Shown here: positions 1 to 64,000 of the stretch, one piece after another
How positions within the stretch are numbered: the first letter of the stretch is position 1
Layout of the letters: every line of letters starts with the position of its first letter
IMG/VR virus record: IMGVR_UViG_3300009082_000959
DNA from: a virus
Lineage: Duplodnaviria; Caudoviricetes
Strand: one strand, 5' to 3'
DNA: 64,000 nt
Made by a program: the position numbers and the translations under genes
Notes under the pieces: generated by a model
Database searches by the model: none
What the model was told of the DNA's origin: nothing
Seen by the model: the letters and a program-made list of their open reading frames with translations, nothing else

Positions 1-1
1 G

Positions 2-796
2 CCCCAAGTAGAAATACGCGATTCCGCTGGAACTATTTTACAAGCATCCACAAATCTTGGTGTTGGTTTATCTAACGGCCAAGCAGGTCTTTACTACCTA
101 ATATACACAATTCCAGAAACAGCTGCTGACGGATACGCGGAAGACAAATGGACTGCGGAAATTGGCGGAGTTGAGATAGAAAATACTTTTGAGTTTTTAA
201 TTTCAACCTCTGGTGATGTTGATGATTCGTGTCCCCCAGATTTTACTCCAGGCGATTTAGTTGCGTGGGATTTTTCAAAAGAAGAATCTTATGGAATAAA
301 TATTCTTTTAAGGCTTGTAAAAGCAAGAGTAAAAAATAATGGAACAAGAAAGGTAAGAGAAGGCGATCATTACATAGACATTCCCTGCAATATATTTACT
401 GACGACGAGCTGGTTTGTTTTTTGGTAAATAGTCTATCAAGCTTCAATCAGTACCCACACTTTACTCAATTTACTTTTGCTGATCCCGCCATTTACGGGA
501 TTTTTAGCGAAATAATTACACAGGGTGGTGTGTTATTGGCCCTAGCAGCACAGTCACTAATAGAAAAGGGCAAAGAATTCACAATAACTGATAATGGTGT
601 TGCTTATCAACCACCAATGGTTGCCGATTTGCTTAGCTCGCAGTATAGTGCACAATTAGCAGACTACAAAGAGAAACTCAAAATGATAAAAAACTCAATT
701 AAACCTGCTCCACGTGGTCAGGGCACCTTCAGATCTTTGGGCATGAACCCAAGCTACCTTCGTCTGAGGCACCTTCGATCACATCAAATTGTATAA
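2..796 (+). CDS. 5'-truncated virion structural protein, possibly neck/head-tail adaptor
   Basis: Frame 2 is open from base 2 (PQVEIRDSAGTILQ...) into the tracked ORF 422..796, so the real start lies upstream of the window. It has an Ig-like N-terminal part (YYLIYTIP...DKWTAEIGG) and a helical C-terminal part. The function is inferred from context only. Confidence 0.6.
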   Translation, partial: PQVEIRDSAGTILQASTNLGVGLSNGQAGLYYLIYTIPETAADGYAEDKWTAEIGGVEIENTFEFLISTSGDVDDSCPPDFTPGDLVAWDFSKEESYGINILLRLVKARVKNNGTRKVREGDHYIDIPCNIFTDDELVCFLVNSLSSFNQYPHFTQFTFADPAIYGIFSEIITQGGVLLALAAQSLIEKGKEFTITDNGVAYQPPMVADLLSSQYSAQLADYKEKLKMIKNSIKPAPRGQGTFRSLGMNPSYLRLRHLRSHQIV

Positions 797-813
797 CGAT
801 TTCAAGGAGTTAT

Positions 814-1851
814 ATGACAGACACTTATCACAAGAGACAAAAACAAGCGGGAGAGAAACAGGGTAGGGGAACGGTTTGGTCTGAGGAAGAGTTGAATTTT
901 TTGAGAGAAAATTACAGGGCAGACAAGAAACAGGAATTGATTGGCAAACTTAATAGGCGTTGGCCAGCAATTACGCATATGGCTGGGAAACTGGGGTTTA
1001 AATTCGATAAATCTGGAATGACATATAATGTCATTTGGACTGATGAAGAAGAAACTTATTTAATTGATAATTATGCTTCCGGTGATTTAAAAGAAATTGC
1101 AGAAAAATTAGGTAGAACAAAAAAGGCAATTACTGAAAGAGCGAAATTACTAAAGATACAAAGAGACTACGACATCGTTAGGAAACAGTGCCATCATTAC
1201 ACTATTAATGAGGATTTTTTCAAGGTTTGGTCGGATGATATGGCATACATACTTGGGTTAATTTGGACTGATGGTTGTATTCTTGATAATGATTATTGCG
1301 TAGATATAACCCAGCACGTAAAAGACAAATATATTTTAGAAAAAATAAACACACTTATTGGCAGTAATAGGCCAATCAGGAGAGACAGAAATACATCTGT
1401 TTTTGCTATTAATAATAAAATAATATATGAGGATTTGCTTTCCTTGGGGCTTATACAAAGAAAATCAAAAACTGTAGATGTTCCTATTAATTTACCAAGC
1501 AATCACATACCATCATTTATTAGGGGTGTTATGGATGGAGACGGCTCTGTGAACACAAAAGCAAAACGAATGAGGATTTGCACTGCTAGTAAAAAGTTTG
1601 CAGACGGAATTTGTGGGATGTTGTCACAACTAAACGTAGAACAAAAAACCTATAATATGGCATATGTTTTAAGAGACAGCCACAAGGTCAAAAAACAAGA
1701 TCAGGTTCCCGGTGACATTAAAACAGATTTTTATGTCATAGAGATTATTAGGAGAGATAGTGTAAAAAAATTATATCACCTAATGTATGACAACCAAAGT
1801 TTATATTTGGATAGAAAGAAAGAATCATTTGATAAAATGTGCTTAATTTAG
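814..1851 (+). mobile_element. Free-standing double-motif LAGLIDADG homing endonuclease with N-terminal HTH repeats
   Basis: Motifs YILGLIWTDG and FIRGVMDGDG. Two N-terminal WSEEELNFLRENY / WTDEEETYLIDNY helix-turn-helix-like repeats. SD AAGGAG at 804-809. Confidence 0.9.
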
Positions 1852-1869
1852 CACATTCAAGGAGAAATA

Positions 1870-2103
1870 ATGGCATCCAATACTTTTGCTGGCGGAACAA
1901 CGGATGAGACGGTTGTTTTCGATAAGCCAATAAACTATTTAAATATTTTTGTCGGCACAGGAGTAACATTTGCCGTAAGTCTCGATAAAGGAGAGAATTT
2001 TTTAAGTCTTCCCGTCGGATTTCATAGTTTTTTTATAGGCCATGTTAAAGAAGTTCAAGTTCAGTCTTCTGGAGCTTGGCAACTAATTGGAGTTCAGGCG
2101 TAA
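1870..2103 (+). CDS. Small beta-rich hypothetical protein (possible virion decoration)
   Basis: 77 aa ORF with SD AAGGAG and alternating beta-strand pattern. Confidence 0.7.
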   Translation: MASNTFAGGTTDETVVFDKPINYLNIFVGTGVTFAVSLDKGENFLSLPVGFHSFFIGHVKEVQVQSSGAWQLIGVQA

Positions 2104-2106
2104 ATA

Positions 2107-2289
2107 ATGGAGTTACAAACAATGAGTTATCATGAAATTGAAATAATGCTTACAGCTATTAAAGATTTCATAGATAGTTTAAATGAAACAATTGCTAACA
2201 ACGCAATAGATGACGTAAGAAGAACAAATGAGCAGTATCGTGAGGCAATTAAGTTGGTTGGTGAAATAGATGGCCGCATTAAAAGATAA
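2107..2289 (+). CDS. Small helical hypothetical protein (possibly the N-terminal part of 2270..2728)
   Basis: 60 aa amphipathic helical ORF coupled to the upstream stop (TAAATAATG). It overlaps the next ORF by 20 nt. Confidence 0.55.
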   Translation: MELQTMSYHEIEIMLTAIKDFIDSLNETIANNAIDDVRRTNEQYREAIKLVGEIDGRIKR

Positions 2290-2728
2290 TATAGCAGAAG
2301 ATCTTGCAAAAAGTCTTGAGTCTGCTACACATCTTATGAAGAATCTTCTTGGAGACATAAAAGATAATGCGGCATCAGCAGCGGCAGTTAAGTCAAAGTT
2401 AGAGTCGTTGTCAGATAATGTTGCAACACTATTACACGATAGCAACGGTAGAGGCTCTGTCATTACCAGGCTAACACTGGTTGAAAAAGAAATTGAAAAC
2501 CTAGAAGAAAGATTTGATGATTTTGAAAAAGACACTGCTGATTCTTTTTTAGATATTAAGTCTGGTATCAAAGAACAAAAAAAATTCGAAGAAGCTACAC
2601 TTAGTCAGGAAAAAACCTTCAGGCGCGACAAACTAATAACAAAATTAAAATTAGCGGCAGTAATTGCTCCTGGAACTTTATCATTAATAATATTGGCACT
2701 AAAAGCCTTAACAGGACTTGTTCCCTAG
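2270..2728 (+). CDS. Coiled-coil protein with C-terminal transmembrane helix (holin-like or membrane-anchored)
   Basis: Heptad region (RLTLVEKEIENLEERF) followed by hydrophobic LAAVIAPGTLSLIILALKALTGLVP. Confidence 0.6.
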   Translation: MAALKDNIAEDLAKSLESATHLMKNLLGDIKDNAASAAAVKSKLESLSDNVATLLHDSNGRGSVITRLTLVEKEIENLEERFDDFEKDTADSFLDIKSGIKEQKKFEEATLSQEKTFRRDKLITKLKLAAVIAPGTLSLIILALKALTGLVP

Positions 2729-2736
2729 GAAAAAAT

Positions 2737-2970
2737 ATGAAAGATTTAGATAAATTACAAATTAATTACATAGGGTATAAAGAACCAGAGTCAGTAATGG
2801 AATTGGAAATAGAAATTGCTGGTCTGCGAACGGCGATTGCTTTTGCACAACAGAGAATTGCTGTTTTGGAACAAAGCTTAAAAATCCGCGATCTTATAGA
2901 GCAAAACGGAGCGACGAAACATGAGACGACTATCGATCAGGGAACCGGCGACTCTAAAACGAATAAGTAG
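2737..2970 (+). CDS. Small coiled-coil hypothetical protein
   Basis: 77 aa, heptads ELEIEIAGLRTAIAFAQQRIAVLEQSL, SD AGGA upstream. Confidence 0.6.
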   Translation: MKDLDKLQINYIGYKEPESVMELEIEIAGLRTAIAFAQQRIAVLEQSLKIRDLIEQNGATKHETTIDQGTGDSKTNK

Positions 2971-3436
2971 TAGAGAACTCCCGAACACAGACAAAATAAT
3001 CGCTCTAATGCGCGAGTCTGTAAAAAAAGATCCAGTAATAAAAGAAAAATTCAAAGAGTATGGCGTTTCTATCAGCGAAATAGACGATATCCCTGTTTGT
3101 TTTTGTGATCTTGATGTTTCTGCAAAAACAAAAGATAAGAAAATTTACCTAAATATTGGAATGTTGTTTGACAGGAACATCAATCCAACACATTATTTGA
3201 TTCACGAATTAATACACTTTCTACAACAAAAAACCGGGTTAAATAAAAATGAATCCGATACAGAAGATTATTTGGACAAAGAAAGTGAAAAAGAGGCATT
3301 TCAAGCACAAGTAGATTACAAAAAAAGAGATGAAGGCGAACACGGCGCAGAGGAATATGTCGACGGGTTACTGGATCATCACGGACTTAGTGGCAAAAAA
3401 CGAAAAAATAAGAAAAAAGAATTAATGGACGAATAA
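2921..3436 (+). CDS. Zincin-type metallopeptidase-like protein (HExxH)
   Basis: HYLIHELIHFLQQ with a downstream E (ESEKEAF) as possible third ligand, and a basic C-terminal tail. The start is uncertain because it overlaps the previous ORF. Confidence 0.7.
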   Translation: MRRLSIREPATLKRISSRELPNTDKIIALMRESVKKDPVIKEKFKEYGVSISEIDDIPVCFCDLDVSAKTKDKKIYLNIGMLFDRNINPTHYLIHELIHFLQQKTGLNKNESDTEDYLDKESEKEAFQAQVDYKKRDEGEHGAEEYVDGLLDHHGLSGKKRKNKKKELMDE

Positions 3437-3437
3437 C

Positions 3438-4853
3438 GTGCGAATACCAATTTGTAATTATAATATAGATGCACAGTGGCGTATTAGCTCCGATGGATAT
3501 TTGTATCGAGAGAACACAAATATCGGAATTGGAACAAGTACGCCCGATGAAAGATTGGTGGTAGATGGAGTAGTAAGTTTAGGATACGAATCAACTCCGG
3601 ATATTACAGATTTGCACGGAAAACTGTATGTTAATTCGGCTGGGGAGTTGCATTTCCTTAGTGCAACCCTAGGGGACATAAACTTAAACTCCATTAGTGA
3701 CTACGAACTTGCTTCAGTATCCAACGGCAGGTGGGCCGAACTTAACTCTCAAACTCAGGATTTGCGAACTGCTTGTGATGGGTATGGCGCTCCGGACACC
3801 ACCATAATAGATGCACATTGGGCCGAGCTAAATAATCAAACCCAAAATCTTAGGGATGCTTGCGACGGATATGCCTCGGGCCTAACAGCAGATCTAAATT
3901 GGGCAGAGTTAAATACACAAACACAAGCGCTCCGAAATGCTTGTGACGGTTATAGTGATTTAATAACCGGCATAGAAGATCTGGAAGTAGAGCATTATCA
4001 ACAGCAGAATGATATTCTGGTTACTATAATCAAAGATTTAGATGGTTATGCTTTAGACACCACAGTAGACTCCAATTGGGCAGAACTAAACAATCAAACG
4101 CAGGAGCTTAGAGATACTTGCGATGGATATGCTACCACTATCGCAGTTGAAGCAAACTGGGCCGAGTTAAATGATCAGACCCAGAACCTCAGAAACGCCT
4201 GTGACGGTTACGGCGCACCAGATACCACTACAATAGATGCTCATTGGGCTGAACTAAACAACCAAACACAGCAACTAAGAAACGCGGCCGATGGTTATGC
4301 TCTTGATTCAACTGTGGATTCAAATTGGATTGAAAATATTTCGCAGTCACAGGACATTAGAGACTCCTTAGATGGGTATGCGCTACTGGATGGCAGCAAA
4401 AACTTCGATCTTATTAAGTTTGACCAATCACAAATAAAGCCTGCTGGTGACGGATTAGTTTTGCGAAACTCCGCAGGTGATGGATATATGACTCTTTTAA
4501 CCACCGGTGACCTAGAAATAAACGGTGGCATAAATAATCCAGTTGTTACCTATACACCGGTTGGGACAACCCAAGAAATAAACCTAAACAATAGTAATAG
4601 TTTTATATTAGACCTGGGTAGTGCGGCAGGCAATGTTTCGTTAAATTTTTTTGGTGAAAGGGCTGGATCTAGCTTCTTCATAGTTGTAATACAAGACTCC
4701 GCAGTAGCAGTTGATGTTGTGTGGCAAAACAATGTGCTATGGTCTGATGGTGTTACTCCGGTTATTTCTACTGGTGCTGCGACAAGAGATTGCATTTCGT
4801 TTATTTTTGACGGTAGCTATTTCTACGGTAGCATCGGTAAGAATTTTAGTTAA
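3438..4853 (+). CDS. Fibre-like virion protein with tandem WAELNxQTQxLRxxCDGY repeats
   Basis: GTG start. N-terminal IGIGTSTPDERLVVDG motif typical of trimeric fibres, a central repeat array, and a C-terminal beta domain (VIQD...VVW..NVLWSDG.TP...RDCISFIFDG) common in phage fibre proteins. Confidence 0.8.
   Translation: MRIPICNYNIDAQWRISSDGYLYRENTNIGIGTSTPDERLVVDGVVSLGYESTPDITDLHGKLYVNSAGELHFLSATLGDINLNSISDYELASVSNGRWAELNSQTQDLRTACDGYGAPDTTIIDAHWAELNNQTQNLRDACDGYASGLTADLNWAELNTQTQALRNACDGYSDLITGIEDLEVEHYQQQNDILVTIIKDLDGYALDTTVDSNWAELNNQTQELRDTCDGYATTIAVEANWAELNDQTQNLRNACDGYGAPDTTTIDAHWAELNNQTQQLRNAADGYALDSTVDSNWIENISQSQDIRDSLDGYALLDGSKNFDLIKFDQSQIKPAGDGLVLRNSAGDGYMTLLTTGDLEINGGINNPVVTYTPVGTTQEINLNNSNSFILDLGSAAGNVSLNFFGERAGSSFFIVVIQDSAVAVDVVWQNNVLWSDGVTPVISTGAATRDCISFIFDGSYFYGSIGKNFS
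3732..4379 (+). repeat. Eight 18-aa helical units each ending in DGY, separated by 9-15 aa linkers
   Basis: Six canonical WAELN[SNTD]QTQxLRxx[CA]DGY units plus two degenerate units. Synonymous codons differ between units. Confidence 0.95.
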
Positions 4854-4865
4854 GGTGAATAAATA

Positions 4866-5507
4866 ATGAAAGGTATTATTTATTTGGCAGCTGATACAAC
4901 TAACGATTTACAATATGTTGGACAAACTGTTCGTACACTTGAAAAAAGAAAACAAGGTGGTTATAATTCATACTTTCAAAATGCCATAAATCATCACGGT
5001 GATAAAATAGTATGGGATATAATTGGAGAGTTTGAAGAATCAGAACTGGATTTAATAGAACGTTGTTATATTTATAGTTTAGATACAGTTTATCCTAACG
5101 GATATAATTTTGACAGCGGTGGTTGTAAGCATAAACATATGTCTGAATCATCACGAAAGAAAATGAGTGAATCAAATAAGGGCAAAATAATATCAGATGA
5201 AACCAAACGCAAATTAAGTGAAGCAGCAAAAGGCAGAAAACACTCTGAAGAAACAAAAAGAAAAATTAGTGAGTCACTTAATGGCAAAACTCACACTGAT
5301 GATCGAAAATTAAAAATGTCAATTGCTGATGGTGGTAAATTGTTTTGCGTATATGATTTACAAGAAAATTTTATAGGTTTGTGGATAAATCAAGCAAAAT
5401 GTGCTAGGGACCTAGGATTACTAAGAACATCAATTAATAATTGTCTTAATAATAAAAGAAAAACTCACCACAACTATACTTTTCGATACTTAGTAGAGAA
5501 TAAATAA
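4866..5507 (+). mobile_element. Free-standing GIY-YIG homing endonuclease with NUMOD3 repeats
   Basis: N-terminal GIIY...YVGQT with conserved R, E and NGYN. NUMOD3-like repeats (HMSESSRKKMSES, HSEETKRKISES) and a C-terminal NUMOD1-like HTH. Confidence 0.9.
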
Positions 5508-7820
5508 ATGCTTTATACTAAAAACTTTAATATAGATACTCCAAATCCAACTTTTGAGGTATTTCAAAAAGGTAGCACCAGTGGAGTTGCTAACCTATCT
5601 CGCGATCTCACTATAAACGGTACCACTGTTAGTCCCACCTTGCTTTATTATGGGGGAGATGCTAATTCTACTAATTGGACAGCGCAAATTGGAGAAACTC
5701 TGGTTTTGCAAGCCGGTACAGCACCTAGTTATAACCAAGGCAGTCCTTTGCTTGGTACCAATGACGATTCAGTAAAATTTAATTCTGGTGGATATTACCG
5801 TGCGTCTACTGCTAGTATCGGCGATATTACAACAGAGGATATGGTAGTTGAATGCATTGTCAGAATGTCAGCTTTCCAACCTCTTGTTCTCTTCGGTCAT
5901 CGTACCGGAGCAGTGCCTGGTTGGAAGGTTGCAACAACCACTGCTACTAGACTATTTTGTACAATTGGTTCGGGCACCACACAAATATCAGCTGGAGTAA
6001 CCGGAATTCTGACTGCTAACTGTTGGTATCATGTTCTCTTTTTTCTTGACCGTAGTGGTAGCAGTATTTCATATGTTAATGGGGTAGCTTCTGCTGCAGT
6101 TGATATTAGTGCTCTTGTTGCTGCTTCTCTTTCTACTGATGATCTCTTCACTGTTGGTGCTGCTAGTGATGGTGGGAATGCATGTGATTGTCCTATTGCA
6201 CTTCTAGCAATGTGGAAACAGGCTTCCTGGCTTGATACCCATTTACAAGCAGCATTAGCACTTGAAAGATTTAATAAACTGCTGAACTTAATGCCACAAG
6301 TTGCTTTGGGCACCGCGGCACCAACAGCACAAACGCGGGCAAGCGCAACCCACCTAAACAACGCCGGTGAATTGTATAGGGTTGGTGCAAATTGGCTAAG
6401 GGTAGAAAGCCCAGGTTATTTTTGCGAACCAGCAGCTACAAACAAAATACTACAATCACAAGTTTTCCAAAGCGATGGTGTTTGGACTTTGCTGGACGCG
6501 GGTGATACTTTTGGCACTCAGCTGTGTAACGATGCTGACATGGAGGCAGCAACCACAGCAGCTTGGTCCACTACTAATGGAGCTACTCTTACAAAAGAAA
6601 CCACAACCCCTCATGGCGGCACTAATTGTTTGCGAGTAGCGCGAGGAACCACAAATAATCCTAACTCATATCAAGTAGTGCTAACCGTGGGCAAAACCTA
6701 TTGCGTTACCGGTTGGGCTCGTAGCAATGGTGTTTCTAACCCTTATGTTTATTTGGGTATAGCAACTGGATATGAGTGGGTTGGAACAACATCAACTGAT
6801 TGGCAATATTTTACTTTAATTAGAAAGGTAACTGATACTCGTTTAGCTTTAGCTTCTAACGCGACAACTGGTAATTATGTTGAGTTTGATGATATTAAAC
6901 TATACGAAGTCACAGAAACTGCACCAAATAAAGAATTAGAGTCAAGTGGCTTGGTTCCTGATTCCACCAACGGAATCCACGGATTTACGCAAGCAGTTAT
7001 TCTTACTGCTGTTAATCATACTTTATCTGTGTATGCTAAAGCCGGCGCGCAAAACTGGATATATTTGAGTGATGATACAGTTGCAAATGCTACCTGTTAC
7101 TTTGACCTTGGTACTGGTGTTGTTGGAACTTCTGGTGCTGGTATTTCTCAAACCCATATTGAGTCATTAGGAGACGGCTGGTATAGAGCTGGTATTACTT
7201 TTTTGGGAACTGTAGCCGCGCATACACTAAGCATTCAGTCCGCAGAAGCAGATAATGACGCTTCGTTTGCTGGCAATGGTACCAGTGTTTCTACTTATTT
7301 TTGGGGAGCACAATTAGAACTTGGCAATATAGCAACAAGCTATATCACTACTACTACAGCCGCGGCTAGTAGATCAGCTGATATTCTTACTTTCAGTGGT
7401 ACAGACAACATTGCAGATTCGCAGGGTACCATTTCTTTTGACGTACTGACACCAGATTATACTCCTGAGGCAAATGCAATTTGTTACAGATTAACAAATG
7501 GAGGTGGGGTTACCAATTATATTTCACAATATATCTGTGTACCAGATATACTTAAGGGTATTTCTGCAGCCACAGCAGGTAGTGCTGGCAGTATGACAAT
7601 AAACTCTGAAATCACAGATGGTACGGTTCATCATGTATCTGCCCATTGGGAAACAGACAGAATGTATGCCACTTTGGATGGTGTTCGCTCAGATGTGGAT
7701 ACTGATGTAGACATACCGACCACGCTAAATCAAATTCATGTTGGTCATGGTAACACAGCTACACAACTTAACGGCATTATTTCAAATATAAAAATTTATA
7801 AGAGGCTTGTTAATAAATGA
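5508..7820 (+). CDS. Head-spike/fibre-type protein with LamG (concanavalin A-like) and CBM-like domains
   Basis: N-terminal LamG-like domain (WYHVLFFLDRSGSSISYVNG), CBM4/9-like sandwiches (TNKILQSQVF, YVEFDDIKLYEV, WYRAGITF), FWGAQLELGNIATSYITTTTAAASRSAD motif, and a C-terminal LamG-like domain. Confidence 0.8.
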   Translation: MLYTKNFNIDTPNPTFEVFQKGSTSGVANLSRDLTINGTTVSPTLLYYGGDANSTNWTAQIGETLVLQAGTAPSYNQGSPLLGTNDDSVKFNSGGYYRASTASIGDITTEDMVVECIVRMSAFQPLVLFGHRTGAVPGWKVATTTATRLFCTIGSGTTQISAGVTGILTANCWYHVLFFLDRSGSSISYVNGVASAAVDISALVAASLSTDDLFTVGAASDGGNACDCPIALLAMWKQASWLDTHLQAALALERFNKLLNLMPQVALGTAAPTAQTRASATHLNNAGELYRVGANWLRVESPGYFCEPAATNKILQSQVFQSDGVWTLLDAGDTFGTQLCNDADMEAATTAAWSTTNGATLTKETTTPHGGTNCLRVARGTTNNPNSYQVVLTVGKTYCVTGWARSNGVSNPYVYLGIATGYEWVGTTSTDWQYFTLIRKVTDTRLALASNATTGNYVEFDDIKLYEVTETAPNKELESSGLVPDSTNGIHGFTQAVILTAVNHTLSVYAKAGAQNWIYLSDDTVANATCYFDLGTGVVGTSGAGISQTHIESLGDGWYRAGITFLGTVAAHTLSIQSAEADNDASFAGNGTSVSTYFWGAQLELGNIATSYITTTTAAASRSADILTFSGTDNIADSQGTISFDVLTPDYTPEANAICYRLTNGGGVTNYISQYICVPDILKGISAATAGSAGSMTINSEITDGTVHHVSAHWETDRMYATLDGVRSDVDTDVDIPTTLNQIHVGHGNTATQLNGIISNIKIYKRLVNK

Positions 7821-7861
7821 TTGTTAATGTTCGCTTATACAAGAGACCAACAAGGAAATAA
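7817..7861 (+). pseudogene. Relic alternative C-terminus of the upstream fibre gene (micro-ORF MIVNVRLYKRPTRK)
   Basis: IVNVRLYKRPTRK* aligns without gaps to the real C-terminus ISNIKIYKRLVNK*. It contains the SD (AAGGA) of the next gene. Confidence 0.7.
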
Positions 7862-7863
7862 AA

Positions 7864-8739
7864 ATGATTATACCCGGAAACACAAAGGAATTGGCATCGT
7901 CTGTGCTACTTTCTGCGGACAATTCACCAAAATACTACGGCACTGTTTATGCTTTTGTTTGGCTTGAAGACGCTGATGATGGATACTCTGGAATTTTTTG
8001 GAATGGGATAGCATGGGAGTCTGGTCCAAACACTTTCCCTACGGCCACGCACATAAAGGGAAGTATTTGGTCATACGAGCTTCCTGCTGATGCCACTACG
8101 CTTTACTCTGGTTCTACAATTCACTGGACTATGGCTGATTCTGTGTCGGAGGCTGATATCACCACTGTTTGTTCCCATTATAGTGATTTTGTTGGAGATT
8201 TAACTACTTCGTCCATAGCAGATTCGGTTTGGGACGAGCTACAGGCCGATCATACTACCGCAACGACTTTTGGTGCTATGGAAGCTAACATTCGCGGTAC
8301 TGATGAAGATGACCTTAAACTTATAACTGACAAAATAGAACTACTGCCTGGACTAGATGAAATGGCCTTTGTCAATTGGAATATTGGAGAGAATATAACT
8401 GTAAGATTATTTGTTGGAGATCCTTCTACTGGTAATGGTTTAACTGGGCAATTAAGTTATATCAACTTAAATATTCACCGTGCGTCTGACACAAAATACT
8501 GGAACGGAACCACTTGGCAGGTTGGCGCTTATGACCTTGATATGACTGAATTAGACTCAACAAATCAACCGGGAGTTTACACATACATATTGTCGGGATC
8601 GACCGGAAATACACGAAAAGATACCTATATAGCCTATGCCACAGTTAATAATCCCGGCGTAATAGACAATCAGCAAAATTTCGAGGTGCACGTTTCAAAA
8701 GACAACACAATTAGGGTTTATGAATCCGAACCAAGTTAA
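7864..8739 (+). CDS. Virion structural protein, unknown function
   Basis: Two similar beta modules (IFWNGIAW / KYWNGTTW) around SIADSVWDE...HTTATTFG, a motif typical of phage virion proteins. Confidence 0.7.
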   Translation: MIIPGNTKELASSVLLSADNSPKYYGTVYAFVWLEDADDGYSGIFWNGIAWESGPNTFPTATHIKGSIWSYELPADATTLYSGSTIHWTMADSVSEADITTVCSHYSDFVGDLTTSSIADSVWDELQADHTTATTFGAMEANIRGTDEDDLKLITDKIELLPGLDEMAFVNWNIGENITVRLFVGDPSTGNGLTGQLSYINLNIHRASDTKYWNGTTWQVGAYDLDMTELDSTNQPGVYTYILSGSTGNTRKDTYIAYATVNNPGVIDNQQNFEVHVSKDNTIRVYESEPS

Positions 8740-8760
8740 TAAAGTACTCCGATTTCTTCA

Positions 8761-8776
8761 AAAATCTAATAATATT
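8761..8776 (+). promoter_or_regulatory. Candidate late-promoter motif AAAATCTAATAATATT
   Basis: 14/16 identical to 32733-32748. Both lie in rare long intergenic gaps ahead of structural genes. Confidence 0.4.
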
Positions 8777-8833
8777 CTTAAATAATATGAAACCTTGCCC
8801 GTTTCGGGGCTGATTTCTATCTATTGGTATACA

Positions 8834-11797
8834 ATGACAACAAGAGAAGGTATCATAGGCCAAAACATTGATCTTGGTATTAAATTTTACCAAAACGGCG
8901 AACTATATGATCCGTATAGCGTTTCTGACGTTTTAATCTACGATGCCGAAAGTGGTGGAAACCTAGTAGCCACGATTCCATCTGTTCGAGTTAGTGAAGG
9001 TTATTATATTGCGACTTGGTCGATTCCTTCTTCTTTGTCTCCTCAAACCCTATGGGATGTACATGTTTGGCGCGCTGAAGAAGACATGGTGGAAAAGTCG
9101 CAGACCTATTCTTTTGATATAGTTCCCAAAAGTATTTCCGTCGATGTCCCAAGTTTTGTAAGAGGGGACGTTGGCTGTAGAATCCGTCCAGCGTGGGAGT
9201 TTCACGTCGGTCTTGGTATCGCAGAGGATGTTGGAAATGGCATGGGCTTGAGGCTTACTTGGGGCCGCGCTCTTCCAAACAACCAAAACAATCTAGTACA
9301 CTATAATATTTATTATGCTGATTCCCGATTTGGTGTATTTGATTCTTGGCCACAAAACATGACAACCGCAACACAAGTTGTCATAAATGTTGATCCCGGA
9401 AAACTGCAATTTTTAGCAGTTAGAGCTGTTGAGTTTGATACTAGCGAATTTGATATTTCTCAATTGACCCAAGTAGGATCCAATCTATACGAATATCCTG
9501 AGGAATTAGAACTACAAAACGACATAGATGCTTATGGCGCAACAATTGAAGTAGGTGATACTACTGGTTTTCCCAATAAAGGATTTTTACTAATAGATAC
9601 AGAAGTTATACTGTACAGTAGTAAAACCAATAGTGCTTTTATTGTGGAGGACATAGACAGAGGAGCAATTTCAACTTATATTGCTGCACACGAAGCAGGA
9701 GCCACAGTTAAGCTTTGGCGCGGCATAGAGGACCAAAATAGTGTAATTGTTTCAGAAACCGCTACTTGGCACTATGCTATTGGTGTTCCGCGTAATGTTG
9801 ATGCAATAGGACAATACGCAGTTGACGAAGATGGTTATAGAGCAATACAAACCGACCTACTTACAACCGATTTAAGCGCCTCCGACGAAAATACAGAGGA
9901 TTTCCCCAGCTATGATTATACTGGATATCGTAGGTCTAGTCCGCAATCATTGTTTAATGGGGAATGTACATTTAGTTATGTCGGTGGAGAGTTTAATGGA
10001 GGAAGAGGACTAGCATTTCAGGACCAGAATTTAAGTAGGCTAGACTCCCAATTACAAATTTCTGGAGAACCATTGATACTCTTAAGACGAAAATGGACTG
10101 GAAGAAAATGCCGTTGTGCTGATTTGAGAAGAGATCATCCACATAGCAGGTGCGCCTACTGTTTTGTACCAGGAACATTGGTTAGGACTGAAACTGGTTA
10201 TAGACCCATAGAAGATATAGCAATTGGAGACAAAGTTTTATCATCAAGTGGTTTATTTTGTAAGGTTACAGAAACCATGAAACGCTCTTATGATGGGCAC
10301 TTGGTATCACTAAAATCACATGTCAGTTCTAGACCTATATTAACAACACCAGAACATCCGTTTTTAGCAATGGGCGGTAATCATTCCTCATTGATAAAGA
10401 GAGAGTGTGGGCCAGAATGTGAGGTTTATATAGGAAATGGTGATGGTAATAGATTTAATAATGACGTTCGTAAAGCTCCGTCGGGAAGATGGCATGCACG
10501 GTTTTCAATGAATAGGGTTAGAACTGCTCTTGGCACATTTGATACAAAAGAAGAAGCAGATGCGGTCGTCACAAAATATAAAAACGAGCACATACCAGTT
10601 GGCCACAAATTACAATGGATGGATGCGAAAGATCTTGATGATAATCCGTGGCTGGTTGCAAAGTGGCCAAATCAGACAATGGATATTGAGTATATAAAAG
10701 TGCCGGATATTTTTTTAAAACCAACAAGACCAGGCATGAAGAGAAATGGTGTTAATACATTTACCGTAGATACAGAGTTTATGTGGATTATAGGAATGTA
10801 CCTGGCAGAAGGAAGTTCCAGCAAAAGAACTATACAATTTTCCCTTCACAAAAAAGAAAAAGAGTTTTTTGATAGAATCAAAACCTTTTTTGAAAAATTA
10901 GGGTATAAAACAAGTGTTAGCTCGCATTCGGATAATGGTATAAATATATTTGTAAACAGCACAACCCTAGCAAAGTGGTTTCTCGTTTGGCTTGGCCGAG
11001 GATGTCAAAACAAGCACATACCAGAAGAACTTATGTATCTTCCAGATCAAAAAACACAATCCCTGATTAATGGAATTTACGATGGCGACGGAAGCAAATC
11101 TTGTAACGAAATTGGGCAAACATCTGAAATTCTTGCTTTACAAATAATGGAACTACTACATCGCATTGGCGAACAACCACTATTAAGATTACAACAATCA
11201 AGTATATTAACACCCAAGGGAAATGTTAGAAAACTTTGTTATATAAATAGTTGGGCAGAATCTGGGCTAAAACACGCGAATAGAAAAAATAGGTGGAAAT
11301 TTGGTGAAGAAATGTTAGTAAAGGCTCACAAAACATTTGGAATAATTTACTACAATGGCCCTGTGTATAATCTTGAAGTAGAGGGAAACCACTCTTATGT
11401 GGTAAATGGAATAGTCGTTCACAATTGTTTTGGGACAGCTTTCGAGGGGGGCTTCGATAGATACGTAAATCCAAGGCCAATATCAGAATCCTATTCCAAC
11501 ACCCAAGGATATATTTTGGCCAGAATTTATCCTTACACAGATGATCTTGAATTAGACGCATCACAAAGCTTAAGACAAACTGTAGAGTTGCAGGCTTGGA
11601 CTATTAATATTCCAAATATACGCGATCGTGACGTTTTAATACGCCTTAATGAAGATGGAACAGAAGAATATAGATATGAGTGTCTAAATGTTGTGAGAAG
11701 TAAATTGTTTTTTGGTAAAACCGGAAAACAAGAATTTACGATGAAGCGTTTAGATAAAACGGACGAAATATACACCTACACAATAAGTGTGTTATAA
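8834..11797 (+). CDS. Intein-containing virion protein (Ig/FN3-like N-terminal part, Zn-finger, head-closure-like C-terminal part)
   Basis: ATG 8834 is preferred over the tracked TTG 8795. The spliced product (about 565 aa) restores KCRC...RCAY|CFGTAFEGG. The head-closure assignment is an inference. Confidence 0.75.
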   Translation: MTTREGIIGQNIDLGIKFYQNGELYDPYSVSDVLIYDAESGGNLVATIPSVRVSEGYYIATWSIPSSLSPQTLWDVHVWRAEEDMVEKSQTYSFDIVPKSISVDVPSFVRGDVGCRIRPAWEFHVGLGIAEDVGNGMGLRLTWGRALPNNQNNLVHYNIYYADSRFGVFDSWPQNMTTATQVVINVDPGKLQFLAVRAVEFDTSEFDISQLTQVGSNLYEYPEELELQNDIDAYGATIEVGDTTGFPNKGFLLIDTEVILYSSKTNSAFIVEDIDRGAISTYIAAHEAGATVKLWRGIEDQNSVIVSETATWHYAIGVPRNVDAIGQYAVDEDGYRAIQTDLLTTDLSASDENTEDFPSYDYTGYRRSSPQSLFNGECTFSYVGGEFNGGRGLAFQDQNLSRLDSQLQISGEPLILLRRKWTGRKCRCADLRRDHPHSRCAYCFVPGTLVRTETGYRPIEDIAIGDKVLSSSGLFCKVTETMKRSYDGHLVSLKSHVSSRPILTTPEHPFLAMGGNHSSLIKRECGPECEVYIGNGDGNRFNNDVRKAPSGRWHARFSMNRVRTALGTFDTKEEADAVVTKYKNEHIPVGHKLQWMDAKDLDDNPWLVAKWPNQTMDIEYIKVPDIFLKPTRPGMKRNGVNTFTVDTEFMWIIGMYLAEGSSSKRTIQFSLHKKEKEFFDRIKTFFEKLGYKTSVSSHSDNGINIFVNSTTLAKWFLVWLGRGCQNKHIPEELMYLPDQKTQSLINGIYDGDGSKSCNEIGQTSEILALQIMELLHRIGEQPLLRLQQSSILTPKGNVRKLCYINSWAESGLKHANRKNRWKFGEEMLVKAHKTFGIIYYNGPVYNLEVEGNHSYVVNGIVVHNCFGTAFEGGFDRYVNPRPISESYSNTQGYILARIYPYTDDLELDASQSLRQTVELQAWTINIPNIRDRDVLIRLNEDGTEEYRYECLNVVRSKLFFGKTGKQEFTMKRLDKTDEIYTYTISVL
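10160..11425 (+). mobile_element. 422-aa intein with LAGLIDADG endonuclease and an extra AP2-like domain
   Basis: Block A CFVPGTLV, block B ILTTPEHPF, LAGLIDADG motifs WIIGMYLAEG and LINGIYDGDG, block F VYNLEVEGNHSYVVNG, terminal VHN followed by +1 Cys. Confidence 0.95.
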
Positions 11798-11810
11798 AGA
11801 AAGGAAAGAA

Positions 11811-13043
11811 ATGGCAAGAAAACTGACAGTTAACGAAGTAAAAGAAAGAATTAAAGAAATACACGGTGATTTGATTACCATGGACGAAACCACTTATATA
11901 AACACTAGCACTCGGTGCCGTTTTATTGATCGGGATTACGGAGAGTGGTTTGCTACTCCGCAGAAAATTTTGATTGGACAAGGAAACCCCAAAAGAGGGC
12001 ACGAAAAAAACGCACAGACAATGAGAACACGTATTATTGGGATAGATACAATAAAAGAAAGATTATTTAGTGTGCACAAAGACACTGTTTCTATAGATGA
12101 ATCAACATATATCGATTCACAAACGCCATGTAGGTTTATTGATACTGAGTATGGTGAATGGTTTGCAGCACCAAACAATGTCATTCATAACAAAACAAGA
12201 CACCCGAAAAGAGGCGAGATCATTAGAATAGAAAAACGGAAAACTCCGATGGAAAAATTAAAACAAATGATTTTTAATATTCATGGAACTACCGTCACGA
12301 TTGATGAATATACTTATAAAAACATTCATACACCTGCCAGATTTATTGACAGTATATATGGTGAGTGGTGGACCTGTCCATCAGCCGTTATTAATCAGGG
12401 ATGTGGGCATAAAACCCGAGGGGTCAAGAAAAATTCAGAACGTCGAACAATTCCAATTGATACCATAAAAAACCGTATTTTTGAAATACACGGTGATACA
12501 GTTTCTATAGATGAATCATCTTACGTAAACATAGACACTCGGTGTAGATTCATAGATAAAGACCTTGACGAATGGTATACTGTTCCAGCAATTATTATAT
12601 ATGCTTGCGCAGGACATCCTGGTAAAAAGAAAATAAAATGCGAAGAAACCTGCATGGAAAGGTATGGATGCAGGAGCCCAATGCAGGATCACAATATATC
12701 TCTAAAATCAGCAAGAAGTTCTAATATATCGTGTGTTCTAAAGCATTGGAAAACAGAAGAAGAAATAATTTGTATCGCATCATATGAAAAAGCCGTTGCA
12801 CAATATTTTAATACAAATAAAATTGATTATCTTTGGCAACCAAAAACGTTTCATATGACAATAAACGAAAAAAAACGAACATATCGACCTGATTGCTATT
12901 TACCTGGCCAAGATTTGTGGATTGAAATTAAAGGGTATTTTAGAGAGTTGTCGAAAGAAAAATGGGAATATTTCCATAACAACATACACACAAACTCGGA
13001 ACTTTGGAATAAAGAAAAATTAAAAGAATTAGGAATACCATAA
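11811..13043 (+). mobile_element. Putative PD-(D/E)XK homing endonuclease with four DUF723-like N-terminal repeats
   Basis: ATG 11811 with SD AAGGA. Four repeats of about 60 aa (IKERI..IHGD.V.IDE..Y....T.CRFID..YGEW), a CMERYG.RSPMQ linker, and C-terminal YRPDCYL...LWIEIKG. Confidence 0.8.
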
Positions 13044-13058
13044 GGCGGATTTTTTACA

Positions 13059-15665
13059 ATGACTGATTATTCAATTTATCCAGACTCTCTTGATTCTTAC
13101 GGTACGCTTCCTTTGGTGAGAGACGGAATAGATGAAATTCTTGCTCGGCACCACAACGCCTTAAGGGACGCAATTTGGAAAATCGAGAGTGAACTAGGCG
13201 CACAACCTTCTGGTACGTTTGGGACCGTACGAGACCGTCTTGATTCAGTTAGCGATGCATCTGCTTTAATTGACTCTCACCTTATTGATTCTCTTGATGC
13301 CCACGACGCTTCTGCGATTTCTATTCTTGATGCTGGTGAAAATTATGTTTCCACAGATGTTGAGGGAGCAATAGCAGAATTGGCAGCCATATTACCAAGA
13401 GCAAACAATACCATTGGAGAAAACAATACCAGTATTCCTAATAGTGGAATACCAAACTTTGTTGATGGTTCTGGGAGTTTGTTTTTACTAAATCAGGCCG
13501 CAGGGACAATCACAAAGAAAACACAACCAATTGCTATTACCGGAATCCACGTAATTGAAGTCGGAGAATCAAATGGTAGTGGAACTGGAGCACAACTACA
13601 AATGGCTTCAGCTGGCCAAATTCAATGGAAAGCACCAGGAGATTCATTTGGCACGGCCGTTGACTTGCTGACGCTCACAGAAGGCGATGTCGTCACCGTT
13701 TCATCTGGCACTGCTACCAAGAAAATTCGTGTTGCTAGAAATTCTGCATCACTACCAAGCGCGGGTGTGTTGCCAATAGTAGAGACTTTTGACGTACTGC
13801 GACTTAATGCGCAGTCCGGAGCATTTTCTGATAATACTGCTGGCATTATAGAAAGCAATTTTATAACCAGAACAGCAATTTCGGCAACTGGCACAAGCTT
13901 AAATCAGTTTGTAATTGGTGGTATAGTTTATCCTGCCGATCGTGGCACACTGGTTTTGCAAAGAAAATTAAGAGGTTCTTCTGCATTCGCTCCTATTGCA
14001 GTTTTAGATTTGGCTGCAAATTTTGATGAAACCTATAGAGCAACTGAACAACCGGTGTATTGTCCAAGTCTTGTAAATTACGACACAATCACTTTGTATG
14101 ATAGATTGCCCTCTAGACCTGATTACGAGGAACTTGATGTTGACGCCGATGGAAGCCAAGTGTATGAAAACTTTGATCTTTCTGCCGCTTTTACTAGTGC
14201 ACAATTAGCAAAATATGCCATTCCTGTGTCAAACGAAGGCTTGGTTGGTGGAACATTGGAAGCCGCAACTGATACAACTGCCGCCGAAATTAACGCAAAT
14301 GTGTCAGCGTATAGGGTTGTGCATTACAGAGACGGCGTATCTAATTTCAACGGAGAACCGGCAGAAGCGGATGTTCTGTGTGTTTATGATTCATTGGGCG
14401 CAGTAAATGATGGCGACAACAACGTAAGAATGTCCAATGTTTTTTTGGACACCAATGCAACAAGACCAAACATTAATCAGGTTTTATTAAATCCCGTTGT
14501 TCCTGCTGCTGAATCTGTTACCAAGTTTGTTTCTGGGGTTAATTATTATAATGGTATAGAGGACAAATTTGATCTTGAACTACGATCAGAGACTGATGTT
14601 TTTTCTAATTCATATTTAAAAGATTCTCTATTAACCGTGTCTTCTAATGCATTTCATGTTGTTTCTGGCGACGGATATGGATTGGGCGTGGCAGTAACGC
14701 AAATGATGGATGATGGATATGCGGTATTTTCTGACTCAAATGTTCCAGTGCACGCCGACACTGCTTATTATTTAATAAATGCATCTGTAAATACTGCAAG
14801 ACGCTTTTATCCAGAACCAGACAAATTTGATTCCAATGCCCGCGTTTCTGTTGCAATTAGCGATCCTTTTGGGGCCGGAACTTCACTAGATGCTTACGGA
14901 TTTATTTCAAGTAGCGCTACACCGGTAAGAGTATTGATAAACTCTTATGATGAATTCAAAGCAACTAACACAATTGAGTATTTCTGCGACGAGAGTCGCA
15001 GAATATCAAATGCTGAAACGTTTAATTTTAATTTAGAGCGCGATCAATACACGCACGCTTACGATGCACCAGAGACGCTTGAAATTTGGGACAATCAAGT
15101 CGCCTTAAGTGCCGGTGAATTACAGGTCGGTGGTGGGTTTGATATAAATTCTGATGTTGGTGGATTAGTTTTTCCGCAAAGTGATTATTCCAGCGGAGTA
15201 GCCCCATTCCAAGACAACACACCCGATTATTCGGCGGCTGGCTATACGGCGGTTGATGAAGCAATTTATCAGAGATTATTTAATCTGGGCGTTTCTACCA
15301 ATAGTGGGAAAATAAGAATTGTCAGCGGCGGAGATTACCCGATTTCTTTCAATGATATCCGATACGGTAATGAAGATAGATGCGTGAAAATAAGCGTAAA
15401 AATTCCGGGAACCGCCGGAAATTCTACTGGTTGGCTCGACCTTGGAAGATTATATTCCACTGGTCACATATCCGATGGTGATGGTTGCTTGTACGGAGCA
15501 GTAACAGAAAGTACTGGTGATTTTACAGTTCCCTTTACTTTTGGAAGATTGAATAGTGATCAAAATGAGAACATGATCGCAGTGAGAATAGCATATTTGA
15601 CAAGCAATTTAACTGCCGCAAAACAAAAAATAATGACCCGAATGGAATTACTACCTAGCGATTAA
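13059..15665 (+). CDS. Large virion protein (fibre/baseplate-associated) sharing an N-terminal module with 23245 and 26313
   Basis: N-terminus YPDSLD...LPLV...EI....HNALRDAIWKIESELG..P.G and an HDASAI motif, followed by a beta-rich body. Confidence 0.75.
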   Translation: MTDYSIYPDSLDSYGTLPLVRDGIDEILARHHNALRDAIWKIESELGAQPSGTFGTVRDRLDSVSDASALIDSHLIDSLDAHDASAISILDAGENYVSTDVEGAIAELAAILPRANNTIGENNTSIPNSGIPNFVDGSGSLFLLNQAAGTITKKTQPIAITGIHVIEVGESNGSGTGAQLQMASAGQIQWKAPGDSFGTAVDLLTLTEGDVVTVSSGTATKKIRVARNSASLPSAGVLPIVETFDVLRLNAQSGAFSDNTAGIIESNFITRTAISATGTSLNQFVIGGIVYPADRGTLVLQRKLRGSSAFAPIAVLDLAANFDETYRATEQPVYCPSLVNYDTITLYDRLPSRPDYEELDVDADGSQVYENFDLSAAFTSAQLAKYAIPVSNEGLVGGTLEAATDTTAAEINANVSAYRVVHYRDGVSNFNGEPAEADVLCVYDSLGAVNDGDNNVRMSNVFLDTNATRPNINQVLLNPVVPAAESVTKFVSGVNYYNGIEDKFDLELRSETDVFSNSYLKDSLLTVSSNAFHVVSGDGYGLGVAVTQMMDDGYAVFSDSNVPVHADTAYYLINASVNTARRFYPEPDKFDSNARVSVAISDPFGAGTSLDAYGFISSSATPVRVLINSYDEFKATNTIEYFCDESRRISNAETFNFNLERDQYTHAYDAPETLEIWDNQVALSAGELQVGGGFDINSDVGGLVFPQSDYSSGVAPFQDNTPDYSAAGYTAVDEAIYQRLFNLGVSTNSGKIRIVSGGDYPISFNDIRYGNEDRCVKISVKIPGTAGNSTGWLDLGRLYSTGHISDGDGCLYGAVTESTGDFTVPFTFGRLNSDQNENMIAVRIAYLTSNLTAAKQKIMTRMELLPSD

Positions 15666-15687
15666 TTTAAATTTACGAGGACACACT

Positions 15688-18600
15688 ATGGCGTGGGATT
15701 CAAAAAAAGAAGAAACTTTTTCTGCACTGGAAAAACTATTAGATCAAAAAACCAATACACTTGGAACAACGGGCGGCAGTGTAGAAGAGCCGTTTAGAAA
15801 ACAAACCAATGTAATCCTAGGTGAAACTTGGCGTCTTGATCCCACTGTTGGGTCCGCAGAAGAATTAGTTGCTCCAAAATTCGACGGGTATGGGGTTGTT
15901 GGTTCCGTGGCTTCGAGATATGAGAGTTTACGACTTCATTCATATTTACCTTCTGGTGAGACTGGGCCAAATTCCTGTCAAACTTTTATAGTCGTTTCCA
16001 CTGCACCTACTTCTCACGCAATTTCCGACATAGATTCTGTAAGAATGAAAGACTTAATTCCACCAGTATATTCTCCTGGAAAATCTGATGCTGCCGAATC
16101 TGACGACTCTATTCGTGGTTTTGAGTTAGCACTTTATCCAGCCGCTTGTTATGGGGGTGTCGGTTCTGTGCTAGTCCCAGACCTAAACAAAAAAATTCCG
16201 ACTACTGCCGATCCAAGTGCTGTGTACGGCGCTGGTGAAAATGGATGGTCTGTTGATTACCTAAACGGAATTGTCCGACTTAGCGTTCCGCCCCTCAATG
16301 GACCAACAGGTGTATTTAATCCGAATGATGTGTTTGGTGACCTGGAAGGCAATAGAGCAGATGATGCCTATGGAAGTATTACACTTTTCGCAACATTTTA
16401 CCAATATAGTGGTTCCTATGGTTGGACAGAAAATCAGGACCTAGTTACCGTTGGTGATGGAGTTATAAGTACTGGAACTTATACTGGAAATTCACACAAC
16501 ACTATACAGTCTGCCATAGATTCACTGCCACACGGCGGAACTGTTTTTATTAAAGAGGGTAATTATTATTGCAGTTCTCCGATCGAGGTAAAACACGGAA
16601 TACATTTAAATGGAAGCAATAATACGAATATATTTTCGCCAGCGGGTAATTATCTTCTCGATATATCAAAGTCGCAGGTTTCCGTTAGTGGAATAAATTT
16701 GTTCGCTCCAGATGGCCAAACAAACACATCACTGATAAGAATAGGTTCAGACATAGATGGCTATTCTTTAAATGATGTAAGTATAAACAACAACAAACTT
16801 AATTGTAAGCTTGCAACCAATGGTATTTTATTACGCGCAGACGAGTATATGTCTTTTAAGAACTTGGATATTAGCGATAATACTTTTTCCATACAAGATG
16901 AGAATAACACAGTTTTTATTATTGGATTTGGAAATAGACTAGAGTCGTCACAACAATTAACTGCATGGACTACGGCTACTGGTATTTCTCAAACAATGTA
17001 TGGTGGGTATTTCAATGGAACTTTGTTTTGTATAGTTGGGGCTACTGGAGCAATATATACATCATCCGATGGTGTTTCGTGGACAGCTAGAACAGCAGAT
17101 AACAGCTATGGTGATGATTTTCACTCAGTAATTTACAACGGAACGCTGTGGTGTGCTGTTGGCGAAACTGGAGAAATTCAGACTTCACCAGATGGCGAAA
17201 CGTGGACTCATAGGGTTGCTGACTCAAGCTACATTGGAACATTTTATTGTGTCGGTTTTGATAGCGATGGAATGTTTTGTGTTGCAGGAGAAACGGGAGA
17301 AATTCAAACATCGACTGACGGAGAAACCTGGACGCACCAAACGGCTGATGATAGCTTTGCAGAAATATTTTATGGTATAGTTTATGGCAGTAATACGTGG
17401 TGCCTAGTGGGTGATAGCGGAGAAATTCAGACTTCACCAGATGGCGAAACGTGGACTCATAGAGTTGCTGATGCCGGATATACTGTCGGTACATTTTATT
17501 CAGTAGCACACAATCGGGTCAACACATTTATGGTCGTTGGTGAGGATGACGAGATACAGATTTCCTCGGACGCAGTGTCTTGGGAAAGTACTCATTCGAG
17601 TGTGGGAACTAATTTTGGTTCGGTTGTGTTTGATTATGGTAGAAATAAATGGATATTGTCAGGCTATGAAAATAATACTATTTTTACAACAACCGATGGT
17701 ACGAGTTTAGTTAGTTTGCCAGATTCAAATGGCACAGATGTATTCGGTCTTATGATTGCTCAGCAACCGACCGACCCAACTTTTATTTCTGTAAATTCAG
17801 ATAACCAGAGTTGTGTTTTTGGTAGTTTGTCAATTGCTAATAATAAGTTTGAGGCAGAAGAAAATAGAGAGTGTTTGGTAGAAATAATTGGCAACAATTC
17901 TTCTTTCGAACACATAAATATATCTGATAACATTGGTAGGGCAAAACTCAAAGTTTATATAGATGACGCGTATATGTCTAGCGTAGTGGTTGATGGTAAC
18001 TCATTTTATTCTGCTGATGTAGGACGTATTTCTGATTCTGTGTTTAGTAATAACACGATAGCAGACGATGTAACGATTACTGCTGCCATTAACTCTGATA
18101 TTTCACATAATATAATAGGCGGAACACTTGACCCAACGCTTGAAAATACACTGGTTTTTGGCAATAATATAACTGGTGATTTTAAAGCGGAGCACGTTTG
18201 GAATTCTTCTGTTTCCGAAAACATCGTAGGTGGAGCATTAACCATAGCAGATGGCCTAACTGATGGTGGAACAGTTTTGTTGGATTCAAAAATAAACAGC
18301 AATACTATTACAGGGGCTTTTAGTATTGCTTTGTCTTATACTGATTCACTAACCGCGCCGATAATAGATAGTGCTGTGTGTTCTGGAAATAGTGCTGCGT
18401 CGTTTGCTGTTGGCAGCACAAGTTTCGATGATGCAAGGCCAAGTTGCCAGAAATTTGTGTTCTCTGATAATATTATTACCGGAAATCTTGCAGTAAGAGG
18501 AAAAACACAGGAATCTTCTTATTCTGGCAATCAGATATTTGGTTCTTGTACTTTGGAGCCGGTTGCAAATTTCTCTTTCTCTGATGGATATGTTGGAACT

Positions 18601-20733
18601 ACTTGTGCAATTGGAGCATCAATTACTTATGGCATGGCAATAGAAAAAACAAGAATTGCTAATAATAATTTTGTTGGAAATGTTTCATTGGGAATAAGTC
18701 TTATTGACGGTGTTGTTTTATCGAACGCAAATATAGAAGACAACATAATGGGGGCAAGTCTTGCGATTGCTTCTGCTGCTGTTGCTGGAAGTGATAATGT
18801 GGTTTATAAAACAAATATTACAGGCAATACTATTGCAGGAAACTTTACTATTGGTGCTACTAGTGCAGGTTCGGCGTCCGATATAGTCCTAATAAAAAAT
18901 TCAAATATATCGGATAACATGGTTGAGGGTGTTTTGATTTTTGGTAGTTCAACGCGAAACCCACCAAATAATTGGACTTATTATGATAATAATATTAACA
19001 ATAACACCATAGGTGTAAGTTTTAGTATGTACGGCAAATGTGTTAGTTCTTCTTTGCACAAGAACGTTTCTTTGCATGGGGCATTTACCTGTGGTCCGTT
19101 GGCCCACTCCGTATTTTCTGATGGATATAGTGGCTCAACCATAACGATTGGAAATACACTGGTATCTGGTACTGCCGTTGCTAACTCGGATATAAAGAAT
19201 AATCAAGCCATTACCACGATAACCGTTGGACCGAGTTTGACATCTGGGTCTGCGCTTTCAAAATCAACTTTTGTGAATAACGCCTGCTACTCTACACTGG
19301 GTTTGGGTACATCTGTTACATCTGGTGATATTATTATCTATTCCTCTGTGAATGATAATAAAGCAACTGATTTTTCAATAGGGGTTGGCTTAACTGGCAC
19401 CACAACTGGCACCGTGCTGAAAGAAGCAGTTGTTAAAGGAAATTGGATTGATAGACATTTTGCACTTGGTAATACATCTCGCGACATTGATACCGAGACG
19501 TTCTTGGATAGTGTAATTTCTGATAACATAATTGAGTCAAATTGTACATTTAGTGGCTTAATTACAGATTGTAGTATAACAAACAACTCAATTGGTGGAA
19601 CTTTTTCAAGAGACAGCATAAGTGGAACGGTAAACATAATCGGTAACATTGGTACATTGGATGGATATATTTCGCAGAACGGCGACCTAAATATATCTGC
19701 TGGCACCAATGATATTATACTTCACTCTCGGGTTGTTCAAAATGGGCCGGATGGGTCATCTGTTATTTCTGACAATGGAAATTTGCTTTTTCATGACGGG
19801 TCTAGCTATATTGATATTAAAACATTTTTATTAACACTTGGTTCTTCTACTTTTACGCACAGATCACCTGATAATAGTTTTGATGGAGCATTTCAGGGTT
19901 CCTCTCACAGCAACGGAACTGATACCTGGTGTTTGGTGGGTGAACATGGAGAAATTCAATCGTCGTCCTTTGGATATACGTGGGTCCATAGAACTACTGA
20001 TAATAGTTACTCAGGTATGTTTTCATCGATTTGTTGGGGTGCAGACAAGTTTTGTGCCGTTGGTTCTTCTGGAGAAATTCAGACTTCACCCACTAGTGAA
20101 ACATGGACGCATAGAACTTCAGATAATAGTTACTCAGGTACATTTCAATCTGTTTCACACAATGGAACAGATTTGTGGTGTGTTGTTGGTGAGACTGGAG
20201 AAATTCAGACTTCACCAGATGGTATAACGTGGACTCATAGAGTTGCCGATTCAAGCTACATTGGAACATTTTATGGGGTTTCACACAATGGAACAGATTT
20301 GTGGTGTGCTGTTGGCGCGGACGGAGAAATTCAGACTTCACCAGATGGCGAAACGTGGACTCATAGAGTTGCTGACAATAGTACCACCAATGACCTATCT
20401 AGGGTTATACATAATGGTGTTATGTGGTGTCTAATTGGTGATTCACTTGAAATGCAAACATCCTTTAACGGGTTTGTGTGGGCTAGTCAAAGCGCAATAA
20501 ATGAACAGCTTCTTGGTATAAATACGAATGGTTTTGGTTTATTTATTGCAGTTGGGAATACTGGAGCTATTTGGATATCGGTAGATGGTATTAGGTGGAG
20601 AAAGCGACATTCTGGTTTAAGTAGCCCATATCCTTCCTTTACTACGATAGCGCATAATCAAGATGGAATGTTTATTATTGCTGGCACCGATGGTGAAATT
20701 CTAACGTCATTAAGGGTTTTGTTTGAAATATAG
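15688..20733 (+). CDS. Tail fibre/tailspike with parallel beta-helix regions and two BNR/Asp-box-like beta-propellers
   Basis: TIQSAIDSLPHGGTVFIKEGNY (pectin-lyase-like start), many N/I-rich beta-helix rungs, and two clusters of GEIQTSPDGETWTHR repeats. Confidence 0.85.
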   Translation: MAWDSKKEETFSALEKLLDQKTNTLGTTGGSVEEPFRKQTNVILGETWRLDPTVGSAEELVAPKFDGYGVVGSVASRYESLRLHSYLPSGETGPNSCQTFIVVSTAPTSHAISDIDSVRMKDLIPPVYSPGKSDAAESDDSIRGFELALYPAACYGGVGSVLVPDLNKKIPTTADPSAVYGAGENGWSVDYLNGIVRLSVPPLNGPTGVFNPNDVFGDLEGNRADDAYGSITLFATFYQYSGSYGWTENQDLVTVGDGVISTGTYTGNSHNTIQSAIDSLPHGGTVFIKEGNYYCSSPIEVKHGIHLNGSNNTNIFSPAGNYLLDISKSQVSVSGINLFAPDGQTNTSLIRIGSDIDGYSLNDVSINNNKLNCKLATNGILLRADEYMSFKNLDISDNTFSIQDENNTVFIIGFGNRLESSQQLTAWTTATGISQTMYGGYFNGTLFCIVGATGAIYTSSDGVSWTARTADNSYGDDFHSVIYNGTLWCAVGETGEIQTSPDGETWTHRVADSSYIGTFYCVGFDSDGMFCVAGETGEIQTSTDGETWTHQTADDSFAEIFYGIVYGSNTWCLVGDSGEIQTSPDGETWTHRVADAGYTVGTFYSVAHNRVNTFMVVGEDDEIQISSDAVSWESTHSSVGTNFGSVVFDYGRNKWILSGYENNTIFTTTDGTSLVSLPDSNGTDVFGLMIAQQPTDPTFISVNSDNQSCVFGSLSIANNKFEAEENRECLVEIIGNNSSFEHINISDNIGRAKLKVYIDDAYMSSVVVDGNSFYSADVGRISDSVFSNNTIADDVTITAAINSDISHNIIGGTLDPTLENTLVFGNNITGDFKAEHVWNSSVSENIVGGALTIADGLTDGGTVLLDSKINSNTITGAFSIALSYTDSLTAPIIDSAVCSGNSAASFAVGSTSFDDARPSCQKFVFSDNIITGNLAVRGKTQESSYSGNQIFGSCTLEPVANFSFSDGYVGTTCAIGASITYGMAIEKTRIANNNFVGNVSLGISLIDGVVLSNANIEDNIMGASLAIASAAVAGSDNVVYKTNITGNTIAGNFTIGATSAGSASDIVLIKNSNISDNMVEGVLIFGSSTRNPPNNWTYYDNNINNNTIGVSFSMYGKCVSSSLHKNVSLHGAFTCGPLAHSVFSDGYSGSTITIGNTLVSGTAVANSDIKNNQAITTITVGPSLTSGSALSKSTFVNNACYSTLGLGTSVTSGDIIIYSSVNDNKATDFSIGVGLTGTTTGTVLKEAVVKGNWIDRHFALGNTSRDIDTETFLDSVISDNIIESNCTFSGLITDCSITNNSIGGTFSRDSISGTVNIIGNIGTLDGYISQNGDLNISAGTNDIILHSRVVQNGPDGSSVISDNGNLLFHDGSSYIDIKTFLLTLGSSTFTHRSPDNSFDGAFQGSSHSNGTDTWCLVGEHGEIQSSSFGYTWVHRTTDNSYSGMFSSICWGADKFCAVGSSGEIQTSPTSETWTHRTSDNSYSGTFQSVSHNGTDLWCVVGETGEIQTSPDGITWTHRVADSSYIGTFYGVSHNGTDLWCAVGADGEIQTSPDGETWTHRVADNSTTNDLSRVIHNGVMWCLIGDSLEMQTSFNGFVWASQSAINEQLLGINTNGFGLFIAVGNTGAIWISVDGIRWRKRHSGLSSPYPSFTTIAHNQDGMFIIAGTDGEILTSLRVLFEI
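17170..20375 (+). repeat. Near-identical DNA repeats in two propeller clusters
   Basis: GGAGAAATTCAGACTTCACC occurs exactly at 17170, 17419, 20071, 20197 and 20323. A 44-nt stretch is identical at 17170, 17419 and 20323. The period is about 126 nt. Confidence 0.95.
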
Positions 20734-20737
20734 TGTT

Positions 20738-21493
20738 ATGAATAATCTTAAATTATCAGAAAAAGACGCTTTTATCATTGGAACTGGGCCATCTACCGCG
20801 AAATTACTAAAACACAAACACTTACTAAATAATTTTACCGTTATTGGCCTTAATTTTTCTATAAAAGATTTCGAAGAAAACCTTGATTATCATATAGTTA
20901 TGGAAAAAGAACCAAATGTTATATATAATTATATGAAAAATAATCCCTACAGAGAAGACTTGCCAAGGATAATAAACAAAATTCCTTTGAGATTTTTTCC
21001 AAAGGATGCAAATCTAATTCCAGCGGTTAGATGTGATTTTAAACACAAACCAAGTCTCCGCTCTTATACAAACGAATTTGGTTCAGGATTATTTTCTGGG
21101 TATATAACCCACACAATAAGGCAACCAGCAAGTGTTTGTCTGCAAGCACTTCATTTGGCTGGCATTTTGGGTTGTAAAAATGTTTACACAATAGGATGCG
21201 ACTTTTTATTTCAAGGTGATTTACGATATTATACTGGATACGACAACAAAGACCACAAATCTAATATTTCTACCTCCATTGTCAGGCCAAAGAATATAGT
21301 TGAAGTAGATTTTTGTGGAGAAAAACGACTAACAGCCGAATGCTATAAAAATACGGCCGATTGGACGAATAGGTTTATAAAAGAAGTGTGTCGTCCAGAG
21401 ATGGAAGTCTATGATTTTAGTGGTGGTCTTTTAACAGCCGCCATTCAATTAAATTTAGAAGAATTTATGGGAAAATATGAAAACAATATTTAA
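20738..21493 (+). CDS. Maf/DUF115-like (CstII-fold) glycosyltransferase-like protein
   Basis: AFIIGTGPS, VIGLN, DYHIVME and SVCLQALHLAGILGCKNVYTIGCDF match the family pattern. ATG 20738 is preferred over the tracked TTG 20723. Confidence 0.8.
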   Translation: MNNLKLSEKDAFIIGTGPSTAKLLKHKHLLNNFTVIGLNFSIKDFEENLDYHIVMEKEPNVIYNYMKNNPYREDLPRIINKIPLRFFPKDANLIPAVRCDFKHKPSLRSYTNEFGSGLFSGYITHTIRQPASVCLQALHLAGILGCKNVYTIGCDFLFQGDLRYYTGYDNKDHKSNISTSIVRPKNIVEVDFCGEKRLTAECYKNTADWTNRFIKEVCRPEMEVYDFSGGLLTAAIQLNLEEFMGKYENNI

Positions 21494-22493
21494 TATAATA
21501 ACGAATAAGTATGTTTTGCTTGCACTTATCGCCGTGTTTGTTGGTTTAGCAATACAAATAAAGGTTTGCTCTGTCCAAGAAAACGAAAGACTGGCAACTT
21601 ACAACCGCCAATTAAGTGGACAACTTACAGAGCAAGAACATTTGCTACAATCTGCTAATCATGAACTTGGAATTGCTAATTCAAGATTAGTTACACAGAA
21701 ACAACTAGCGGACGAATTAGAGAAAGCGAAGCTGGAAGTAGATAAAGAATTCGAAGCTTTCAAAAAAGAGCATAATTTGGTGATTGCTAGTAAAGACCTA
21801 GCTATAGCAAGATTGGAACAGCAATTACAAGGTTCTTCTGGAACCACTGTTGTTCCCGTTACACAAACTGACCAAGAATTATGTCTGAAAATTGAAGAAA
21901 AATGCGTAATTGGTTATACTTGGGCTGATAATTTTGGGCGGTTCTCTCTTATTGACCCAAATATTTTTAAATCTGGTGACGAAATCGTCACAATCAATCA
22001 ATATTTTAGAGTACTTGTGGAGACATTTAAGCAGCAAGATGGGTCTTTGATGATCCAGCGACTAGTTTTAAGAGAAGTATATCCAGACGGTTCCGGTGGT
22101 TATAAAGAAGTCCCAAACGGAAAAGCAGAAATTGTTGAACACGAATTTGTTTATGACAATGCACCAATTGAAATTCCGGAATGGTCTGCTTGGGATTTAT
22201 TTAAATTGCGCATGGTTGTGGGAATTGGAACAGAAATTTTCCCAGAACCAGGTGATTTAAGACTTTCCGTTGGTTTGCAGTTTTTTGGGTGGCGTGGACT
22301 GGGTGTTAATAGTCACACTGGACTTGATTTCGATGACCCAAAAAACATTGCGCAGTACTTGGCCATTTCTTATGCGCCAGAATTCGATGATTTCAAGTTA
22401 AACATTGGGCTTGAGGTTGCGGTAGGAACATTTTTGTATAAACCATTTGATGAATACAGTGTGAAGGTGGGCCTTATGTTTTATTTGTGGTAA
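21477..22493 (+). CDS. Membrane protein with N-terminal anchor, coiled coil and C-terminal amphipathic beta-strands (spanin-like)
   Basis: TM segment YVLLALIAVFVGLAIQI, coiled coil of about 85 aa, about six alternating strands ending SVKVGLMFYLW. Confidence 0.65.
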   Translation: MKTIFNIITNKYVLLALIAVFVGLAIQIKVCSVQENERLATYNRQLSGQLTEQEHLLQSANHELGIANSRLVTQKQLADELEKAKLEVDKEFEAFKKEHNLVIASKDLAIARLEQQLQGSSGTTVVPVTQTDQELCLKIEEKCVIGYTWADNFGRFSLIDPNIFKSGDEIVTINQYFRVLVETFKQQDGSLMIQRLVLREVYPDGSGGYKEVPNGKAEIVEHEFVYDNAPIEIPEWSAWDLFKLRMVVGIGTEIFPEPGDLRLSVGLQFFGWRGLGVNSHTGLDFDDPKNIAQYLAISYAPEFDDFKLNIGLEVAVGTFLYKPFDEYSVKVGLMFYLW

Positions 22494-22521
22494 GAAAAAA
22501 TTTATTTTTTTGGAGCCCTAA

Positions 22522-23226
22522 ATGAGAAAACTATCTTTTGTTTTATTGTCTGTTATTTTTTGTTCTTGTACGGTTAATTTGGTAGTTCCGCCGATTGTTT
22601 CAGATAGCACCACAAAAGTAGATACAACCAGAGAATCAATGAATTCGGTTGTAAGAATCTCTGCAAATACACCCGACGGAACAACTGCATTAACTGGAAG
22701 TGGTTGGGCTAATTCGAAAGACACAATACTAACCGCTGGGCATGTTTGTTGGGCAATTATATCACTTCAAAAGGCCGGAGTTTTGGAAGATAATATCGAT
22801 ATACACTATTTAAACAGAGTAGATGCCCTCAGCAAGATATCTGGTGTTGAAATAGTAGATGTTTCAGATAAAGATGATATTTGTTTGCTGTACTCTGAAA
22901 ATCACGGGTTGCCGGTTTTGCAGTTTGAGGAAAGCAAAAATATAAAGTTTAATGGAGTAGCAATTGTATTAGGGTTTCCTCTTGGTGTTATGATAACCTA
23001 TAATAACGGAACAATTATTGTTCCAGATACTGGTAATTATTTTGATATTGAGGTTTTGCGAAATAAACTTATAGTTTCCTCTGCAAGTACTTCTGGTAAT
23101 AGTGGTGGGCCAGTGATAAATGAACATGGAAAAGTGATAGGAATGCTAATCGCGGGCCCGAGCAATGGGTACGATCATCTATCGGTGTGCGTTACTGTTG
23201 ATAGTATTAAGTCATTTATAAAATAA
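22522..23226 (+). CDS. Trypsin-like (S1) serine protease, probable lipoprotein
   Basis: Catalytic triad motifs ILTAGHVC, DDICLL and GNSGGP. Signal peptide ending IFCSC (Cys16). No PDZ domain. Confidence 0.9.
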   Translation: MRKLSFVLLSVIFCSCTVNLVVPPIVSDSTTKVDTTRESMNSVVRISANTPDGTTALTGSGWANSKDTILTAGHVCWAIISLQKAGVLEDNIDIHYLNRVDALSKISGVEIVDVSDKDDICLLYSENHGLPVLQFEESKNIKFNGVAIVLGFPLGVMITYNNGTIIVPDTGNYFDIEVLRNKLIVSSASTSGNSGGPVINEHGKVIGMLIAGPSNGYDHLSVCVTVDSIKSFIK

Positions 23227-23244
23227 TATTATGTTGGTGAAAAA

Positions 23245-26200
23245 ATGAGTGTTTTTCCTGATGCCATAGATTCAGATTTAGAATTGCCGCGCGTGGAGAA
23301 TAATGTTTCCGAAATTAGCGGAGACACGATAAATTCTGTTAGGGATTCTGTGTTAGCAATAGAAAATGCCATTGGTATCAATCCACAGGGAAACACTGCT
23401 GACCTGACAACTCGCATTGGTTTGGTTATAGATGCCGACGGAAGAGTTAAAGCATCTGCTTTGGCATCCAGTGGGTTGGTGACTCTTCCAATTTCTAATT
23501 CCCAAATAGGTGTAAATGCCGCAATAGAGGAATCAAAATTAGACCTGGATTACCCCACCGCAACACTTAATGCCAGCTTGGGTACAATATCGGCTAATTT
23601 GAGTGCTCTAATAACAACAATAAATTCACTAGCTTATAATACGGCAAGTCACTACGCCGGAACAGGAAACAAACACAAAGGAACTGCCATAGATTTGGTT
23701 TCTCCAATTTTAGGCGGAACAAATGTTGAGTCTGCACTTGGACTAGTCAATACTGCTCTTTCTTCACACACGGCATCTACACTAAATAGTCACACGGCTA
23801 GCAGCATTTCTTTATCCGGGCCATTTATTAATATAGATTCCGACGATGTTGAAGAAGCAATAGGCGAATTAGACATAGGTCAATCTGCGGCAATAGAGGA
23901 ACACCAAGACAAGTTACACAGAAATGGAATAGTAATAGGAGAAAGATCATCTTCGCAAATTAATTCGGAATACACCACGTTTGCTGGAACAATATACCAA
24001 ACCGATACCGATGAAGCGACAAATATATTTCAAATAATGAGACCAAATGTTGCACGCATTTCAAGTAAAAACATAGACTTACGCGCATTATCTTCTACTA
24101 CTGCCAGGAACCTAAGAATTCAGGCAGGTGGGGTTGGTCGTGGAACGCTGGATGTAGATTTGGTTTCTACAATACCAGCTGACTCGATTGATGAAATTGT
24201 TGAGGTAATAAATACACAAGCACGCGAGCAACACTACCCTATTTCTGCCTATAATACCGGTGCTTTGACTTTGGCCCACAATATACCTGGCGCACAGTAC
24301 ACACTAGAGGTTTTAGATACCATATCACTAGACGCATCTAATGCGCTGGGTTTTTCTGGCATAACAAACGTAGTGTGCTCTTGGCCAGATAATGTGCCTG
24401 GATGCTTTGTTTCTGGCAAAAAAATAAGTGGAATAAAATCAATAGTATCGTGCGCGTGTGTTCAAACATCTCTTAGTCCAACAATTAATCCGGCAGTAGG
24501 TAATTTAAGTTTGCTGGGATTATCTGGGAATGAAGGAAGAGTTTTGTGTAATATCACCAATCACAGCACAGACTCTACGGTCAATGGAACATACTATATA
24601 ATAAATTATCCAACAACAAGTACAATAACACTAAATGATGACATTGCGGCTGGAACTTTTGATTTAGAAATAGCCGCAGACTCTATCAACTTCGAAAATA
24701 GTGCAAGAGGGGAATTATTTGATATTTTTGTAGAACACGATCCAGATGGATATATTGGCCACGGAGTACTTAAAAAATATAATCGTGTGAGTTATGGTAC
24801 AATACCAGGTGTTGTATTGAAGTGCGTAAGTAATGACTTCGTAGATAGTGGTGATTTTGAGTGGGGAGTTTCTTCTTCTGGATATCTTACTTTATATCAT
24901 AATGGAAATGCAGGAGTATCAAAGGGAATTTCAACTGGATATGTTGGGCAAATTGAGGTTTTTGCCCCCAACAATACGACTAGCGCTGTGTTTCAGGTTC
25001 ACGGTAATTTTTCTGCGGCAAGAAAAGAATTCAATGTAAGCGAATTTGCCGGAAGTGATGACAAACTATACTTGGGATCAATTCACTACGGCGGAAATTT
25101 TGGACTACAAACTATTAAATATTTTATGGATAGTAGAGTCTTTGGTTCAACACAAGACACTGAAAGCAATGATGTTATTAATAAAATAAAAACAGACGAT
25201 CTTGCTAGTGAATTAAGAAACAACGGCGTCATACGTGGGTTTGATATAGAAAGTTACCTTAATACATCTTTGAGAGTTCGTGGCGGCCGGGCTCTCATAA
25301 GTGGCAAAATAATAGACGTAGAAACAAAAGATGTAACGGTTGATGTTTTTACAGAAGCAACCAGGATGCTTTTATTAGATATTAATGGAGATTACCTAAT
25401 AAAAGATACGGCCAATGTTGGGTTTTCCTTTGATGAACTCACCAGTGGTACTAATTTTGGTGATGAGGCCGGAGTTGCTCTTATTTGCGAATTTAATACC
25501 GATGGTTCCAAGATAGATGGGTACGTCACAGACAGACGACTTTTTGTAAATAAAATAGACAAACGCTTGAATGATTTAGACTCCAGTCTTGGCGCGCGAA
25601 TAGAGAATGTGCTCAGCACTGTTAGTGGTGGGTACTGGGGATTTACTATAGCAGAAACAGCAAATGAGGATGGTTACATTGCTGAATTGGAAATGGCAAA
25701 TCACGATGGCTTTAATTTTGTTCCTGACACAAATCAAACCGAGTATTCTGCGTGGGGGTTTGGAGCAGGTGAATCATCAATAACGACACGTAGATTTCAA
25801 TTTGTGTCGCCCTCTTTAAATAAAACATCTATATTTAAGTCAGTTGGTTTGACGCACATTAATGTTTTTTTGGATGCAACCTATACTGGTGATCAGGATG
25901 GTATTTTGGGGCCATTTGGTGTGAGTGGAACAGTATATGTAGATATTGGTGTCGCAGTTACTGTTGGCTTAGCAAATCAAACAACAACAGAATCGTATGC
26001 TTTAGTAAAAACAATAAATGCTGGTGTTTTCCCAGTTATATCACAGATAGAGCGTTATGTTGCGTCTATTCCTGCAACTGATCTTAATCTCCAGGATAAT
26101 GTCATGTTTGATGTTGTTCCTCGCATTAGAATTCGCAACACAAATTACGTCGACGGAGGTACGGGGCCAGACCCCGAACCAACTATTCTGTTCGATAACG

Positions 26201-26298
26201 TTCGTGTCGTGACAAGTAGCTATAGTGTTGCTGGCTCAGTAGGTGATATAGATGGAACTTCCACTTCTGTTGGTGTAGCAATAAGTGATATATTATAA
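23245..26298 (+). CDS. Large virion fibre-like protein, paralog of 26313..31424
   Basis: MSVFPDAIDSDLELPRVENNVSEI start, HTASSI motifs, LRNNGVIRGFD...VRGGRALISG block shared with the next gene. Confidence 0.8.
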   Translation: MSVFPDAIDSDLELPRVENNVSEISGDTINSVRDSVLAIENAIGINPQGNTADLTTRIGLVIDADGRVKASALASSGLVTLPISNSQIGVNAAIEESKLDLDYPTATLNASLGTISANLSALITTINSLAYNTASHYAGTGNKHKGTAIDLVSPILGGTNVESALGLVNTALSSHTASTLNSHTASSISLSGPFINIDSDDVEEAIGELDIGQSAAIEEHQDKLHRNGIVIGERSSSQINSEYTTFAGTIYQTDTDEATNIFQIMRPNVARISSKNIDLRALSSTTARNLRIQAGGVGRGTLDVDLVSTIPADSIDEIVEVINTQAREQHYPISAYNTGALTLAHNIPGAQYTLEVLDTISLDASNALGFSGITNVVCSWPDNVPGCFVSGKKISGIKSIVSCACVQTSLSPTINPAVGNLSLLGLSGNEGRVLCNITNHSTDSTVNGTYYIINYPTTSTITLNDDIAAGTFDLEIAADSINFENSARGELFDIFVEHDPDGYIGHGVLKKYNRVSYGTIPGVVLKCVSNDFVDSGDFEWGVSSSGYLTLYHNGNAGVSKGISTGYVGQIEVFAPNNTTSAVFQVHGNFSAARKEFNVSEFAGSDDKLYLGSIHYGGNFGLQTIKYFMDSRVFGSTQDTESNDVINKIKTDDLASELRNNGVIRGFDIESYLNTSLRVRGGRALISGKIIDVETKDVTVDVFTEATRMLLLDINGDYLIKDTANVGFSFDELTSGTNFGDEAGVALICEFNTDGSKIDGYVTDRRLFVNKIDKRLNDLDSSLGARIENVLSTVSGGYWGFTIAETANEDGYIAELEMANHDGFNFVPDTNQTEYSAWGFGAGESSITTRRFQFVSPSLNKTSIFKSVGLTHINVFLDATYTGDQDGILGPFGVSGTVYVDIGVAVTVGLANQTTTESYALVKTINAGVFPVISQIERYVASIPATDLNLQDNVMFDVVPRIRIRNTNYVDGGTGPDPEPTILFDNVRVVTSSYSVAGSVGDIDGTSTSVGVAISDIL

Positions 26299-26312
26299 AA
26301 AGGATTTAGAAA

Positions 26313-29300
26313 ATGAGCGTTTTCCCAGATGACCTCGATTCCGATCTAGAAATTGCCAGAATCGAAAATAATGTTTCCGAAATTGGCGGTGATGTACTTA
26401 ATTCCTTGCGCGACGCTGTTTTTGCAATTCAGCGTGTGCTTGGTATTAATGCGCAAGGAAACAAACCAAGTTTAACAAGCCGCATTAATGTTTCTTTGGA
26501 TGCTGATGGTAATATAAAGCCAAGTTCTCTTGAAGGTATTGGTTTGGCGACCCTACCAATAACAAATTCACATGTTGGTGATAATGCAGCAGTACAAGAA
26601 TCAAAACTGGATCTTGATTTTGGGACACAATATTTAAAAAACCTCATAAGCTCTGCTCGTACCGATCTTGATGCCATCACTGCATCGGTTTCCTCACAGG
26701 GTTCTGGACTGAACCTTCATATTTTGGGCCTTGGCAATTATCACGACGGATATCATATAAAAATAAATAGCGGCACTCAAATTGGCGTCGCAGGTATGGC
26801 CTCTATCACAGTTGGTGACGCAATAAATGAATTAAGCACACGGTTGTTTTCTGGAAGCACAACAACAGAGCCACACATAGATTTAAACGTACCCTCAACA
26901 ACAAAACACGCAGCAAGCGGAATATCTGTTGATAGTTCTGATTTTGTCAGTATCGATCAGTCAATTTCCACTGTCCAAGGCGCAATAGATGCACTGGATT
27001 CTGGGTCAAATCTTTTAATAGAAAAGCATGTTGATGAGCTTCATGCCAACGGAATAATTAAAAATGTTCGATCATATGAGTTTTTTAATTCTGATCGTCG
27101 TTTGATTGGCCCAGTGAGTGGCGTTACTTATGCTTCTGGTGGAAGTGTTGTTACACTGACTGGAGAGACATCTCTATCATCTTATAAAATAAGTGTTGGG
27201 GATGTTTTAGTTATACACACTATGTCCGGTGTTCTGGATGTTGGAGCATTCCAAGTAAGAGCAATAGGTCCCTTAGCAGAAAGTGATACACTAGGTGATT
27301 TGCCCTCATTACTAGCAAATCAGGTTGCCGTATTTCATATTTTTTCTGAAACCAAGGCATCTGGTGACGGTGTTTCGGCGAGCATATACAAACCAGGACA
27401 AGTATCAAGTGAATATGCCCCATTGGCGTGCGGTATTAGACCGAACGAGACCATGGTTGATACAATTTCGGTTGTACGACCAGATGCGGCAAGGGTTGTT
27501 AGTGTTGGATTCAATGGCGCAATACTGGCTGCCGACGGATATGATGTAAAAATAAAAGTTGGTCTTGGAAATAGCACCTTCAGAGAGCTAATAATTACAG
27601 ATCTAAATTATGATAGGATTGGAACAAACAAATCGAATCCAGTAAATTCAGAACACGTTGCAGAACGAATTAATGCATTTGTGTCAGACCCAAATTCAGA
27701 AAATCACTTTCCCATTACAGCGGCAGGTGTTGGGAATGAACTAGTAATAGCACACGATTTGGTTGGTCCGGAATATACAATAGAAATTATGGAAGGATTT
27801 AATGGAAATTATCCGTTGGGTCTGGATGCATACGGAGCAGATGTCGCCGGAAATGTGGTTGTTGGAAACCTAAATTGTTTGTATAATATAAATGGAACCG
27901 GTATACGTTCAATTGCAACAAAGTTCACCGGAACTGCATCTATTAATTCTGCGACTGGAACCTTTTCTGTTTATAATAGTGACGGTCAGCTAATAAACCC
28001 ACTGAATTATGGAATTGGCCCAGGTTCTGTTATTCATATACTTGATCACCAGACCACAGAAACAAATGGTAGTTATACAGTATTGACCGCAACTACAACA
28101 TCTATTTCTGTATTTTTAGCAGAACAAATAGATGCGCCCACGTCACCTACCACATTTACGGTTGAGGCATACGAATCTCATGTGTCATTAAACTCAATTA
28201 GCGGGACAGAGACAGATAATGGAACTGTGCAAATATTTGTAGATGAGGATGGCAGAACACAAGTTCATCAAAGAATATCGTATGGAACAAGTTTTGGTTC
28301 TGCCTTTGAGATTGTATCTATATCAAATACTTTCCCAGAAGGAACATTTAGTATCTTAATTGACTCCGTTGGAAGTCTTTTGTCGTTCAATCTTCTTGAT
28401 GACTCATTCGCTGGTGATACCGTTTCCGTTGATGAAACATTTACTGGTGGATTCAAACTATATCACCCGAATGGCCTTGACTATATAACAATACATATAG
28501 AGGATGGGTCAGTGGTTGTTGGAACAGAAACACTAATTGTTTCTTCTGCCGCCAATGATGATTATTCTCTATTACTATGTACCGCGAATTTTAACGGTGA
28601 TATTGAAATAACCAATCTGGTTGACGGAAGATTATTTGGTAATATCGGGGCTGATCAAGTCCGCGATGATTTTATTGAAGTTTTTAGCCAGCTTCCCATT
28701 TCTGATTTAAGGTCCGATGGCGTTGTTCGTGGTTTCGATTTAGTTGCACTAACATATGCCGATGTGGTCACTGGAATGCAGGCACTACCTTTGCGTGGTG
28801 GCGTGGCATACGTAGATGGTGTAAGGGTGTCAGTAGAAACACAAAAAGTGATAGTGAATTCATTTAACGATGACGAAACCCTTATTAATGGTGATAGAAT
28901 AGTTGCCATTAATAACTTTGGATCAATTGAGGTTTTGCAGGATAGCATTGGAGAAATGCTGACAGATGGATATTACGCCAGTTCATCTCTTGGAAAGCTT
29001 CTGCCACTTTATAAGGTCTCCGTAGTAAATGGAGAAATATCAACCGTAATTGATATCAGAAGGTTTATAAACGACCTAGATAGTAAGTTGGATTTGGTTG
29101 TAGATGAAACAAATAATGTGGTGGGGAATTTTAGAAGCCTTGAGGGAGCACTTTTGTTTGCCGAAAGCTACCCAAACAGAGAGCACCTTACTGTTAGGAT
29201 TCTTAATTCCGTGCATCCGACTAGAAAGATTGTCGTTCCGAATGGAGTATCTTTGGTTGGAGGATTACCATTTGGCGGTGGCAGACACAAAATAATAAAT

Positions 29301-31424
29301 CAAAATAATCTTAATGCTGCCTTTATAGAGTTGGTCGGAAACAATTTCTTAAAAAATATAGAAATTTCCAGTTCAACGGCTGGTCTTCAGGGTCCATTAG
29401 TTAAGGTATCTGGATCAAATGTTGAAATAGATAATTGTTTAATTCAGTTCAATGACATAATTTCCAGTAATAGTGGAGACATTGGCATTGAGATAACAGC
29501 AGAGTCGGACATAGTAATAAGAGATACAAAAATAAACAATGTGTATATTGGTATATCTGGCACAACCGGCACAGATAATTTACTTATAAAAAATAATAGC
29601 ATTCTTGGTGTTTCTGGCGTTGGATTATCATATGCCGTGTATGTTGGTAGTAGTTCTCGCGAAATAGATAATTTAAATATAATAGGAAACACAATAGGTC
29701 TGGATAACACAGACAATACAGATTTGAGAGGAATATTTATTGACATTGGTGAGTCCATTGGAAAAGCAACAATATCTGGTAATAAAATTGTTGGTGAATT
29801 AAATGTCTTGTCTACCAACAATGTATCCAATGGTATAAGAATTATAAATACACTTGCGACAGGAAATGTTTTATCACAAGCAATAATACACGAAAACTAT
29901 ATAGAGAATGTTAAATTACTTGATAGTTCTGTGTTTGGAATTTATATTGAGGACGTAAGCAGGGTCTCAGTTTCTAACAATACTCTTGTAAATGTTGCAA
30001 CGTTTGGGGCACCTTACTCTGACACTGGATTTATTTGGATTGATGACTCTGTTGGAATTGTGGACGTTCACAATAACTTATTAAATATTGGAGAGGCGTT
30101 GCGCGGAATATATGTAAAGGGCACATCGACCATAACATCAATTCTCGGAAACACTTTGAGCCAAATTGGTGACGCAAATAATGCAACCAATTTGGCTCTC
30201 CCGTACTCTGCATATATTTTGGGCAATTCGGCTCGCGCAAGTGTTGTATCAAACACTTTTATTGGCCCAGGAGACTACGGTATTTGGTGGAAGGGAGAGA
30301 GATCAAAAATTTCAGGAAACCATTTTAGCACACCAGATAGCGCCACTAATTATGCCTTCAAAATAGGTATAAAAGCGCAGGCAAGCTATTTGGATATATC
30401 TGATAACATGTTGGTTGGGTTTACTGACACTGATTCAATGGGAATAGTAAACGTGAGCACAGCAAACGAAGGCGTAAGAATATCTAATAATACTATAGAT
30501 GGTGACGAAATGGCCAATCTAATAAAATTAAGTGGTGATTATCATGTAATTTCTGGAAATAGGCTTAAAAACTCTACACAATCGTCTGTTGGTGGCACAA
30601 CACAGTTCATTGAGTTTTCAAGTGATGCTGATAGTATATCTGTTGTTGGAAATACATTTGAGGGCAAAGGAACATCATTTATTTATTCAACCTATGCAAT
30701 AACAAATGCGTCAATTTTAAATAATACCATGTATGATGCGGGCGCGGCAATGCTAACTGGCGCACCAATTACGCTCAGCAGTGCGTCAGTAGCAGATTGT
30801 TTTATATCCGGGAATAAACTACCGGATATATCTCATTGCGGCGCTGAAAATACAATAGGTGCTTCTCCCTCACAATTTGATTATAATACTAATACCATAG
30901 GATTTAATAAGGGTTTATTAGATAGTATTAGTCTACATGCTTCAGCTGGTGTTACTGGATACGATTCAACGGTTTCTGGTGATGGAAAGCCGTTTTGGAC
31001 AATTGTGGATGGCGGAACATACTGGCAACTTAATAATACAGATAAAAATAATTGTTACTTGTATTTCCCAATAAATTGTTTACCAAATGGTTCTGTAATA
31101 AAATCAGCACAAATACAAGGCAGGTTCACAACACAGGCTGCGGCTGCATCTATTACGGCAAGAATATTTAAAAGAAGTGTTAATTTAATTGATACAAGTA
31201 GTCCAGTGCAACCCGTTAGTGACCCGATAACAATATCCATTAATGGTGAGTTTGTAAACACAACTTCTACCGGAACAATAGACGAAATATCTGGTGGTGA
31301 AATATCGGAAGTAATAAATTATAGTGAAAGTGCTTATTATGTGCAAATATACTATTTGTGTTCAAACACATCTTCTGCTTCCGGAATCCAAATAAGAGGA
31401 ATTACTGTTAATTTTAGACATTAA
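26313..31424 (+). CDS. Large virion fibre/tailspike with C-terminal parallel beta-helix
   Basis: MSVFPDDLDSDLEIARIENNVSEI start, paralogous blocks to 23245, and a right-handed beta-helix repeat region (I.I.NN.I..) in the C-terminal about 650 aa. Confidence 0.85.
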   Translation: MSVFPDDLDSDLEIARIENNVSEIGGDVLNSLRDAVFAIQRVLGINAQGNKPSLTSRINVSLDADGNIKPSSLEGIGLATLPITNSHVGDNAAVQESKLDLDFGTQYLKNLISSARTDLDAITASVSSQGSGLNLHILGLGNYHDGYHIKINSGTQIGVAGMASITVGDAINELSTRLFSGSTTTEPHIDLNVPSTTKHAASGISVDSSDFVSIDQSISTVQGAIDALDSGSNLLIEKHVDELHANGIIKNVRSYEFFNSDRRLIGPVSGVTYASGGSVVTLTGETSLSSYKISVGDVLVIHTMSGVLDVGAFQVRAIGPLAESDTLGDLPSLLANQVAVFHIFSETKASGDGVSASIYKPGQVSSEYAPLACGIRPNETMVDTISVVRPDAARVVSVGFNGAILAADGYDVKIKVGLGNSTFRELIITDLNYDRIGTNKSNPVNSEHVAERINAFVSDPNSENHFPITAAGVGNELVIAHDLVGPEYTIEIMEGFNGNYPLGLDAYGADVAGNVVVGNLNCLYNINGTGIRSIATKFTGTASINSATGTFSVYNSDGQLINPLNYGIGPGSVIHILDHQTTETNGSYTVLTATTTSISVFLAEQIDAPTSPTTFTVEAYESHVSLNSISGTETDNGTVQIFVDEDGRTQVHQRISYGTSFGSAFEIVSISNTFPEGTFSILIDSVGSLLSFNLLDDSFAGDTVSVDETFTGGFKLYHPNGLDYITIHIEDGSVVVGTETLIVSSAANDDYSLLLCTANFNGDIEITNLVDGRLFGNIGADQVRDDFIEVFSQLPISDLRSDGVVRGFDLVALTYADVVTGMQALPLRGGVAYVDGVRVSVETQKVIVNSFNDDETLINGDRIVAINNFGSIEVLQDSIGEMLTDGYYASSSLGKLLPLYKVSVVNGEISTVIDIRRFINDLDSKLDLVVDETNNVVGNFRSLEGALLFAESYPNREHLTVRILNSVHPTRKIVVPNGVSLVGGLPFGGGRHKIINQNNLNAAFIELVGNNFLKNIEISSSTAGLQGPLVKVSGSNVEIDNCLIQFNDIISSNSGDIGIEITAESDIVIRDTKINNVYIGISGTTGTDNLLIKNNSILGVSGVGLSYAVYVGSSSREIDNLNIIGNTIGLDNTDNTDLRGIFIDIGESIGKATISGNKIVGELNVLSTNNVSNGIRIINTLATGNVLSQAIIHENYIENVKLLDSSVFGIYIEDVSRVSVSNNTLVNVATFGAPYSDTGFIWIDDSVGIVDVHNNLLNIGEALRGIYVKGTSTITSILGNTLSQIGDANNATNLALPYSAYILGNSARASVVSNTFIGPGDYGIWWKGERSKISGNHFSTPDSATNYAFKIGIKAQASYLDISDNMLVGFTDTDSMGIVNVSTANEGVRISNNTIDGDEMANLIKLSGDYHVISGNRLKNSTQSSVGGTTQFIEFSSDADSISVVGNTFEGKGTSFIYSTYAITNASILNNTMYDAGAAMLTGAPITLSSASVADCFISGNKLPDISHCGAENTIGASPSQFDYNTNTIGFNKGLLDSISLHASAGVTGYDSTVSGDGKPFWTIVDGGTYWQLNNTDKNNCYLYFPINCLPNGSVIKSAQIQGRFTTQAAAASITARIFKRSVNLIDTSSPVQPVSDPITISINGEFVNTTSTGTIDEISGGEISEVINYSESAYYVQIYYLCSNTSSASGIQIRGITVNFRH

Positions 31425-31435
31425 GAGAGGAATAT

Positions 31436-31930
31436 ATGGCCGAAAGAAGTGGAATAGAAATGTTGGAAGAAATACTTTTTAAAATATCACAATTAGAGTC
31501 CCAGATTTCTGGCATTGATAAAAATATTAAGTCCTTATTAAATACCTCAAAAAACGGTGCAATAAAAAATAAACCAGAAATTAGTGTGGCCCAACCGAAT
31601 ACAGGACCGGTTTCTGGGTTTAAGAATTTTTCTTTTCAGCCAGAGCAAACAGAACCAATAATTATGGTTAAAGGAAAATTAAAATTAAGCAGCGGAAACT
31701 CAACAATTCCTATTTCTGGTGTGTCTGTTACTATTTATGATTCATTTGACAAGGTGGTAAAAAAGACCAAAACAAATAGAGCAGGACAATGGATGAGTCA
31801 GCTTAAACCCGGAAAATATGTTGCACTTTTTGAAGGAGAGGCTAATGGTAAAAAACTACTCCCTCAAAACAAGAACTTTATAGTTCCACAAACATTACCT
31901 GCTGGGCAAACAGAGTTTGAAGTAATATAA
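31436..31930 (+). CDS. Hypothetical protein, coiled coil plus carboxypeptidase-regulatory/transthyretin-like beta domain
   Basis: N-terminal heptads followed by VKGKL...ISGVSVTIYD...KTKTNRAGQW...LKPGKY. Confidence 0.7.
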   Translation: MAERSGIEMLEEILFKISQLESQISGIDKNIKSLLNTSKNGAIKNKPEISVAQPNTGPVSGFKNFSFQPEQTEPIIMVKGKLKLSSGNSTIPISGVSVTIYDSFDKVVKKTKTNRAGQWMSQLKPGKYVALFEGEANGKKLLPQNKNFIVPQTLPAGQTEFEVI

Positions 31931-31944
31931 AATTGGAGTTTTAA

Positions 31945-32724
31945 ATGGTTCAACCTTACTCACATAGAGTACTTTCAGACATCTTCGGCCTAGAATCGGT
32001 TGTATCGGACATAGGCGTAGTTGCTGGGAAAAATATACTAATTGATCACTTAAGAGATATATTTTCCAGAGATAGAGAATATCGATTTTTGAGCGATGAT
32101 TTCGGTTTTCCGAAAACACCTAGCCATCTTGGTTTGTCTCCTGGCGCTGGCCTTGATGACGAAGAAACTACTCGTATTTTCATTGGTGGAACTTTTCGCT
32201 ACGACGTAAAGTTTAACCCATCACTGATCATAAAAAACACCGGAAGTAGGTATATACCAATTTCCTTCAACCAAAACTTATTGGGAATTATTAATACAAA
32301 AGAAATAATTACAGATGGTTACGGAAATAGTGCTACGATATACACTCCCGCCTATCATACTTTGGTCGGCGCCTGGGACCAAACATTTGAGGTAAAGGTT
32401 GTAGCAGAAAGTGAAACAGATAGAGAAGAAATATCAGACATTGTACAGGTGACTTTGATGGGAACCAGAAGATTAGATTTACAAAATGCTGGGCTTTTTA
32501 TAAAATCTCTTTCAACGTCTGGTGAGCACGAAGAAAAATATGCAAATGATTACTTGTATTCTGTGTCTATTAACATAGATGCACGTAGTGAGTGGAAAGT
32601 GCACATTCCAATAAGTGATGTGGTAGAAAGAATTGGTGTTTGTTTGACATTTAGTGCCTTGGGAGGAGAGACTGCCGATGCACTAACTATAAATCAACAA
32701 ATAACAATGGCAGATACTTTGTAA
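31945..32724 (+). CDS. Putative tail terminator/completion protein
   Basis: Position directly before the sheath gene, size and alpha/beta pattern fit this role. Inference from synteny. Confidence 0.55.
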   Translation: MVQPYSHRVLSDIFGLESVVSDIGVVAGKNILIDHLRDIFSRDREYRFLSDDFGFPKTPSHLGLSPGAGLDDEETTRIFIGGTFRYDVKFNPSLIIKNTGSRYIPISFNQNLLGIINTKEIITDGYGNSATIYTPAYHTLVGAWDQTFEVKVVAESETDREEISDIVQVTLMGTRRLDLQNAGLFIKSLSTSGEHEEKYANDYLYSVSINIDARSEWKVHIPISDVVERIGVCLTFSALGGETADALTINQQITMADTL

Positions 32725-32732
32725 TGAAATAA

Positions 32733-32748
32733 AAAATCTATCAATATT
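32733..32748 (+). promoter_or_regulatory. Candidate late-promoter motif AAAATCTATCAATATT upstream of the sheath gene
   Basis: 14/16 match to 8761-8776. Confidence 0.4.
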
Positions 32749-32761
32749 ATTGGATTAAATG

Positions 32762-32820
32762 TAAGGTGAGCCCTATTCGGAGTTTGCTTGGGCCTCCTTA
32801 ATAGATCCGATTAATAGGAG
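32762..32820 (+). promoter_or_regulatory. Structured 5' leader of the sheath gene with competing helices around the SD
   Basis: TAAGG/CCTTA plus GCCC/GGGC; CCTATT/AATAGG plus TCGGA/TCCGA; CTCC/GGAG plus TTAAT/ATTAA. Confidence 0.5.
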
Positions 32821-32829
32821 ACTAAAAGA

Positions 32830-35400
32830 ATGGCCAATTTACCAGGTATTTCGGGTTACACACGCCCAGGAACCTATTCCAGAGTGCGAACAATTCGTCG
32901 CGGCGTAAGTATTCCCGGAGGTTTACGGATTCTGGCTATAATAGGCTTGGGTCAAGCCGAAGAGAGTATTATTTTGAGTGCCGAAGGCGGTGGGGCTGAT
33001 GGAGTAAATCCAGATTTCTCTGGTTCAACTGCTCCTGATGGTAGGCACTTTGAGCTGTCAAAAACTGATTTAATATCAGCGAGAACTGATATCTACAAAA
33101 ACAATATTCCCTTAACCGGAATTGAAGAAACAATTGATACCGACCCATTCGATAATAGATACGATTATCGCCTTGAACCATCTACCGGAAGAATAGAGCT
33201 TCAAAGAGCGCATTTAGTTGATCAGGGCGGTATGTATGCTCCTCCTAGTACCGCGAATGTTGGTAATGGTTCTATGTCTACAATAGAACTTATTGACGCA
33301 AATGCTCCAGCAGAAACATGGACGTTTAGGGCAACAAGCGTTATACGCGATGCTTACGGCGATCCAATTCCAGATGTAACCGTGTTTACTGCCATCGGAT
33401 CCGTATCTGGACAACCAGTGGATGCCTACGGCGCTCCGGTTGTATTTATAAGCGACGGAGTTGTAAGGGATAACGGTATCCTGCGCGTTGCAATAACAGA
33501 GGGTGCTACCGCCTTTGATCGCGGTGATAGGTTCACAGTAAAGGTTACTAGTGGTGTTCTTAAAAAGGGCGAATCACTTGATGCTCGATATATTGCGACA
33601 GAGGACCTTAATGATCCAGAGTTATTTACTGATGCAAACAAATTATACATAAAACACGGCAGACCGTCTGTTACAAACACTTTGTCTTTAGGCGCAGAAC
33701 TTGCCTTTGCTAATGGAGCATTTGCGGTATTGGCCCTTCAAGCAAAGCCGCCGCTGCCACGAAGAACTTCTGAAGTATTGTTGGAATCCGATAATCCATT
33801 AACTGTCGCTACAGAAGGTTTTCCCACCGTTGGTACACCAGTTGCGTCAGCAGACATAGATGCCTTCAGATACACACTTAATGGCGTTCCTGATTCAGAT
33901 ACTTCGGTTAATATTATGGTCATTGATCGCGAAACTGCGGATGAAACACAGATATTTCCAACAAAGGTTGCGTTCTACAATTCTGGTATTACATCTGATC
34001 CTTACAGCGGGTTTATTGATAATGCACAATACACCTACAGTTATACCATTATATTGGATGGTCAGGTTGAGGACGAGGGACATGATGGAGAAGTAACACT
34101 TGGTGGATTTACTTTTACGGCTGATTCCGCTTCGTTTGCTGCCTATAATATTGATGTTGGTGAATATGATACACTGAAGAAGCTACGTATTTTGCCATTT
34201 GATCGTTATGGAAACAATGTTAGTGCTGTTGCAGGAGAATATACTATTTCTGCAGTTGGTGACAGTTTTGGTGATGATACCATTATAACCGTCACTTCAG
34301 CGTCTTTGGTTGGAAGTTCTGGTTGGACAGCAACAGAAACTGATTTAAGATGGGAATTAGTAGATGACGCAGATACTTCTGCTAGACTGCTTCTTACTTC
34401 TGACCTATACACTGGCGGAGCAATCAGGGTGAGAGATGGCCTAAGGTGTTCGTACATTGACGTAGACGACGCAGACTTCTTTGATACAAATTGGGCCACC
34501 GCTCTTGAGGCACTTGAGGCCGTGAATTGCCAAATGGTAGTTCCACTTCCTGATAGTGCTTTCAGTGCAATTCAACAGGCTACGGTGGCACACTGCGAGC
34601 TTATGTCAAATACGGCCAACCAACGCGAAAGAGTTTGTTTGATTGGTGCACCTATGGGTGTAACTAATGCCGCGTTGGCAGGAAGAGAATTGGTTGCTGT
34701 TGAAGACATTGGAGTAATAGAGGGACTACAGGGTGACGACGCCGAGGAAGTTTTGGCTGGCAACATAGAGGACCTTCAGGACTACGATGTTGCAACTAAT
34801 TTTGGAACTACCTTTAGAGCTATTTATTTCTGGCCAGATGAAATAATTAGGACGATAAATGGCACTAACACAACAATTCATGGTTTTTACCAAGCAGCTG
34901 CTGCTGGTGGGTTGCTGGCATCTGAGCCAAATGTTGCACGACCACTAACAAGAAAAATTTTAACTGGCTTTAGTATTCTTCGTAGTAAAATACTACGCCC
35001 AGTGTTGCTTAATGAACTTGGAAACAATGGTGTTGCGGTTGTTCAGCCAGTAACAGGCGGTGGGCAAATTGTTCATGGTAAAACCACAACTTCAAGTGCA
35101 TCACCAGAAGAAGAGGAATTATCAATAGTTTTCATTAGAGATCGCACTGCAACCGTTTTGCGATCAGTATTACAGGGGTTTATAGGGCAACCTGAAGACA
35201 AGTCATTAATTGCGTCTATAACGTCACAGGTAACAAAGACATTAAATGCACTTATGTCACAAGGATTACTAAGTGCATATAGAAACCTGAGTGTTGCGCG
35301 AGATGATGTCGATCCAAGGCAATTTAATATATCTGTTGAAGTACAACCAGTATATCCTATCAATTGGATATTTATTGATGTCAGTGTTGGTTTAATATAA
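32830..35400 (+). CDS. Contractile tail sheath protein
   Basis: N-terminal LPGISGYTRPGTYSR, C-terminal sheath domain (SNTANQRERVCLIG, LSIVFIRDR, SVARDDVDPRQFNISVEVQPVYPINWIFIDVSV). Confidence 0.95.
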   Translation: MANLPGISGYTRPGTYSRVRTIRRGVSIPGGLRILAIIGLGQAEESIILSAEGGGADGVNPDFSGSTAPDGRHFELSKTDLISARTDIYKNNIPLTGIEETIDTDPFDNRYDYRLEPSTGRIELQRAHLVDQGGMYAPPSTANVGNGSMSTIELIDANAPAETWTFRATSVIRDAYGDPIPDVTVFTAIGSVSGQPVDAYGAPVVFISDGVVRDNGILRVAITEGATAFDRGDRFTVKVTSGVLKKGESLDARYIATEDLNDPELFTDANKLYIKHGRPSVTNTLSLGAELAFANGAFAVLALQAKPPLPRRTSEVLLESDNPLTVATEGFPTVGTPVASADIDAFRYTLNGVPDSDTSVNIMVIDRETADETQIFPTKVAFYNSGITSDPYSGFIDNAQYTYSYTIILDGQVEDEGHDGEVTLGGFTFTADSASFAAYNIDVGEYDTLKKLRILPFDRYGNNVSAVAGEYTISAVGDSFGDDTIITVTSASLVGSSGWTATETDLRWELVDDADTSARLLLTSDLYTGGAIRVRDGLRCSYIDVDDADFFDTNWATALEALEAVNCQMVVPLPDSAFSAIQQATVAHCELMSNTANQRERVCLIGAPMGVTNAALAGRELVAVEDIGVIEGLQGDDAEEVLAGNIEDLQDYDVATNFGTTFRAIYFWPDEIIRTINGTNTTIHGFYQAAAAGGLLASEPNVARPLTRKILTGFSILRSKILRPVLLNELGNNGVAVVQPVTGGGQIVHGKTTTSSASPEEEELSIVFIRDRTATVLRSVLQGFIGQPEDKSLIASITSQVTKTLNALMSQGLLSAYRNLSVARDDVDPRQFNISVEVQPVYPINWIFIDVSVGLI

Positions 35401-35403
35401 TAA

Positions 35404-36213
35404 ATGAAAACAGAAAGGGGCCAGCAACGACCCGACATAAACAATGAAATAGTGGTTAGCTTATACGACAACGGTAGGCTAACCATGAAAGAAGTTGGTG
35501 CGATACTTGGAATATCATCTGATTCGGTTTTAAATAGACTGCATGGTGTTGGAATAAGACTTCACACGCGGCACAAAATAAATCATGATGTGTTTAATAT
35601 TCCAAGCAAAGAAGGTTGTTATTGGGGAGGGTTTATAGCGGCCGATGGATGTATAAATAACAAAAAAACTGTGGTAACTGTAGAGCTTCAACGATCCGAC
35701 AAAAAACATCTTGAAAAATTGTGTTTATTTGTTGGGAGAGACAATAAAACGTGGAACAGAGAAAGAATTAGGGGTAATAAACGTTTAAAGTATTCTACTA
35801 TTTCGGTTGTTTCTAAAAAGATTGTCTCTGACCTTGAGGTTAATTTTAATATAGTTCCTCGAAAATCTATGGTTTTAGACAAACCAAATATACCGGCAAA
35901 TTGTGTGAATCATTTTATTCGTGGATATATAGATGGAGATGGACACATAGGTTGGCATAACGGTGCTCCAAGAATAAATGTGGTATCTGGTTCTAAAAAA
36001 ATATTATACTGGATTAGGGACGAAATAGTTAGTGGTGTCAGTGGGACATTTTGTCCAGCAATTCTTGCAAGACACAACGGCAGTACTCTTTCCATAGAGT
36101 TTGGCGGAAAGAATTCTTATAATATTATCGAATGGTTATATAGTGATTCTACAGAAAGCACCAGATTAGAAAGAAAATTCGAAAGAATTACAGAATACTT
36201 AAATAAGAGGTAA
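35404..36213 (+). mobile_element. Free-standing LAGLIDADG homing endonuclease with N-terminal HTH, between sheath and tube
   Basis: YWGGFIAADG and FIRGYIDGDG motifs, N-terminal LTMKEVGAILGISSDSVLNRL helix-turn-helix. Confidence 0.9.
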
Positions 36214-36219
36214 ATAAAA

Positions 36220-36861
36220 ATGACAGACTTTCTATCAGCAAGTGGTTTTCCTAGCACTGGAACCAATATCAATGCAGGGCACCGAACAAACTCTGGCCTT
36301 TCTACCCAGATTATTATAAAGGTTTTTAATAGTCCGGTTGGTGCACTTCAAGAATTAACAGCATCCCAAAATAGGCCATTAACTAGAATAAAAGAAATAG
36401 GTACAGACGGAAATATAGAGATTGTTCCGAGTAGTGCTACTGACTTTAGCTTAAGCGTTCGCAGAATAGTGTTTGATCAATTGCGATTACCAGAATCATT
36501 TTCTCGTGGATTTAGATTCATTAATTCACAAAGAATTCCATTTGATATAGACATAATAGATGTCAGTGGAACTGAACCAAATGTATCCGATGATGATGGC
36601 AACAAGGTTATAATGACGTATAAAAATTGTTGGTTTACCAGATACGATACGCCGTACTCTGCCGATAACTACATCATAACAGAAACTGCAGAAATTTGGT
36701 GTGAAACAGCCTATGCAGTTCAGCTTGGAAGAGATGGTTCCTTACGCCCTGTGGAACGCCAGGTTGATAGTGGTGGTGTCGAGGCAGAGGTTAATTCTGG
36801 ACGTCGTCTTGGATCAATGGATGCAGCTGGTCTTTTGAATTCTTTGTTCAGCGGTGAATAA
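36220..36861 (+). CDS. Tail tube protein
   Basis: Follows the sheath. Tube-fold pattern (VGALQELT...EIGTDG..EIVP...LSVRR; YKNCWFTRY...ITETAEIWCE). Confidence 0.9.
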   Translation: MTDFLSASGFPSTGTNINAGHRTNSGLSTQIIIKVFNSPVGALQELTASQNRPLTRIKEIGTDGNIEIVPSSATDFSLSVRRIVFDQLRLPESFSRGFRFINSQRIPFDIDIIDVSGTEPNVSDDDGNKVIMTYKNCWFTRYDTPYSADNYIITETAEIWCETAYAVQLGRDGSLRPVERQVDSGGVEAEVNSGRRLGSMDAAGLLNSLFSGE

Positions 36862-36934
36862 TTTATAAAGCACAGTTAATGAAAGACAATTTAGCCACCC
36901 TCTTTTTTCTCCCCCGTTTTATTATTTATAATCA

Positions 36935-36969
36935 TATGGTGCTTATTTTACTAGGCACCATACTTTTCT
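36935..36969 (+). terminator. Putative intrinsic terminator/attenuator after the tube gene
   Basis: TATGGTGC/GCACCATA stem, extendable to 11 bp with one G-U pair, followed by a short CTTTTCT tract. Confidence 0.55.
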
Positions 36970-36983
36970 ATTAAGGAAATAAT

Positions 36984-37517
36984 ATGTCAAAGTTATCACA
37001 CCAAGGAACAAGTCAATCACAGGTTGCGCCAGCACCAAAAAATTATGTTGTTGAAAATGAAGATATTAACGAAAGGCTTTCACAGTTTGAGGAAGCAGAA
37101 CCAGTTGTTTTCAGAATGCCTCCTCCAAAACCAGTATCCAAGGATTTGGAAAAATTAATTTTTATAGGTCGTCTGACACAAATTGTAGAAATTGGCGACA
37201 CAAAGTTTGAAATAAGTTCATTGACAAATAAAGAATACAATCAAATATTGGAAACATTGTATAGATTTAAGGAAGCAAGTGACTTATTTAAAGTAAGAAT
37301 TGTTACGCTAGCAAATTGTTTAAGAAAAATAGATGGTGTTTCTTTGGACAATATTGAAATTGAGGGAAAATTTGAGGACGATTTTCACAAACGCATTTCC
37401 GTAATAGACAACCTACAATTACTGGTTGTTGAAAAACTTTATGCTGCCTATGAAAAACTAGTAGCAGCGAAAGAAGAAAAGGAAGCTGGTGCAGAGAAAG
37501 AACTAAAAAACTCGTAA
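36984..37517 (+). CDS. Tail assembly chaperone (lambda gpG-like)
   Basis: Lies between tube and tape measure and ends in a slippery site. Confidence 0.85.
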   Translation: MSKLSHQGTSQSQVAPAPKNYVVENEDINERLSQFEEAEPVVFRMPPPKPVSKDLEKLIFIGRLTQIVEIGDTKFEISSLTNKEYNQILETLYRFKEASDLFKVRIVTLANCLRKIDGVSLDNIEIEGKFEDDFHKRISVIDNLQLLVVEKLYAAYEKLVAAKEEKEAGAEKELKNS

Positions 37518-37538
37518 AGGAGCCCTGGCACAGGCTCC
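37505..37538 (+). other. Programmed -1 ribosomal frameshift signal
   Basis: A AAA AAC heptamer (37505-37511) in the correct phase, 7-nt spacer, hairpin GGAGCC/GGCTCC (37519-37538). The -1 frame is open into ORF 37556. Confidence 0.9.
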
Positions 37539-37930
37539 GCTGGAAATTATGCCAAATGTGGGGTGTGCCCGTTGACCACGAAATGTTTAATGATATCACT
37601 TCTTCTCAGTGGTTGTGGTATTATAATAATGTTGTAGAAGACAATAAAGAGTCTTTCGAACATCACAGGGATATGGTTGAGTATTTGGCTAGTTTTATGG
37701 AGCCAGAAGCCGTTAGAAAGATTAAAGAGTCAAGAGAAAATGCCGTCTTGGTTCCAGAAGAAGAGTTTGTTAAGGGTATTGAAAGCATATTTGGTAGAAA
37801 GATTAATTTACCCAGCGAAAAAAGAGGATCTTCTGTGAAAAGCACAAATCCAGAGTCTGCAATTAAAAATTTTAAAAACCCAATAAAAAACATAAACGCT
37901 AAATATTGGGTTGATTTTGATTTGGAATAA
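37511..37930 (+). CDS. Frameshifted C-terminal extension of the chaperone (gpGT-like, fusion about 315 aa)
   Basis: The -1 frame reads LVKEPWHRLRWKLCQMWGVPVDH... without a stop. The tracked ATG 37556 is probably internal. Confidence 0.85.
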   Translation, partial: LVKEPWHRLRWKLCQMWGVPVDHEMFNDITSSQWLWYYNNVVEDNKESFEHHRDMVEYLASFMEPEAVRKIKESRENAVLVPEEEFVKGIESIFGRKINLPSEKRGSSVKSTNPESAIKNFKNPIKNINAKYWVDFDLE

Positions 37931-37933
37931 AAT

Positions 37934-40474
37934 ATGTCTGAACTTGACGAACTTAATGAACAAGTAGATGATGTAGGCCAGAAATTGGAAAACCCCCTTG
38001 AGTTAAAGATAAAAACTCCTGAGCCTGGTTTCTTGGATGGTTTACTAGAAAAACTTGAAATGGCCAAGAGTGGTCTTAAAAACATGTTTTATGGTTCAGA
38101 AGAAGCATCAAGAGGTGTGTCTAGTCTTTCTGGGTCTTTGTCGGCCAGTTTTGAGCCGATGGAAAAGACACTTACAAATGTTAAGAAAGAAGTGAAATTA
38201 ATTAAAGAGCAGGTTCTGGAGGCCAAAAAGAGCATAGGTTCTGATAGCGATGGTACTGCCTCTGGACTATCATCGCACCTGAAGCACATGATGGAATCTG
38301 CCAAGAAAATGGTAGGGCCGGGAACTGCAATCGCGGCCCAAACAACAATGAAGTCTGGGTTTCAAAAAGTAGATGATACAACTGGTGTTTTTTCAAAAGT
38401 ACAAAAGCCCGTTATGGATATTCAAAAAGCCGCTATGCAAATGCAACTGGCCATGGGTAAATCATTTGACTCGGCTATTAAAAATGTAGGCGCCTTTAGA
38501 AACGAATTTACCAACGCCATGGTTGATACTAAATCCACCATGGAAGACGTCACAAAGACACAGGCGGCCTTCAGAGACGTTTTTAGCGCCGATGATGCAG
38601 TGAGACGCCTTGTGTCTCTGGAAAAGGCTACAAAGGACGTCAGAGCGAGTACAACGCTAACCACGACAGCTCTTTTGGTGGGGGCCGCCAAGGGAGTTGA
38701 TTCTGCAAAAATAGCAGAGATGATGTCAAAGGCGCACTTCGAGTTGGGAGCCACAGCAGAAGAAGCAGCCGAATCAATGGGAGATATAGCTCTTGCCTCA
38801 GAAAAGTCTGGTTTAAGTTTTAGTAAATCGGCTGGAGCAATTATGGATAATGCCTCAAAGCTTGCCATGTGGGGTGGAACGATTAAAACCGTTGCTCCTC
38901 TTTTGCAGGCTTTTACTTCTGCTCTTGGAGACAACCGAAAAGGTCTAGCTCCAAAGTTGCTAGAGGAATATGTTGGCGGGTTGGAGCGAATGGGATTTGA
39001 AATGCGGGCGCTCACAGGGATATCCACTGGTGTTGGTGGAGGAAAGGGGGCAATTGGTGCTGGTTTAGAGATGGAAGCACTTTTAGATAAGGGTGCCGAA
39101 GGTATGGCCGAAGTTTCTCAAAGATTAATCGACACAATAAAACAATTTTCTGGTGGAGAAATTATTACACGAGAGCAAGCAATAGCGGACCCAGCATTAG
39201 AACAAAACTTTTTGATACAAAGAAAACTATTGCAACAAATGACAAATAGCAGCGATAGTAGTGCAACCAGAATGATAGGTATTCTTAAAAATATCGATGC
39301 GAACGGCCTTGATGTCGGTGATCCTAGCGATGCATTATCAGAATTACAAGAGACCATGGGGCAAGGCCAAAGAGTTAAAGACTCAACTACCGATAGTTTG
39401 ACTGCACAGGTTATTAATTTAAATGCCACACAAATAGAATCTGGAGAAAAAATAGTTGCAGAGTTAAGCACGTTGGTATCATTGGGGCAAGAAATGGTTA
39501 GTGCCGGTTTGTATGCCTCCGAAAGAATGGCTAAAACAGGAACCATTACAACACAGGATATAAGAACCACTGGAAAACTTGCTGGTGCAGAAAAATTAAC
39601 CGATAAACTAGTTGATGCAGTAACAAAGTCGCTTGGAATTGGCGAAGCTGGTGGCAAAAGAGAGGAAGTCAAGACAAGACTAGAGGTCGAAACCGGTATA
39701 AAGGCAGGAAGAGAGAACTCAAGAGACATTACCAATGTTGCAGTAAGAGAGTTGCTAGTAAAGAGCGAAAAACCTAATAATTTGAGCGACGAACAGAAAC
39801 AAAGACTAGAAAGCACTGGAGAAATCCCCGTCAAAGAATTTGCCGAACCAATATTAAAAAAAGCCATAATGGAACTTAGTAAGTCAATTACAGAGGTTGG
39901 TGGCGGCCAGGCTAGAGAAAAACTAAGCAACATGAAAAAGGCAGAAATTGCGGTAATGGAAGAACGAATGGCTAGCTTAACCGACCTACTGAAACAGGAA
40001 TATATTTTACCAGAACAACTCGGTATAAAAAAGCAGAAGCAACCGTTACCAAAAGAACTAAACACTACACCAGTTAATACAGAACAATCTAGGGCAAACA
40101 CACTGCCACCAAAAGAACCAAAAACACCTGAACCTACCAATACACCGTCAGCGGCAGCAGCAGCACAACTAATTAACAGCCAGCAGCCCACTACAGCAAG
40201 AGGCACAGTTGAATCTGGTGGAGCATTGACGGCACCACGAACAACTACTGCTGATGTGCGAGCCGTTCAGGCGTCTGTGTCTGGTAACAAGTCTACTACA
40301 TCTGAAAAAATTACACAGGATATAGTATTGAATGCTAAAATAAATCCGGTTGGTGATGGTATTTTTAAGTTTGAATTAAGTCCAGAGAAATTAGATGCAA
40401 CACTTAAAAACAGCGAAGAGTTGAAAAGGGTTGTTGGCGCCGAAGTAAGAAGAGAGAAACTGAAAAACGACTAA
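37934..40474 (+). CDS. Tape measure protein
   Basis: Follows the chaperone pair. Long Ala/Gly/Leu-rich helical protein with a Pro/Thr-rich C-terminal linker. Confidence 0.85.
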   Translation: MSELDELNEQVDDVGQKLENPLELKIKTPEPGFLDGLLEKLEMAKSGLKNMFYGSEEASRGVSSLSGSLSASFEPMEKTLTNVKKEVKLIKEQVLEAKKSIGSDSDGTASGLSSHLKHMMESAKKMVGPGTAIAAQTTMKSGFQKVDDTTGVFSKVQKPVMDIQKAAMQMQLAMGKSFDSAIKNVGAFRNEFTNAMVDTKSTMEDVTKTQAAFRDVFSADDAVRRLVSLEKATKDVRASTTLTTTALLVGAAKGVDSAKIAEMMSKAHFELGATAEEAAESMGDIALASEKSGLSFSKSAGAIMDNASKLAMWGGTIKTVAPLLQAFTSALGDNRKGLAPKLLEEYVGGLERMGFEMRALTGISTGVGGGKGAIGAGLEMEALLDKGAEGMAEVSQRLIDTIKQFSGGEIITREQAIADPALEQNFLIQRKLLQQMTNSSDSSATRMIGILKNIDANGLDVGDPSDALSELQETMGQGQRVKDSTTDSLTAQVINLNATQIESGEKIVAELSTLVSLGQEMVSAGLYASERMAKTGTITTQDIRTTGKLAGAEKLTDKLVDAVTKSLGIGEAGGKREEVKTRLEVETGIKAGRENSRDITNVAVRELLVKSEKPNNLSDEQKQRLESTGEIPVKEFAEPILKKAIMELSKSITEVGGGQAREKLSNMKKAEIAVMEERMASLTDLLKQEYILPEQLGIKKQKQPLPKELNTTPVNTEQSRANTLPPKEPKTPEPTNTPSAAAAAQLINSQQPTTARGTVESGGALTAPRTTTADVRAVQASVSGNKSTTSEKITQDIVLNAKINPVGDGIFKFELSPEKLDATLKNSEELKRVVGAEVRREKLKND

Positions 40475-40495
40475 ACATGGTAATTTGGAGCCCTT

Positions 40496-41410
40496 ATGGC
40501 AATTGAACAGGACATAAAGGATTTTGGAGAAAATATTGGTCATTTTGCAAGTGACAATGAGGATGCACTTGGGCAATTGCGTCAGATGCTCGACACTCCG
40601 CCTAACACACGGCTTGGCCATGGAATAACCAATAGAAATCAGCAGGTAATGACTTGGCGCCTTCCAAATGGCAGCACGGTCCAAATGTATATTAACCCAG
40701 AAAGTTTTGTTGTGGCGGAAAGCAAACAAATACAAGCAACCAGAACAAAGGGTGGTTTTGTAGTTCAGTACTGGGGAGATAATCTTACAAAACTAACATT
40801 AAGTGGGACCACGGGATCGTCTGGTGTTCGTGGAATTCAAGTATTAAGAGATGTATATCGCGCGGAAAATAATGCTTTTGAGATTATCGCTGCTGGGCAA
40901 CAAAATGACATAATAAATATGGTCACTGAGTCACAAGAACTATCTAATGCGGATTTAGCAACAGTATTTTATGGTTTAGCGCAACAAAATAGGGAAGGTA
41001 ATTTCATTCTACGCCCGTCATTGGCTGCACTTGCTTTAAGTGTTTCTTTATTTTATCAAGGCGTTCAGTATCGTGGTTTTTTTAATGATATATCTGTCAC
41101 GGAAAGTATTGACAAACTGGGACTATTTAACTATAGTATTAATTTTACGGCAACAGAAACAAGAGGCAGCAGGAAAAACTTTATGGCATGGCACAAGGAA
41201 CCTTTAAGTTCGGATATTGCTGGCCAACTAATATCTGGAACAATTAATGCTGTTGGCAATACTTTGCGTGGTTTATTTGGCCTTCCAAATCAAGCACAAA
41301 ACCCAACACAGTTCCATCCTGAAAATGCTCCACTTTCTTTTGGTGGTTCAACTTCATTAAGTGCTTCTTTGGGAATAACACAGGGCAGTGGAAACATTGC
41401 TCCAAGGTAA
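40496..41410 (+). CDS. Tail tube initiator / baseplate tube-like protein
   Basis: MYINPES...TRTKGGFVVQYWGDNLTKLTLSGTTG and YRGFFNDISVTES..FNYSINF tube-like fold, located after the tape measure. Confidence 0.7.
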   Translation: MAIEQDIKDFGENIGHFASDNEDALGQLRQMLDTPPNTRLGHGITNRNQQVMTWRLPNGSTVQMYINPESFVVAESKQIQATRTKGGFVVQYWGDNLTKLTLSGTTGSSGVRGIQVLRDVYRAENNAFEIIAAGQQNDIINMVTESQELSNADLATVFYGLAQQNREGNFILRPSLAALALSVSLFYQGVQYRGFFNDISVTESIDKLGLFNYSINFTATETRGSRKNFMAWHKEPLSSDIAGQLISGTINAVGNTLRGLFGLPNQAQNPTQFHPENAPLSFGGSTSLSASLGITQGSGNIAPR

Positions 41411-41415
41411 ATAAA

Positions 41416-42336
41416 ATGAAGGTTTGTACTAAATGCAAAGAAGAAAAAGATGAATCAATGTTTGGTAAAAACAAAACAAACAAAGACGGCCTAAACTGTT
41501 GGTGCAAAGTTTGTACAAAACAACACAGAGAAGTAAATAGGGAAAAAATAGCAGAGTACAAAAAACAATACAGCGAAAATAACAAAGAAAAAATTGCAGC
41601 ACACAAAAAACTATATTACGAGAACAACAAGGAAAAAATTGCAGAGCGAGGAAAACAATATCGTGAAGAAAATAAAGACACTATTTCAGAAAAGAAAAAG
41701 AAATATCAAAAAGAAAACAATGAAAAAATAAAAGAATACTCGAAGAAATATTACAAAAACAATAGGGATTCAATTTTAGAATGTCGTAAACAATATCGCA
41801 AGGATAATAAAGAACAAATACGCGAGTACAAAAAAGAGTATCGCAGAAATCACAAGAAGAGCATTTTATTAAGAGACAGGAACTATCGCGACAGCCACAA
41901 AAAAGAGGCAGTAATATACCAAAAGCAATATCGTGCATCAAACAAGCAACATGCCAAAGAGTATCAAGAAAAATATCACAAGCTTAATGGCAAAAAGATC
42001 GCAACATACTGTAGAGAACGACGGTTAAGCGACACCTCCTTTAAGATTTGTTGCAACCTGAGATCTAGATTGAATACGGCATTAAAACAAAACTATAAAT
42101 CTGGGTCTGCAGTTAGAGACTTGGGATGCTCTATTGGAGAACTAAAACTGTACCTTTCTTCTAAATTTCAACCAGGAATGACCTGGGAAAACTATGGTAA
42201 GTGGCATATAGATCACATCTTACCGCTTTCTAAATTTGATTTAACAGATAGAAATCAACTTCTTAAAGCCTGTCATTACACAAACCTACAACCGCTGTGG
42301 GCCAAAGACAATTTAAAGAAGGGAAATAGGACATAA
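41416..42336 (+). mobile_element. HNH-type (His-Me) putative homing endonuclease with Zn ribbon and 15-aa repeat stalk
   Basis: CTKC...CKVC, about 11 charged 15-aa repeats, WHIDHILP...CHYTNLQPLWAKDNLKKG. Confidence 0.85.
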
Positions 42337-42357
42337 TAACCGACTTCAAAGGAACAC

Positions 42358-45300
42358 ATGGCGATTATTTTTAGTAGTGGATCTGGCGCTGGCAATAATT
42401 CTGGTATTTTAGAATCCGCTTATGATGGGTTTGTAAAAGAAGCAAAAAACCAAATGGATAGTATATTTGGTTTTGTATCAAATGCAATTAGTGGAATAAA
42501 TCCGGCTCCGCCAGTAGAAAGTGTTTTTGTTGACTCTGGATTCACAAATGTTCCAGGAACAGCATTTAATGGCTCTAATATAGATAATTTAGATGATGTG
42601 CAAACCAGGAGAATTACCTCACAGGAACCGCAACTTACGGCGTACATTAGAAAACGCGCGTTCGGTGGTTTGTCCGACGAGAATGATAGCAGATTTATGG
42701 ATTCCGGCGAAAAATTATATCTTCGTGCCACCAAGATATTATTCGAAAAAAAGTGTAATCAAATTGGGTCTTACGAAGCACTGACCAAGGCTTCAAGACT
42801 GGTGTCCGATGATGCGCAACTAGATGCTGATAGAGTTCACCAGATAATAGAGCTAGCAGAAGCTTGGAAAAAATCTACACTAAAAAACCTAGATGATCGT
42901 ACATTTGCCGTACAACAAACTAGCCTCGATCAGGAAGCTATTGAAGATTTAGTAAAGCAGTATGGCGAGCTTAGGCGCGGAATTGAAGCATCTGTTGGGA
43001 AAATAGAAGAATTGCGTGAGCACCTTTACAAGAAACAGGCCAAATTACGCACCGCCACTAGTACAACATGGGTAATAGACCCAGACCAAAAAGATATATT
43101 TGGAATAGGTAGAGGAGCCGGTGTAATAGAGCTAACACTGATAAGTGATGTATCTACCGATCTCGGAATAGAAAATGACGATGGTAGTTTTACGCTCTCA
43201 ATAGAAGATCCATATAATTTAACAAAAATAACGAGCGATGATATTGAAGTTTCTCTGGCAGCAGCCTATGGTGAACAAAACAGTACATCAATCGGACAAA
43301 ATACATTACTGCTTGGCCCATCAACCATATTGGATTTGGCCAAAGAAAAAGAACAACGCCTTCGTAGTATTAGGGCAAATAGAGTCGCCTCAACATTCGG
43401 TTTTCCACTGTCCGCGGTTGGTAATTCTGCTGACGCTGAAATTATTTTCGAAATTAATGTATCTTCTCGCGCTGCTGATAAAGTTGTTGCTCATACCACT
43501 AGCATTGGAACAACATCTTTTAATAGAAGTAATTTTACTGTAGCTCTTTCTCAATTGCCAGCAGAACAACAGCTGACTATTACTGAGTATCAACTAGTAG
43601 ATGTGATATTTAGTTTGTTGGACCAGTATGTTAGTGCCGTTTTAAGGCTCAATAAAGAAATACTAGATACCAACGGTAAAGAAGATGTAAAGTATGCAAG
43701 AAGGCAATTGCGCACACATTATCTTGGAAAAAACATTGTCCAACCAATGGATAGTGTAAATATCTACATAAGGGGCAATACAACAAAACCAAACCAAGTC
43801 GTTGGGCCGCTCAGCTCTGTTTTAAATAGCTCTAAATTTGTTCAAGACTACTCAAAAGACCCAGATGCATCTGATGCCATTATGCGGGATGAAATGGTTC
43901 AGTTTGGAATAGATAAACTAATTTCACTTGATATTTATAAGGCTATCAGAACCGGTAGCTTTATGAGAAACGCAGGAACTCATGTTTTCGGGGGAGTTGT
44001 TTCTTCGGCAACAGAATTCTATAATGCCAGTAATGGGTCATACAAACTAAATATAAGTGGCCAAAGTAATTTGAAATGGCTAAACCTGTCTCGCGTAAAT
44101 ACCAAACCAAGTTTGAATCAACCAAAAGGTGTTTTGGAGGACCCACTAACACCCTTCAAGTTTGAAACAGACTCCTCGACCGGTCTTATAAAAAAGGGGT
44201 CAGTGTTTTTGGATGAAACAAATGAAAGGATTAAGGAAAAACTCTTATTGGATAAATTTGGGCTTTATAGAGGACAAACATCAACGCATGAGTCTCTAGC
44301 GCAAGACTATGAAACATTTGCCAATGATACAAAAATAATCTACAAGCATTGCCCGGGAATGGTTTATAAGTGGAAATCTGGTGTCATGGTTGCAACGCTT
44401 GATGCCAATTTGGGGACATCTTTGCAGGGTACGGAAAACGATATGGCCTACCTTAAGAGATTTGTTGGCGTAAATGTTGTTGAAACTCCTTTTGCTGGTC
44501 AGGATGCGGCAGACACAGTAAGTCTGTTAATTACTGGGTTTCCTTATAGTGCTCAAAGATTTTATGATAATGCCAAAAATGTAGGGACTTTTAGTGAAGC
44601 AGGAAGCAATGCTTCACCTAGCTACTTTCATTCATTTTTTGATATTACCCGAAGCACCAACAAAACACTTGGAAACTTTCGACCATTTCGTGCCGTTGAG
44701 ATGTCTGGACAATCACTGGTCACTCGCGCAGCAAAACTTAAATTACAAAACAATATTCGTGGTGGATATTCTTTGATTGAAAATCTTAGGTCGCAGTTGG
44801 CCCAGGCGTATGATAAATTAAACTCAGTATATTGCAGGCCAGCAATTCTTGGTCCAGTTCAATCAGATGATCCGGATGAAAGAGACAGGCAGATGGTCGT
44901 TTCTGGATTTGAAACAATAATACGAAATCTTAGGGACCAAATAGCAAAAGAAGAGGCTTCACTTATATCGGCAGAAAATGAAGCAAAGAAAAGCAACATA
45001 AAACTTAGTGCCAGTGATATTATATTGGGTTTAGATAGACTATCAAGCGGTGATGAAGGTGAGGCTTATGCTGAATTCAATAAAAAAATAATGACACAAA
45101 ATAGGCTGCAAAGATTTAGACCACAGTTTAATTGTAAATTTAATCTCGACCAAAATCTATTGATAATATCTGACAAATACGATAATGACCTGGACATACA
45201 ATCATTTGTACGCCGGTTAACACAACAACAAAATATTTTTGAGAGTGAATACAAGACACCAATAGAGATTTGCAGGGAAGTAGCAAAGACAATTGATTTT

Positions 45301-47064
45301 GAGTTATTTGCAGATTCTCAGGGTCACATTCAGTTTAGGCCGCCGCAATATAATAGAATACCGCTCTCGTTGCTGCTTAAGTTATTTGTTTTGAATAGAA
45401 ACAACAACACGCAATTATATCCAGACTTCATAACTGAAATGTTTAAGTCTCGATTAAGCACCACAAAAGATGATGAAGAAGTTTTAGAATGGCAAATTCA
45501 GATTGAGTCATTATCTTTGGGCAGAACCTATAAGCAGGACGCGGCGCTTGTTTCGGAAGTGATAAGTGGTCTTACCGAAGAAGAACTTGTTTCCGGACAG
45601 TATCTGAAAACCAATTCCAGCACAATCAACAAAATCCTATTGTCTGGAATTTCCCAGCTTATAGTTGGTTTGCGCAACAGGATAGAAGCAAAAACAGGAA
45701 GAACATCGAATCTGCAGGACATAGAGTACACTAAAAATTATGTTTACGAACTAAACAATCCTCAAAACCTACAAGTAAATTCCATGAGACTTAAGGTTGC
45801 CGATAGACTTAGGGCCCTTGTTGGAAAATTAGAACAAACAAAAGCATTACGATCCAAACTTGAAGCGCAAGAACCAATATACACGAAGGGGATTGGTAAT
45901 TTTTCTCGCGAAACATTTGATGAAATGATAGCCCCCTTTCAAGACCTAATACAGGATGATTACTATGATGTGCTGGGGCCTGGTTCGGCTAAACGATTTA
46001 TAATATATGACGATCAAATTATTAGTTCTTCTTTTACGGAGTCTGATGCAAATGCATTTTGCAGAGTCGATGTATATGGGGAAATAGATTTTATTGGTGA
46101 CAACAAAGGAAATATCGCTCCCGGTATTCCGTCTCTCTGGGCTGGAGCAACAGACTTTGATATGTGGAGACAGTATGGTTATAGGGCACTCGCAACAACC
46201 AGTAAACCTTTTCTAAAAAATGCAGCCGAACAGTGTGCGCCCTACGCTCTCTTTCTGCTTTCTAAGGCCAGAAGAGACATAGTAAAGGGAAGAGTTACAG
46301 TGTATGGTAATGAGTATTATCAAATAGGTGATGTAGTATATTTAAATTCCCGTGATTTGTTGTTTTATGTCACTAGCGTTAGACATCAGTTTTCTTACGA
46401 GAATGCTAGTTTTACTACAGAACTTGAACTTAGATACGGCCACGCTTTGGGAGAATATATACCAACACCACTTGATGTTATTGGAAAGACACTTATACGT
46501 AATCAGGTAGAGTTTAATGATATTCTTATTTCGCGTGAAACAGTAGACCCAGTTTCTGGCATTCATATTGGTATGGTTATTTTTGGGAATGCGGAATCAG
46601 AGGATGAGTTTAGAACTATGTTGTCTGACCCATACTCAAAATTTAATATATCTGAATTACAAAGATCTATTTTGTTGGCCAAAAATTATGTAAATAAGGA
46701 AGGATTTCCAAAGGTTGAAGTGAGAGGCTGGGTGACAAGCGATAACGACAAACCAATAGTTCAGAAAAGAATGGATAGTGTGATAAAATGGCTTAAATCT
46801 CCGCGTGGTTCCGCTGTGGTTGGAAGCACAAGCGACTACACCAAATTAGAAGAACAATATGAACAAGCAAAAATGGAAAATGAAAACATACATAACGAAG
46901 TTTTAAAGGGAAAGACAAACGAAATAACTCCCGTAAACCTTTTGTCTGCACCTCTAAGTGGTGATAACCTAAAATATTCAAGAATTCCAAGTGACGAAGT
47001 ATATAATGCTTCAGATAGAGCAGATCCAACTAATATAATAGAACTTGTTTTGATTCTGGGGTAA
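42358..47064 (+). CDS. Very large baseplate hub protein (T4 gp27 / phage late control D-like)
   Basis: ELFADSQGHIQFRPP and GRVTVYGNEYYQIGDVVYL...FYVTSVRHQFS...FTTELELRYG hub motifs, with large helical insertions. Confidence 0.75.
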   Translation: MAIIFSSGSGAGNNSGILESAYDGFVKEAKNQMDSIFGFVSNAISGINPAPPVESVFVDSGFTNVPGTAFNGSNIDNLDDVQTRRITSQEPQLTAYIRKRAFGGLSDENDSRFMDSGEKLYLRATKILFEKKCNQIGSYEALTKASRLVSDDAQLDADRVHQIIELAEAWKKSTLKNLDDRTFAVQQTSLDQEAIEDLVKQYGELRRGIEASVGKIEELREHLYKKQAKLRTATSTTWVIDPDQKDIFGIGRGAGVIELTLISDVSTDLGIENDDGSFTLSIEDPYNLTKITSDDIEVSLAAAYGEQNSTSIGQNTLLLGPSTILDLAKEKEQRLRSIRANRVASTFGFPLSAVGNSADAEIIFEINVSSRAADKVVAHTTSIGTTSFNRSNFTVALSQLPAEQQLTITEYQLVDVIFSLLDQYVSAVLRLNKEILDTNGKEDVKYARRQLRTHYLGKNIVQPMDSVNIYIRGNTTKPNQVVGPLSSVLNSSKFVQDYSKDPDASDAIMRDEMVQFGIDKLISLDIYKAIRTGSFMRNAGTHVFGGVVSSATEFYNASNGSYKLNISGQSNLKWLNLSRVNTKPSLNQPKGVLEDPLTPFKFETDSSTGLIKKGSVFLDETNERIKEKLLLDKFGLYRGQTSTHESLAQDYETFANDTKIIYKHCPGMVYKWKSGVMVATLDANLGTSLQGTENDMAYLKRFVGVNVVETPFAGQDAADTVSLLITGFPYSAQRFYDNAKNVGTFSEAGSNASPSYFHSFFDITRSTNKTLGNFRPFRAVEMSGQSLVTRAAKLKLQNNIRGGYSLIENLRSQLAQAYDKLNSVYCRPAILGPVQSDDPDERDRQMVVSGFETIIRNLRDQIAKEEASLISAENEAKKSNIKLSASDIILGLDRLSSGDEGEAYAEFNKKIMTQNRLQRFRPQFNCKFNLDQNLLIISDKYDNDLDIQSFVRRLTQQQNIFESEYKTPIEICREVAKTIDFELFADSQGHIQFRPPQYNRIPLSLLLKLFVLNRNNNTQLYPDFITEMFKSRLSTTKDDEEVLEWQIQIESLSLGRTYKQDAALVSEVISGLTEEELVSGQYLKTNSSTINKILLSGISQLIVGLRNRIEAKTGRTSNLQDIEYTKNYVYELNNPQNLQVNSMRLKVADRLRALVGKLEQTKALRSKLEAQEPIYTKGIGNFSRETFDEMIAPFQDLIQDDYYDVLGPGSAKRFIIYDDQIISSSFTESDANAFCRVDVYGEIDFIGDNKGNIAPGIPSLWAGATDFDMWRQYGYRALATTSKPFLKNAAEQCAPYALFLLSKARRDIVKGRVTVYGNEYYQIGDVVYLNSRDLLFYVTSVRHQFSYENASFTTELELRYGHALGEYIPTPLDVIGKTLIRNQVEFNDILISRETVDPVSGIHIGMVIFGNAESEDEFRTMLSDPYSKFNISELQRSILLAKNYVNKEGFPKVEVRGWVTSDNDKPIVQKRMDSVIKWLKSPRGSAVVGSTSDYTKLEEQYEQAKMENENIHNEVLKGKTNEITPVNLLSAPLSGDNLKYSRIPSDEVYNASDRADPTNIIELVLILG

Positions 47065-47067
47065 TCT

Positions 47068-49017
47068 ATGGCAGAGCCGCGAGTAATAAGAACAATACGA
47101 TTGGCCGTAATACGCGATGTTAGAAAAACATTTGTTGAGTGTATGTATCTTGGCGATACTGTCGAAAAAACATTTAAGTGTCCAATACCACACCCATATG
47201 CCGGCGCTGGTGGCGGCATACTAATAGGGCCGGAAGTTAATTCTGTTGTAATAATAGCAACTGGACCAAGTGAGCAAAAATATATTATTGCTTCTGTTCC
47301 TCTGAGAAAATGCTATTTCAAAGATGGCGTTTCCTCAGATATGCCCTATAACGCAACTCAGTTTCCAGACCTACAAGAAGGACAGATAATACTTAAGTCA
47401 TCTGGGTCTGGATCAAATATAAATCTCACACCCGATGGCAATATAAAATTAAGCGCAAGTCTCGGCGTTAGTGGGTCCAGTGTGGAGCTATCTCCCTATT
47501 CAAAAACCACTTTTTTTAGGTCTGAAAATATCTGTAGTTTTACTGAGGCTGGAAGAAAAATAGACGGCATAGTAAAAAGAGATAAGAACAAACAAGAAAA
47601 TACATTCGATACAAATACAGCTAATTTCTTAAACGGCGATGATTATGAGGCACTATTAACAAAAATAGGACGATCTCCGCAAAACGAGGTTCAATTACGA
47701 ACGAACAAAATAAGCAGAGACACCATAAGAAATCCTCCATTAGTAGAGAAGAGAAGCATAGTATATGAGTATGCTGATAGTTTTAATGTCAGATATTTAT
47801 CTGGCGAAATCAGTTCTATGGCAAAACCAAATCAAGACGGCGGCGTTGACAATTTGCTATCCCCGCACGGAAGCAGACAATCCAGGCGAACTGATGTTCT
47901 AAACCTAAATATGCTTAATTTCAATCATTTAATAGAGAAGGTTGAAGGAACACTTGTTGATATTTATGGAAATATATTAGATATAAATAGAAATGTCATA
48001 AAAATACCTGATACTTCCACGCTAAATACGAATACCAATATTTCTGAATCCCTACAAACACTTTATAAGACGCTTCGTAGATCTGTCAAATATCATCTAG
48101 AAATTAACTCAAGAAAAGAACTTTCTGGTAGCGATGAATCAAGCAAAGATAGTGCATCTAACCATGCAGAACATAGTAGGTGGAGTTTCGATGTTGATGG
48201 AGAAGGTCTAACAAAAATAAATATTCCTGCTTCGTCAAATACTGGTAATATTCCAATATTAAGTAGATATCTTACGTCTATCCCGGACGTGACTGAATCA
48301 GACAAAAAGGGTGATGGTAGTTTTAGAGACGGCAATGGTATAGATATAAAACTTATGCCGTTTGGTGAGTCTGGCCCCAGCATATCAACCACGGACTCAT
48401 TTAATTTAGCTGAAGGAGCACAACTAGAAGGTGCCGGAACTGCACACCACAACATGATGGAAACTGCACAGCTAATTAAAGATTCTGGTTGGCACGGAAC
48501 AAAAGATAGAATGGTTTCAGCCATTAATAACAAAATTGGAGACTTTGATGCAAATGCTGGTGGACGCAGTTTACACGCAAACCTTGATGGAAGTGCAGAA
48601 ATATCTATAGGAGCAGATGTTGCTGATTCTAAATCACTTTTATTGGATTTAAAGGGCGGAATTATATCTCACTATGGAAAGGATTTATCTGGAGTAAGCG
48701 TAATGCACCAATCTGATGGTGCCGTTATAATACAGATAGGTGAATCTAGTAGTCCCGGCAAATTAGAAATACATGTAGCGGGAATGAGCAATACGCAAAA
48801 AATAATCATAGATGAAAGAGGAATGACGCTAGATATTCAAGGAAATACAGTTTTTAAATCAAGCGGTGATATGTCTATTATGTCTGATACTCGCCTACTA
48901 ATGAATGGTAAGATGAACTTTCATCATGGCTCTTGCGACACAGAAGTTGGAGGAACTAGGGCTATACAGGGAACAGAATCACTATGGATTAGAACTGGGA
49001 TACCAAATACCTGGTAA
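47068..49017 (+). CDS. Baseplate central spike (gp5/VgrG-like OB fold plus beta-helix)
   Basis: N-terminal CPIPHPYAGAGGGILIGPEVNSVVII and C-terminal short beta-strand repeats. It follows the hub gene. Confidence 0.7.
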   Translation: MAEPRVIRTIRLAVIRDVRKTFVECMYLGDTVEKTFKCPIPHPYAGAGGGILIGPEVNSVVIIATGPSEQKYIIASVPLRKCYFKDGVSSDMPYNATQFPDLQEGQIILKSSGSGSNINLTPDGNIKLSASLGVSGSSVELSPYSKTTFFRSENICSFTEAGRKIDGIVKRDKNKQENTFDTNTANFLNGDDYEALLTKIGRSPQNEVQLRTNKISRDTIRNPPLVEKRSIVYEYADSFNVRYLSGEISSMAKPNQDGGVDNLLSPHGSRQSRRTDVLNLNMLNFNHLIEKVEGTLVDIYGNILDINRNVIKIPDTSTLNTNTNISESLQTLYKTLRRSVKYHLEINSRKELSGSDESSKDSASNHAEHSRWSFDVDGEGLTKINIPASSNTGNIPILSRYLTSIPDVTESDKKGDGSFRDGNGIDIKLMPFGESGPSISTTDSFNLAEGAQLEGAGTAHHNMMETAQLIKDSGWHGTKDRMVSAINNKIGDFDANAGGRSLHANLDGSAEISIGADVADSKSLLLDLKGGIISHYGKDLSGVSVMHQSDGAVIIQIGESSSPGKLEIHVAGMSNTQKIIIDERGMTLDIQGNTVFKSSGDMSIMSDTRLLMNGKMNFHHGSCDTEVGGTRAIQGTESLWIRTGIPNTW

Positions 49018-49053
49018 AATTTTTTACATTTAATGTGGAGTTGGAGCAAGAAA

Positions 49054-49857
49054 ATGAAAATTTGTAGCAAATGTAAAGCAGAAAAAGAAGAAAGTGCGTT
49101 CTGTAAAGATAAAAGTAAAAAAGATGGATTAAATTCTTGGTGTAAAGATTGCGCTCACCAGAATCGCGAAAAAAACAAAGATGAACGTCGTCCAAAGAGT
49201 AAGAAATATTATGAAGAAAATAAAGAGAGTATTTTGGAAAGAAAAAAAATTTGGCGCATTAATAACAAAGAAAAAATTGCCGGCCGCGACAAGCAATATC
49301 TTGTTGAGCATAGAGAAAAAATTAACGACAAGAATAGGCGTTGGCGCAAAAATAATCCAGAGAAACTAAAAAAATCAAAAAAACTATATTATGAAAATAA
49401 CAAAGAAGAAATTTTAGCAAATAGGAAACACAATTACAAAGAAAACAATGAAGAAATTAAAAAACAACGAAAATTGTGGGATAAACGAAATAGGAAAAAT
49501 ATTACAGCAAAAGAGAAAGAGCGCAGGAAAAACGATATTAATTATAGAATATCATGTAATCTTAGATCTCGTTTAAATAGTGCATTAAAAAATAACCAAA
49601 AATCAGGCTCTGCTGTTCGAGACTTGGGTTGCACTATTGCGGAACTTAAAACTTGGTTAGAGCAACAGTTTCAACCGGGAATGACTTGGGAAAATTATGG
49701 TGAGTGGGAAATAGACCATATCCTACCGCTTTCCAAATTTGACTTAGGTGATAGAAAACAACTTCTTAAAGTCTGTAATTGGTTTAATTTGCAGCCACTT
49801 TGGGCAGAAGATAATATAAAAAAGGGTAATAAGGTTGACATTATTGAAAATAAATAA
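49054..49857 (+). mobile_element. Second HNH-type putative homing endonuclease, paralog of 41416
   Basis: ATG 49054 with SD GGAG. CSKC...CKDC, about 8 15-aa repeats, WEIDHILP...CNWFNLQPLWAEDNIKKG. Confidence 0.85.
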
Positions 49858-49890
49858 TACTAGTTTAATTATACCAAAAACAGGAATACA

Positions 49891-51867
49891 ATGGTAAATT
49901 TTCATTTTATTAAAGACCCACAAGCATTAGCTGTTATAGACGAGATTTTAGAGTTAGTTGGCCCAAATTTTACAGCACCATATGATGCTGACGCTCAACC
50001 ATCGGATGGTGTAAAGCGCAATGATGAGAGCTTAACGCAGTTTGATATTCCTGGTGGAATTACAATTAAAAGCGTACAGAATACACAAATAAACCCAAGT
50101 ATGGGGTTTGTTATAAGTAGTTTATTGACAATTCTGTCACCAATAATTTCTGCTTATGGATTTTTGTTACCAATACTGGGCATAATAAAGGCAATAATAG
50201 AAATACTATGTTGTTTAATGAATCCATATTGTATTATAGGGGCTGTTATAAGGCTTTTTGAAAAATATCTTCCACCATTTATATCTTTGTTTCCACCATC
50301 TGCTGGCATTGTGCTGATAAAAAGTGTAATAAAACTTATTTTGGCCCTGGTATATTATGTTATGACGGAGATTGCTCCAACAATACAACTTATAATAGAT
50401 AATGTTAAGAAAATAGTGTCTGCTTTCGATAGTAACCCAGTTAATTTAGCGAGTGCAGAAATAGGAAAACAAAAAATACTTACTATTATTACTGACCTAT
50501 CAAATAGAATAGGACTATTATCGGTTCTTAAACCAATATTAGAACTAATATTTCTTTTATTGCAATTAATATCCGGAATTCCATGTGGTTCTGGAGAAGC
50601 GTCAAGTGAGAGTATGCCAATGCTTGGGGTTTTTGCTCCATCGGTCTTCGGTGGTGTGGGTTCTCTGTTTAATACTAGTCTTCCTGATACAAATTGTTGT
50701 AATACATCACAGTGCCCAGAAGAACTTGCTGTGCCACCAAGAGGAACTGGCATGGTCGCCAGAACCTCATATGGTGATGATATACCTAACTTTTCTTGGC
50801 AATTAATACCATTAACAGGCCAAACAAATGTTCCAAAATTACGACAGTATCTACAAAATCTTAAGTCACAGTTAGACCCACAGCTTGATGAGCCAGTTAG
50901 TATTGCGGCACCAATAGGATCTCGCTACGATGCATCACACCTTCGTGTTAGAATAACTGGGAGACGGGATCAGATTATATGCCTTGAACACGCCGGCGAC
51001 ACAAACGTTAATATCACTGGAGAATCATTTCCAATAACGGATATCCAGGATAACGGAGTTATTGTTTTTAGGGGTCTCAGTGGGGTTGTGTTACGGGGAA
51101 TGGTTGATTATTGTATAGAACCAAATTTTGAGCAACTTATCGCAAACAGCATTATAGGAGTTGGGTGTCATCCACGTGTAATAGCGGCAAAGGATAAAAT
51201 TAGAAATCAGTTTGGTGAAATTATGGAACAATCTGCCCTTAACAGATTCCCAGAGTTAGTTGGTTTTGATACAAGATACAATGAATTATATAAAAAGTTG
51301 CAAAATTACATAAATGGGATTAGAAATATAGTAGATAAACCAATAGAGGATTTCGATTCTGGGGATGGCCCAGCAATACAGAGCATACAAGACAATATTT
51401 TGAGCGATCTTCTAGATTACTCTAAGGATTTAATTTCTGTTTTAAATGTAATTGTTTCAAGAATGTCAGACGGTGTAATGAGTTTTCTAGAGATTGATAA
51501 AAATATAGCGCGCGCGGGTGGCTCTGACTTTGCAATTATAAGAATAACTCCACGTGATGTATCTGGAACAGCAATAATGAAAAATATGAGAGATAATGTT
51601 GTACTAGATGTTCAAATTTTTACAGATTTTGGGACAATAAAAAATAAACGATTTGATATTTCGACAGGCTCCACCATTGCCGAAATATCTTCGCCACTAC
51701 CAGGGACATCATCTATCACCGCCAAGGTTGGTGACAAAATGATATTAGCGCAATATGGAAGTTCAGACCTAAAAACTGAGACGGTGCGGTTCGTTGCTGA
51801 TGCAGTTCTTCCAAAGAGACGACATCGTCAAAAATCAACAACTGACATAGAGCCAGGTAACCGGTAA
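49891..51867 (+). CDS. Baseplate-region protein with hydrophobic helical N-terminal part and C-terminal Ig-like domain
   Basis: Long hydrophobic helices (aa about 70-230), Cys clusters, and an invasin-like C-terminus (AIIRITPRD...AEISSPLPGTSSITAKV). Confidence 0.65.
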   Translation: MVNFHFIKDPQALAVIDEILELVGPNFTAPYDADAQPSDGVKRNDESLTQFDIPGGITIKSVQNTQINPSMGFVISSLLTILSPIISAYGFLLPILGIIKAIIEILCCLMNPYCIIGAVIRLFEKYLPPFISLFPPSAGIVLIKSVIKLILALVYYVMTEIAPTIQLIIDNVKKIVSAFDSNPVNLASAEIGKQKILTIITDLSNRIGLLSVLKPILELIFLLLQLISGIPCGSGEASSESMPMLGVFAPSVFGGVGSLFNTSLPDTNCCNTSQCPEELAVPPRGTGMVARTSYGDDIPNFSWQLIPLTGQTNVPKLRQYLQNLKSQLDPQLDEPVSIAAPIGSRYDASHLRVRITGRRDQIICLEHAGDTNVNITGESFPITDIQDNGVIVFRGLSGVVLRGMVDYCIEPNFEQLIANSIIGVGCHPRVIAAKDKIRNQFGEIMEQSALNRFPELVGFDTRYNELYKKLQNYINGIRNIVDKPIEDFDSGDGPAIQSIQDNILSDLLDYSKDLISVLNVIVSRMSDGVMSFLEIDKNIARAGGSDFAIIRITPRDVSGTAIMKNMRDNVVLDVQIFTDFGTIKNKRFDISTGSTIAEISSPLPGTSSITAKVGDKMILAQYGSSDLKTETVRFVADAVLPKRRHRQKSTTDIEPGNR

Positions 51868-53288
51868 TGTCAAATAAAAATAATGACTTTGATTTTGAAA
51901 AATTTGCCGTTGATGCAATAAACCAAATAGATGGAATCAGATCCTATTTCGATCTTGGAACGTCTCTTGGTTCAGAGCAACAATTAAATTCTGGAAGCCC
52001 TATATCGACAAAAAACAAACAAAGGGAATCAAGAATAAATGCATTTTATAGATTGATTGGGTTACCAGCAGTATTACCAGCAAAAAAAGAGTCCACACAG
52101 GAACGTGTGGCGATAATTGACAGACACAATAACGGAAATGTTCATGAATCTTTAAGAATGGACACATCTATAGGTGGATTCGAAATTGAAAAATCACTTA
52201 AAGAGCGGCAGACCAATTTTACCAGCAAAATCACGCCTAAAGAGATAGACACATTTTTAGTAAACAATGTGTCAAAAATATCTGGCAGCGTTACCACAAA
52301 TGCTTCGGACAAAAGACTTCGTGGACATTTGTTTCCAATGGTTGTTGATGGCCGCATTAGGGTTCATCCGGCAAGGAGGCGTATTGCTGGTGCATTTCTT
52401 GATAAAGATTCTTATGAAAAACGATGGGAAAAAGACATTTATCCACCGCCGCTGATAGAGCAAATTTTATACATTCGATTAAAAGGTTCATCTGTCGTGA
52501 ATTCAGAGAGTCAAAGTTCGCTTGGGTCTATGCCACTAAAAGACCTTATTGTTGATTTCAAAAACAGCCTTGATCTTGCACTTAACAGTATTGCTCCGTC
52601 ATATGAACGGGCTGTGGAAACAGCAAACAAAGTAAAGGCAAGCATAGGAAGTGACGTAGTTCCAGTTATAGCGAACGTTGCTCACGAAAACCATGATTTG
52701 GTTGAACCGGTAGAGCCGAAAAGGTCTGGTCAACTCAATGTGGAACAAGCACAGGTAGCGGCAAGAAAAGCAATTCAAGAAGCAAAATTATGGTTACTTG
52801 GGTTTAATGATACGGATTTTTCACTGGAGACCAAAAATGTGTATTCAAGTGGATTATTATCGTCATTAATAGAAATACAGGTTCCACGTAATGCAATATC
52901 ACAAGCAAAACGAATAGAGGATAGGGTAGAGGAAGCGGTTGCAGAGACAGAATCTCTTTTAAAACAAGCAGTTAGGAGCATTGAGCTTTCGCTTGGATCA
53001 TTTTCTGGTATTTCTGGAATAGATATATTAGTAACTATTGTTGCTCTTTTCCAAATAAACGAAGAACATCTTGTTGCACTTTTAAACAAGGATTCCAAAG
53101 ATAGACTTGAAATTTTAAAGGGAAATTTAGAAAGTTTACAAAAAGCTGCTAATATTTCTATATATGATGCAGTTAAAGTTTTACAAGATAAAGTATCAGA
53201 GTTGATCGACTCTGTTTCAAATTATATTAAAGACACAAGCCTAATAACCAAGAAAGAACTACAAAATTCACAGGAAACAGAAGAATAA
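51867..53288 (+). CDS. Hypothetical mostly helical protein in the baseplate cluster
   Basis: 473 aa ORF with TAATG stop-start overlaps at both ends. Confidence 0.7.
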   Translation: MSNKNNDFDFEKFAVDAINQIDGIRSYFDLGTSLGSEQQLNSGSPISTKNKQRESRINAFYRLIGLPAVLPAKKESTQERVAIIDRHNNGNVHESLRMDTSIGGFEIEKSLKERQTNFTSKITPKEIDTFLVNNVSKISGSVTTNASDKRLRGHLFPMVVDGRIRVHPARRRIAGAFLDKDSYEKRWEKDIYPPPLIEQILYIRLKGSSVVNSESQSSLGSMPLKDLIVDFKNSLDLALNSIAPSYERAVETANKVKASIGSDVVPVIANVAHENHDLVEPVEPKRSGQLNVEQAQVAARKAIQEAKLWLLGFNDTDFSLETKNVYSSGLLSSLIEIQVPRNAISQAKRIEDRVEEAVAETESLLKQAVRSIELSLGSFSGISGIDILVTIVALFQINEEHLVALLNKDSKDRLEILKGNLESLQKAANISIYDAVKVLQDKVSELIDSVSNYIKDTSLITKKELQNSQETEE

Positions 53289-53713
53289 TGTCATTTGATT
53301 TTGCATTGGTTAATAACGACCTAAAAATACAGACAGATGGAACTATGAAAACGGTAAAGGATACCGAAAAACTACGACAAGATATAGTTAAAATAATAAT
53401 AACTCAACTTGGATCAAATAGATTTCATTCTTGGTATGGATGTTCGGTTAGTGACGACATCATAGGTAAAGAATTACCTGTCAATATGATGGAAATGGAC
53501 ATAAAGTCGTCGGTTACACAGTCACTTGATAGACTTCGTGTTTTGCAAACACAGCAACTTACCGGCCAAAAAGTTAGTATGGCTGAATTAATACATATAA
53601 TTGGAGAGGTGGTATCCTATCGTTCTTTAGATGATCCACGAGAAGTAAAAATTCAAGCAACCGTGTATTCTAAGAGACTCACAGAGATAAGTGAAGAATT
53701 TACACTAGTTTAA
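53288..53713 (+). CDS. Baseplate wedge protein, gp25/GPW-like (sheath initiator)
   Basis: EKLRQDIVKIIITQLGSNRFHSWYGC motif, 141 aa, directly before the baseplate J-like gene. Confidence 0.9.
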   Translation: MSFDFALVNNDLKIQTDGTMKTVKDTEKLRQDIVKIIITQLGSNRFHSWYGCSVSDDIIGKELPVNMMEMDIKSSVTQSLDRLRVLQTQQLTGQKVSMAELIHIIGEVVSYRSLDDPREVKIQATVYSKRLTEISEEFTLV

Positions 53714-53725
53714 TCGAGGTTCTGT

Positions 53726-56700
53726 ATGGCTATATTTAAAAGTTTTAATGATTTGGTCGTCTCTTATATAGAATACCTTAGGTTGGTACAGCCAGAATTA
53801 GATACAAAGCCTGGAACCGTGGCAAGAGATGTATTTATTGATGCACAGGCACAGCAGCTTGCGAATTTATATTCTCAATTAAAGTCAATAGCTGACCTTC
53901 AGTCACTATTCTCCGCCTCAGGCTCTGATATAGATAAGCTTGCATCAAATTACGGTGCGAGCAGAATTAGTGGTTCTGCCTCAACAGGAACCGTTGTATT
54001 TACCACAAACAATATGGACGTTGACGTACTTATACCAAGAGGATCTGTGGTTACCGCACGAAATGGCGTTAATTTTGAAACACTTAGTGATACAATACTT
54101 AGGTCTGATAGTGCAAACGTTTATCGCGCAAATGCTGTTAGAATGAGAGCTGATTTGGCTCTGGCTAGTATTACGGATGAGTTTGCTATAGAAACGACAG
54201 TGCAAGCTCTTACTTCTGGGATTTCTGGTAATATAGGAAGATTTTATGTAGTTTCTCATAATATAGACAGCATATCTAATGTTACAAATATTTCATCGTT
54301 TTCCGGCGGCAATGATTCGGAGAGTGACGATGAGTTTGTTAATAGAATATTAAGCATTTTTTCAGGAAGCAATACTGGAACAGCATTAGGATATTCTACG
54401 GCACTAAGTGTTGTTCCTGGCATTTCTGATTCTGAAATTGTTGTCCCAGGTGATCCACTTCTAATAAGAGACGGAACACAAGTTACAACGAACTCTGTGG
54501 GCGAACTAGCTGTGTCTGATCCTGGAAGTGGTGGTAAAGTTGATATATATACACTTGGGTCAGATTTGGTAAGCGAAATAGATTCGTTTATATATAATGA
54601 CAAAAGTGGTAACGACGACCCGATCAATACTATAAATGATTTTATATTAGGTCAAAAGGGAGAAAGCACTACACTTAATGCTGCCCAGAGACGTGTATCT
54701 CTCATATCGGCAGATGACTTGCCATATCAACCAATAGATTCTGTTACTGGTGTGTCAGGCAGTTCTTCTGGATCAAATTTTATAGAAAAATACACAGATA
54801 CAGACGGTGCAATAAAGGGAAATTATGAGTTAATAAAAGATACTGGAGATTTTGGAGGCAGTCCGTTTGGTTTTGATAAATTGCACTGGATTTCCAATAC
54901 AATATCGCTAGATGCAGAAGACGTATCCAAGGGTATTTTTAATGGGTCAGATGGCCTGAGTTTTACTGATATCAGCGGAATATCAGAAATAACACAGGAT
55001 TATTTGGTAACTAATGAAAACCCAATCCTAAGTTCTTCCTCGAGAAGTTCTTTGACTTTAAGACACACTCCAATCAGAAGTGTTAGTCGCATTGTCAATC
55101 TTACAACAGGTGAGAGATATCTAGTATCAAACCAAAACCCAGATGGTTCTTCTGGTTCGCTTAATGAAACTGGTAGAATAACTATTACCGGTAGTACTCT
55201 TCCCGTCAGCACCGATACATTGCAGGTAGATTATACGTGGGTAAAAAAATTCGATAGTAATTTGGATTTTGATAATATATCCTCATACAATTCATTAAGA
55301 ACCGCACAAGATTCCGTTGATTGGGGATTTGGTAATTTAGTAAAAGACGAACCGGCCACCATTACTAATACTGGTGGAGTGTTTACTGTTTCGGTATCAC
55401 ATCCAGTGTACAGTGTTATTTCGGTAAACATTTTATCTACGTCAACATCTATCGTAAATAATGGAACAATAAATGTTGGACAGTTGGTTTCAAATGTTAT
55501 TGATATACGCAGAGTTTCTGACGGAGCAGAACTATTTAATACAGATTCACAGTCCGGCGCACTAACTGGAACAAGCTCGATAATATTACCAACAGATTCC
55601 TTAGCTGAAGATGGCGATAGTGCTGTTGTGAGATTCAATTCAGTAGATGTTTACTCTCCAGATGGATATAGTGGAAGTTTTAACGACGCTACCATAACAT
55701 TGCCGGATTCTGGCTTAATTACAGGAAACGAGAGTGTTTTAGTGAATTACATAGCCGATGTTAATACACTGATATCAGAAAGAGAAATATCTACTCTTCC
55801 GGCAATTGGGTATCAGAACACATTCTTGGTTGATGGGTCATATACTGGGGAACAACCTACATCGAATGTGTTTGGATTATCCGGGAATTATACAAAAAAC
55901 TTAAGACGCGCAGCAACTAATGTAATCGTTAATGCGACATCTATTCCGGCAGAGGGTTCAATCGTTGTATCTGGAACGGCACTCAATAAAATAGAGGATG
56001 CAATAGTCGTTGTTACATCTGGGTCCGGATATCAAGTTGATTTACGATCTGCAATACTATCTGATATTAATTCTACATCTGTACCGAACTCTATTGCGAT
56101 TGCAAGACTTATAAAATTAGAACGGGTTAATGTAAATAGCTCTGGCGTTATACAATCGGTTGATAATGTGTATGACACAATTAACTACAAACTTAATGAT
56201 AATTCATTTGATTTAGATAAATCTTTAAAGAATTCGTCTTTAAATACAACATCAGTGGAACTTCCGCGCACGACTGGTAACTCGGATGCAATTTTGGTGA
56301 CTGGTGACATAGTTAGGGTTTCGTTCTATTATACAAGAACCGGTGTCGTAGAGCAATTGTTTTATTCTAGGAATGGTGTAAAAATTACAGACAACATATT
56401 TTCTTACATAAACAGAATATCTCTTGGGTCTGGGTTTCGAGATGCAACCGGTACACTTCGCGGAAACATAGAGGTTAAAAATTATAATCAACCAGTTAGC
56501 AACACTCCTTATAGTGTAGATTACAATTATATTGCGCCAAAAGAGAATGAAAGAATAACTATCACATTTAATTACAATGCAATAGTTAATTCTGCAACAA
56601 AAGCTATAGAAAATGTTAGACCAATAACTGCCGACGTTCTTGTAAAATCTGCAATTGAAAAATCAATTGATGTAAACATAAAAATTGTTCTTTTGTCTGA

Positions 56701-56953
56701 ATATATTTCTCAAGAACAGACGGTTATACAGGACGCAATAGATGTGGTTACTAATTTCTTAAACGCAAGTAGTTTGGGAACGACAGTTGATGCATCAGAT
56801 ATAGTTAATGTTTTGTATTCTGTGAGTGGTATAGACCGTGTCAGTATAATTAGTTTTAGTACCAATGGGACCGGAAATGTTTTGAGTATAACGGCAAGTA
56901 AGAATCAGTATTTAAGTGCAGGAGCCGTTACTATTCAGGCAGAGGTAAGATAA
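53726..56953 (+). CDS. Baseplate J/gp6-like wedge protein with large insertion
   Basis: DTKPGTVARD, DIDKLASNYG..R..G..STG.V.F, GGNDSESDDEFVNRI, C-terminal FLNASSLGTTVDASDI...SVSGIDRV. Confidence 0.9.
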   Translation: MAIFKSFNDLVVSYIEYLRLVQPELDTKPGTVARDVFIDAQAQQLANLYSQLKSIADLQSLFSASGSDIDKLASNYGASRISGSASTGTVVFTTNNMDVDVLIPRGSVVTARNGVNFETLSDTILRSDSANVYRANAVRMRADLALASITDEFAIETTVQALTSGISGNIGRFYVVSHNIDSISNVTNISSFSGGNDSESDDEFVNRILSIFSGSNTGTALGYSTALSVVPGISDSEIVVPGDPLLIRDGTQVTTNSVGELAVSDPGSGGKVDIYTLGSDLVSEIDSFIYNDKSGNDDPINTINDFILGQKGESTTLNAAQRRVSLISADDLPYQPIDSVTGVSGSSSGSNFIEKYTDTDGAIKGNYELIKDTGDFGGSPFGFDKLHWISNTISLDAEDVSKGIFNGSDGLSFTDISGISEITQDYLVTNENPILSSSSRSSLTLRHTPIRSVSRIVNLTTGERYLVSNQNPDGSSGSLNETGRITITGSTLPVSTDTLQVDYTWVKKFDSNLDFDNISSYNSLRTAQDSVDWGFGNLVKDEPATITNTGGVFTVSVSHPVYSVISVNILSTSTSIVNNGTINVGQLVSNVIDIRRVSDGAELFNTDSQSGALTGTSSIILPTDSLAEDGDSAVVRFNSVDVYSPDGYSGSFNDATITLPDSGLITGNESVLVNYIADVNTLISEREISTLPAIGYQNTFLVDGSYTGEQPTSNVFGLSGNYTKNLRRAATNVIVNATSIPAEGSIVVSGTALNKIEDAIVVVTSGSGYQVDLRSAILSDINSTSVPNSIAIARLIKLERVNVNSSGVIQSVDNVYDTINYKLNDNSFDLDKSLKNSSLNTTSVELPRTTGNSDAILVTGDIVRVSFYYTRTGVVEQLFYSRNGVKITDNIFSYINRISLGSGFRDATGTLRGNIEVKNYNQPVSNTPYSVDYNYIAPKENERITITFNYNAIVNSATKAIENVRPITADVLVKSAIEKSIDVNIKIVLLSEYISQEQTVIQDAIDVVTNFLNASSLGTTVDASDIVNVLYSVSGIDRVSIISFSTNGTGNVLSITASKNQYLSAGAVTIQAEVR

Positions 56954-59900
56954 ATGACTCTTTCACCAATTAGAACATCTGAACTAACTGTATCAAGTAT
57001 TAAAATTATTTTTAATGACGATCTTGATACGAATATAGGTGTTGCCAACATATCTATCTATTCAGAAATTGACAGCATTTCTAATCCAGAGGTTAGGTCT
57101 GTATCTGTAGAAAATGAACAACTGTCTATAACATTTAGTCCCTTATTCCCAAAAGTAAAGTATAAAATACTTTTCGTTAGCACGGACACACAGTCATTCC
57201 AATCAATTAATGGTGAGCCAATAGTTGAGGATGGTGGAAGAAATTCTCTATTTATAGTGAGTCCTGGGGAAACACAAAACACTATAAGGGATAATGTTTT
57301 TTCAGATATATCATCGATATACGATATTGATGGCCAAACTACTGTACGAAGTCTAATAACCACACTTGCCGATGAATTGCAGACATCCTCCGACGCAATC
57401 AGCACTACCAAATCTGGTAACTATCTATCTCAACAGGTTATAGATGAATTAAAGATTAGAGATGATGGCCCTGTCGATAAGCTAGATAATGGGGGGGCTT
57501 TTCAAATATTACGTGTTGCCTCCACCCCAACTGGGTTTAGTAAAAATGGAACACTGTTATTCAATTCAACCAGGGAACAGACCTTTTCATCAAGAAATGG
57601 TATAATAATAAATTCTGCTGTAAGTGATCTTCCGTCTGATCCAATAAGCTTACAGGAAATAGATGTAATAAATGAAAAAGTTACCGATAACATAGACCTG
57701 CCAAATTATTTTAGCGGACTTTTTGTAAAATTATCATATGGTCCAATAATTAGGGTTGTATCTGTTGCATTGAAGCGCAACGGTACATACACTGAGTATG
57801 ATATAGAAAATTTTGGATATACTCTTTTTACAAATTATTATGACACTAGTTCTGCTTCAACAAATGTGAATATAGGCAATAATGAGTTTGAGCTGTCTTC
57901 ATCATCTTTAACCGGAAATACTGGTGGGTTTTTAACTCCACAGGCGGGCGACGAATTATATGTATCCTATACTTACAAAAGACTTGGTAGAAATATAGAT
58001 GGCGACTCAATTGAATTAAGCAGAGTTAAAAATGTTGTCAGAGAGGCTGCTCCAGCAATCGTGAACATATTTTCACTAGATTATGCCCCAATAGTTAATT
58101 CTTCTGGTATCATATTTGAAACAGGAGGTGTTACGTTTTATAACACGATAGCATACGATGGCCATCCAGCACTAACATACGACCACCCAGCATTTATAAG
58201 AGAGATACCATATAATCTTTTGCATCTTCCAGAACAAGCCGGAGAGTATTCTGTAGATTACTCAAGTGGGAGTGTTATAGTTTATGGCGAGGATGAAACC
58301 AACAAAGGAACAGGATTAAATCCACCTGTTGCATCCTATTCTTATAAACACATTTTTGATAACACAATTGACTATACATTCGATAGTGATAATTCATCAT
58401 TATCATTGAATTCTACAAGGGAAATAGATGGTCTTGATGCAACAATATCGTTTAATTATGAAGACACATTTGCAGAGGGAACTGATTTCAGGGTGTTATC
58501 ACATGTTGAAGTTCTTAATGAGAGGATTCTAAATAAACTAACAGGGTCTTTTGCTCTGGAGACACAAAACTTTCCAATAACAGATGTTTTTAGAATATTC
58601 AATGAAACAACTGGTGAGATATACTCGCTAGACAGATTTAATGACACAACAGTTTTTTTCAATGGAACACAGGCACCCAGACAAAAGGACATAGTACGTG
58701 AAAGAGCTACATTTGTTCGTGTTCCGCAGGAGATTTTACTTATCTCTGATGAGCTATCAAACACAATTGGTTTAACTGTTTTTAAAATAAATCTTGAAAA
58801 TAATGGAATAGCAGATAGTCACGGAACATTTGTTGGTGCTAACTTTGATACATCTGCATTGTTTTCAAATGCAGATGTATTTGTTAGAGAATTCTTTTAC
58901 GAAGATCGTCTGTTTACTAGTGTTGAAACCAATATAGATAGACTACTACAAGTTGGTGACTATTCGATTGACTATAACAATGGAATTATTTATGTTGCCG
59001 TATCTGCATCACAGGATTCAAATATAGGCGATGTTACATATTTGCATAAGAAAATAGATACATCTAATTCAAATATTTTGGGCGTTAACAATATATATAA
59101 AAGCAAGTCAGCACTTCAATCGAATGTAGTAAATTATCTTATCGGCGACATATCTGATACAGAAGCGGAGGTTGTTGGTCTCGAACAAATTGGTGAAAGA
59201 TTTATTAATGGCACTTCGTCTAGGGTGTTGGTTGTTGGTGCACATCAGAACGGCGAAGATGGAGTTACCTCTGAGAACATTTTTACCTCAAATGGTGCTA
59301 TATTTACAGAAGATGATGTCGGTAGATATCTTACTGTTGGGTCGTCTGTACAACCACCAGTACAAGAGGTTTTAATAACTGGACTAATTAATATTCATCA
59401 AGTACTGGTTTCTCCTGATTTTATCTACTCGGGTGCTGGTAGAGTTTGGTCTGTTGTTGATTTATCACCAGGATCGCCAAAAACAATAACTCTTGATCAC
59501 GACATAGTTTCTGTAAATAATATATACACTGTTTCGCAGCTCGGCACGTTACCATCGTCACTGTTGGATGGGTATTTTGATATAAATCGCGATACTGTAA
59601 GCGGAAATGTAATTACTCTTGGTGACGACAATCCGCTAGAGCTTGGTGCGGCAGTTGTAGTTAGTTATAATTTTGGAAATATTTTTATTGATTATAAGTA
59701 TTTGCGCGACAATATTATTATATCTTACGAATATGGCAAAAATTCAATAGATTGGAGTATAAGTAATTCACTATATAGTGGCCAAGAATATTATGTAACC
59801 TACAAATACGGCGCATTACGAAATTCTCTTCTATTAAATTTTGGTTCTTTGACTCAAATACCACAACTTACAAATTTTTCACCAAATCTTAACAGAGAAA

Positions 59901-62900
59901 CATATCGGTCTGTACTGTCGGGAACACTGCAATCATTCATAGAGGGTCCAACAGTAAGGTCAATAGAGAGATTGGTAGAATCATTCACTGGAGTAACGCC
60001 AGAAATAGAGGAGTCTACGTTTAGTAATTGGGTTGTTGGTAGAGATAAGTTGCATCTAAGAAAACCAACCTACTTATCAACACAGTCGTTCGATTTGGGC
60101 CGGTTTGATAAAGGTGCCATTATAGACTCCACTAATTTTATTAGTGTTCCGGCACTGTCACATATAAAAATTAACGAGGGGACTATATCTGCATGGTTGC
60201 GGCCGAACTGGAGTGGCTTGGCGAATGATGCCCAGATAACTTTTGACATTCAAATGGATGGGTACTACGATGAGTCAAGAGTATTTATAGGATTCTCTGG
60301 TTTTCATCCTGATTCAATTCCCTTTACACTTAATTCGTCTGATGATGATCCCAGCGTAACAAGTGTTCCGAATGTTTTAGATAGTGAAACTGGATATTTT
60401 ATTTGGTATGATGAGTTCGAAAAGAAATGGAATATAGTTTGGAGAGAAAACTCATCATTTAATCATAATTTTACTGGAACAATATCAACCGATGGTGAAT
60501 TTTATAGCGTAAATAATTACACTGGGCTAGACGGATATTCCAATAACGAAACCAGTGATATAATAACTAGTTCACTGGATTATATAAAGTTTTCTGGGTA
60601 CATAGATGGTTATGATTCAGGATACTCATCTGATGGTATATCATTTGCATCTGATTTACATCACTATATATTCGACATGGCCGCATCACCTAGTGCAAAC
60701 AGAATGTCATTATTCAAAGATGGGTCTGGATATTTAAATTTCCAGGTATTTGACAATAGAGGAATGGATATTGATGGTTTTTCTGGTTTCTATAATGTTT
60801 CAAAGGACATAAGCGCTTGGAATGAAGACGAATTGCATCATGTTGCTGTTTCGTGGAGATTTAATTCTGACGAAGAAAATGATGAAATGCATTTGTTTGT
60901 AGATGGTTCAGAGGTACAAAATCTATTTAAATATGGTGGTAATCCGAAAGCAAGCTCATTATATGATTTTGGAAATGTATCAGAGGAAGTTGTGATATCC
61001 AGTGCAACAAAACCAATTATAGGTGGTAGCGATGGCTCTACTTATGCTGGGTCTTTTGTGTTTGTTTCTACTTCTTCAGATTTTTCCACAGATGGCGTTT
61101 CTATAGGAGACTCACTATACTTATTGGATGACACAGCAGACGGAACAGGGTCACCAAACTATGGAACTCCTTATGGAATTACTGGTGTTGGTTCATCGAG
61201 CATTACCTTGGACCGTGCTCCAACATTAACGCTTAGTAGTGTAAAATTTAGCGTAAATTCTACAACAAAAACCGTAGATACACATGTTAATATTCAGGAC
61301 TTCATAGTTGTTAAAATTGATGCCGATGGAAATGAAACAGAATTAGCGGGGGTAGATTCTTCTGACCCAGATTATTCTACTGTACGCGGAACATACTATA
61401 ATCATACACTCACAATAAATAATGGAATAGCTATCGGGGATCGTGTTGTAATTAGACCACTTGGTTTAATATTAAGAAGATGTAAAGATAAAGTTTATGT
61501 GTACGGCGGAGGATACGATGAAATTAGATTAAATTCTGCTCCACCAGTTTCGTTGGCTGATGTCAAAATAACATCCATTGTGCTTGACAAAACAAGCATA
61601 AGTGAAGATGGGTACTTTGATTTTGCATCTGGCATAGTTGATGCACAATTGGTTACATTATTAACCAGAACGATAAGTGATATGTGTCAACCAAGCAATC
61701 AATCTGCTGGCAAAAAATTAGATATCACATTTAGCGGTGATAATTTTAATTATACCTTATCGGGAAATACCGTTGTCATAAATGGAACAACATATTCAGG
61801 GGCAACAACTGAAACCCTATCTTTCACAGAAAGTACAACAACTACTTCTTCACAGTATTGGAAAACTATAGAAAATTTAACCATTTCCGCAATACCAATT
61901 GATTTAGAGAAAGGGGCCGGAACAGTAGAAATACGTGAATCTATACCAATAACTGTGTCAGAAAATAACGGTGATTATGCAGAAATAGTTGATTATGCTA
62001 ACGGTATATTTAGATTGGAAACATATGGAACTGGTGGAAACCCATATATACTTAATGCTTGTACCTATGAGGTTGACTACCCATCTTATTTGAGAGTTCC
62101 ATTTGATAGTATTCCAGATAAATTTTATATTGGGTGCGACCACAACGAGTCGAATAATTTATCTGGAACAATAGATGAGTTTAAGATACTTGATTTTATG
62201 GCATCGGATACCAGAGTAGGAGAAGAGGTTGTATCAGGCGAATACTCGATAACAACCGATTATAATTCATCCAATGAGTCAGAGGAAGACGCAAACACAT
62301 TACTACTTATGCATTTAAATAGTACTGTAGAAGACTCATCGATTTTTAGAGACAGATTTAATGCCGGATATGAGGTTTCGTCTAGCATAAACTCTGATTT
62401 TGGCATGGCGATTAAATTCGGCAAAAATAATCCTTACATTGTCAACGATGCCTCTATTTTCAATACTGACGAGGGTTCAATAGAGTTTTGGGTTAGTCCT
62501 TTTCAAGATTCAATAGGTGATCCAAATTATAGATACTACGTTGATATGACTACCAGTGTAGAAATAGAGGTAGAATCAGTTTCAAGGGTGTCAGTAATAT
62601 CTCCAAGAAGTATAAGGGAAGTGGAAAGCATAAGACTTGTTTCAGATATATATAATACTGGAATAAATTATTTTGACGGAGGTTCATTATCTACTGTTGA
62701 TAATAAAACAATTTCACTCAGTACTCCGCTTCCAGATTACAATACTCCTGTTAGAATTAGATTTGTTTCATTGGACAACCAGGGAGACCGAGTAAGTATT
62801 TTTAGAGACCCAGATGGTAGAGTTAATTTTTTTGTAAAAGCCTCTGGGGTTGAGCACTTACTCAGTGTATCTACCGTGTGGGACAGACATACCTGGCACA

Positions 62901-63496
62901 GAATTATGGTTATGTGGAAGACAAACAGCTCAGATGGCCAGGATAGATTGCGCTTATTTGTGGACGGGGAGGAGAGAGGCACAATACGATATGGAACTGG
63001 ACTCATATATGGAACTGGAGTTATATACGGACAAGAGGAGATTCGTTCTGGAGCAGATAGATTTTTAGTAGATAATATTGATCTTACAGATGTGTTTTCA
63101 ACAATATATCTGGGTTCTGATATAACTAGCAATAATGGTGCAAGTGCCAAGATGGATAATATAAGATTTTCAGAAATTCAACGACTTGAAACCATTAAAG
63201 TTGTATCAAGCACAACAATTGATGTCAATTACTATCAGAATACTCTGTTGGCGATTCCGGTAACAGAGGATGTATATACTACTAAGATTTTTAATTTTGA
63301 CGATGACAGTTCTAATGTGATATATTTAGCCACAGTTGTGAATAAAGAACGTGGCATTTTCCGGTTTAAAGTAAAAGTAATAGATTCGTTTGATAGAGTA
63401 ATTGGTAATACGGAACTAGAGAACCTTTTGGTAACTCTTATAAATACAATAAAAGCAGCTCACTGTGAGGCTATAGTTGAGTACATTAGGTGGTAA
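56954..63496 (+). CDS. Giant baseplate wedge protein (gp7-like) with LamG domains
   Basis: 2180 aa. LNRETYRSVLSG.LQSFIEGPT..SIERLVESFTGVTPEI, two LamG-like domains (EGTISAWLRP...HHVAVSW; EGSIEFWVSP...WHRIMVMW), C-terminal NTIKAAHCEAIV. Confidence 0.8.
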   Translation: MTLSPIRTSELTVSSIKIIFNDDLDTNIGVANISIYSEIDSISNPEVRSVSVENEQLSITFSPLFPKVKYKILFVSTDTQSFQSINGEPIVEDGGRNSLFIVSPGETQNTIRDNVFSDISSIYDIDGQTTVRSLITTLADELQTSSDAISTTKSGNYLSQQVIDELKIRDDGPVDKLDNGGAFQILRVASTPTGFSKNGTLLFNSTREQTFSSRNGIIINSAVSDLPSDPISLQEIDVINEKVTDNIDLPNYFSGLFVKLSYGPIIRVVSVALKRNGTYTEYDIENFGYTLFTNYYDTSSASTNVNIGNNEFELSSSSLTGNTGGFLTPQAGDELYVSYTYKRLGRNIDGDSIELSRVKNVVREAAPAIVNIFSLDYAPIVNSSGIIFETGGVTFYNTIAYDGHPALTYDHPAFIREIPYNLLHLPEQAGEYSVDYSSGSVIVYGEDETNKGTGLNPPVASYSYKHIFDNTIDYTFDSDNSSLSLNSTREIDGLDATISFNYEDTFAEGTDFRVLSHVEVLNERILNKLTGSFALETQNFPITDVFRIFNETTGEIYSLDRFNDTTVFFNGTQAPRQKDIVRERATFVRVPQEILLISDELSNTIGLTVFKINLENNGIADSHGTFVGANFDTSALFSNADVFVREFFYEDRLFTSVETNIDRLLQVGDYSIDYNNGIIYVAVSASQDSNIGDVTYLHKKIDTSNSNILGVNNIYKSKSALQSNVVNYLIGDISDTEAEVVGLEQIGERFINGTSSRVLVVGAHQNGEDGVTSENIFTSNGAIFTEDDVGRYLTVGSSVQPPVQEVLITGLINIHQVLVSPDFIYSGAGRVWSVVDLSPGSPKTITLDHDIVSVNNIYTVSQLGTLPSSLLDGYFDINRDTVSGNVITLGDDNPLELGAAVVVSYNFGNIFIDYKYLRDNIIISYEYGKNSIDWSISNSLYSGQEYYVTYKYGALRNSLLLNFGSLTQIPQLTNFSPNLNRETYRSVLSGTLQSFIEGPTVRSIERLVESFTGVTPEIEESTFSNWVVGRDKLHLRKPTYLSTQSFDLGRFDKGAIIDSTNFISVPALSHIKINEGTISAWLRPNWSGLANDAQITFDIQMDGYYDESRVFIGFSGFHPDSIPFTLNSSDDDPSVTSVPNVLDSETGYFIWYDEFEKKWNIVWRENSSFNHNFTGTISTDGEFYSVNNYTGLDGYSNNETSDIITSSLDYIKFSGYIDGYDSGYSSDGISFASDLHHYIFDMAASPSANRMSLFKDGSGYLNFQVFDNRGMDIDGFSGFYNVSKDISAWNEDELHHVAVSWRFNSDEENDEMHLFVDGSEVQNLFKYGGNPKASSLYDFGNVSEEVVISSATKPIIGGSDGSTYAGSFVFVSTSSDFSTDGVSIGDSLYLLDDTADGTGSPNYGTPYGITGVGSSSITLDRAPTLTLSSVKFSVNSTTKTVDTHVNIQDFIVVKIDADGNETELAGVDSSDPDYSTVRGTYYNHTLTINNGIAIGDRVVIRPLGLILRRCKDKVYVYGGGYDEIRLNSAPPVSLADVKITSIVLDKTSISEDGYFDFASGIVDAQLVTLLTRTISDMCQPSNQSAGKKLDITFSGDNFNYTLSGNTVVINGTTYSGATTETLSFTESTTTTSSQYWKTIENLTISAIPIDLEKGAGTVEIRESIPITVSENNGDYAEIVDYANGIFRLETYGTGGNPYILNACTYEVDYPSYLRVPFDSIPDKFYIGCDHNESNNLSGTIDEFKILDFMASDTRVGEEVVSGEYSITTDYNSSNESEEDANTLLLMHLNSTVEDSSIFRDRFNAGYEVSSSINSDFGMAIKFGKNNPYIVNDASIFNTDEGSIEFWVSPFQDSIGDPNYRYYVDMTTSVEIEVESVSRVSVISPRSIREVESIRLVSDIYNTGINYFDGGSLSTVDNKTISLSTPLPDYNTPVRIRFVSLDNQGDRVSIFRDPDGRVNFFVKASGVEHLLSVSTVWDRHTWHRIMVMWKTNSSDGQDRLRLFVDGEERGTIRYGTGLIYGTGVIYGQEEIRSGADRFLVDNIDLTDVFSTIYLGSDITSNNGASAKMDNIRFSEIQRLETIKVVSSTTIDVNYYQNTLLAIPVTEDVYTTKIFNFDDDSSNVIYLATVVNKERGIFRFKVKVIDSFDRVIGNTELENLLVTLINTIKAAHCEAIVEYIRW

Positions 63497-63607
63497 TATA
63501 TTTGTCGCTCTATATGATTGTTTCTTGGTTTTCCACGGTCTAATGACCTTTATACACGAGAAATTTTGGTTGTCAAGCGACTTATAAGAAATTTTTAGGA
63601 GAAAAAA

Positions 63608-64000
63608 ATGGCTAGGTCTAATTGGTCGAGAGTAAATTTTTTTGATGGTCAAGAGGTTTCTGAAACGGACCTCGATGTTGAACAGAGCGCATGGCATAAT
63701 GGCTTGGCCAATGCCGTAGATTTTTTGGCGGGTAGCGGGGTAGAAAAGGATTCTGCAGTTCAAAGAGTGTTGTTTGACTCGGATGATGTTCCTGCGTCTA
63801 TATCTAGTCTGATTTCGTCAACATCATTTGATGGAGAGCCTATATATCCAACAGATGCGTTTGGCCAGGTTGTTTTTCTGCAGCCATCCGATGCATCTGA
63901 GGGAAACCAATTAGAGGTTGAAATATCTGGATCATCATTGGACGGGACTCCAAGTGCCAAGGTATTTGTATTTGGTCAGATTTTTGGCGGAACATTTACT
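63608..64000 (+). CDS. 3'-truncated baseplate/fibre-attachment-like protein (not in ORF track)
   Basis: SD AGGAG, ATG 63608, open to the window end: MARSNWSRVNFFDGQEVSETDLDVEQ... Confidence 0.8.
   Translation, partial: MARSNWSRVNFFDGQEVSETDLDVEQSAWHNGLANAVDFLAGSGVEKDSAVQRVLFDSDDVPASISSLISSTSFDGEPIYPTDAFGQVVFLQPSDASEGNQLEVEISGSSLDGTPSAKVFVFGQIFGGTFT

Follow-up and report, generated by a model that had tools for sequence, protein, structure and literature searches.

The outward-facing fiber and baseplate proteins of an uncultured huge phage, and of its whole clade, carry the tripeptide Asp-Gly-Tyr (DGY) 8 to 15 times more often than expected by chance. These tripeptides lie at positions that are conserved, repeatedly reinvented and, on indirect evidence, exposed. 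This pattern points to an undescribed surface mark that something reads, most plausibly a phage sugar-adding enzyme, although no modification has been shown and we hold this reading only tentatively. We found no publication describing the motif, and literature searches for a DGY motif in phages or tail fibers gave no hits. The sequence examined, hereafter the window, is a 64,000-nt stretch of DNA (IMG/VR record IMGVR_UViG_3300009082_000959), and its ORFs are named by their start coordinates.

A preliminary description of this DNA had counted 33 DGY tripeptides confined to 11 ORFs, and every count in that observation was reproduced, including the numbers of DG dipeptides given for ORFs 23245 (9) and 56954 (25). 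The 33 in-frame copies lie in 11 of 36 + strand ORFs (20,858 codons), with the first at nt 128 and the last at nt 61607 to 61615. The composition-based expectation is 3.9, and per-protein shuffles gave a mean of 4.03 and a maximum of 13 in 500 (Poisson P 2e-19). When the repeat fiber protein is excluded, 23 copies remain against 3.87 expected (P 3e-11). DGY is the most over-represented of all tripeptides (z 14.7), and the excess is specific in all three directions, wherein Tyr is favored 5.6x in DGX, Asp 6.6x in XGY and Gly 5.5x in DXY. The signal is at the protein level, as GAYGGNTAY occurs 33 times in frame 0, 0 times in frame 1, once in frame 2 and once on the reverse strand, using 12 different codon combinations.

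The restriction to a subset of proteins is also real. The 11 carrier ORFs (10,809 aa) hold all 33 copies, whereas 25 ORFs (10,049 aa) hold none. The latter include the sheath, tube, tape measure, 42358, 47068, 49891, 51867, the gp25-like protein, the 5508 fiber, six endonucleases, the protease and the Maf-like enzyme. A DGY-free block (32830..53713, +) serves as our contrast set and runs from the sheath through the tube, chaperone-position genes, tape measure, 40496, 42358, 47068, 49891 and 51867 to the gp25-like protein, with interspersed endonucleases. The tube, tape-measure and 42358 homologs of six relatives likewise have 0 DGY, such that these inner tail proteins lack the motif in seven genomes, and no coding-strand match is present in the sheath-to-hub block of the related contig G001. 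In whole contigs, the coding strand has 66 and 50 GAYGGNTAY matches against 5 and 2 on the other strand, with controls of 6 to 12, and the matches cluster in the fiber blocks.

All carriers are on the + strand. The first, 2..796, is a virion-module ORF cut at its 5′ end by the window (296 aa in full), with 1 DGY at nt 128. ORF 3438..4853 encodes a repeat tail fiber (471 aa; PHROG tail-fiber hits on the C terminus) with 10 DGY at nt 3492, 3777, 3864, 3945, 4041, 4122, 4203, 4290, 4371 and 4479, where DGY ends each helix-like unit of 27 to 36 aa. Its homologs at 22 to 38% identity carry 4 to 16 DGY, and two DGY triplets and Q305 are the only invariant columns. ORF 7864..8739 encodes a 291-aa protein of unknown function without a family hit and has 1 DGY at nt 7978. 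ORF 8795..11797 (the carrier at 8834 of the preliminary description) encodes a structural protein with weak baseplate-wedge and fiber-like matches that is interrupted by an intein; its 1 DGY at nt 9830 is in the N-extein. ORF 13059..15665 encodes an 868-aa protein that shares an N-terminal adaptor of about 140 aa with 23245 and 26313 and has 2 DGY at nt 14670 and 14712. ORF 15688..20733 encodes a 1681-aa fiber or spike-like protein with 5 DGY at nt 15883, 16756, 18583, 19120 and 19660, and the 2617-aa protein at the syntenic position in the relative L009 has 6.

ORF 23245..26298 encodes a 1017-aa receptor-binding or baseplate-periphery protein with 3 DGY at nt 24745, 25516 and 25669; a fourth, ancestral site near aa 145 is lost here (KHKGT). 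An AF2 model of this protein (pLDDT 83) gave fold matches to the lactococcal phage 1358 RBP and a phi812 baseplate chain. Its 1703-aa paralog (26313..31424), with a C-terminal right-handed beta-helix, has 3 DGY at nt 26745, 27534 and 28965, and orthologs keep sites 145, 408 and 885 and add 2 to 3 more. ORF 31945..32724 encodes a 259-aa protein just upstream of the sheath gene with 1 DGY at nt 32314 that is kept at aa 119 to 124 in 5 of 6 relatives. ORF 53726..56953 encodes a Baseplate_J/gp6-like wedge protein with a long C-terminal extension, and its 1 DGY at nt 55661 (aa 646) is outside the conserved J domain (best stretch aa 67 to 240). Finally, ORF 56954..63496 encodes a 2180-aa peripheral baseplate or fiber protein with 5 DGY at nt 59567, 60257, 60530, 60605 and 61607. 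On the basis of positions worked out from coordinates, sites 872, 1102 and 1193 fall at the same residue numbers in the G001 ortholog (60% identity), and site 1102 and sites about two residues from 1193 and 1218 are found in the related contig G002 (53%).

To determine whether the excess is a trait of the clade, we collected 518 homologs of 23245 and examined 150 of them, each a representative of a 50%-identity cluster. These contain 612 DGY against 40.4 expected (O/E 15, z 90), and 33% of their 1847 DG dipeptides are followed by Tyr, which is 3.3% of residues. The near-misses are all below expectation (DGF 0.76, DGW 0.38, DGH 0.38, NGY 0.40, EGY 0.58). Thus, the carboxylate and the phenol OH are both required. 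The sites are conserved in orthologs but also turn over: three old alignment columns hold DGY in 22 to 34 of about 50 sequences, 24 sporadic columns hold it too, and DGY ranks first of 3175 tripeptides for distinct columns per expected occurrence. Tandem copies such as DGYDGY and DGYGDGY occur, as do five copies within 23 aa in the relative L006. A search for related loci with 26313 alone found nothing, whereas a search with an alignment succeeded.

The DGY tyrosine behaves as an exposed residue. Where DGY is absent, Phe takes the Tyr position in 3 of 67 and 0 of 265 cases, compared with 136 of 371 and 939 of 1871 at ordinary Tyr columns, and the replacements at DGY columns are R, N, D, K, T, S and E. 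This evidence is indirect, as solvent accessibility was not computed, and neither the replacement nor the flank statistics are corrected for phylogeny. In a distant subclade, the motif is also found in the N-terminal 500 aa of the sheath and never in the conserved sheath core. A wider consensus around DGY was sought over 611 sites and not found; only flank exclusions emerged, wherein Pro occurs 0 times and Lys twice at +1 (O/E 0.1) and Arg at +2 has O/E 0.1. The Pro exclusion resembles the one in N-X-S/T sequons.

The structural context of the motif varies. In the model of 23245, the sites are loops inside domains, including beta-hairpin loops, or the first residues of a strand, with ordinary confidence (pLDDT 80 to 93). 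In fiber 3438 they follow each helix, although that model has low confidence (pLDDT 44.6) and only its helix boundaries, which stop at the D of DGY, were used. The motif also occurs in beta-helix proteins and in the extension of the gp6-like protein. Thus, the placement of the motif in "linker-like positions" by the preliminary description is only partly right.

Three outcomes had been named in advance as sufficient to overturn the finding, and all three were examined without refuting it. The excess does not vanish when corrected for DG frequency, because, without the repeat protein, 23 of 152 DG dipeptides are followed by Tyr when Tyr is 3.5% of residues (P 4e-9). Nor is it a general feature of phage fibers: T4 structural proteins have 5 DGY against 2.5 expected, with 1 DGY in about 3,900 aa of gp34, gp37, gp12, wac and gp10, and the phage G (Bacillus) structural set has 2 against 1.9. 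The sites are also conserved in orthologs and, as noted above, appear to be exposed. The interpretation offered at that time, a short linear motif recognized by a phage factor and recurring in nonhomologous proteins, is partly supported. Only 23245, 26313 and the N terminus of 13059 are paralogs, and the idea of a motif that is read gains support from its turnover across 27 columns, its tandem copies, the polar replacement of its Tyr and the exclusion of Pro and Lys at +1. None of the functions then proposed (Tyr glycosylation, isoAsp formation, a protease site, a metal-binding turn or docking) has been shown. A protease site is unlikely, because cleavage would cut the fibers into 3 to 16 pieces and the peptidase 22522 is missing from relatives that keep DGY: it is absent at that position in L009, L002 and L003, and the gene order of L001 leaves no room for it. 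An isoAsp "clock" at Asp-Gly was rejected as the main reading because it does not explain the strict need for Tyr.

We next asked whether the clade encodes a plausible reader. ORF 20723..21493 (+) encodes a 256-aa candidate nonulosonic-acid transferase (Maf/DUF115, MptE-like) that lacks DGY. Its match to Pfam PF01973 (E 3e-7, positions 19 to 169 of 171) scores 30.7 bits, below the cut-off of 34.6; the G002 homolog reaches 34.6, and precomputed tables list PF01973 for it, so that family membership of 20723 is neither secured nor excluded. PDB sequence searches with 20723 found nothing. A word-based homolog search returned only one relative, as if the gene were rare, but direct searches of the related contigs overturned that reading and revealed homologs in G002 (33% identity, E 2e-31) and in another related contig, G003 (three paralogs at 42, 37 and 28%). 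In both contigs these match PF01973 and lie beside NeuB genes (4 and 1 copies) and CMP-sugar cytidylyltransferase (CTP_transf_3) genes. None of these synthesis genes is present inside the window, and the rest of the window's own genome was not examined, which leaves this association undecided for 20723 itself. The gene does not sit at this position in L009, the one relative whose upstream flank was inspected and which retains DGY in its counterpart of 15688, and it was not found in G001, G004 or G005, although these contigs are only 23 to 40% complete. GT1-family genes occur in 5 of 5 related contigs and GT2-family genes in 3 of 5. As all contigs are 12 to 40% complete and glycosyltransferase content was not compared with that of DGY-poor phages, these data do not settle whether a cognate transferase accompanies the motif. 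A complex prediction for the Maf-like protein with the DGY-rich part of 3438 gave no answer (score 0.00) and is not evidence either way.

Our favored, though tentative, explanation is that DGY is a clade-specific short linear motif displayed on the solvent-exposed parts of the outer virion proteins, namely fibers, receptor-binding proteins, the peripheral baseplate and, in some relatives, the outer sheath domains, and that selection keeps it because a trans-acting factor reads it. The most likely reader would be a phage-encoded cytoplasmic glycosyltransferase that uses Asp(-2)-Gly(-1)-Tyr(0) as a sequon and puts a sugar on the tyrosine hydroxyl, with 20723 and its relatives as the concrete candidates and a sugar coat on the tail appendages as the result. 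What the analysis demonstrates is the enrichment and its specificity, the conservation and turnover of the sites, their restriction to outer proteins, the exposed character of the Tyr and the presence of sugar-synthesis and transferase genes in the clade. That a reader exists, that it is a glycosyltransferase and that Tyr is the acceptor are inferences; glycans were not assayed, there are no proteomic data and no cultured member of the clade was found. Indeed, a nucleotide search with the sheath-to-tape-measure block against cultured phages gave no match, and a protein search gave only remote sheath hits in Myrna-like phages, phage G and others. A more far-reaching version, which we consider doubtful but not excluded, is a previously unknown Tyr-directed O-glycosylation system in which huge phages make their own nonulosonic (sialic-acid-like) sugars and use Maf-like transferases to coat their tail fibers, baseplate and sheath. 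This would be a phage counterpart of the glycan shield of enveloped animal viruses, with sequons that are gained, lost and duplicated in the same way.

If DGY is read by an enzyme, it would define the first sequence-specified modification code for phage tail appendages and give a simple sequence test for which proteins face outward in uncultured huge phages. It would also reveal a new acceptor chemistry (Tyr, possibly with sialic-acid-type sugars), with implications for host recognition, particle stability and evasion of host or grazer recognition. If it instead proves to be a metal-binding or capping motif, it is still a rare case of one tripeptide recruited convergently into many unrelated folds across hundreds of genomes.

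Several features also fit a built-in structural or metal-binding role, because the residue before DGY is hydrophobic or His in about half of sites, the motif is strictly periodic in the fibers and model confidence at the sites is ordinary. The main rival, which we consider unlikely, is a self-contained metal-binding motif in which exposed Asp carboxylate and Tyr phenolate, often with His at -1, chelate a cation such as Fe(III), Cu(II) or Ca(II) on the fiber surface or on the three-fold axis of trimeric fibers, and thereby stabilize the appendages or load them with metal. T4 gp37 uses repeated HxH motifs to bind iron along its axis, and transferrin binds Fe(III) with Asp, two Tyr and His. Consistent with this possibility, Asn, Glu and Phe do not substitute in the motif, His is 6.1-fold enriched at -1, Lys and Arg are excluded at +1 and +2, acidic residues are mildly enriched nearby, clusters such as five DGY plus a His within 23 aa look like chelating loops, and the motif is periodic in fibers that are probably trimeric. 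However, only about 9% of sites (56 of 611) have His at -1, a single Asp-Tyr pair is a weak site, the motif occurs in sheath outer domains and other proteins not expected to be trimers, and nothing explains why Gly is obligatory (DAY only 2.2x, DSY 0.48x). No metal data exist. We regard as similarly unlikely an intrinsic folding or capping element, in which an Asp-Gly turn or helix stop is followed by a Tyr that begins the next strand and nothing reads it. The loop-to-strand boundaries in 23245, the helix stops in 3438, the invariant punctuation of a structural repeat in the fiber homologs, the presence of Ile, Leu or Val at -1 in 35% of sites and the absence of Pro at +1, as expected at the start of a strand, are in its favor. 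Yet a generic type I′ Asp-Gly beta-turn should accept NGY, DGF, DGV or DGT, which are depleted or at baseline, and a structural Tyr should swap with Phe, which it almost never does (against 37 to 50% elsewhere). The excess is also missing from T4 and phage G fibers, the motif appears in unrelated folds and at 27 columns of one family, tandem DGYDGY and five-copy loops are not turns, and Lys exclusion at +1 is not a beta-strand property.

Docking of a phage protein, such as a general fiber-assembly chaperone (analogous to T4 gp57A) that sets the register of the chains or a decoration protein that coats the appendages, is also an unlikely alternative. The motif is restricted to appendage proteins assembled late and is exposed, multicopy and periodic along the fibers. 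In addition, small proteins of unknown function are conserved beside the fiber genes: 21477 is conserved in L009, L002 and L003, and ORFs of similar length stand at the positions of 31436 and 31945 in all six relatives. However, three residues give little binding energy, and no candidate partner was identified. A PDB sequence search with 21477 found nothing, and an Atlas look-up gave no informative family. The DGY in the sheath outer domains of one subclade argues against a trimer-specific chaperone. An artifact of composition, internal repeats, paralogy or a DNA- or RNA-level signal was tested and is not supported, making it very improbable. Although ten of the 33 copies come from one repeat protein, 23245, 26313 and 13059 share homologous N-terminal parts and 15688 has internal repeats, most carriers share no detectable homology, the excess survives removal of the repeat protein and conditioning on DG and is 15-fold across the cluster representatives, and the frame and strand specificity excludes a nucleic-acid motif.

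Virion glycosylation has a precedent in mycobacteriophages, where phage-encoded glycosyltransferases act in the cytoplasm on exposed parts of virion proteins to give a glycan coat (Freeman et al. 2023, Cell Host Microbe, as cited in PMC11256854). The glycans in those phages are reported on major capsid proteins, with no defined tripeptide sequon, whereas the marked proteins in this window are fibers and baseplate periphery (with the sheath in some relatives) and the motif is strict and centered on Tyr. PF01973 is the catalytic domain of Maf enzymes, which O-glycosylate surface-exposed Ser or Thr residues, not Tyr, of the filament protein flagellin before assembly (bioRxiv 10.1101/2020.06.03.131540). 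NeuB-type synthases and CMP-sugar cytidylyltransferases are the usual partners of Maf. No sequence motif is known for Maf acceptors, and Maf proteins are much longer than 20723, with extra domains. Bacterial sequons such as Campylobacter PglB D/E-X-N-X-S/T and cytoplasmic HMW1C N-X-S/T offer a parallel in the form of a short linear motif with an acidic residue two positions before the acceptor, exclusion of Pro next to it, location on exposed loops and frequent gain and loss. For DGY, the acceptor would be Tyr rather than Asn, the middle residue is fixed as Gly and no transferase has been matched to the motif. Tyrosine O-glycosylation of Gram-positive S-layer proteins (PMC2943079; the primary paper on SpaA Tyr glycosylation is PMC4397588) shows that prokaryotic enzymes can attach glycans to Tyr of a surface array protein at several sites. 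That transfer is believed to happen during secretion by an oligosaccharyltransferase at the membrane, whereas phage virions assemble in the cytoplasm, and no DGY motif is reported in the portion of that text examined. Models for the structural and metal-binding alternatives are the Asp-box (S-x-D-x-G-x-T-W) and the HxH iron sites of T4 gp37, short motifs that contain Asp, Gly and an aromatic residue, or metal ligands, and that recur in unrelated beta-rich proteins or periodically along a phage fiber. DGY does not fit the Asp-box signature, as it is contiguous and its flanking positions show no Ser at -2 or -3 and no Thr-Trp downstream. It also has no paired His, and its Tyr positions behave as exposed polar sites.

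The window, in which all genes lie on the + strand, is the tail, baseplate and fibre module of an uncultured myovirus. It holds a sheath gene (32830), a tube-like gene (36220), a gp25-like gene (53288), a Baseplate_J/gp6-like gene (53726), several very large fibre or spike-like proteins, and six homing-endonuclease genes. The same DNA is on record as a 223-kb NCBI contig and a 289-kb contig. No cultured phage resembles it at the nucleotide level, and protein searches find only remote sheath hits.

Indeed, the count of the Asp-Gly-Tyr (DGY) tripeptide made by hand in the preliminary description is exact, with 33 in-frame copies in 11 ORFs, of which the first is at nt 128 and the last at nt 61607. 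The number expected from composition is 3.9, and per-protein shuffles give a mean of 4.03 and never more than 13 (P 2e-19). When the repeat fibre 3438 is omitted, 23 copies remain against 3.87 expected (P 3e-11). Loss of the enrichment upon correction for the frequency of Asp-Gly turns had been named in advance as an outcome that would count against the observation, but conditioning on the 152 DG dipeptides still gives P 4e-9. DGY is the most over-represented of all tripeptides, and the excess needs all three residues, wherein Tyr is 5.6x after DG, Asp is 6.6x before GY, and Gly is 5.5x between D and Y. The corresponding nucleotide pattern GAYGGNTAY occurs 33 times in frame 0, 0 and 1 times in the other frames, and once on the opposite strand, with 12 codon combinations. 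The signal is therefore in the protein.

The other 25 ORFs (10,049 aa) hold no DGY. One of these, at 42358-47064, encodes a 1568-aa protein after the tape measure and tube-initiator-like gene that has only 2 Asp-Gly dipeptides, where an average composition would give about 8, and that has no family hit in Pfam or PHROGs. Another, at 5508-7820, encodes a 770-aa tail protein with a CBM_4_9-like stretch and a C-terminus that matches PHROG 5939 (E 5e-34). It may be a module imported from outside the clade, although this possibility was not examined. Only ORF 23245, ORF 26313 and the N-terminus of ORF 13059 are detectably homologous to each other, and paralogy therefore explains little of the excess. 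These three appendage proteins (23245-26298, 26313-31424 and 13059-15665) share an N-terminal adaptor of about 140 aa (42% identity between 23245 and 26313 over 260 aa), followed by different distal parts. This arrangement looks like modular receptor-binding proteins docking to one baseplate site.

The enrichment is a trait of the clade. The sheath has about 300 homologues on metagenomic contigs of up to 481 kb, from which we retrieved six syntenic loci with 49-77% sheath identity. In all six, the orthologues of 23245 and 26313 (where present) carry 3-6 DGY each, against 0.2-0.5 expected, and most of these are at the same positions as in the window. The 31945 orthologue keeps its single site in five of six, whereas the tube, tape measure, chaperone-position genes and the 42358 homologue have none. 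The window has lost one ancestral site, reading KHKGT where relatives read KHDGY or RHDGY. Three of the five sites of ORF 56954 fall at the same residue numbers in a 60%-identical orthologue. In a 53%-identical orthologue, site 1102 matches, and two more matches lie about two residues from 1193 and 1218.

To extend this comparison, an exhaustive profile-free search was conducted with 23245, which found 518 homologues. The best 150, each a representative of a 50%-identity cluster, total 218,110 aa and contain 612 DGY against 40.4 expected (O/E 15, z 90), wherein 143 of the 150 carry at least one. The near-misses are all below expectation (DGF 0.76, DGW 0.38, DGH 0.38, NGY 0.40, EGY 0.58 and DSY 0.48). 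Homologues of fibre 3438 at 22-38% identity carry 4-16 DGY each, and each DGY ends a helix-like unit whose own sequence differs between at least three types. In the alignment of these homologues, the only invariant columns are two DGY triplets and one Gln. On two whole contigs of relatives, the coding strand holds 66 and 50 matches to GAYGGNTAY, whereas the other strand holds 5 and 2, and a reversed control pattern gives 6-12. The matches cluster in the fibre blocks and skip the sheath-to-hub block. Nine kb upstream of the window, one further fibre-like protein has 4 DGY. Apart from the full-length form of the window's first ORF, which carries its single copy, the eleven other proteins there, including a phosphoesterase and a cold-shock protein, have none.

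A similar DGY rate in the fibres of unrelated phages had likewise been specified beforehand as grounds for rejecting the observation. The T4 structural proteins (12,254 aa) have 5 DGY against 2.5 expected, and the T4 fibres gp34, gp37, gp12, wac and gp10 together have one. The phage G sheath-to-baseplate set (9,266 aa) has 2 against 1.9 expected. Thus, the excess is not a general property of beta-rich phage appendages.

To assess the structural context of the motif, we examined predicted structures of two carriers. An AF2 model of 23245 (pLDDT 83) has several beta-sandwich domains and resembles the lactococcal phage 1358 receptor-binding protein and a phi812 baseplate chain. In this model, DGY 501 lies in a 7-residue hairpin loop, DGY 758 opens a strand after a 4-residue turn, DGY 809 lies in an 8-residue loop, and the ancestral site near 145 lies in the loop after a long helix. 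In the low-confidence model of 3438, predicted helices stop at the Asp of DGY. The motif is thus not tied to one fold or one secondary-structure context.

The sites also turn over. In a 57-sequence alignment with 29% mean column identity and no invariant column, DGY fills three old columns in 22-34 of about 50 sequences and appears in 24 more columns. It ranks first of 3175 tripeptides for distinct columns per expected occurrence. Tandem forms occur, such as DGYDGY and DGYGDGY. One of the relatives (locus L006, ORF 3-1781, aa 275-297) has a loop that holds five DGY within 23 residues (G-DGY-GP-DGY-R-DGY-DGY-DVTGH-DGY), and the locus L004 of another relative and the homologue P0126 have DGYDGY at the site that is single in the window (aa 501 of 23245).

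Where DGY is absent from a DGY column, the Tyr position holds Phe in 3 of 67 cases in the 23245 family and 0 of 265 in the sheath family, and mostly holds Arg, Asn, Asp, Lys, Thr, Ser or Glu. At ordinary Tyr columns of the same alignments, Phe accounts for 136 of 371 and 939 of 1871 replacements (Fisher P 8e-9 and 2e-73). These values are not corrected for phylogeny, and the solvent accessibility and side-chain geometry of the sites were not computed. The sheath itself carries 2-4 DGY at recurrent N-terminal columns in the subclade with about 49% sheath identity (P0083, P0112 and 47 other sheath homologues, and ORFs 10001-12547 of locus L005 and 10001-12529 of locus L006). These columns alternate with DAY, DSY or DG[EVSA] in other members, and the window's sheath has none. 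All ten DGY columns of the sheath family lie in the N-terminal 500 residues, outside the conserved C-terminal core that matches known sheath families. By analogy with T4 gp18, we infer that this N-terminal part is the outer surface. Over 611 sites, the flanking residues are also restricted, wherein Pro never follows the motif, Lys does so twice (O/E 0.1), and Arg is nearly absent at +2. At -1, His (6x) and Trp (3x) are enriched, and Ile, Leu or Val make up 35%.

The window holds one candidate for a factor that might read the motif, ORF 20723, which matches PF01973 (MptE-like/DUF115) over the whole domain at E 3e-7. This score is just below the curated cut-off and leaves the family assignment undecided. 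PF01973 is the catalytic domain of Maf enzymes, which O-glycosylate surface-exposed Ser or Thr of flagellin with nonulosonic acids (bioRxiv 10.1101/2020.06.03.131540). A word-based search suggested that the gene is rare, and it is missing at this position in a relative's locus, L009. However, direct searches of related contigs found homologues in the contigs G002 (33% identity, E 2e-31) and G003 (three paralogues at 42, 37 and 28%), where they lie beside NeuB-type synthases (1 and 4 copies), CMP-sugar cytidylyltransferases, and GT1 and GT2 genes. The sugar island of G003 (C1:86000-102655) has four NeuB-type synthases, three cytidylyltransferase matches, three Maf/DUF115 paralogues and up to nine GT2 matches, and that of G002 (C1:45000-64000) has a smaller set. 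This is an unusually complete nonulosonic-acid pathway for a phage. GT1-family genes occur in all five related contigs examined. Because these contigs are 12-40% complete, absences mean little, and because a DGY-poor control clade was not included, the co-occurrence of the motif with such genes is suggestive and not established. A trypsin/HtrA-like serine peptidase (22522-23226; Trypsin_2 E 2e-13) that sits between the fibre genes is not a candidate reader, as it is absent at that position in the loci L009, L002 and L003, and the gene order of a further relative's locus, L001, leaves no room for it.

Our findings show that the DGY motif is strongly and specifically selected, that it is limited to outer virion proteins, that it sits at exposed positions, and that it is gained repeatedly in unrelated folds. 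This pattern is hard to explain without something specific to the clade that makes Asp-Gly-Tyr valuable on the particle surface. What that might be is a matter of inference, as no modification, metal or partner has been observed, and the proposal in the preliminary description that a phage factor recognises DGY as a short linear motif is only partly supported. A search of the literature found no paper on a DGY motif in phages or tail fibres. The reading that we tentatively rank highest, although we hold it with less than even confidence, is that DGY is a sequon-like tag for a covalent modification of Tyr, most likely glycosylation by phage transferases. This possibility is consistent with the sequon-like turnover and Pro exclusion, with the exposed Tyr hydroxyl, and with the sugar machinery in the clade, and there are precedents both for Tyr O-glycosylation (PMC2943079) and for phage virion glycosylation (Freeman et al. 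2023, as cited in PMC11256854).

The alternatives each appear unlikely. The His enrichment, the exclusion of basic residues and the chelator-like clusters would be consistent with a metal-binding motif that requires no reader, which we rank next. Slightly less probable is an intrinsic capping or turn idiom, given the rejection of NGY and DGF, the absence from other phages and the tandem copies. A docking site for a chaperone or decoration protein is considered somewhat less likely still, and an artefact is very improbable.

A class-1 intein of about 422 aa with a LAGLIDADG endonuclease (10160-11425, inside ORF 8795..11797) interrupts a virion structural protein, and there are Hint_2, Intein_splicing and LAGLIDADG_3 hits. 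Its Cys456 follows ...RCAY, and the C-terminal junction reads HN(876-877)/Cys878. The six free-standing homing-endonuclease-like genes (814-1851, 4866-5507, 11787-13043, 35404-36213, 41416-42336 and 49033-49857) are scattered through the tail module and match homing-endonuclease, endonuclease VII and HNH PHROG families. The pairs 814/35404 and 41416/49033 are paralogues, and relatives lack most of the six genes at these positions.

Follow-up and report, generated by a model that had tools for sequence, protein, structure and literature searches.

A stand-alone Maf/CstII-like (PF01973) glycosyltransferase core of 251 aa, here called P0001, is encoded at 20738..21493 (+ strand) of a 64-kb stretch of DNA (the whole of which we call the window) from an uncultured huge myovirus, directly behind the gene for a 1681-aa fibre-like protein. 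The gene is genuine and conserved, and there is direct support for the fold of its product, for the conserved active-site residues, for the linkage of its family to NeuB and cytidylyltransferase genes and for a conserved pairing of fibre and enzyme. We propose, tentatively and with a confidence a little short of even, that P0001 is a cytoplasmic transferase core using CMP-activated ulosonic acids that is made with the late fibre genes and most likely decorates the 1681-aa fibre encoded upstream of it; the donor, the acceptor and the occurrence of transfer we infer.

The window is a single-strand block of tail, baseplate and fibre genes, among them a tail sheath gene (32830-35400), and tail/fibre families are also found at several other window ORFs. 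Within this block the reading frame of P0001 translates without a stop over all 251 aa, and the GC content of the gene is 0.327 against a window mean of 0.372 (sd 0.033), or ~1.4 sd below it. The ATG of P0001 follows the TAG stop of the 1681-aa ORF (15688-20733) after 4 nt, and the last 17 nt of the gene are shared with the next ORF (21477-22493). Because the 4-nt gap contains no terminator-like or promoter-like site, co-transcription of P0001 with the 1681-aa fibre gene is plausible. A first-pass annotation of this DNA had put the gene 4 nt after the largest fibre gene; the spacing is correct, whereas the rank is not, since two ORFs are bigger, one of 2180 aa (56954-63496) and one of 1703 aa (26313-31424). 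No hydrophobic stretch or signal-like sequence was seen by eye at the N-terminus of P0001. The same sequence is present in Logan contigs of run SRR5468431 and in NCBI assembly GCA_902730985.1, where its 223-kb contig stops close to window position 63,497. The structural module is interspersed with several homing or HNH-type endonuclease genes (814-1851, 4866-5507, 11787-13043 and 35404-36213), and a 1000-aa ORF (8795-11797) has Hint/intein-splicing matches recorded for its counterpart on the NCBI contig, one unmarked and the others weak or faint, which suggests a putative intein in this structural gene.

PF01973 is the sole Pfam match of P0001 (E 5.2e-7; 30.0 bits vs a curated cut-off of 34.6). 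This family is now named MptE-like and earlier went by DUF115/MAF_flag10; it is matched at E <= 0.01 by 26 of 38 relatives of P0001, and the predicted fold described below agrees with membership of P0001 in the PF01973 superfamily. PF20157 (Maf_flag10_N) gave no match in P0001. Among 1.84 billion cluster representatives, exhaustive searching with phmmer recovered 60 relatives with E <= 1e-3, of which 39 reach E <= 1e-10; most of the relatives are 215-390 aa long. Single-sequence searches of P0001 against PHROGs, NCBIfam and PDB sequences produced no match, nor did ~50,700 deposited phage genomes (blastn with the region, tblastn with P0001) or an exact-peptide scan of IMG/VR with P0001 alone, and none of ten relatives looked up bears a functional name. 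Conservation counts refer to an alignment of 38 relatives; the locus scan used an 8-sequence alignment, the full 38-sequence set being too divergent. A 364-aa protein encoded upstream of one relative (P0005, at locus L006) was rejected as a family member (branch 4.75, no BLAST match).

The AlphaFold2 model of P0001, built on the 38-sequence alignment, has a mean pLDDT of 88.7 and a pTM of 0.88, with loop 167-180 as its only poor region. Its best structural match is the central catalytic domain of the Maf glycosyltransferase 5mu5, a modified GT-A, sialyltransferase-like domain (Foldseek E 1.2e-6, TMq 0.63; VIA Z 16.9 over 209 residues, rmsd 3.6, chain 264-516). Scores for the other structures are those of the pterin kinase MptE, 8sd5 (Foldseek E 6.9e-4, TMq 0.34; VIA Z 10.9 over 155 residues), SteA (VIA Z 10.2, not listed by Foldseek), Cst-I (Foldseek E 3.4e-3; VIA Z 9.7), CstII (Foldseek E 8.9e-4, not listed by VIA), mammalian sialyltransferases (Foldseek E 7.8e-3 to 5.7e-2; VIA Z 8.1-8.7) and thiamin pyrophosphokinases (VIA Z about 6-7, not listed by Foldseek). 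Because the Foldseek and VIA scores favour 5mu5, the modelled P0001 is grouped with the Maf/CstII sialyltransferase-like fold and not with the MptE kinases. The earlier assignment to the Maf/CstII-fold family is thus borne out (Z 16.9 for Maf vs 10.9 for MptE), and the structure search did not return the grouping with MptE-type pyrophosphokinases that had been named as the outcome that would overturn it.

The motif set that the same annotation had picked out is present in P0001 (GxGPS at 15-19, N39, E56, S132, H139 and G153-x-D155). A profile of the family matched Maf 5mu5 at E 2.3e-4, CstII at E 3.2e-4, in an alignment spanning most of both profile and chain, and MptE at E 1.4e-3 over the N-terminal ~100 profile positions only. 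The GxGPS nucleotide-sugar binding motif, G15-T-G17-P-S19 (codons 20780..20794, + strand, as for all codons given here), reads GNGPS in CstII and GSGPS in Maf, and both G17 and a Ser/Thr at 19 are found in 38 of 38 relatives. N39 (20852..20854) is the counterpart of CstII Asn31 and is Asn in 36 of the 38, while E56 (20903..20905), acidic in all of them, is the counterpart of Maf E324 when residues are counted along the 5mu5 profile alignment. D155 (21200..21202), two residues after the invariant G153, is acidic in 37 of 38 relatives and corresponds to Maf D415 and CstII D154. S132 (Ser/Thr in 36 of 38) and Y164 were aligned with CstII S132 and Y162, column 164 being mostly His among the 38 relatives (30, with Tyr in 6), and F158 was aligned with CstII Y156. 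E324 and D415 of Magnetospirillum magneticum Maf are reported as essential by mutagenesis cited in bioRxiv 10.1101/2020.06.03.131540, which also states that their equivalents are needed in the Clostridium botulinum and Geobacillus enzymes. At the position aligned with the catalytic base of CstII, His188, the profile alignment shows no conserved His, residues 167-180 being poorly modelled. H139 (21152..21154), which is His in 37 of 38 relatives and has no Maf or CstII counterpart in the alignment, is a candidate family-specific catalytic residue. On these residues P0001 looks catalytically competent.

NeuB-family synthases (families NeuB/PseI/LegI) produce ulosonic acids, nine-carbon or related ones, which enzymes of the CTP_transf_3 type (families NeuA/PseF/KdsB) activate with CMP. 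Since genes of both kinds occur in operons with relatives of P0001, the donor used by the family is most likely a CMP-activated ulosonic (sialic-acid-like) acid, as read from the loci of those relatives, and the earlier idea of a nucleotide-activated nonulosonic-acid donor gains strong support from the same neighbourhoods. The next genes after P0005 at L006 encode a GNAT acetyltransferase, a NeuB-family synthase and a GT2. A 55-kb JGI contig (L007) holds three paralogues together with two NeuB genes, methyltransferases, a phosphosugar mutase, GT2 and GT1 genes, and pyruvyl- and sulfotransferase-like genes. Two IMG/VR records, G001 (206 kb) and G002 (102 kb), lie behind loci L015-L017 and L021-L027. 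The one family member of G001, also 251 aa long, belongs to an operon whose genes are tightly packed, many of them overlapping, in the order aminotransferase, hexapeptide acyltransferase, glycerophosphotransferase-like, unknown, the enzyme, unknown, CTP_transf_3 cytidylyltransferase, pyruvyl transferase, methyltransferase, NeuB, which places the enzyme two genes before the cytidylyltransferase and five before NeuB; besides a 392-aa PseB-like dehydratase, the record as a whole encodes three NeuB proteins and two cytidylyltransferases. In G002, three family members are interleaved with four NeuB and three cytidylyltransferase genes, and one Maf-like copy (86362-87129) contains an in-frame TGA. 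These multiple synthase and cytidylyltransferase genes hint that the G001 and G002 phages may make more than one ulosonic acid. We do not name a particular sugar because the NeuB-family synthases of both records are short open frames (244-348 aa).

The 942-aa protein that starts at window position 63608 has a 67%-identical homologue on a JGI contig as long as G001, and because of this homologue and of the homologues of the window tail module that G001 carries, G001 appears to be a relative of the window phage. The window itself has one family member and, over its 64 kb, no match to the proteins of the relatives' NeuB regions. The gene following the 942-aa fibre-like protein in the window phage, read on a Logan contig, is a GT2, and related phages carry GT2 and GT1 blocks at the matching position. 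The phage-encoded glycosyltransferase-like gene for P0001 is placed between fibre-module genes, and the GT2 follows tail genes. Linkage to glycan synthesis is not universal among family members, because P0009 of another large phage (L031 7254-8084, JGI Ga0611983_001845) has genes for tubulin, helicase, DnaB and PrkA/DUF444 around it and no sugar gene within 7 kb. On the contigs of three more distant IMG/VR relatives (G003-G005), neither NeuB nor a cytidylyltransferase is present.

The candidate acceptor, the 1681-aa fibre-like protein upstream of P0001 (15688..20733, + strand), contains two blocks of about 44-aa GEIQTSPDGxTW repeats and matches no Pfam family at E <= 0.01. The blocks cover about residues 430-690 and 1390-1680, and the stretch between them is beta-helix-like and rich in N-x-I/T-x-G turns. 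The repeat motif resembles the Asp-box/BNR propeller motif, being one residue shorter. Immediately downstream of P0001, the ORF at 21477..22493 (+ strand) encodes a 338-aa protein, P0003, with an N-terminal membrane helix, a coiled coil of ~85 aa and a beta-rich C-terminus ending in Trp, which could be a spanin-like or fibre-associated membrane protein. Homologues of P0003 (44-46% identity) are encoded directly after the fibre homologue at L004 and in G001 and G002, and P0003 is part of the fibre module in relatives with or without the enzyme gene.

In a maximum-likelihood tree of 49 rows (one of them, L006up, is unrelated and to be ignored), P0001, P0002 and L004a, the first of two tandem copies at L004, form one clade (SH-aLRT 93), which is nested in a supported group (96) that includes the island copy P0006. 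All three clade members are directly 3' of homologues of the 1681-aa fibre, and they come from three different samples. L004, from a marine sediment metagenome, comprises the fibre homologue, two PF01973 genes and a 46%-identical homologue of ORF 21477-22493; at L030, an upstream fragment is 61% identical to the repeats of the 1681-aa fibre. In G001 and G002, homologues of the fibre and of P0003 and a 1017-aa homologue are consecutive, with neither a Maf-like enzyme nor a trypsin-like protease between the fibre-module genes, and the enzyme copies of both records sit in the sugar island. Because these two records keep the fibre module without the enzyme and have their copies in the sugar island, the fibre position of the enzyme is lineage-specific, and the P0001 gene looks like an island paralogue that was moved beside the fibre in one lineage and retained there. 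A trypsin-like serine protease gene between the fibre-module genes of the window (22522-23226, + strand; Trypsin_2, E 2e-13) looks like a second lineage-specific insertion, because it is absent at the equivalent position in G001 and G002.

A link between the enzyme and DGY tripeptides, drawn in the first-pass annotation, gained no support from this analysis. Characterised Maf enzymes modify Ser/Thr, according to bioRxiv 10.1101/2020.06.03.131540, and DGY has neither. The 471-aa tail-fibre-like protein encoded at 3438-4853 (+ strand) contains ten DGY tripeptides, mostly at a spacing of 27-29 residues, and judging from its sequence the tripeptide is there part of a structural repeat. DGY is over-represented in other large fibre-like window ORFs too.

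We propose that P0001 would act as a cytoplasmic stand-alone catalytic core of the Maf/CstII type (a GT-A variant), that it would be made together with the late tail-fibre genes, that its donor would be a CMP-activated nonulosonic or related ulosonic acid, and that the repeat-rich 1681-aa fibre would most likely receive the sugar. The sugar could go straight onto Ser/Thr, as with Maf on flagellin, or it could cap a glycan laid by other phage glycosyltransferases, as with CstII on lipooligosaccharide. The acceptor chemistry is ambiguous because the core-only size is CstII-like and the fold is closest to the protein-acting Maf. That this lineage of huge phages has a dedicated minimal Maf-like enzyme that puts a phage-made sialic-acid-like sugar on its own receptor-binding fibre is possible, and we regard it with considerable doubt.

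Most located relatives lie within sugar islands and not beside fibres, G001 and G002 have the fibre without an enzyme there, and at 251 aa without extra domains P0001 is like the glycan-acting CstII (258-262-aa crystallised chains) and unlike the 632-residue Maf. These observations would suit a CMP-ulosonic transferase that performs one step of a sugar-island pathway on a lipid- or carrier-linked glycan, has no fibre specificity and came to lie beside the fibre accidentally, through gene shuffling. We consider this explanation unlikely, though it deserves serious attention, since, unless the pairing were selected for, one would hardly expect 3 of 3 members of a distinct subclade, in different samples and at about 40-55% identity, to adjoin homologues of the same fibre. 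An acceptor on the host surface (an LPS or capsule glycan, flagellin or pilin), modified for superinfection exclusion or to keep progeny from sticking to lysed cells, is improbable in our judgement. The precedents of Maf on flagellin and CstII on lipooligosaccharide point that way, as do the membrane-anchored product of the next gene, P0003, and a language-model feature search in which a Bacteroidota cluster combined PF01973 with a WaaZ Kdo-transferase domain (rank 77, score 0.88, low). However, the P0001 gene is within a one-strand tail/fibre block and not in an early or lysogeny-type region, its relatives cluster with phage-encoded sugar synthesis beside virion genes, and P0003 accompanies the fibre whether or not the enzyme is there.

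Two further explanations would deny P0001 a role in sugar transfer altogether. A catalytically dead, structural or chaperone-like protein that merely keeps the fold would be consistent with the poorly modelled loop 167-180 and with the replacement of the D-H common in the family (163-164) by L-R / Q-K in P0001 and its nearest relative P0002, but the remaining conserved active-site columns are all intact in P0001 and position 164 is Tyr, like CstII Y162, and we think this very improbable. We give still less credence to a metabolic kinase of the MptE 6-hydroxymethyl-dihydropterin or thiamin-pyrophosphokinase-like type, an interpretation invited by the MptE-like name of the only Pfam model matched and by the core fold shared with MptE 8sd5 and thiamin pyrophosphokinases (Z 10.9 and about 7). 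The Maf match is the better one and takes in the whole protein (209 vs 155 residues, Z 16.9 vs 10.9), the sequence alignment with MptE is confined to roughly the first 100 profile positions, the acidic residues reported as essential for Maf are retained, and the relatives adjoin NeuB, cytidylyltransferase and glycosyltransferase genes, with no annotated folate or pterin neighbour.

Bacteria are known to modify proteins of their flagella, pili and S-layers with nonulosonic acids. If P0001 acts on the fibre, acidic sialic-acid-like caps would be carried by the phage receptor-binding organelle, where they could change host recognition, shield it from proteases or antibodies, or cut self-adsorption. 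Should the enzyme prove to be dedicated to the fibre, it would provide the first example of tail-fibre 'sialylation' by a phage, and a 251-aa core would be enough to recognise a protein acceptor, with none of the accessory domains that bacterial Maf enzymes have. As a natural minimal Maf catalytic core, P0001 could also interest glyco-engineering, in which bacterial Maf enzymes already serve for work on proteins (PMC11339370). The analysis further bears on annotation. PF01973-like proteins are common in uncultured phages and mostly auto-labelled MptE-like, and many of those labelled '6-hydroxymethylpterin diphosphokinase MptE-like' are more probably ulosonic-acid transferases instead. Many uncultured-phage proteins of about 390-714 aa (ESM Atlas, BFVD) are fusions of PF01973 with a SAM methyltransferase domain, which suggests that sugar transfer and methylation may be coupled in them.

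Among known systems, P0001 is closest to the Maf enzymes of M. magneticum (5mu5), C. botulinum and Geobacillus, with which it shares the central Maf_flag10/PF01973 domain, the GxGPS motif, both essential acidic residues (E324/D415 of Maf, E56/D155 of P0001) and a predicted cytoplasmic location; Maf genes, like those of P0001 relatives, are linked to NeuB-family and CMP-sugar genes. Maf differs in having a 632-residue chain, against the 251-aa core of P0001, with identity of about 13-16%; its flanking N-terminal (Maf_flag10_N) and C-terminal domains are absent from P0001, and only residues 264-516 are matched. P0001, unlike Maf, has the near-invariant family-specific His139, is encoded by a phage and is paired with a tail fibre, and no flagellin gene is annotated in the window or in the loci of the relatives. 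CstII and Cst-I of Campylobacter jejuni (CAZy GT42) resemble P0001 in similar size and single-domain build, and N31, S132, D154 and Y162 of CstII correspond to N39, S132, D155 and Y164. The CstII donor is CMP-Neu5Ac, and the enzyme acts on lipooligosaccharide glycans. Their fold match to P0001 is weaker than that of Maf (Z 9.7 for Cst-I), Y156 of CstII is a Phe in P0001, and no counterpart of its His188 was seen in the profile alignment. Archaeal MptE (8sd5) shares the PF01973 model and a Rossmann-like core, but its match leaves the C-terminal third of P0001 uncovered and P0001 has no folate/pterin gene context.

On the side of the phages, the nearest parallel is virion glycosylation in mycobacteriophages, where, as with P0001, phage-encoded glycosyltransferases adjoin structural genes. 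For Che8, Corndog and Myrna, decoration of virion proteins by the phages' own glycosyltransferases is thought to occur or has been shown (Freeman et al. 2023, cited in PMC12619734), and PMC12619734 describes glycosylated capsid and tail-tube subunits in these systems, whereas the P0001 gene lies beside a fibre gene. In the literature we found no paper on the function of a PF01973-like protein in phages, no phage-encoded Maf-type enzyme or virion with nonulosonic acids, and no Maf-like ulosonic-acid transferase paired with a fibre. Set beside these systems, P0001 is a phage-specific minimal form of a known kind of enzyme, and one that is linked to a tail fibre.

What the first reader, a model, noticed from the sequence alone, without database searches (positions are those of the whole stretch)
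21477..22493. Candidate one-piece spanin with inverted topology (inner-membrane anchor, coiled coil, outer-membrane beta-strands)
It has an uncleaved-looking N-terminal TM, about 85 aa of coiled coil, a beta-rich middle, then about six amphipathic strands (RMVVGIGTE, RLSVGLQFF, GLGVNSHTG, QYLAISYAP, NIGLEVAVG, SVKVGLMFYLW) ending in an aromatic residue like a BAM beta-signal. Known spanins are Rz/Rz1 pairs or the T1 gp11 type (N-terminal OM lipoprotein, C-terminal TM). A protein tethered to the outer membrane by a partial or oligomeric barrel would be a different design. It implies a diderm host.
Basis: inference. Interest (0 to 1): 0.65.

Follow-up and report, generated by a model that had tools for sequence, protein, structure and literature searches.

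The report
Phage envelope-spanning protein with mini-barrel
An uncultivated huge phage encodes a 338-residue protein that looks built to sit in both bacterial membranes at once (inner-membrane helix, coiled-coil stalk, tiny six-stranded barrel with a greasy outside), and gene neighbours in relatives tie it to cell-wall lysis, so it may be a new one-piece device for breaking the outer membrane, though no experiment shows this.

Summary
It founds a conserved family: 149 clusters at 50% identity, with no Pfam or PDB sequence match and no homolog in 50,697 cultured-phage records.

Across the family there is an N-terminal 20-residue uncharged signal-anchor, a heptad-periodic coiled coil, a confident beta middle domain and a C-terminal closed six-stranded up-down barrel (pLDDT about 97). 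One strand face is purely hydrophobic with aromatic rims. The other is Gly/Ser/Asn-rich and is the only face small enough to fill such a barrel. This points to membrane insertion.

Function is unproven. For a lysis role:
- In Myxococcota genomes the homolog is followed directly by a lipoprotein GH25 muramidase.
- In several phages a small 2-TM, holin-like gene overlaps its start, and in another complete genome that same small gene sits in the peptidoglycan-hydrolase cluster.
- A complete 188-kb relative shows no canonical spanin.

Against:
- In this window and 11 relatives' contigs the gene lies among tail-fibre genes.
- There is no homology to lambda Rz.
- Cellular homologs exist.

Verdict: a dual-membrane-spanning protein is likely (about 0.6) and a spanin-like role is the best single guess (about 0.4). 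The scan's first readers flagged this same stretch twice more.

The parts
21477..22493 (+). Whole gene, 338 codons plus stop. Its start overlaps the end of the upstream MptE-like gene by 17 nt.
   Evidence: family of 149 clusters
21510..21566 (+). Residues 12-30: N-terminal transmembrane signal-anchor, predicted N-in and uncleaved
   Evidence: KD 2.35; 92 of 93 relatives have it, uncharged stretch median 20 aa, lipobox in 8 of 93, net charge N-side > C-side in 63 of 93; the helix runs straight into the coiled coil
21579..21830 (+). Residues 35-118: coiled-coil stalk. It has a strongly conserved juxtamembrane motif (TYNRQLxGQLT) and invariant glycines G48 and G65, which are possible hinges.
   Evidence: period 3.5 in the family profile; helices 11-46, 52-63 and 74-98 with low-confidence breaks at 48-50 and 54-74; invariant columns
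21882..22172 (+). Residues 136-232: middle beta domain with the conserved cysteine pair C136/C143 and the near-invariant motif Y147..R155-F-x-L-x-D-P-N-I. No confident fold match.
   Evidence: pLDDT >90; best Z about 5
22197..22490 (+). Residues 241-338: six-stranded up-and-down mini-barrel with a hydrophobic outer face, aromatic rims, a Gly/Ser/Asn inner face carrying R245/E268/K-H280/D332/N309, and a beta-signal-like end (T/S-x-D/G-L-I-F-Y-L)
   Evidence: pLDDT about 97; 9xzt Z 9.5-9.6; 8-strand outer-membrane proteins Z about 5
23245..26298 (+). Context: 1017-aa fibre/spike-like gene. Its homolog lies immediately downstream of the target gene's homolog in 12 contigs of related phages, down to 27-29% identity.
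15688..20733 (+). Context: giant variable fibre-like gene, the conserved upstream neighbour in the close clade (L001-L006)
22522..23226 (+). Context: trypsin-like serine protease with a signal peptide and a lipobox-like IFCSC. It is a window-specific insert between the target and the fibre gene and is not a conserved neighbour.
   Evidence: a lipoprotein S1 protease also occurs elsewhere in complete relative G350
20723..21493 (+). Context: MptE-like/DUF115 gene, a window-specific insert upstream of the target
   Evidence: homolog near the target in L036

Best explanation
The gene encodes a late-expressed cell-envelope protein that spans the whole periplasm of a diderm host as one chain.

Proposed anatomy:
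- Residues 12-30 are an uncleaved inner-membrane anchor.
- Residues about 35-118 form a coiled-coil stalk, probably a dimer or trimer.
- Residues 136-232 form a conserved beta domain.
- Residues 241-338 fold into a six-stranded mini-barrel. Its greasy belt, about 23 A tall, sits in the outer membrane, presumably inserted by BAM through its beta-signal-like last strand.

Proposed role: it does the job of a spanin. It is held extended by the peptidoglycan mesh. When the phage's hydrolases remove the wall, the stalk folds at its conserved glycine hinges. This pulls the two anchored membranes together and breaks or fuses the outer membrane.

Shown by computation: the domain anatomy, its conservation and the gene neighbourhoods. 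Inferred: membrane insertion of the barrel, oligomeric state, timing, and the fusion or disruption step itself.
For: Anatomy:
- Signal-anchor in 92 of 93 relatives.
- Heptad period 3.5.
- Conserved periplasmic cysteine pair.
- Barrel pLDDT about 97.
- One strand face has 36 positions with no charged residue in 64 sequences and aromatic residues at both rims. The other face is 60% G/S/T/A/N with four conserved charges.
- Side-chain volume is 3366 A3 on the greasy face and 1599 A3 on the small face, against a 2838 A3 cylinder for n=6, S=8. Only the small face fits inside (inference).
- Structural neighbours after the designed barrel BBn6 are the 8-strand outer-membrane proteins OprF-N, CarO, PagL, OmpA, NspA and OmpW. 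Atlas structure neighbours are PagL, OMP_b-brl and DUF481.

Feasibility: Bacteroides Dma1 was shown experimentally to sit in both membranes (PMC10927553).

Host type: all 13 bacterial genome hits are Myxococcota.

Link to lysis:
- In 7 of 10 informative myxobacterial loci the next gene on the same strand is a lipoprotein GH25 muramidase.
- In L032, L034, L038 and G351 an 81-84-aa 2-TM protein overlaps the target's start, and positional analogues precede it in L033, L044 and L048.
- In complete genome G350 that small gene (58% identical) lies instead beside homologs of the genes that flank G351's SAR-like lysozyme and M15 peptidase cluster.
- A heuristic scan of complete G351 found no Rz/Rz1-like pair and no T1 gp11-like protein.
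- There is no embedded lipoprotein ORF in the window gene or its 17 phage homologs, so any outer-membrane link must be intrinsic to the chain.
- Repeated weak hits of the N-terminal part to PHROG 214 'Rz-like spanin', E 0.005 to 9e-6.
Against: - In this window and in 11 relatives' contigs the gene is wedged between tail-fibre genes, not in a lysis cassette. T4's holin gene lies next to its tail-fibre genes (from general knowledge), so position is weak evidence.
- The PHROG 214 hits are nonspecific: the same search 'rings' in 13 of 14 control genomes. hhalign against lambda Rz gives probability 0.6%.
- Stand-alone homologs sit in myxobacterial chromosomes among ordinary cellular genes. A dedicated phage lysis protein would not be expected there.
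- The muramidase partner is a Sec/Lol-exported lipoprotein without a holin, which suits a wall-remodelling or predation module as well as a lysis one.
- G350 has a 161-aa TM plus coiled-coil ORF preceded by a weak lipobox ORF. This could be a conventional spanin.
- Homology between the two kinds of small upstream membrane protein is not established (BLASTP E 3.8; hhalign P 0.005), and neither matches a named holin family.
- No natural six-stranded transmembrane barrel is known. The best structural match is a soluble design.
- Coordinates of the model could not be inspected, so which face points inward is inferred and not seen.
Confidence: 0.4

Rival explanations
1. It spans or bridges the envelope but is not a lysis protein. 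It could be a tether, a superinfection-exclusion or entry-blocking device, or a scaffold that positions an exported hydrolase. Candidate hydrolases are the GH25 lipoprotein in myxobacteria and the lipoprotein-like S1 protease in this window. Co-expression with the fibres would let it change the surface or periplasm of the infected cell.
For: - The same architectural evidence as for the best explanation.
- Linkage to the fibre gene persists down to 27-29% identity.
- From general knowledge, outer-membrane or exclusion genes are known inside tail regions: lambda lom, T5 llp next to pb5, and cor.
- An exported hydrolase with a lipobox lies directly downstream both in myxobacteria and in this window.
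- Cellular homologs lack phage genes around them.
- The near-invariant motif in the middle domain suggests a universal ligand such as peptidoglycan.
Against: - The predicted external loops are only 5-9 residues, too small to mask a receptor.
- The protease neighbour is unique to this window.
- This reading does not explain the recurrent overlap with the small 2-TM gene, or that gene's alternative position in a hydrolase cluster.
- The patchy distribution in Myxococcaceae (7 of 121 genomes) argues against a housekeeping envelope role.
Confidence: 0.27
2. The C-terminal domain is not in the outer membrane. The protein is an inner-membrane-anchored periplasmic protein, Rz-like or TolA-like, whose small barrel is soluble or binds a partner. 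In myxobacteria the partner would be the downstream lipoprotein, so the pair forms a two-component bridge.
For: - The best fold match is the soluble designed barrel BBn6 (Z 9.5-9.6; PMC12478100).
- No Pfam outer-membrane-protein family matches even at E 10.
- All known outer-membrane barrels have 8 or more strands (general knowledge).
- The gene order, TM/coiled-coil protein followed by a lipoprotein with an Ala/Pro-rich linker, mimics i-spanin followed by o-spanin.
- In many relatives the chain does not end on an aromatic residue, or it carries a C-terminal extension.
Against: - The phage relatives have no lipoprotein gene embedded, overlapping or adjacent.
- A soluble barrel would have to bury 3366 A3 of side chains in a 2838 A3 cylinder and expose a surface that is 60% Gly/Ser/Thr/Ala/Asn with almost no charge in mid-strand.
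- Near-invariant glycines on that face imply tight packing, not exposure.
- Aromatic residues cluster at both strand ends of the greasy face.
Confidence: 0.2
3. It is a virion or tail-assembly component, such as a fibre-associated coiled-coil protein or an ejected membrane-inserting protein. The hydrophobic N-terminus would act during infection and not as a biosynthetic anchor.
For: - Strict position between fibre genes in 12 contigs, with 10-nt gaps.
- Coiled coil plus beta C-terminus recalls fibritin-like proteins (general knowledge).
- Gly/Ser/Asn-rich strands are common in fibres (general knowledge).
Against: - An N-terminal 20-residue hydrophobic helix would send the protein to the membrane co-translationally.
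- A conserved cysteine pair suits an oxidising compartment.
- In four contigs the gene lies between nuclease genes and the terminase gene, away from tail genes.
- Myxobacterial chromosomes keep the whole architecture, with a lysozyme neighbour and no virion genes.
Confidence: 0.08

Closest known systems
Two-component spanins (lambda Rz i-spanin with Rz1 o-spanin)
   Same: Type II N-terminal membrane anchor, a periplasmic coiled coil interrupted by hinge-like breaks, conserved periplasmic cysteines and late expression. The predicted length is about right to cross the periplasm. There are weak PHROG 214 hits.
   Different: No o-spanin gene is embedded, overlapping or conserved downstream. The chain carries about 200 extra residues, a beta domain plus a barrel, that would make the outer-membrane link itself. 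There is no sequence homology to lambda Rz. In this window it is not in a lysis cassette.
Unimolecular spanin, T1 gp11 type (PMC6139136)
   Same: A single polypeptide proposed to reach both membranes, with a beta-rich periplasmic part.
   Different: [quoted passage not shown] This protein has an N-terminal TMD, cysteines, a coiled coil and a C-terminal barrel.
[quoted passage not shown]
   Same: One chain with an inner-membrane alpha-helix and a C-terminal outer-membrane beta-barrel. This is the experimental precedent that such proteins can be made.
   Different: Dma1 has a cytoplasmic anti-sigma domain, a disordered linker and an 8-strand OMP_b-brl_2 barrel next to an ECF sigma gene. This protein has only about 11 cytoplasmic residues, a coiled coil and a six-strand barrel with no Pfam match.
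Small 8-stranded outer-membrane barrels (OmpA N-domain, OmpX/Ail/lambda Lom, PagL, OmpW, CarO, NspA)
   Same: Up-and-down meander, hydrophobic belt with aromatic girdles, small or polar interior with a charge cluster, short turns on the side of the chain termini (presumed periplasmic) and a beta-signal-like last strand. Z is about 5.
   Different: Six strands, not eight. No cleavable signal peptide. No HMM match. It is tethered to the inner membrane.
BBn6, designed six-stranded barrel (PDB 9xzt; PMC12478100)
   Same: Same backbone: n=6, shear about 8, strands of about 10 residues. Z is 9.5-9.6 with rmsd 2.5 A over 85 of 90 residues.
   Different: BBn6 is a soluble design with a hydrophobic core. 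Here the composition implies the reverse polarity. The designers report that this fold has rarely if ever been seen in nature.
TolA / TonB / VirB10-type envelope-spanning proteins
   Same: An inner-membrane anchor with an extended periplasmic part that reaches outer-membrane components (general knowledge).
   Different: There is no sequence or fold match. Those proteins contact or insert in the outer membrane by other means, and none has a C-terminal beta-barrel.

Membership tests
i-spanin (Rz-like) of two-component spanins | N-terminal transmembrane domain with the rest of the protein in the periplasm | tested here: met
   92 of 93 family members have an N-terminal hydrophobic 19-mer; the uncharged stretch has a median of 20 aa; there is a charge bias N-side > C-side.
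i-spanin (Rz-like) of two-component spanins | Periplasmic coiled-coil helices | tested here: met
   AlphaFold2 helices 11-98; 3.5-residue periodicity in the family profile.
i-spanin (Rz-like) of two-component spanins | Cognate o-spanin lipoprotein gene embedded in, overlapping or next to it | tested here: not met
   No lipobox ORF in the other frames or within 200 nt downstream of the window gene or its 17 phage homologs. The downstream lipobox-like protease is unique to this window.
i-spanin (Rz-like) of two-component spanins | Sequence relationship to a known i-spanin family | tested here: inconclusive
   PHROG 214 E 0.005 and 9e-6 to 4e-3 in relatives, but the control rings in 13 of 14 genomes. 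hhalign against lambda Rz gives probability 0.6%.
i-spanin (Rz-like) of two-component spanins | Required for outer-membrane disruption; complements Rz/Rz1 mutants | not testable with these tools
   Needs an experiment.
u-spanin (T1 gp11 type) | N-terminal outer-membrane lipoprotein signal (lipobox) | tested here: not met
   A standard lipobox is present in only 8 of 93 members, several of them inside the TM. The window protein has IKVC.
u-spanin (T1 gp11 type) | C-terminal transmembrane helix | tested here: not met
   The C-terminus is six beta strands. The only hydrophobic helix is N-terminal.
Integral outer-membrane beta-barrel proteins | Even number of amphipathic strands with a lipid-facing hydrophobic belt and aromatic girdles | tested here: met
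   Six strands. The greasy face has 0.00 charged residues over 36 positions in 64 sequences, with aromatic residues at F242, W272, Y299, F335 and at F257, F283/285, F320, Y327.
Integral outer-membrane beta-barrel proteins | At least eight strands and a cleaved Sec signal peptide | tested here: not met
   Six strands. The N-terminal segment is TM-length and lacks a cleavage motif.
Integral outer-membrane beta-barrel proteins | C-terminal beta-signal (polar-x-G-x-x-aromatic-x-hydrophobic, usually a terminal aromatic) | tested here: inconclusive
   T/S330-x-(D/G/N)332-L-I-F335-Y-L337 is conserved, but G is present in only 23% of members, the terminal aromatic in 23%, and some members carry extensions.
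Integral outer-membrane beta-barrel proteins | Match to an outer-membrane-protein profile or fold | tested here: inconclusive
   No Pfam hit even at E 10. VIA Z is about 5 to 8-strand outer-membrane proteins. Atlas TM-scores are 0.51-0.61 to PagL, OMP_b-brl and DUF481 clusters.
[quoted passage not shown] | Cytoplasmic anti-sigma domain and an adjacent ECF sigma gene | tested here: not met
   Only about 11 residues precede the TM. The neighbours are fibre genes.

The most novel reading that the evidence does not exclude
This is a third topological class of spanin. A single chain is anchored by a helix in the inner membrane and by an integral six-stranded beta-barrel in the outer membrane. That barrel would be the smallest natural transmembrane barrel and a natural, inside-out version of a fold so far known mainly from de novo design. 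The family is shared by a wide clade of uncultivated huge phages and by mobile lysozyme-linked two-gene modules in myxobacteria.
Probability: 0.3. Interest if true: 0.8.

Novelty: new variant of a known kind. Interest (0 to 1): 0.6.

Why it matters
About 13% of phages of Gram-negative hosts had no recognisable spanin in the 2018 survey (PMC6139136), and huge phages are largely unannotated for lysis. A one-piece, barrel-anchored envelope-spanner would give a concrete, testable candidate for that gap.

It would extend the recently discovered class of proteins inserted in both membranes beyond Bacteroides Dma1. It would challenge the eight-strand lower limit for outer-membrane barrels. It would also raise the question of how BAM handles a client that stays tethered to the inner membrane.

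The myxobacterial pairing with a lipoprotein muramidase offers a genetically tractable system for testing the family. Myxococcus relatives are cultivable.

Tried and rejected
Family and structure searches:
- Pfam on the whole protein, on 64 relatives and on the isolated C-terminal domain gave only coiled-coil noise or nothing.
- The PDB sequence profile search gave only coiled-coil noise.
- Foldseek against the PDB gave nothing at E<=1e-3 for either model.
- BFVD found one uncharacterised family member and weak phage outer-membrane-protein hits.
- tblastn of four family members against 50,697 cultured-phage records found no match, so there is no cultivated host or annotation to lean on.

Lysis-related checks:
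- Lambda Rz shows no homology.
- An embedded o-spanin was looked for in the window gene, 17 phage homologs and 3 myxobacterial homologs. None was found in the phage genes.
- Endolysin adjacency in phages was rejected. The Phage_lysozyme and Amidase_2 genes lie 49-135 kb from the target in G350-G352, and there is no GH25.
- Homology between the two small upstream membrane-protein types is unproven. They have no holin annotation, and there is no copy in this window or in the close clade's loci.

Other rejected ideas:
- A lipoprotein reading of the N-terminus (Cys31) was rejected. The cysteine occurs in only 39 of 93 members, mostly without a lipobox, and is absent from the myxobacterial homologs.
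- A cleaved ordinary outer-membrane protein was rejected on h-region length and the lack of a cleavage motif.
- A core myxobacterial envelope gene was rejected because of its patchy distribution: 13 of 301 and 7 of 121 genomes.

- No whole genome is held for the window, so the window's own genome could not be scanned for lysis genes.
- Broad alignments were too divergent for pattern-based locus searches.
- Model coordinates are not exposed, so side-chain orientation could not be read directly.
Full report
**1.

The window is the tail and baseplate region of an uncultivated huge myovirus. It has GC 35-43%, all large genes lie on the + strand, and it contains tail sheath, baseplate-like and giant fibre-like proteins. 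No cultured phage is close. Earlier notes of this scan place the genome in freshwater sediment.

The ORF at 21477-22493 is present exactly as described. Its ATG overlaps the end of the upstream MptE-like gene by 17 nt, so it is read with the late structural genes.

**2. It is a real, conserved and unnamed family**

- A word-indexed search found 36 full-length relatives at 38-55% identity, on contigs of up to 468 kb.
- An exhaustive profile search found 149 representative clusters (78 at E<=1e-30). Full-length members measure about 300-370 aa (shorter hits are fragments or a shorter ~255-aa variant), and none is fused to another domain.
- Pfam, PHROGs (apart from a weak hit discussed below), PDB sequences and 50,697 cultured-phage records give nothing.

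**3. Anatomy**

*N-terminus.* 92 of 93 relatives carry a hydrophobic 19-mer (mean KD 2.1) inside an uncharged stretch with a median of 20 residues. That is transmembrane length, longer than a signal-peptide core.
- Only 8 of 93 have a standard lipobox.
- A cysteine after the helix occurs in 39 of 93 and is missing from the bacterial homologs.
- No small-x-small cleavage motif follows the helix.
- Net charge is higher on the N-terminal side in 63 of 93.
- AlphaFold2 runs the helix straight into the stalk.

I read this as an N-in signal-anchor.

*Stalk.* The family hydrophobicity profile of residues 30-100 has its strongest period at exactly 3.5 residues, and the next 25 residues peak at about 7.3.
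- The model shows helices 11-46, 52-63 and 74-98, with low-confidence breaks at the invariant glycines G48 and G65.
- The juxtamembrane motif TYNRQLxGQLT is unusually conserved for a plain spacer.

*Middle domain (136-232).* It contains an invariant cysteine pair in the phage clade and the near-invariant Y147, R155-F-x-L-x-DPNI, G189, E200 and Y226.
- With a 109-row alignment it is modelled at pLDDT >90.
- It has no fold match above Z about 5.

*C-terminal domain (241-338).* It is modelled at pLDDT about 97 as six antiparallel strands in a closed up-and-down barrel.
- Its best PDB match, in both models, is the designed six-stranded barrel BBn6 (9xzt; Z 9.5-9.6, rmsd 2.5 A over 85 of 90 residues).
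- Next come a designed transmembrane barrel (Z 6.4-6.5) and the natural 8-strand outer-membrane proteins OprF-N, CarO, PagL, OmpA, NspA and OmpW at Z about 5.
- The BBn6 authors state that this fold (n=6, shear 8) has rarely if ever been sampled in nature (PMC12478100).

**4. Is the barrel in a membrane?**

I could not see the coordinates, so this is inference from composition over 64 diverse sequences.

- One strand face (36 positions) is Leu/Val/Ile/Phe with no charged residue at all. Aromatic residues concentrate at both strand ends: F242, W272, Y299 and F335 on one rim, and F257, F283/285, F320 and Y327 on the other.
- The other face (31 positions) is 60% Gly/Ser/Thr/Ala/Asn. It has near-invariant glycines (G266 94%, G276 97%) and four conserved charged positions that pair across neighbouring strands. 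For example, R245 with E268 co-occur in 35 of 64 sequences.
- Charges otherwise sit in the loops.
- The greasy face carries about 3370 A3 of side chain and the small face about 1600 A3. A cylinder drawn at the C-alpha radius of an n=6, S=8 barrel with 10-residue strands holds about 2840 A3, backbone included. Only the small face can be inside.
- The belt height of that geometry is about 23 A, which matches an outer-membrane core.
- The chain enters and leaves the barrel on the same side, as in all outer-membrane proteins.
- The last strand reads polar-x-(D/G/N)-L-I-F-Y-L, close to the BAM beta-signal. The glycine and the terminal aromatic are each present in only about a quarter of members, and one clade adds a short DLNPF tail.
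- ESM Atlas structure neighbours of this domain are PagL, OMP_b-brl and DUF481 clusters (TM-scores 0.51-0.61; leads only).

I put membership in the outer membrane at about 0.6. A single polypeptide in both membranes is not merely theoretical: Bacteroides Dma1, an inner-membrane helix with an 8-strand outer-membrane barrel, was shown biochemically to span both (PMC10927553).

**5. Context in phages**

*Among tail fibres.* In the six closest IMG/VR contigs the gene always lies between a giant variable fibre-like gene and homologs of the window's 1017-aa and 1703-aa fibre/spike genes, with gaps of about 10 nt.
- The MptE-like and trypsin-like genes that flank it here are inserts peculiar to this window.
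- A degenerate DNA-motif scan added 13 more contigs (GC 34-52%, 23-38% identity).
- In six of the more distant contigs (L024, L030, L033, L044, L046, L048) it is again immediately upstream of the fibre homolog. In two (L047, L049) it follows baseplate-like genes.

*Away from tail genes.* In four contigs (L032, L034, L038, L043) it lies elsewhere. The order is primase, SbcCD-like nuclease, an 81-84-aa membrane protein, the target, four small soluble proteins and the large terminase.

*The small membrane protein.* It has two hydrophobic segments and charged ends, and it overlaps the target's start by 4 nt.
- A positional analogue of 90-102 aa with a shared G...TGxE[YW] motif precedes the target in L033, L044 and L048.
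- Homology between the two types is only suggestive: BLASTP is not significant and hhalign gives P 0.005.
- Neither type matches a named holin family.

**6. Two complete relatives**

*G351 (187,750 bp).*
- It has a recognisable wall-hydrolase cluster at 3.4-5.8 kb: a T4-type lysozyme with an N-terminal hydrophobic segment, an M15-like peptidase, a 4-TM protein and a 61-aa TM protein. No Rz/Rz1-like pair lies beside it.
- The target, with its overlapping small membrane gene, lies 53 kb away.
- A simple genome-wide scan found no lipoprotein next to or inside a TM/coiled-coil gene and no lipobox-plus-C-terminal-TM protein.
- It found only one orphan 94-aa lipoprotein and one 154-aa TM-plus-helix protein, and these are not adjacent.

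*G350 (371,675 bp, terminal repeats).*
- The target is again upstream of the fibre gene.
- Its copy of the small membrane gene (58% identical to G351's) lies 200 kb away. It sits beside homologs (35-39% identity) of two genes that flank G351's lysozyme cluster, and 4.5 kb from a signal-peptide M15-like peptidase.
- The small gene therefore travels either with the target or with the wall hydrolases. This is the pattern expected if all three work in lysis.
- Caveat: G350 also has a 161-aa TM/coiled-coil ORF preceded by an ORF with a weak lipobox at 259.3-260.1 kb. I could not rule this out as a conventional spanin.

**7. Context in bacteria**

- A scan of one genome per species found 13 loci, all in Myxococcota: Archangium, Corallococcus, Myxococcus, Pyxidicoccus, Cystobacter and Vitiosangium. 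They are 31-39% identical, have GC3 >0.8 like their hosts, and keep the whole architecture down to a ...FVVY end.
- The distribution is patchy: 13 of 301 genomes sampled in the phylum and 7 of 121 in the family.
- The surrounding genes are cellular and not phage: deoxyhypusine synthase, beta-lactamase, an EamA transporter, and an nSTAND-WD40 gene in one locus.
- The one conserved neighbour lies immediately downstream on the same strand in L010, L013, L017, L019 (fragment), L027, L028 and L029. It is a lipoprotein with lipobox LVAC, SLAC or TVAC, an Ala/Pro-rich linker and a GH25 muramidase domain (E about 1e-41).
- This two-gene mobile module links the family to peptidoglycan hydrolysis in a diderm. 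It also shows that the family is not restricted to phages.

**8. Weighing the readings**

The two independent neighbour associations, with a muramidase and with a small holin-like protein that alternates between the target and a hydrolase cluster, point to lysis.

Against this:
- The gene sits in the tail-fibre module. This is weak counter-evidence, because T4 keeps its holin gene beside its fibre genes (general knowledge).
- There is no homology to Rz.
- The PHROG 214 hits are nonspecific.
- The cellular homologs and the exported, holin-independent muramidase would suit a wall-remodelling or predation module equally well.

My estimates are:

| Reading | Probability |
|---|---|
| Spanin-like outer-membrane disruptor | about 0.4 |
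| Another envelope role (tether, exclusion, hydrolase scaffold) | about 0.27 |
| Inner-membrane-anchored periplasmic protein whose barrel is not membrane-embedded | about 0.2 |
| Virion or assembly protein | about 0.08 |

**9. Novelty**

- Known spanins are Rz/Rz1-type pairs or gp11-type lipoprotein-plus-C-terminal-TMD proteins. The 2018 survey of 586 spanins (528 two-component, 58 unimolecular) lists no barrel-anchored form and leaves about 13% of genomes without a spanin (PMC6139136).
- Literature searches found no description of this family or of a barrel-anchored spanin.
- If the function is right, this is a new variant of a known kind of system.
- Independently of function, a natural, confidently modelled six-stranded meander barrel with reversed polarity is of structural interest.
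- Everything here is computational. The decisive tests are membrane fractionation and heat-modifiability of the barrel, complementation of a spanin-null lambda lysogen, and deletion of the myxobacterial pair.

Noticed in passing
window 22522-23226: A trypsin-like S1 protease (Trypsin_2, E 2e-13) with a signal peptide and a lipobox-like IFCSC. It is inserted between the target and the fibre gene only in this window. Complete relative G350 encodes a clear lipoprotein S1 protease (LLSCLIAC, TAAHC motif) at 200,734-201,432, weakly similar to this one (24% identity, E 0.002). Exported proteases therefore seem to recur in this phage group.
   Followed up: partly
window 20723-21493; L036:7175-7945: An MptE-like/DUF115 (Maf-type glycosyltransferase-like) gene is also a window-specific insert next to the target. 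A 32%-identical homolog lies 4 kb from the target homolog in L036.
   Followed up: partly
window 23245-23400 and 26313-26470: The 1017-aa and 1703-aa fibre/spike genes share a paralogous N-terminal stretch of about 50 residues (MSVFPD.(I/L)DSDLE..R.ENNVSEI.GD..NS.RD.V.AI...). This is presumably a common baseplate-docking adaptor.
   Followed up: no
L034:8264-8518, L032:2984-3217, L038:3924-4178, G351:57,704-57,949, G350:67,303-67,524; L033:2294-2566, L044:141-449, L048:3338-3646: Small (73-102 aa) membrane proteins with two hydrophobic segments, charged ends and a G...TGxE[YW] motif. They overlap or precede the target gene in seven of these eight contigs. In G350 the gene sits instead beside homologs of genes from a lysozyme/M15 cluster. 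They are unannotated holin-like candidates.
   Followed up: partly
L013:10984-11871, L017:6404-7336, L027:423-1430, L028:661-1482, L029:615-1688: Myxobacterial lipoprotein GH25 muramidases with long Ala/Pro-rich linkers form a patchy, apparently mobile two-gene module with the target homolog. In L014 an nSTAND1-WD40 NTPase gene starts 7 nt after the target homolog.
   Followed up: partly
L046:1330-1845, L049:7939-8541, L047:2109-3434, L041:2-784: The soluble proteins encoded just upstream of the target in these contigs share a short helical motif (..IA..L...G....A...D.L.). It may be the portable helical tag that earlier notes of this scan describe on head-module proteins.
   Followed up: no
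window 2270-2728: A 152-aa helical protein with a single C-terminal hydrophobic segment (residues 126-144), giving a tail-anchored topology. Its function is unknown.
   Followed up: no
G351:3,465-5,777 (L051): The likely lysis cluster of a complete 188-kb relative. It comprises a T4-type lysozyme with an N-terminal hydrophobic (SAR-like) segment, an M15-like peptidase, a 61-aa TM protein and a 112-aa 4-TM protein. No spanin lies beside it.
   Followed up: partly
G350:259,337-260,079: A 161-aa N-terminal-TM coiled-coil ORF is preceded, with a 10-nt overlap, by an ORF with a weak internal lipobox (AAGGC). It may be a conventional two-component spanin in reversed gene order. It lies 7 kb upstream of the target homolog.
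   Followed up: partly
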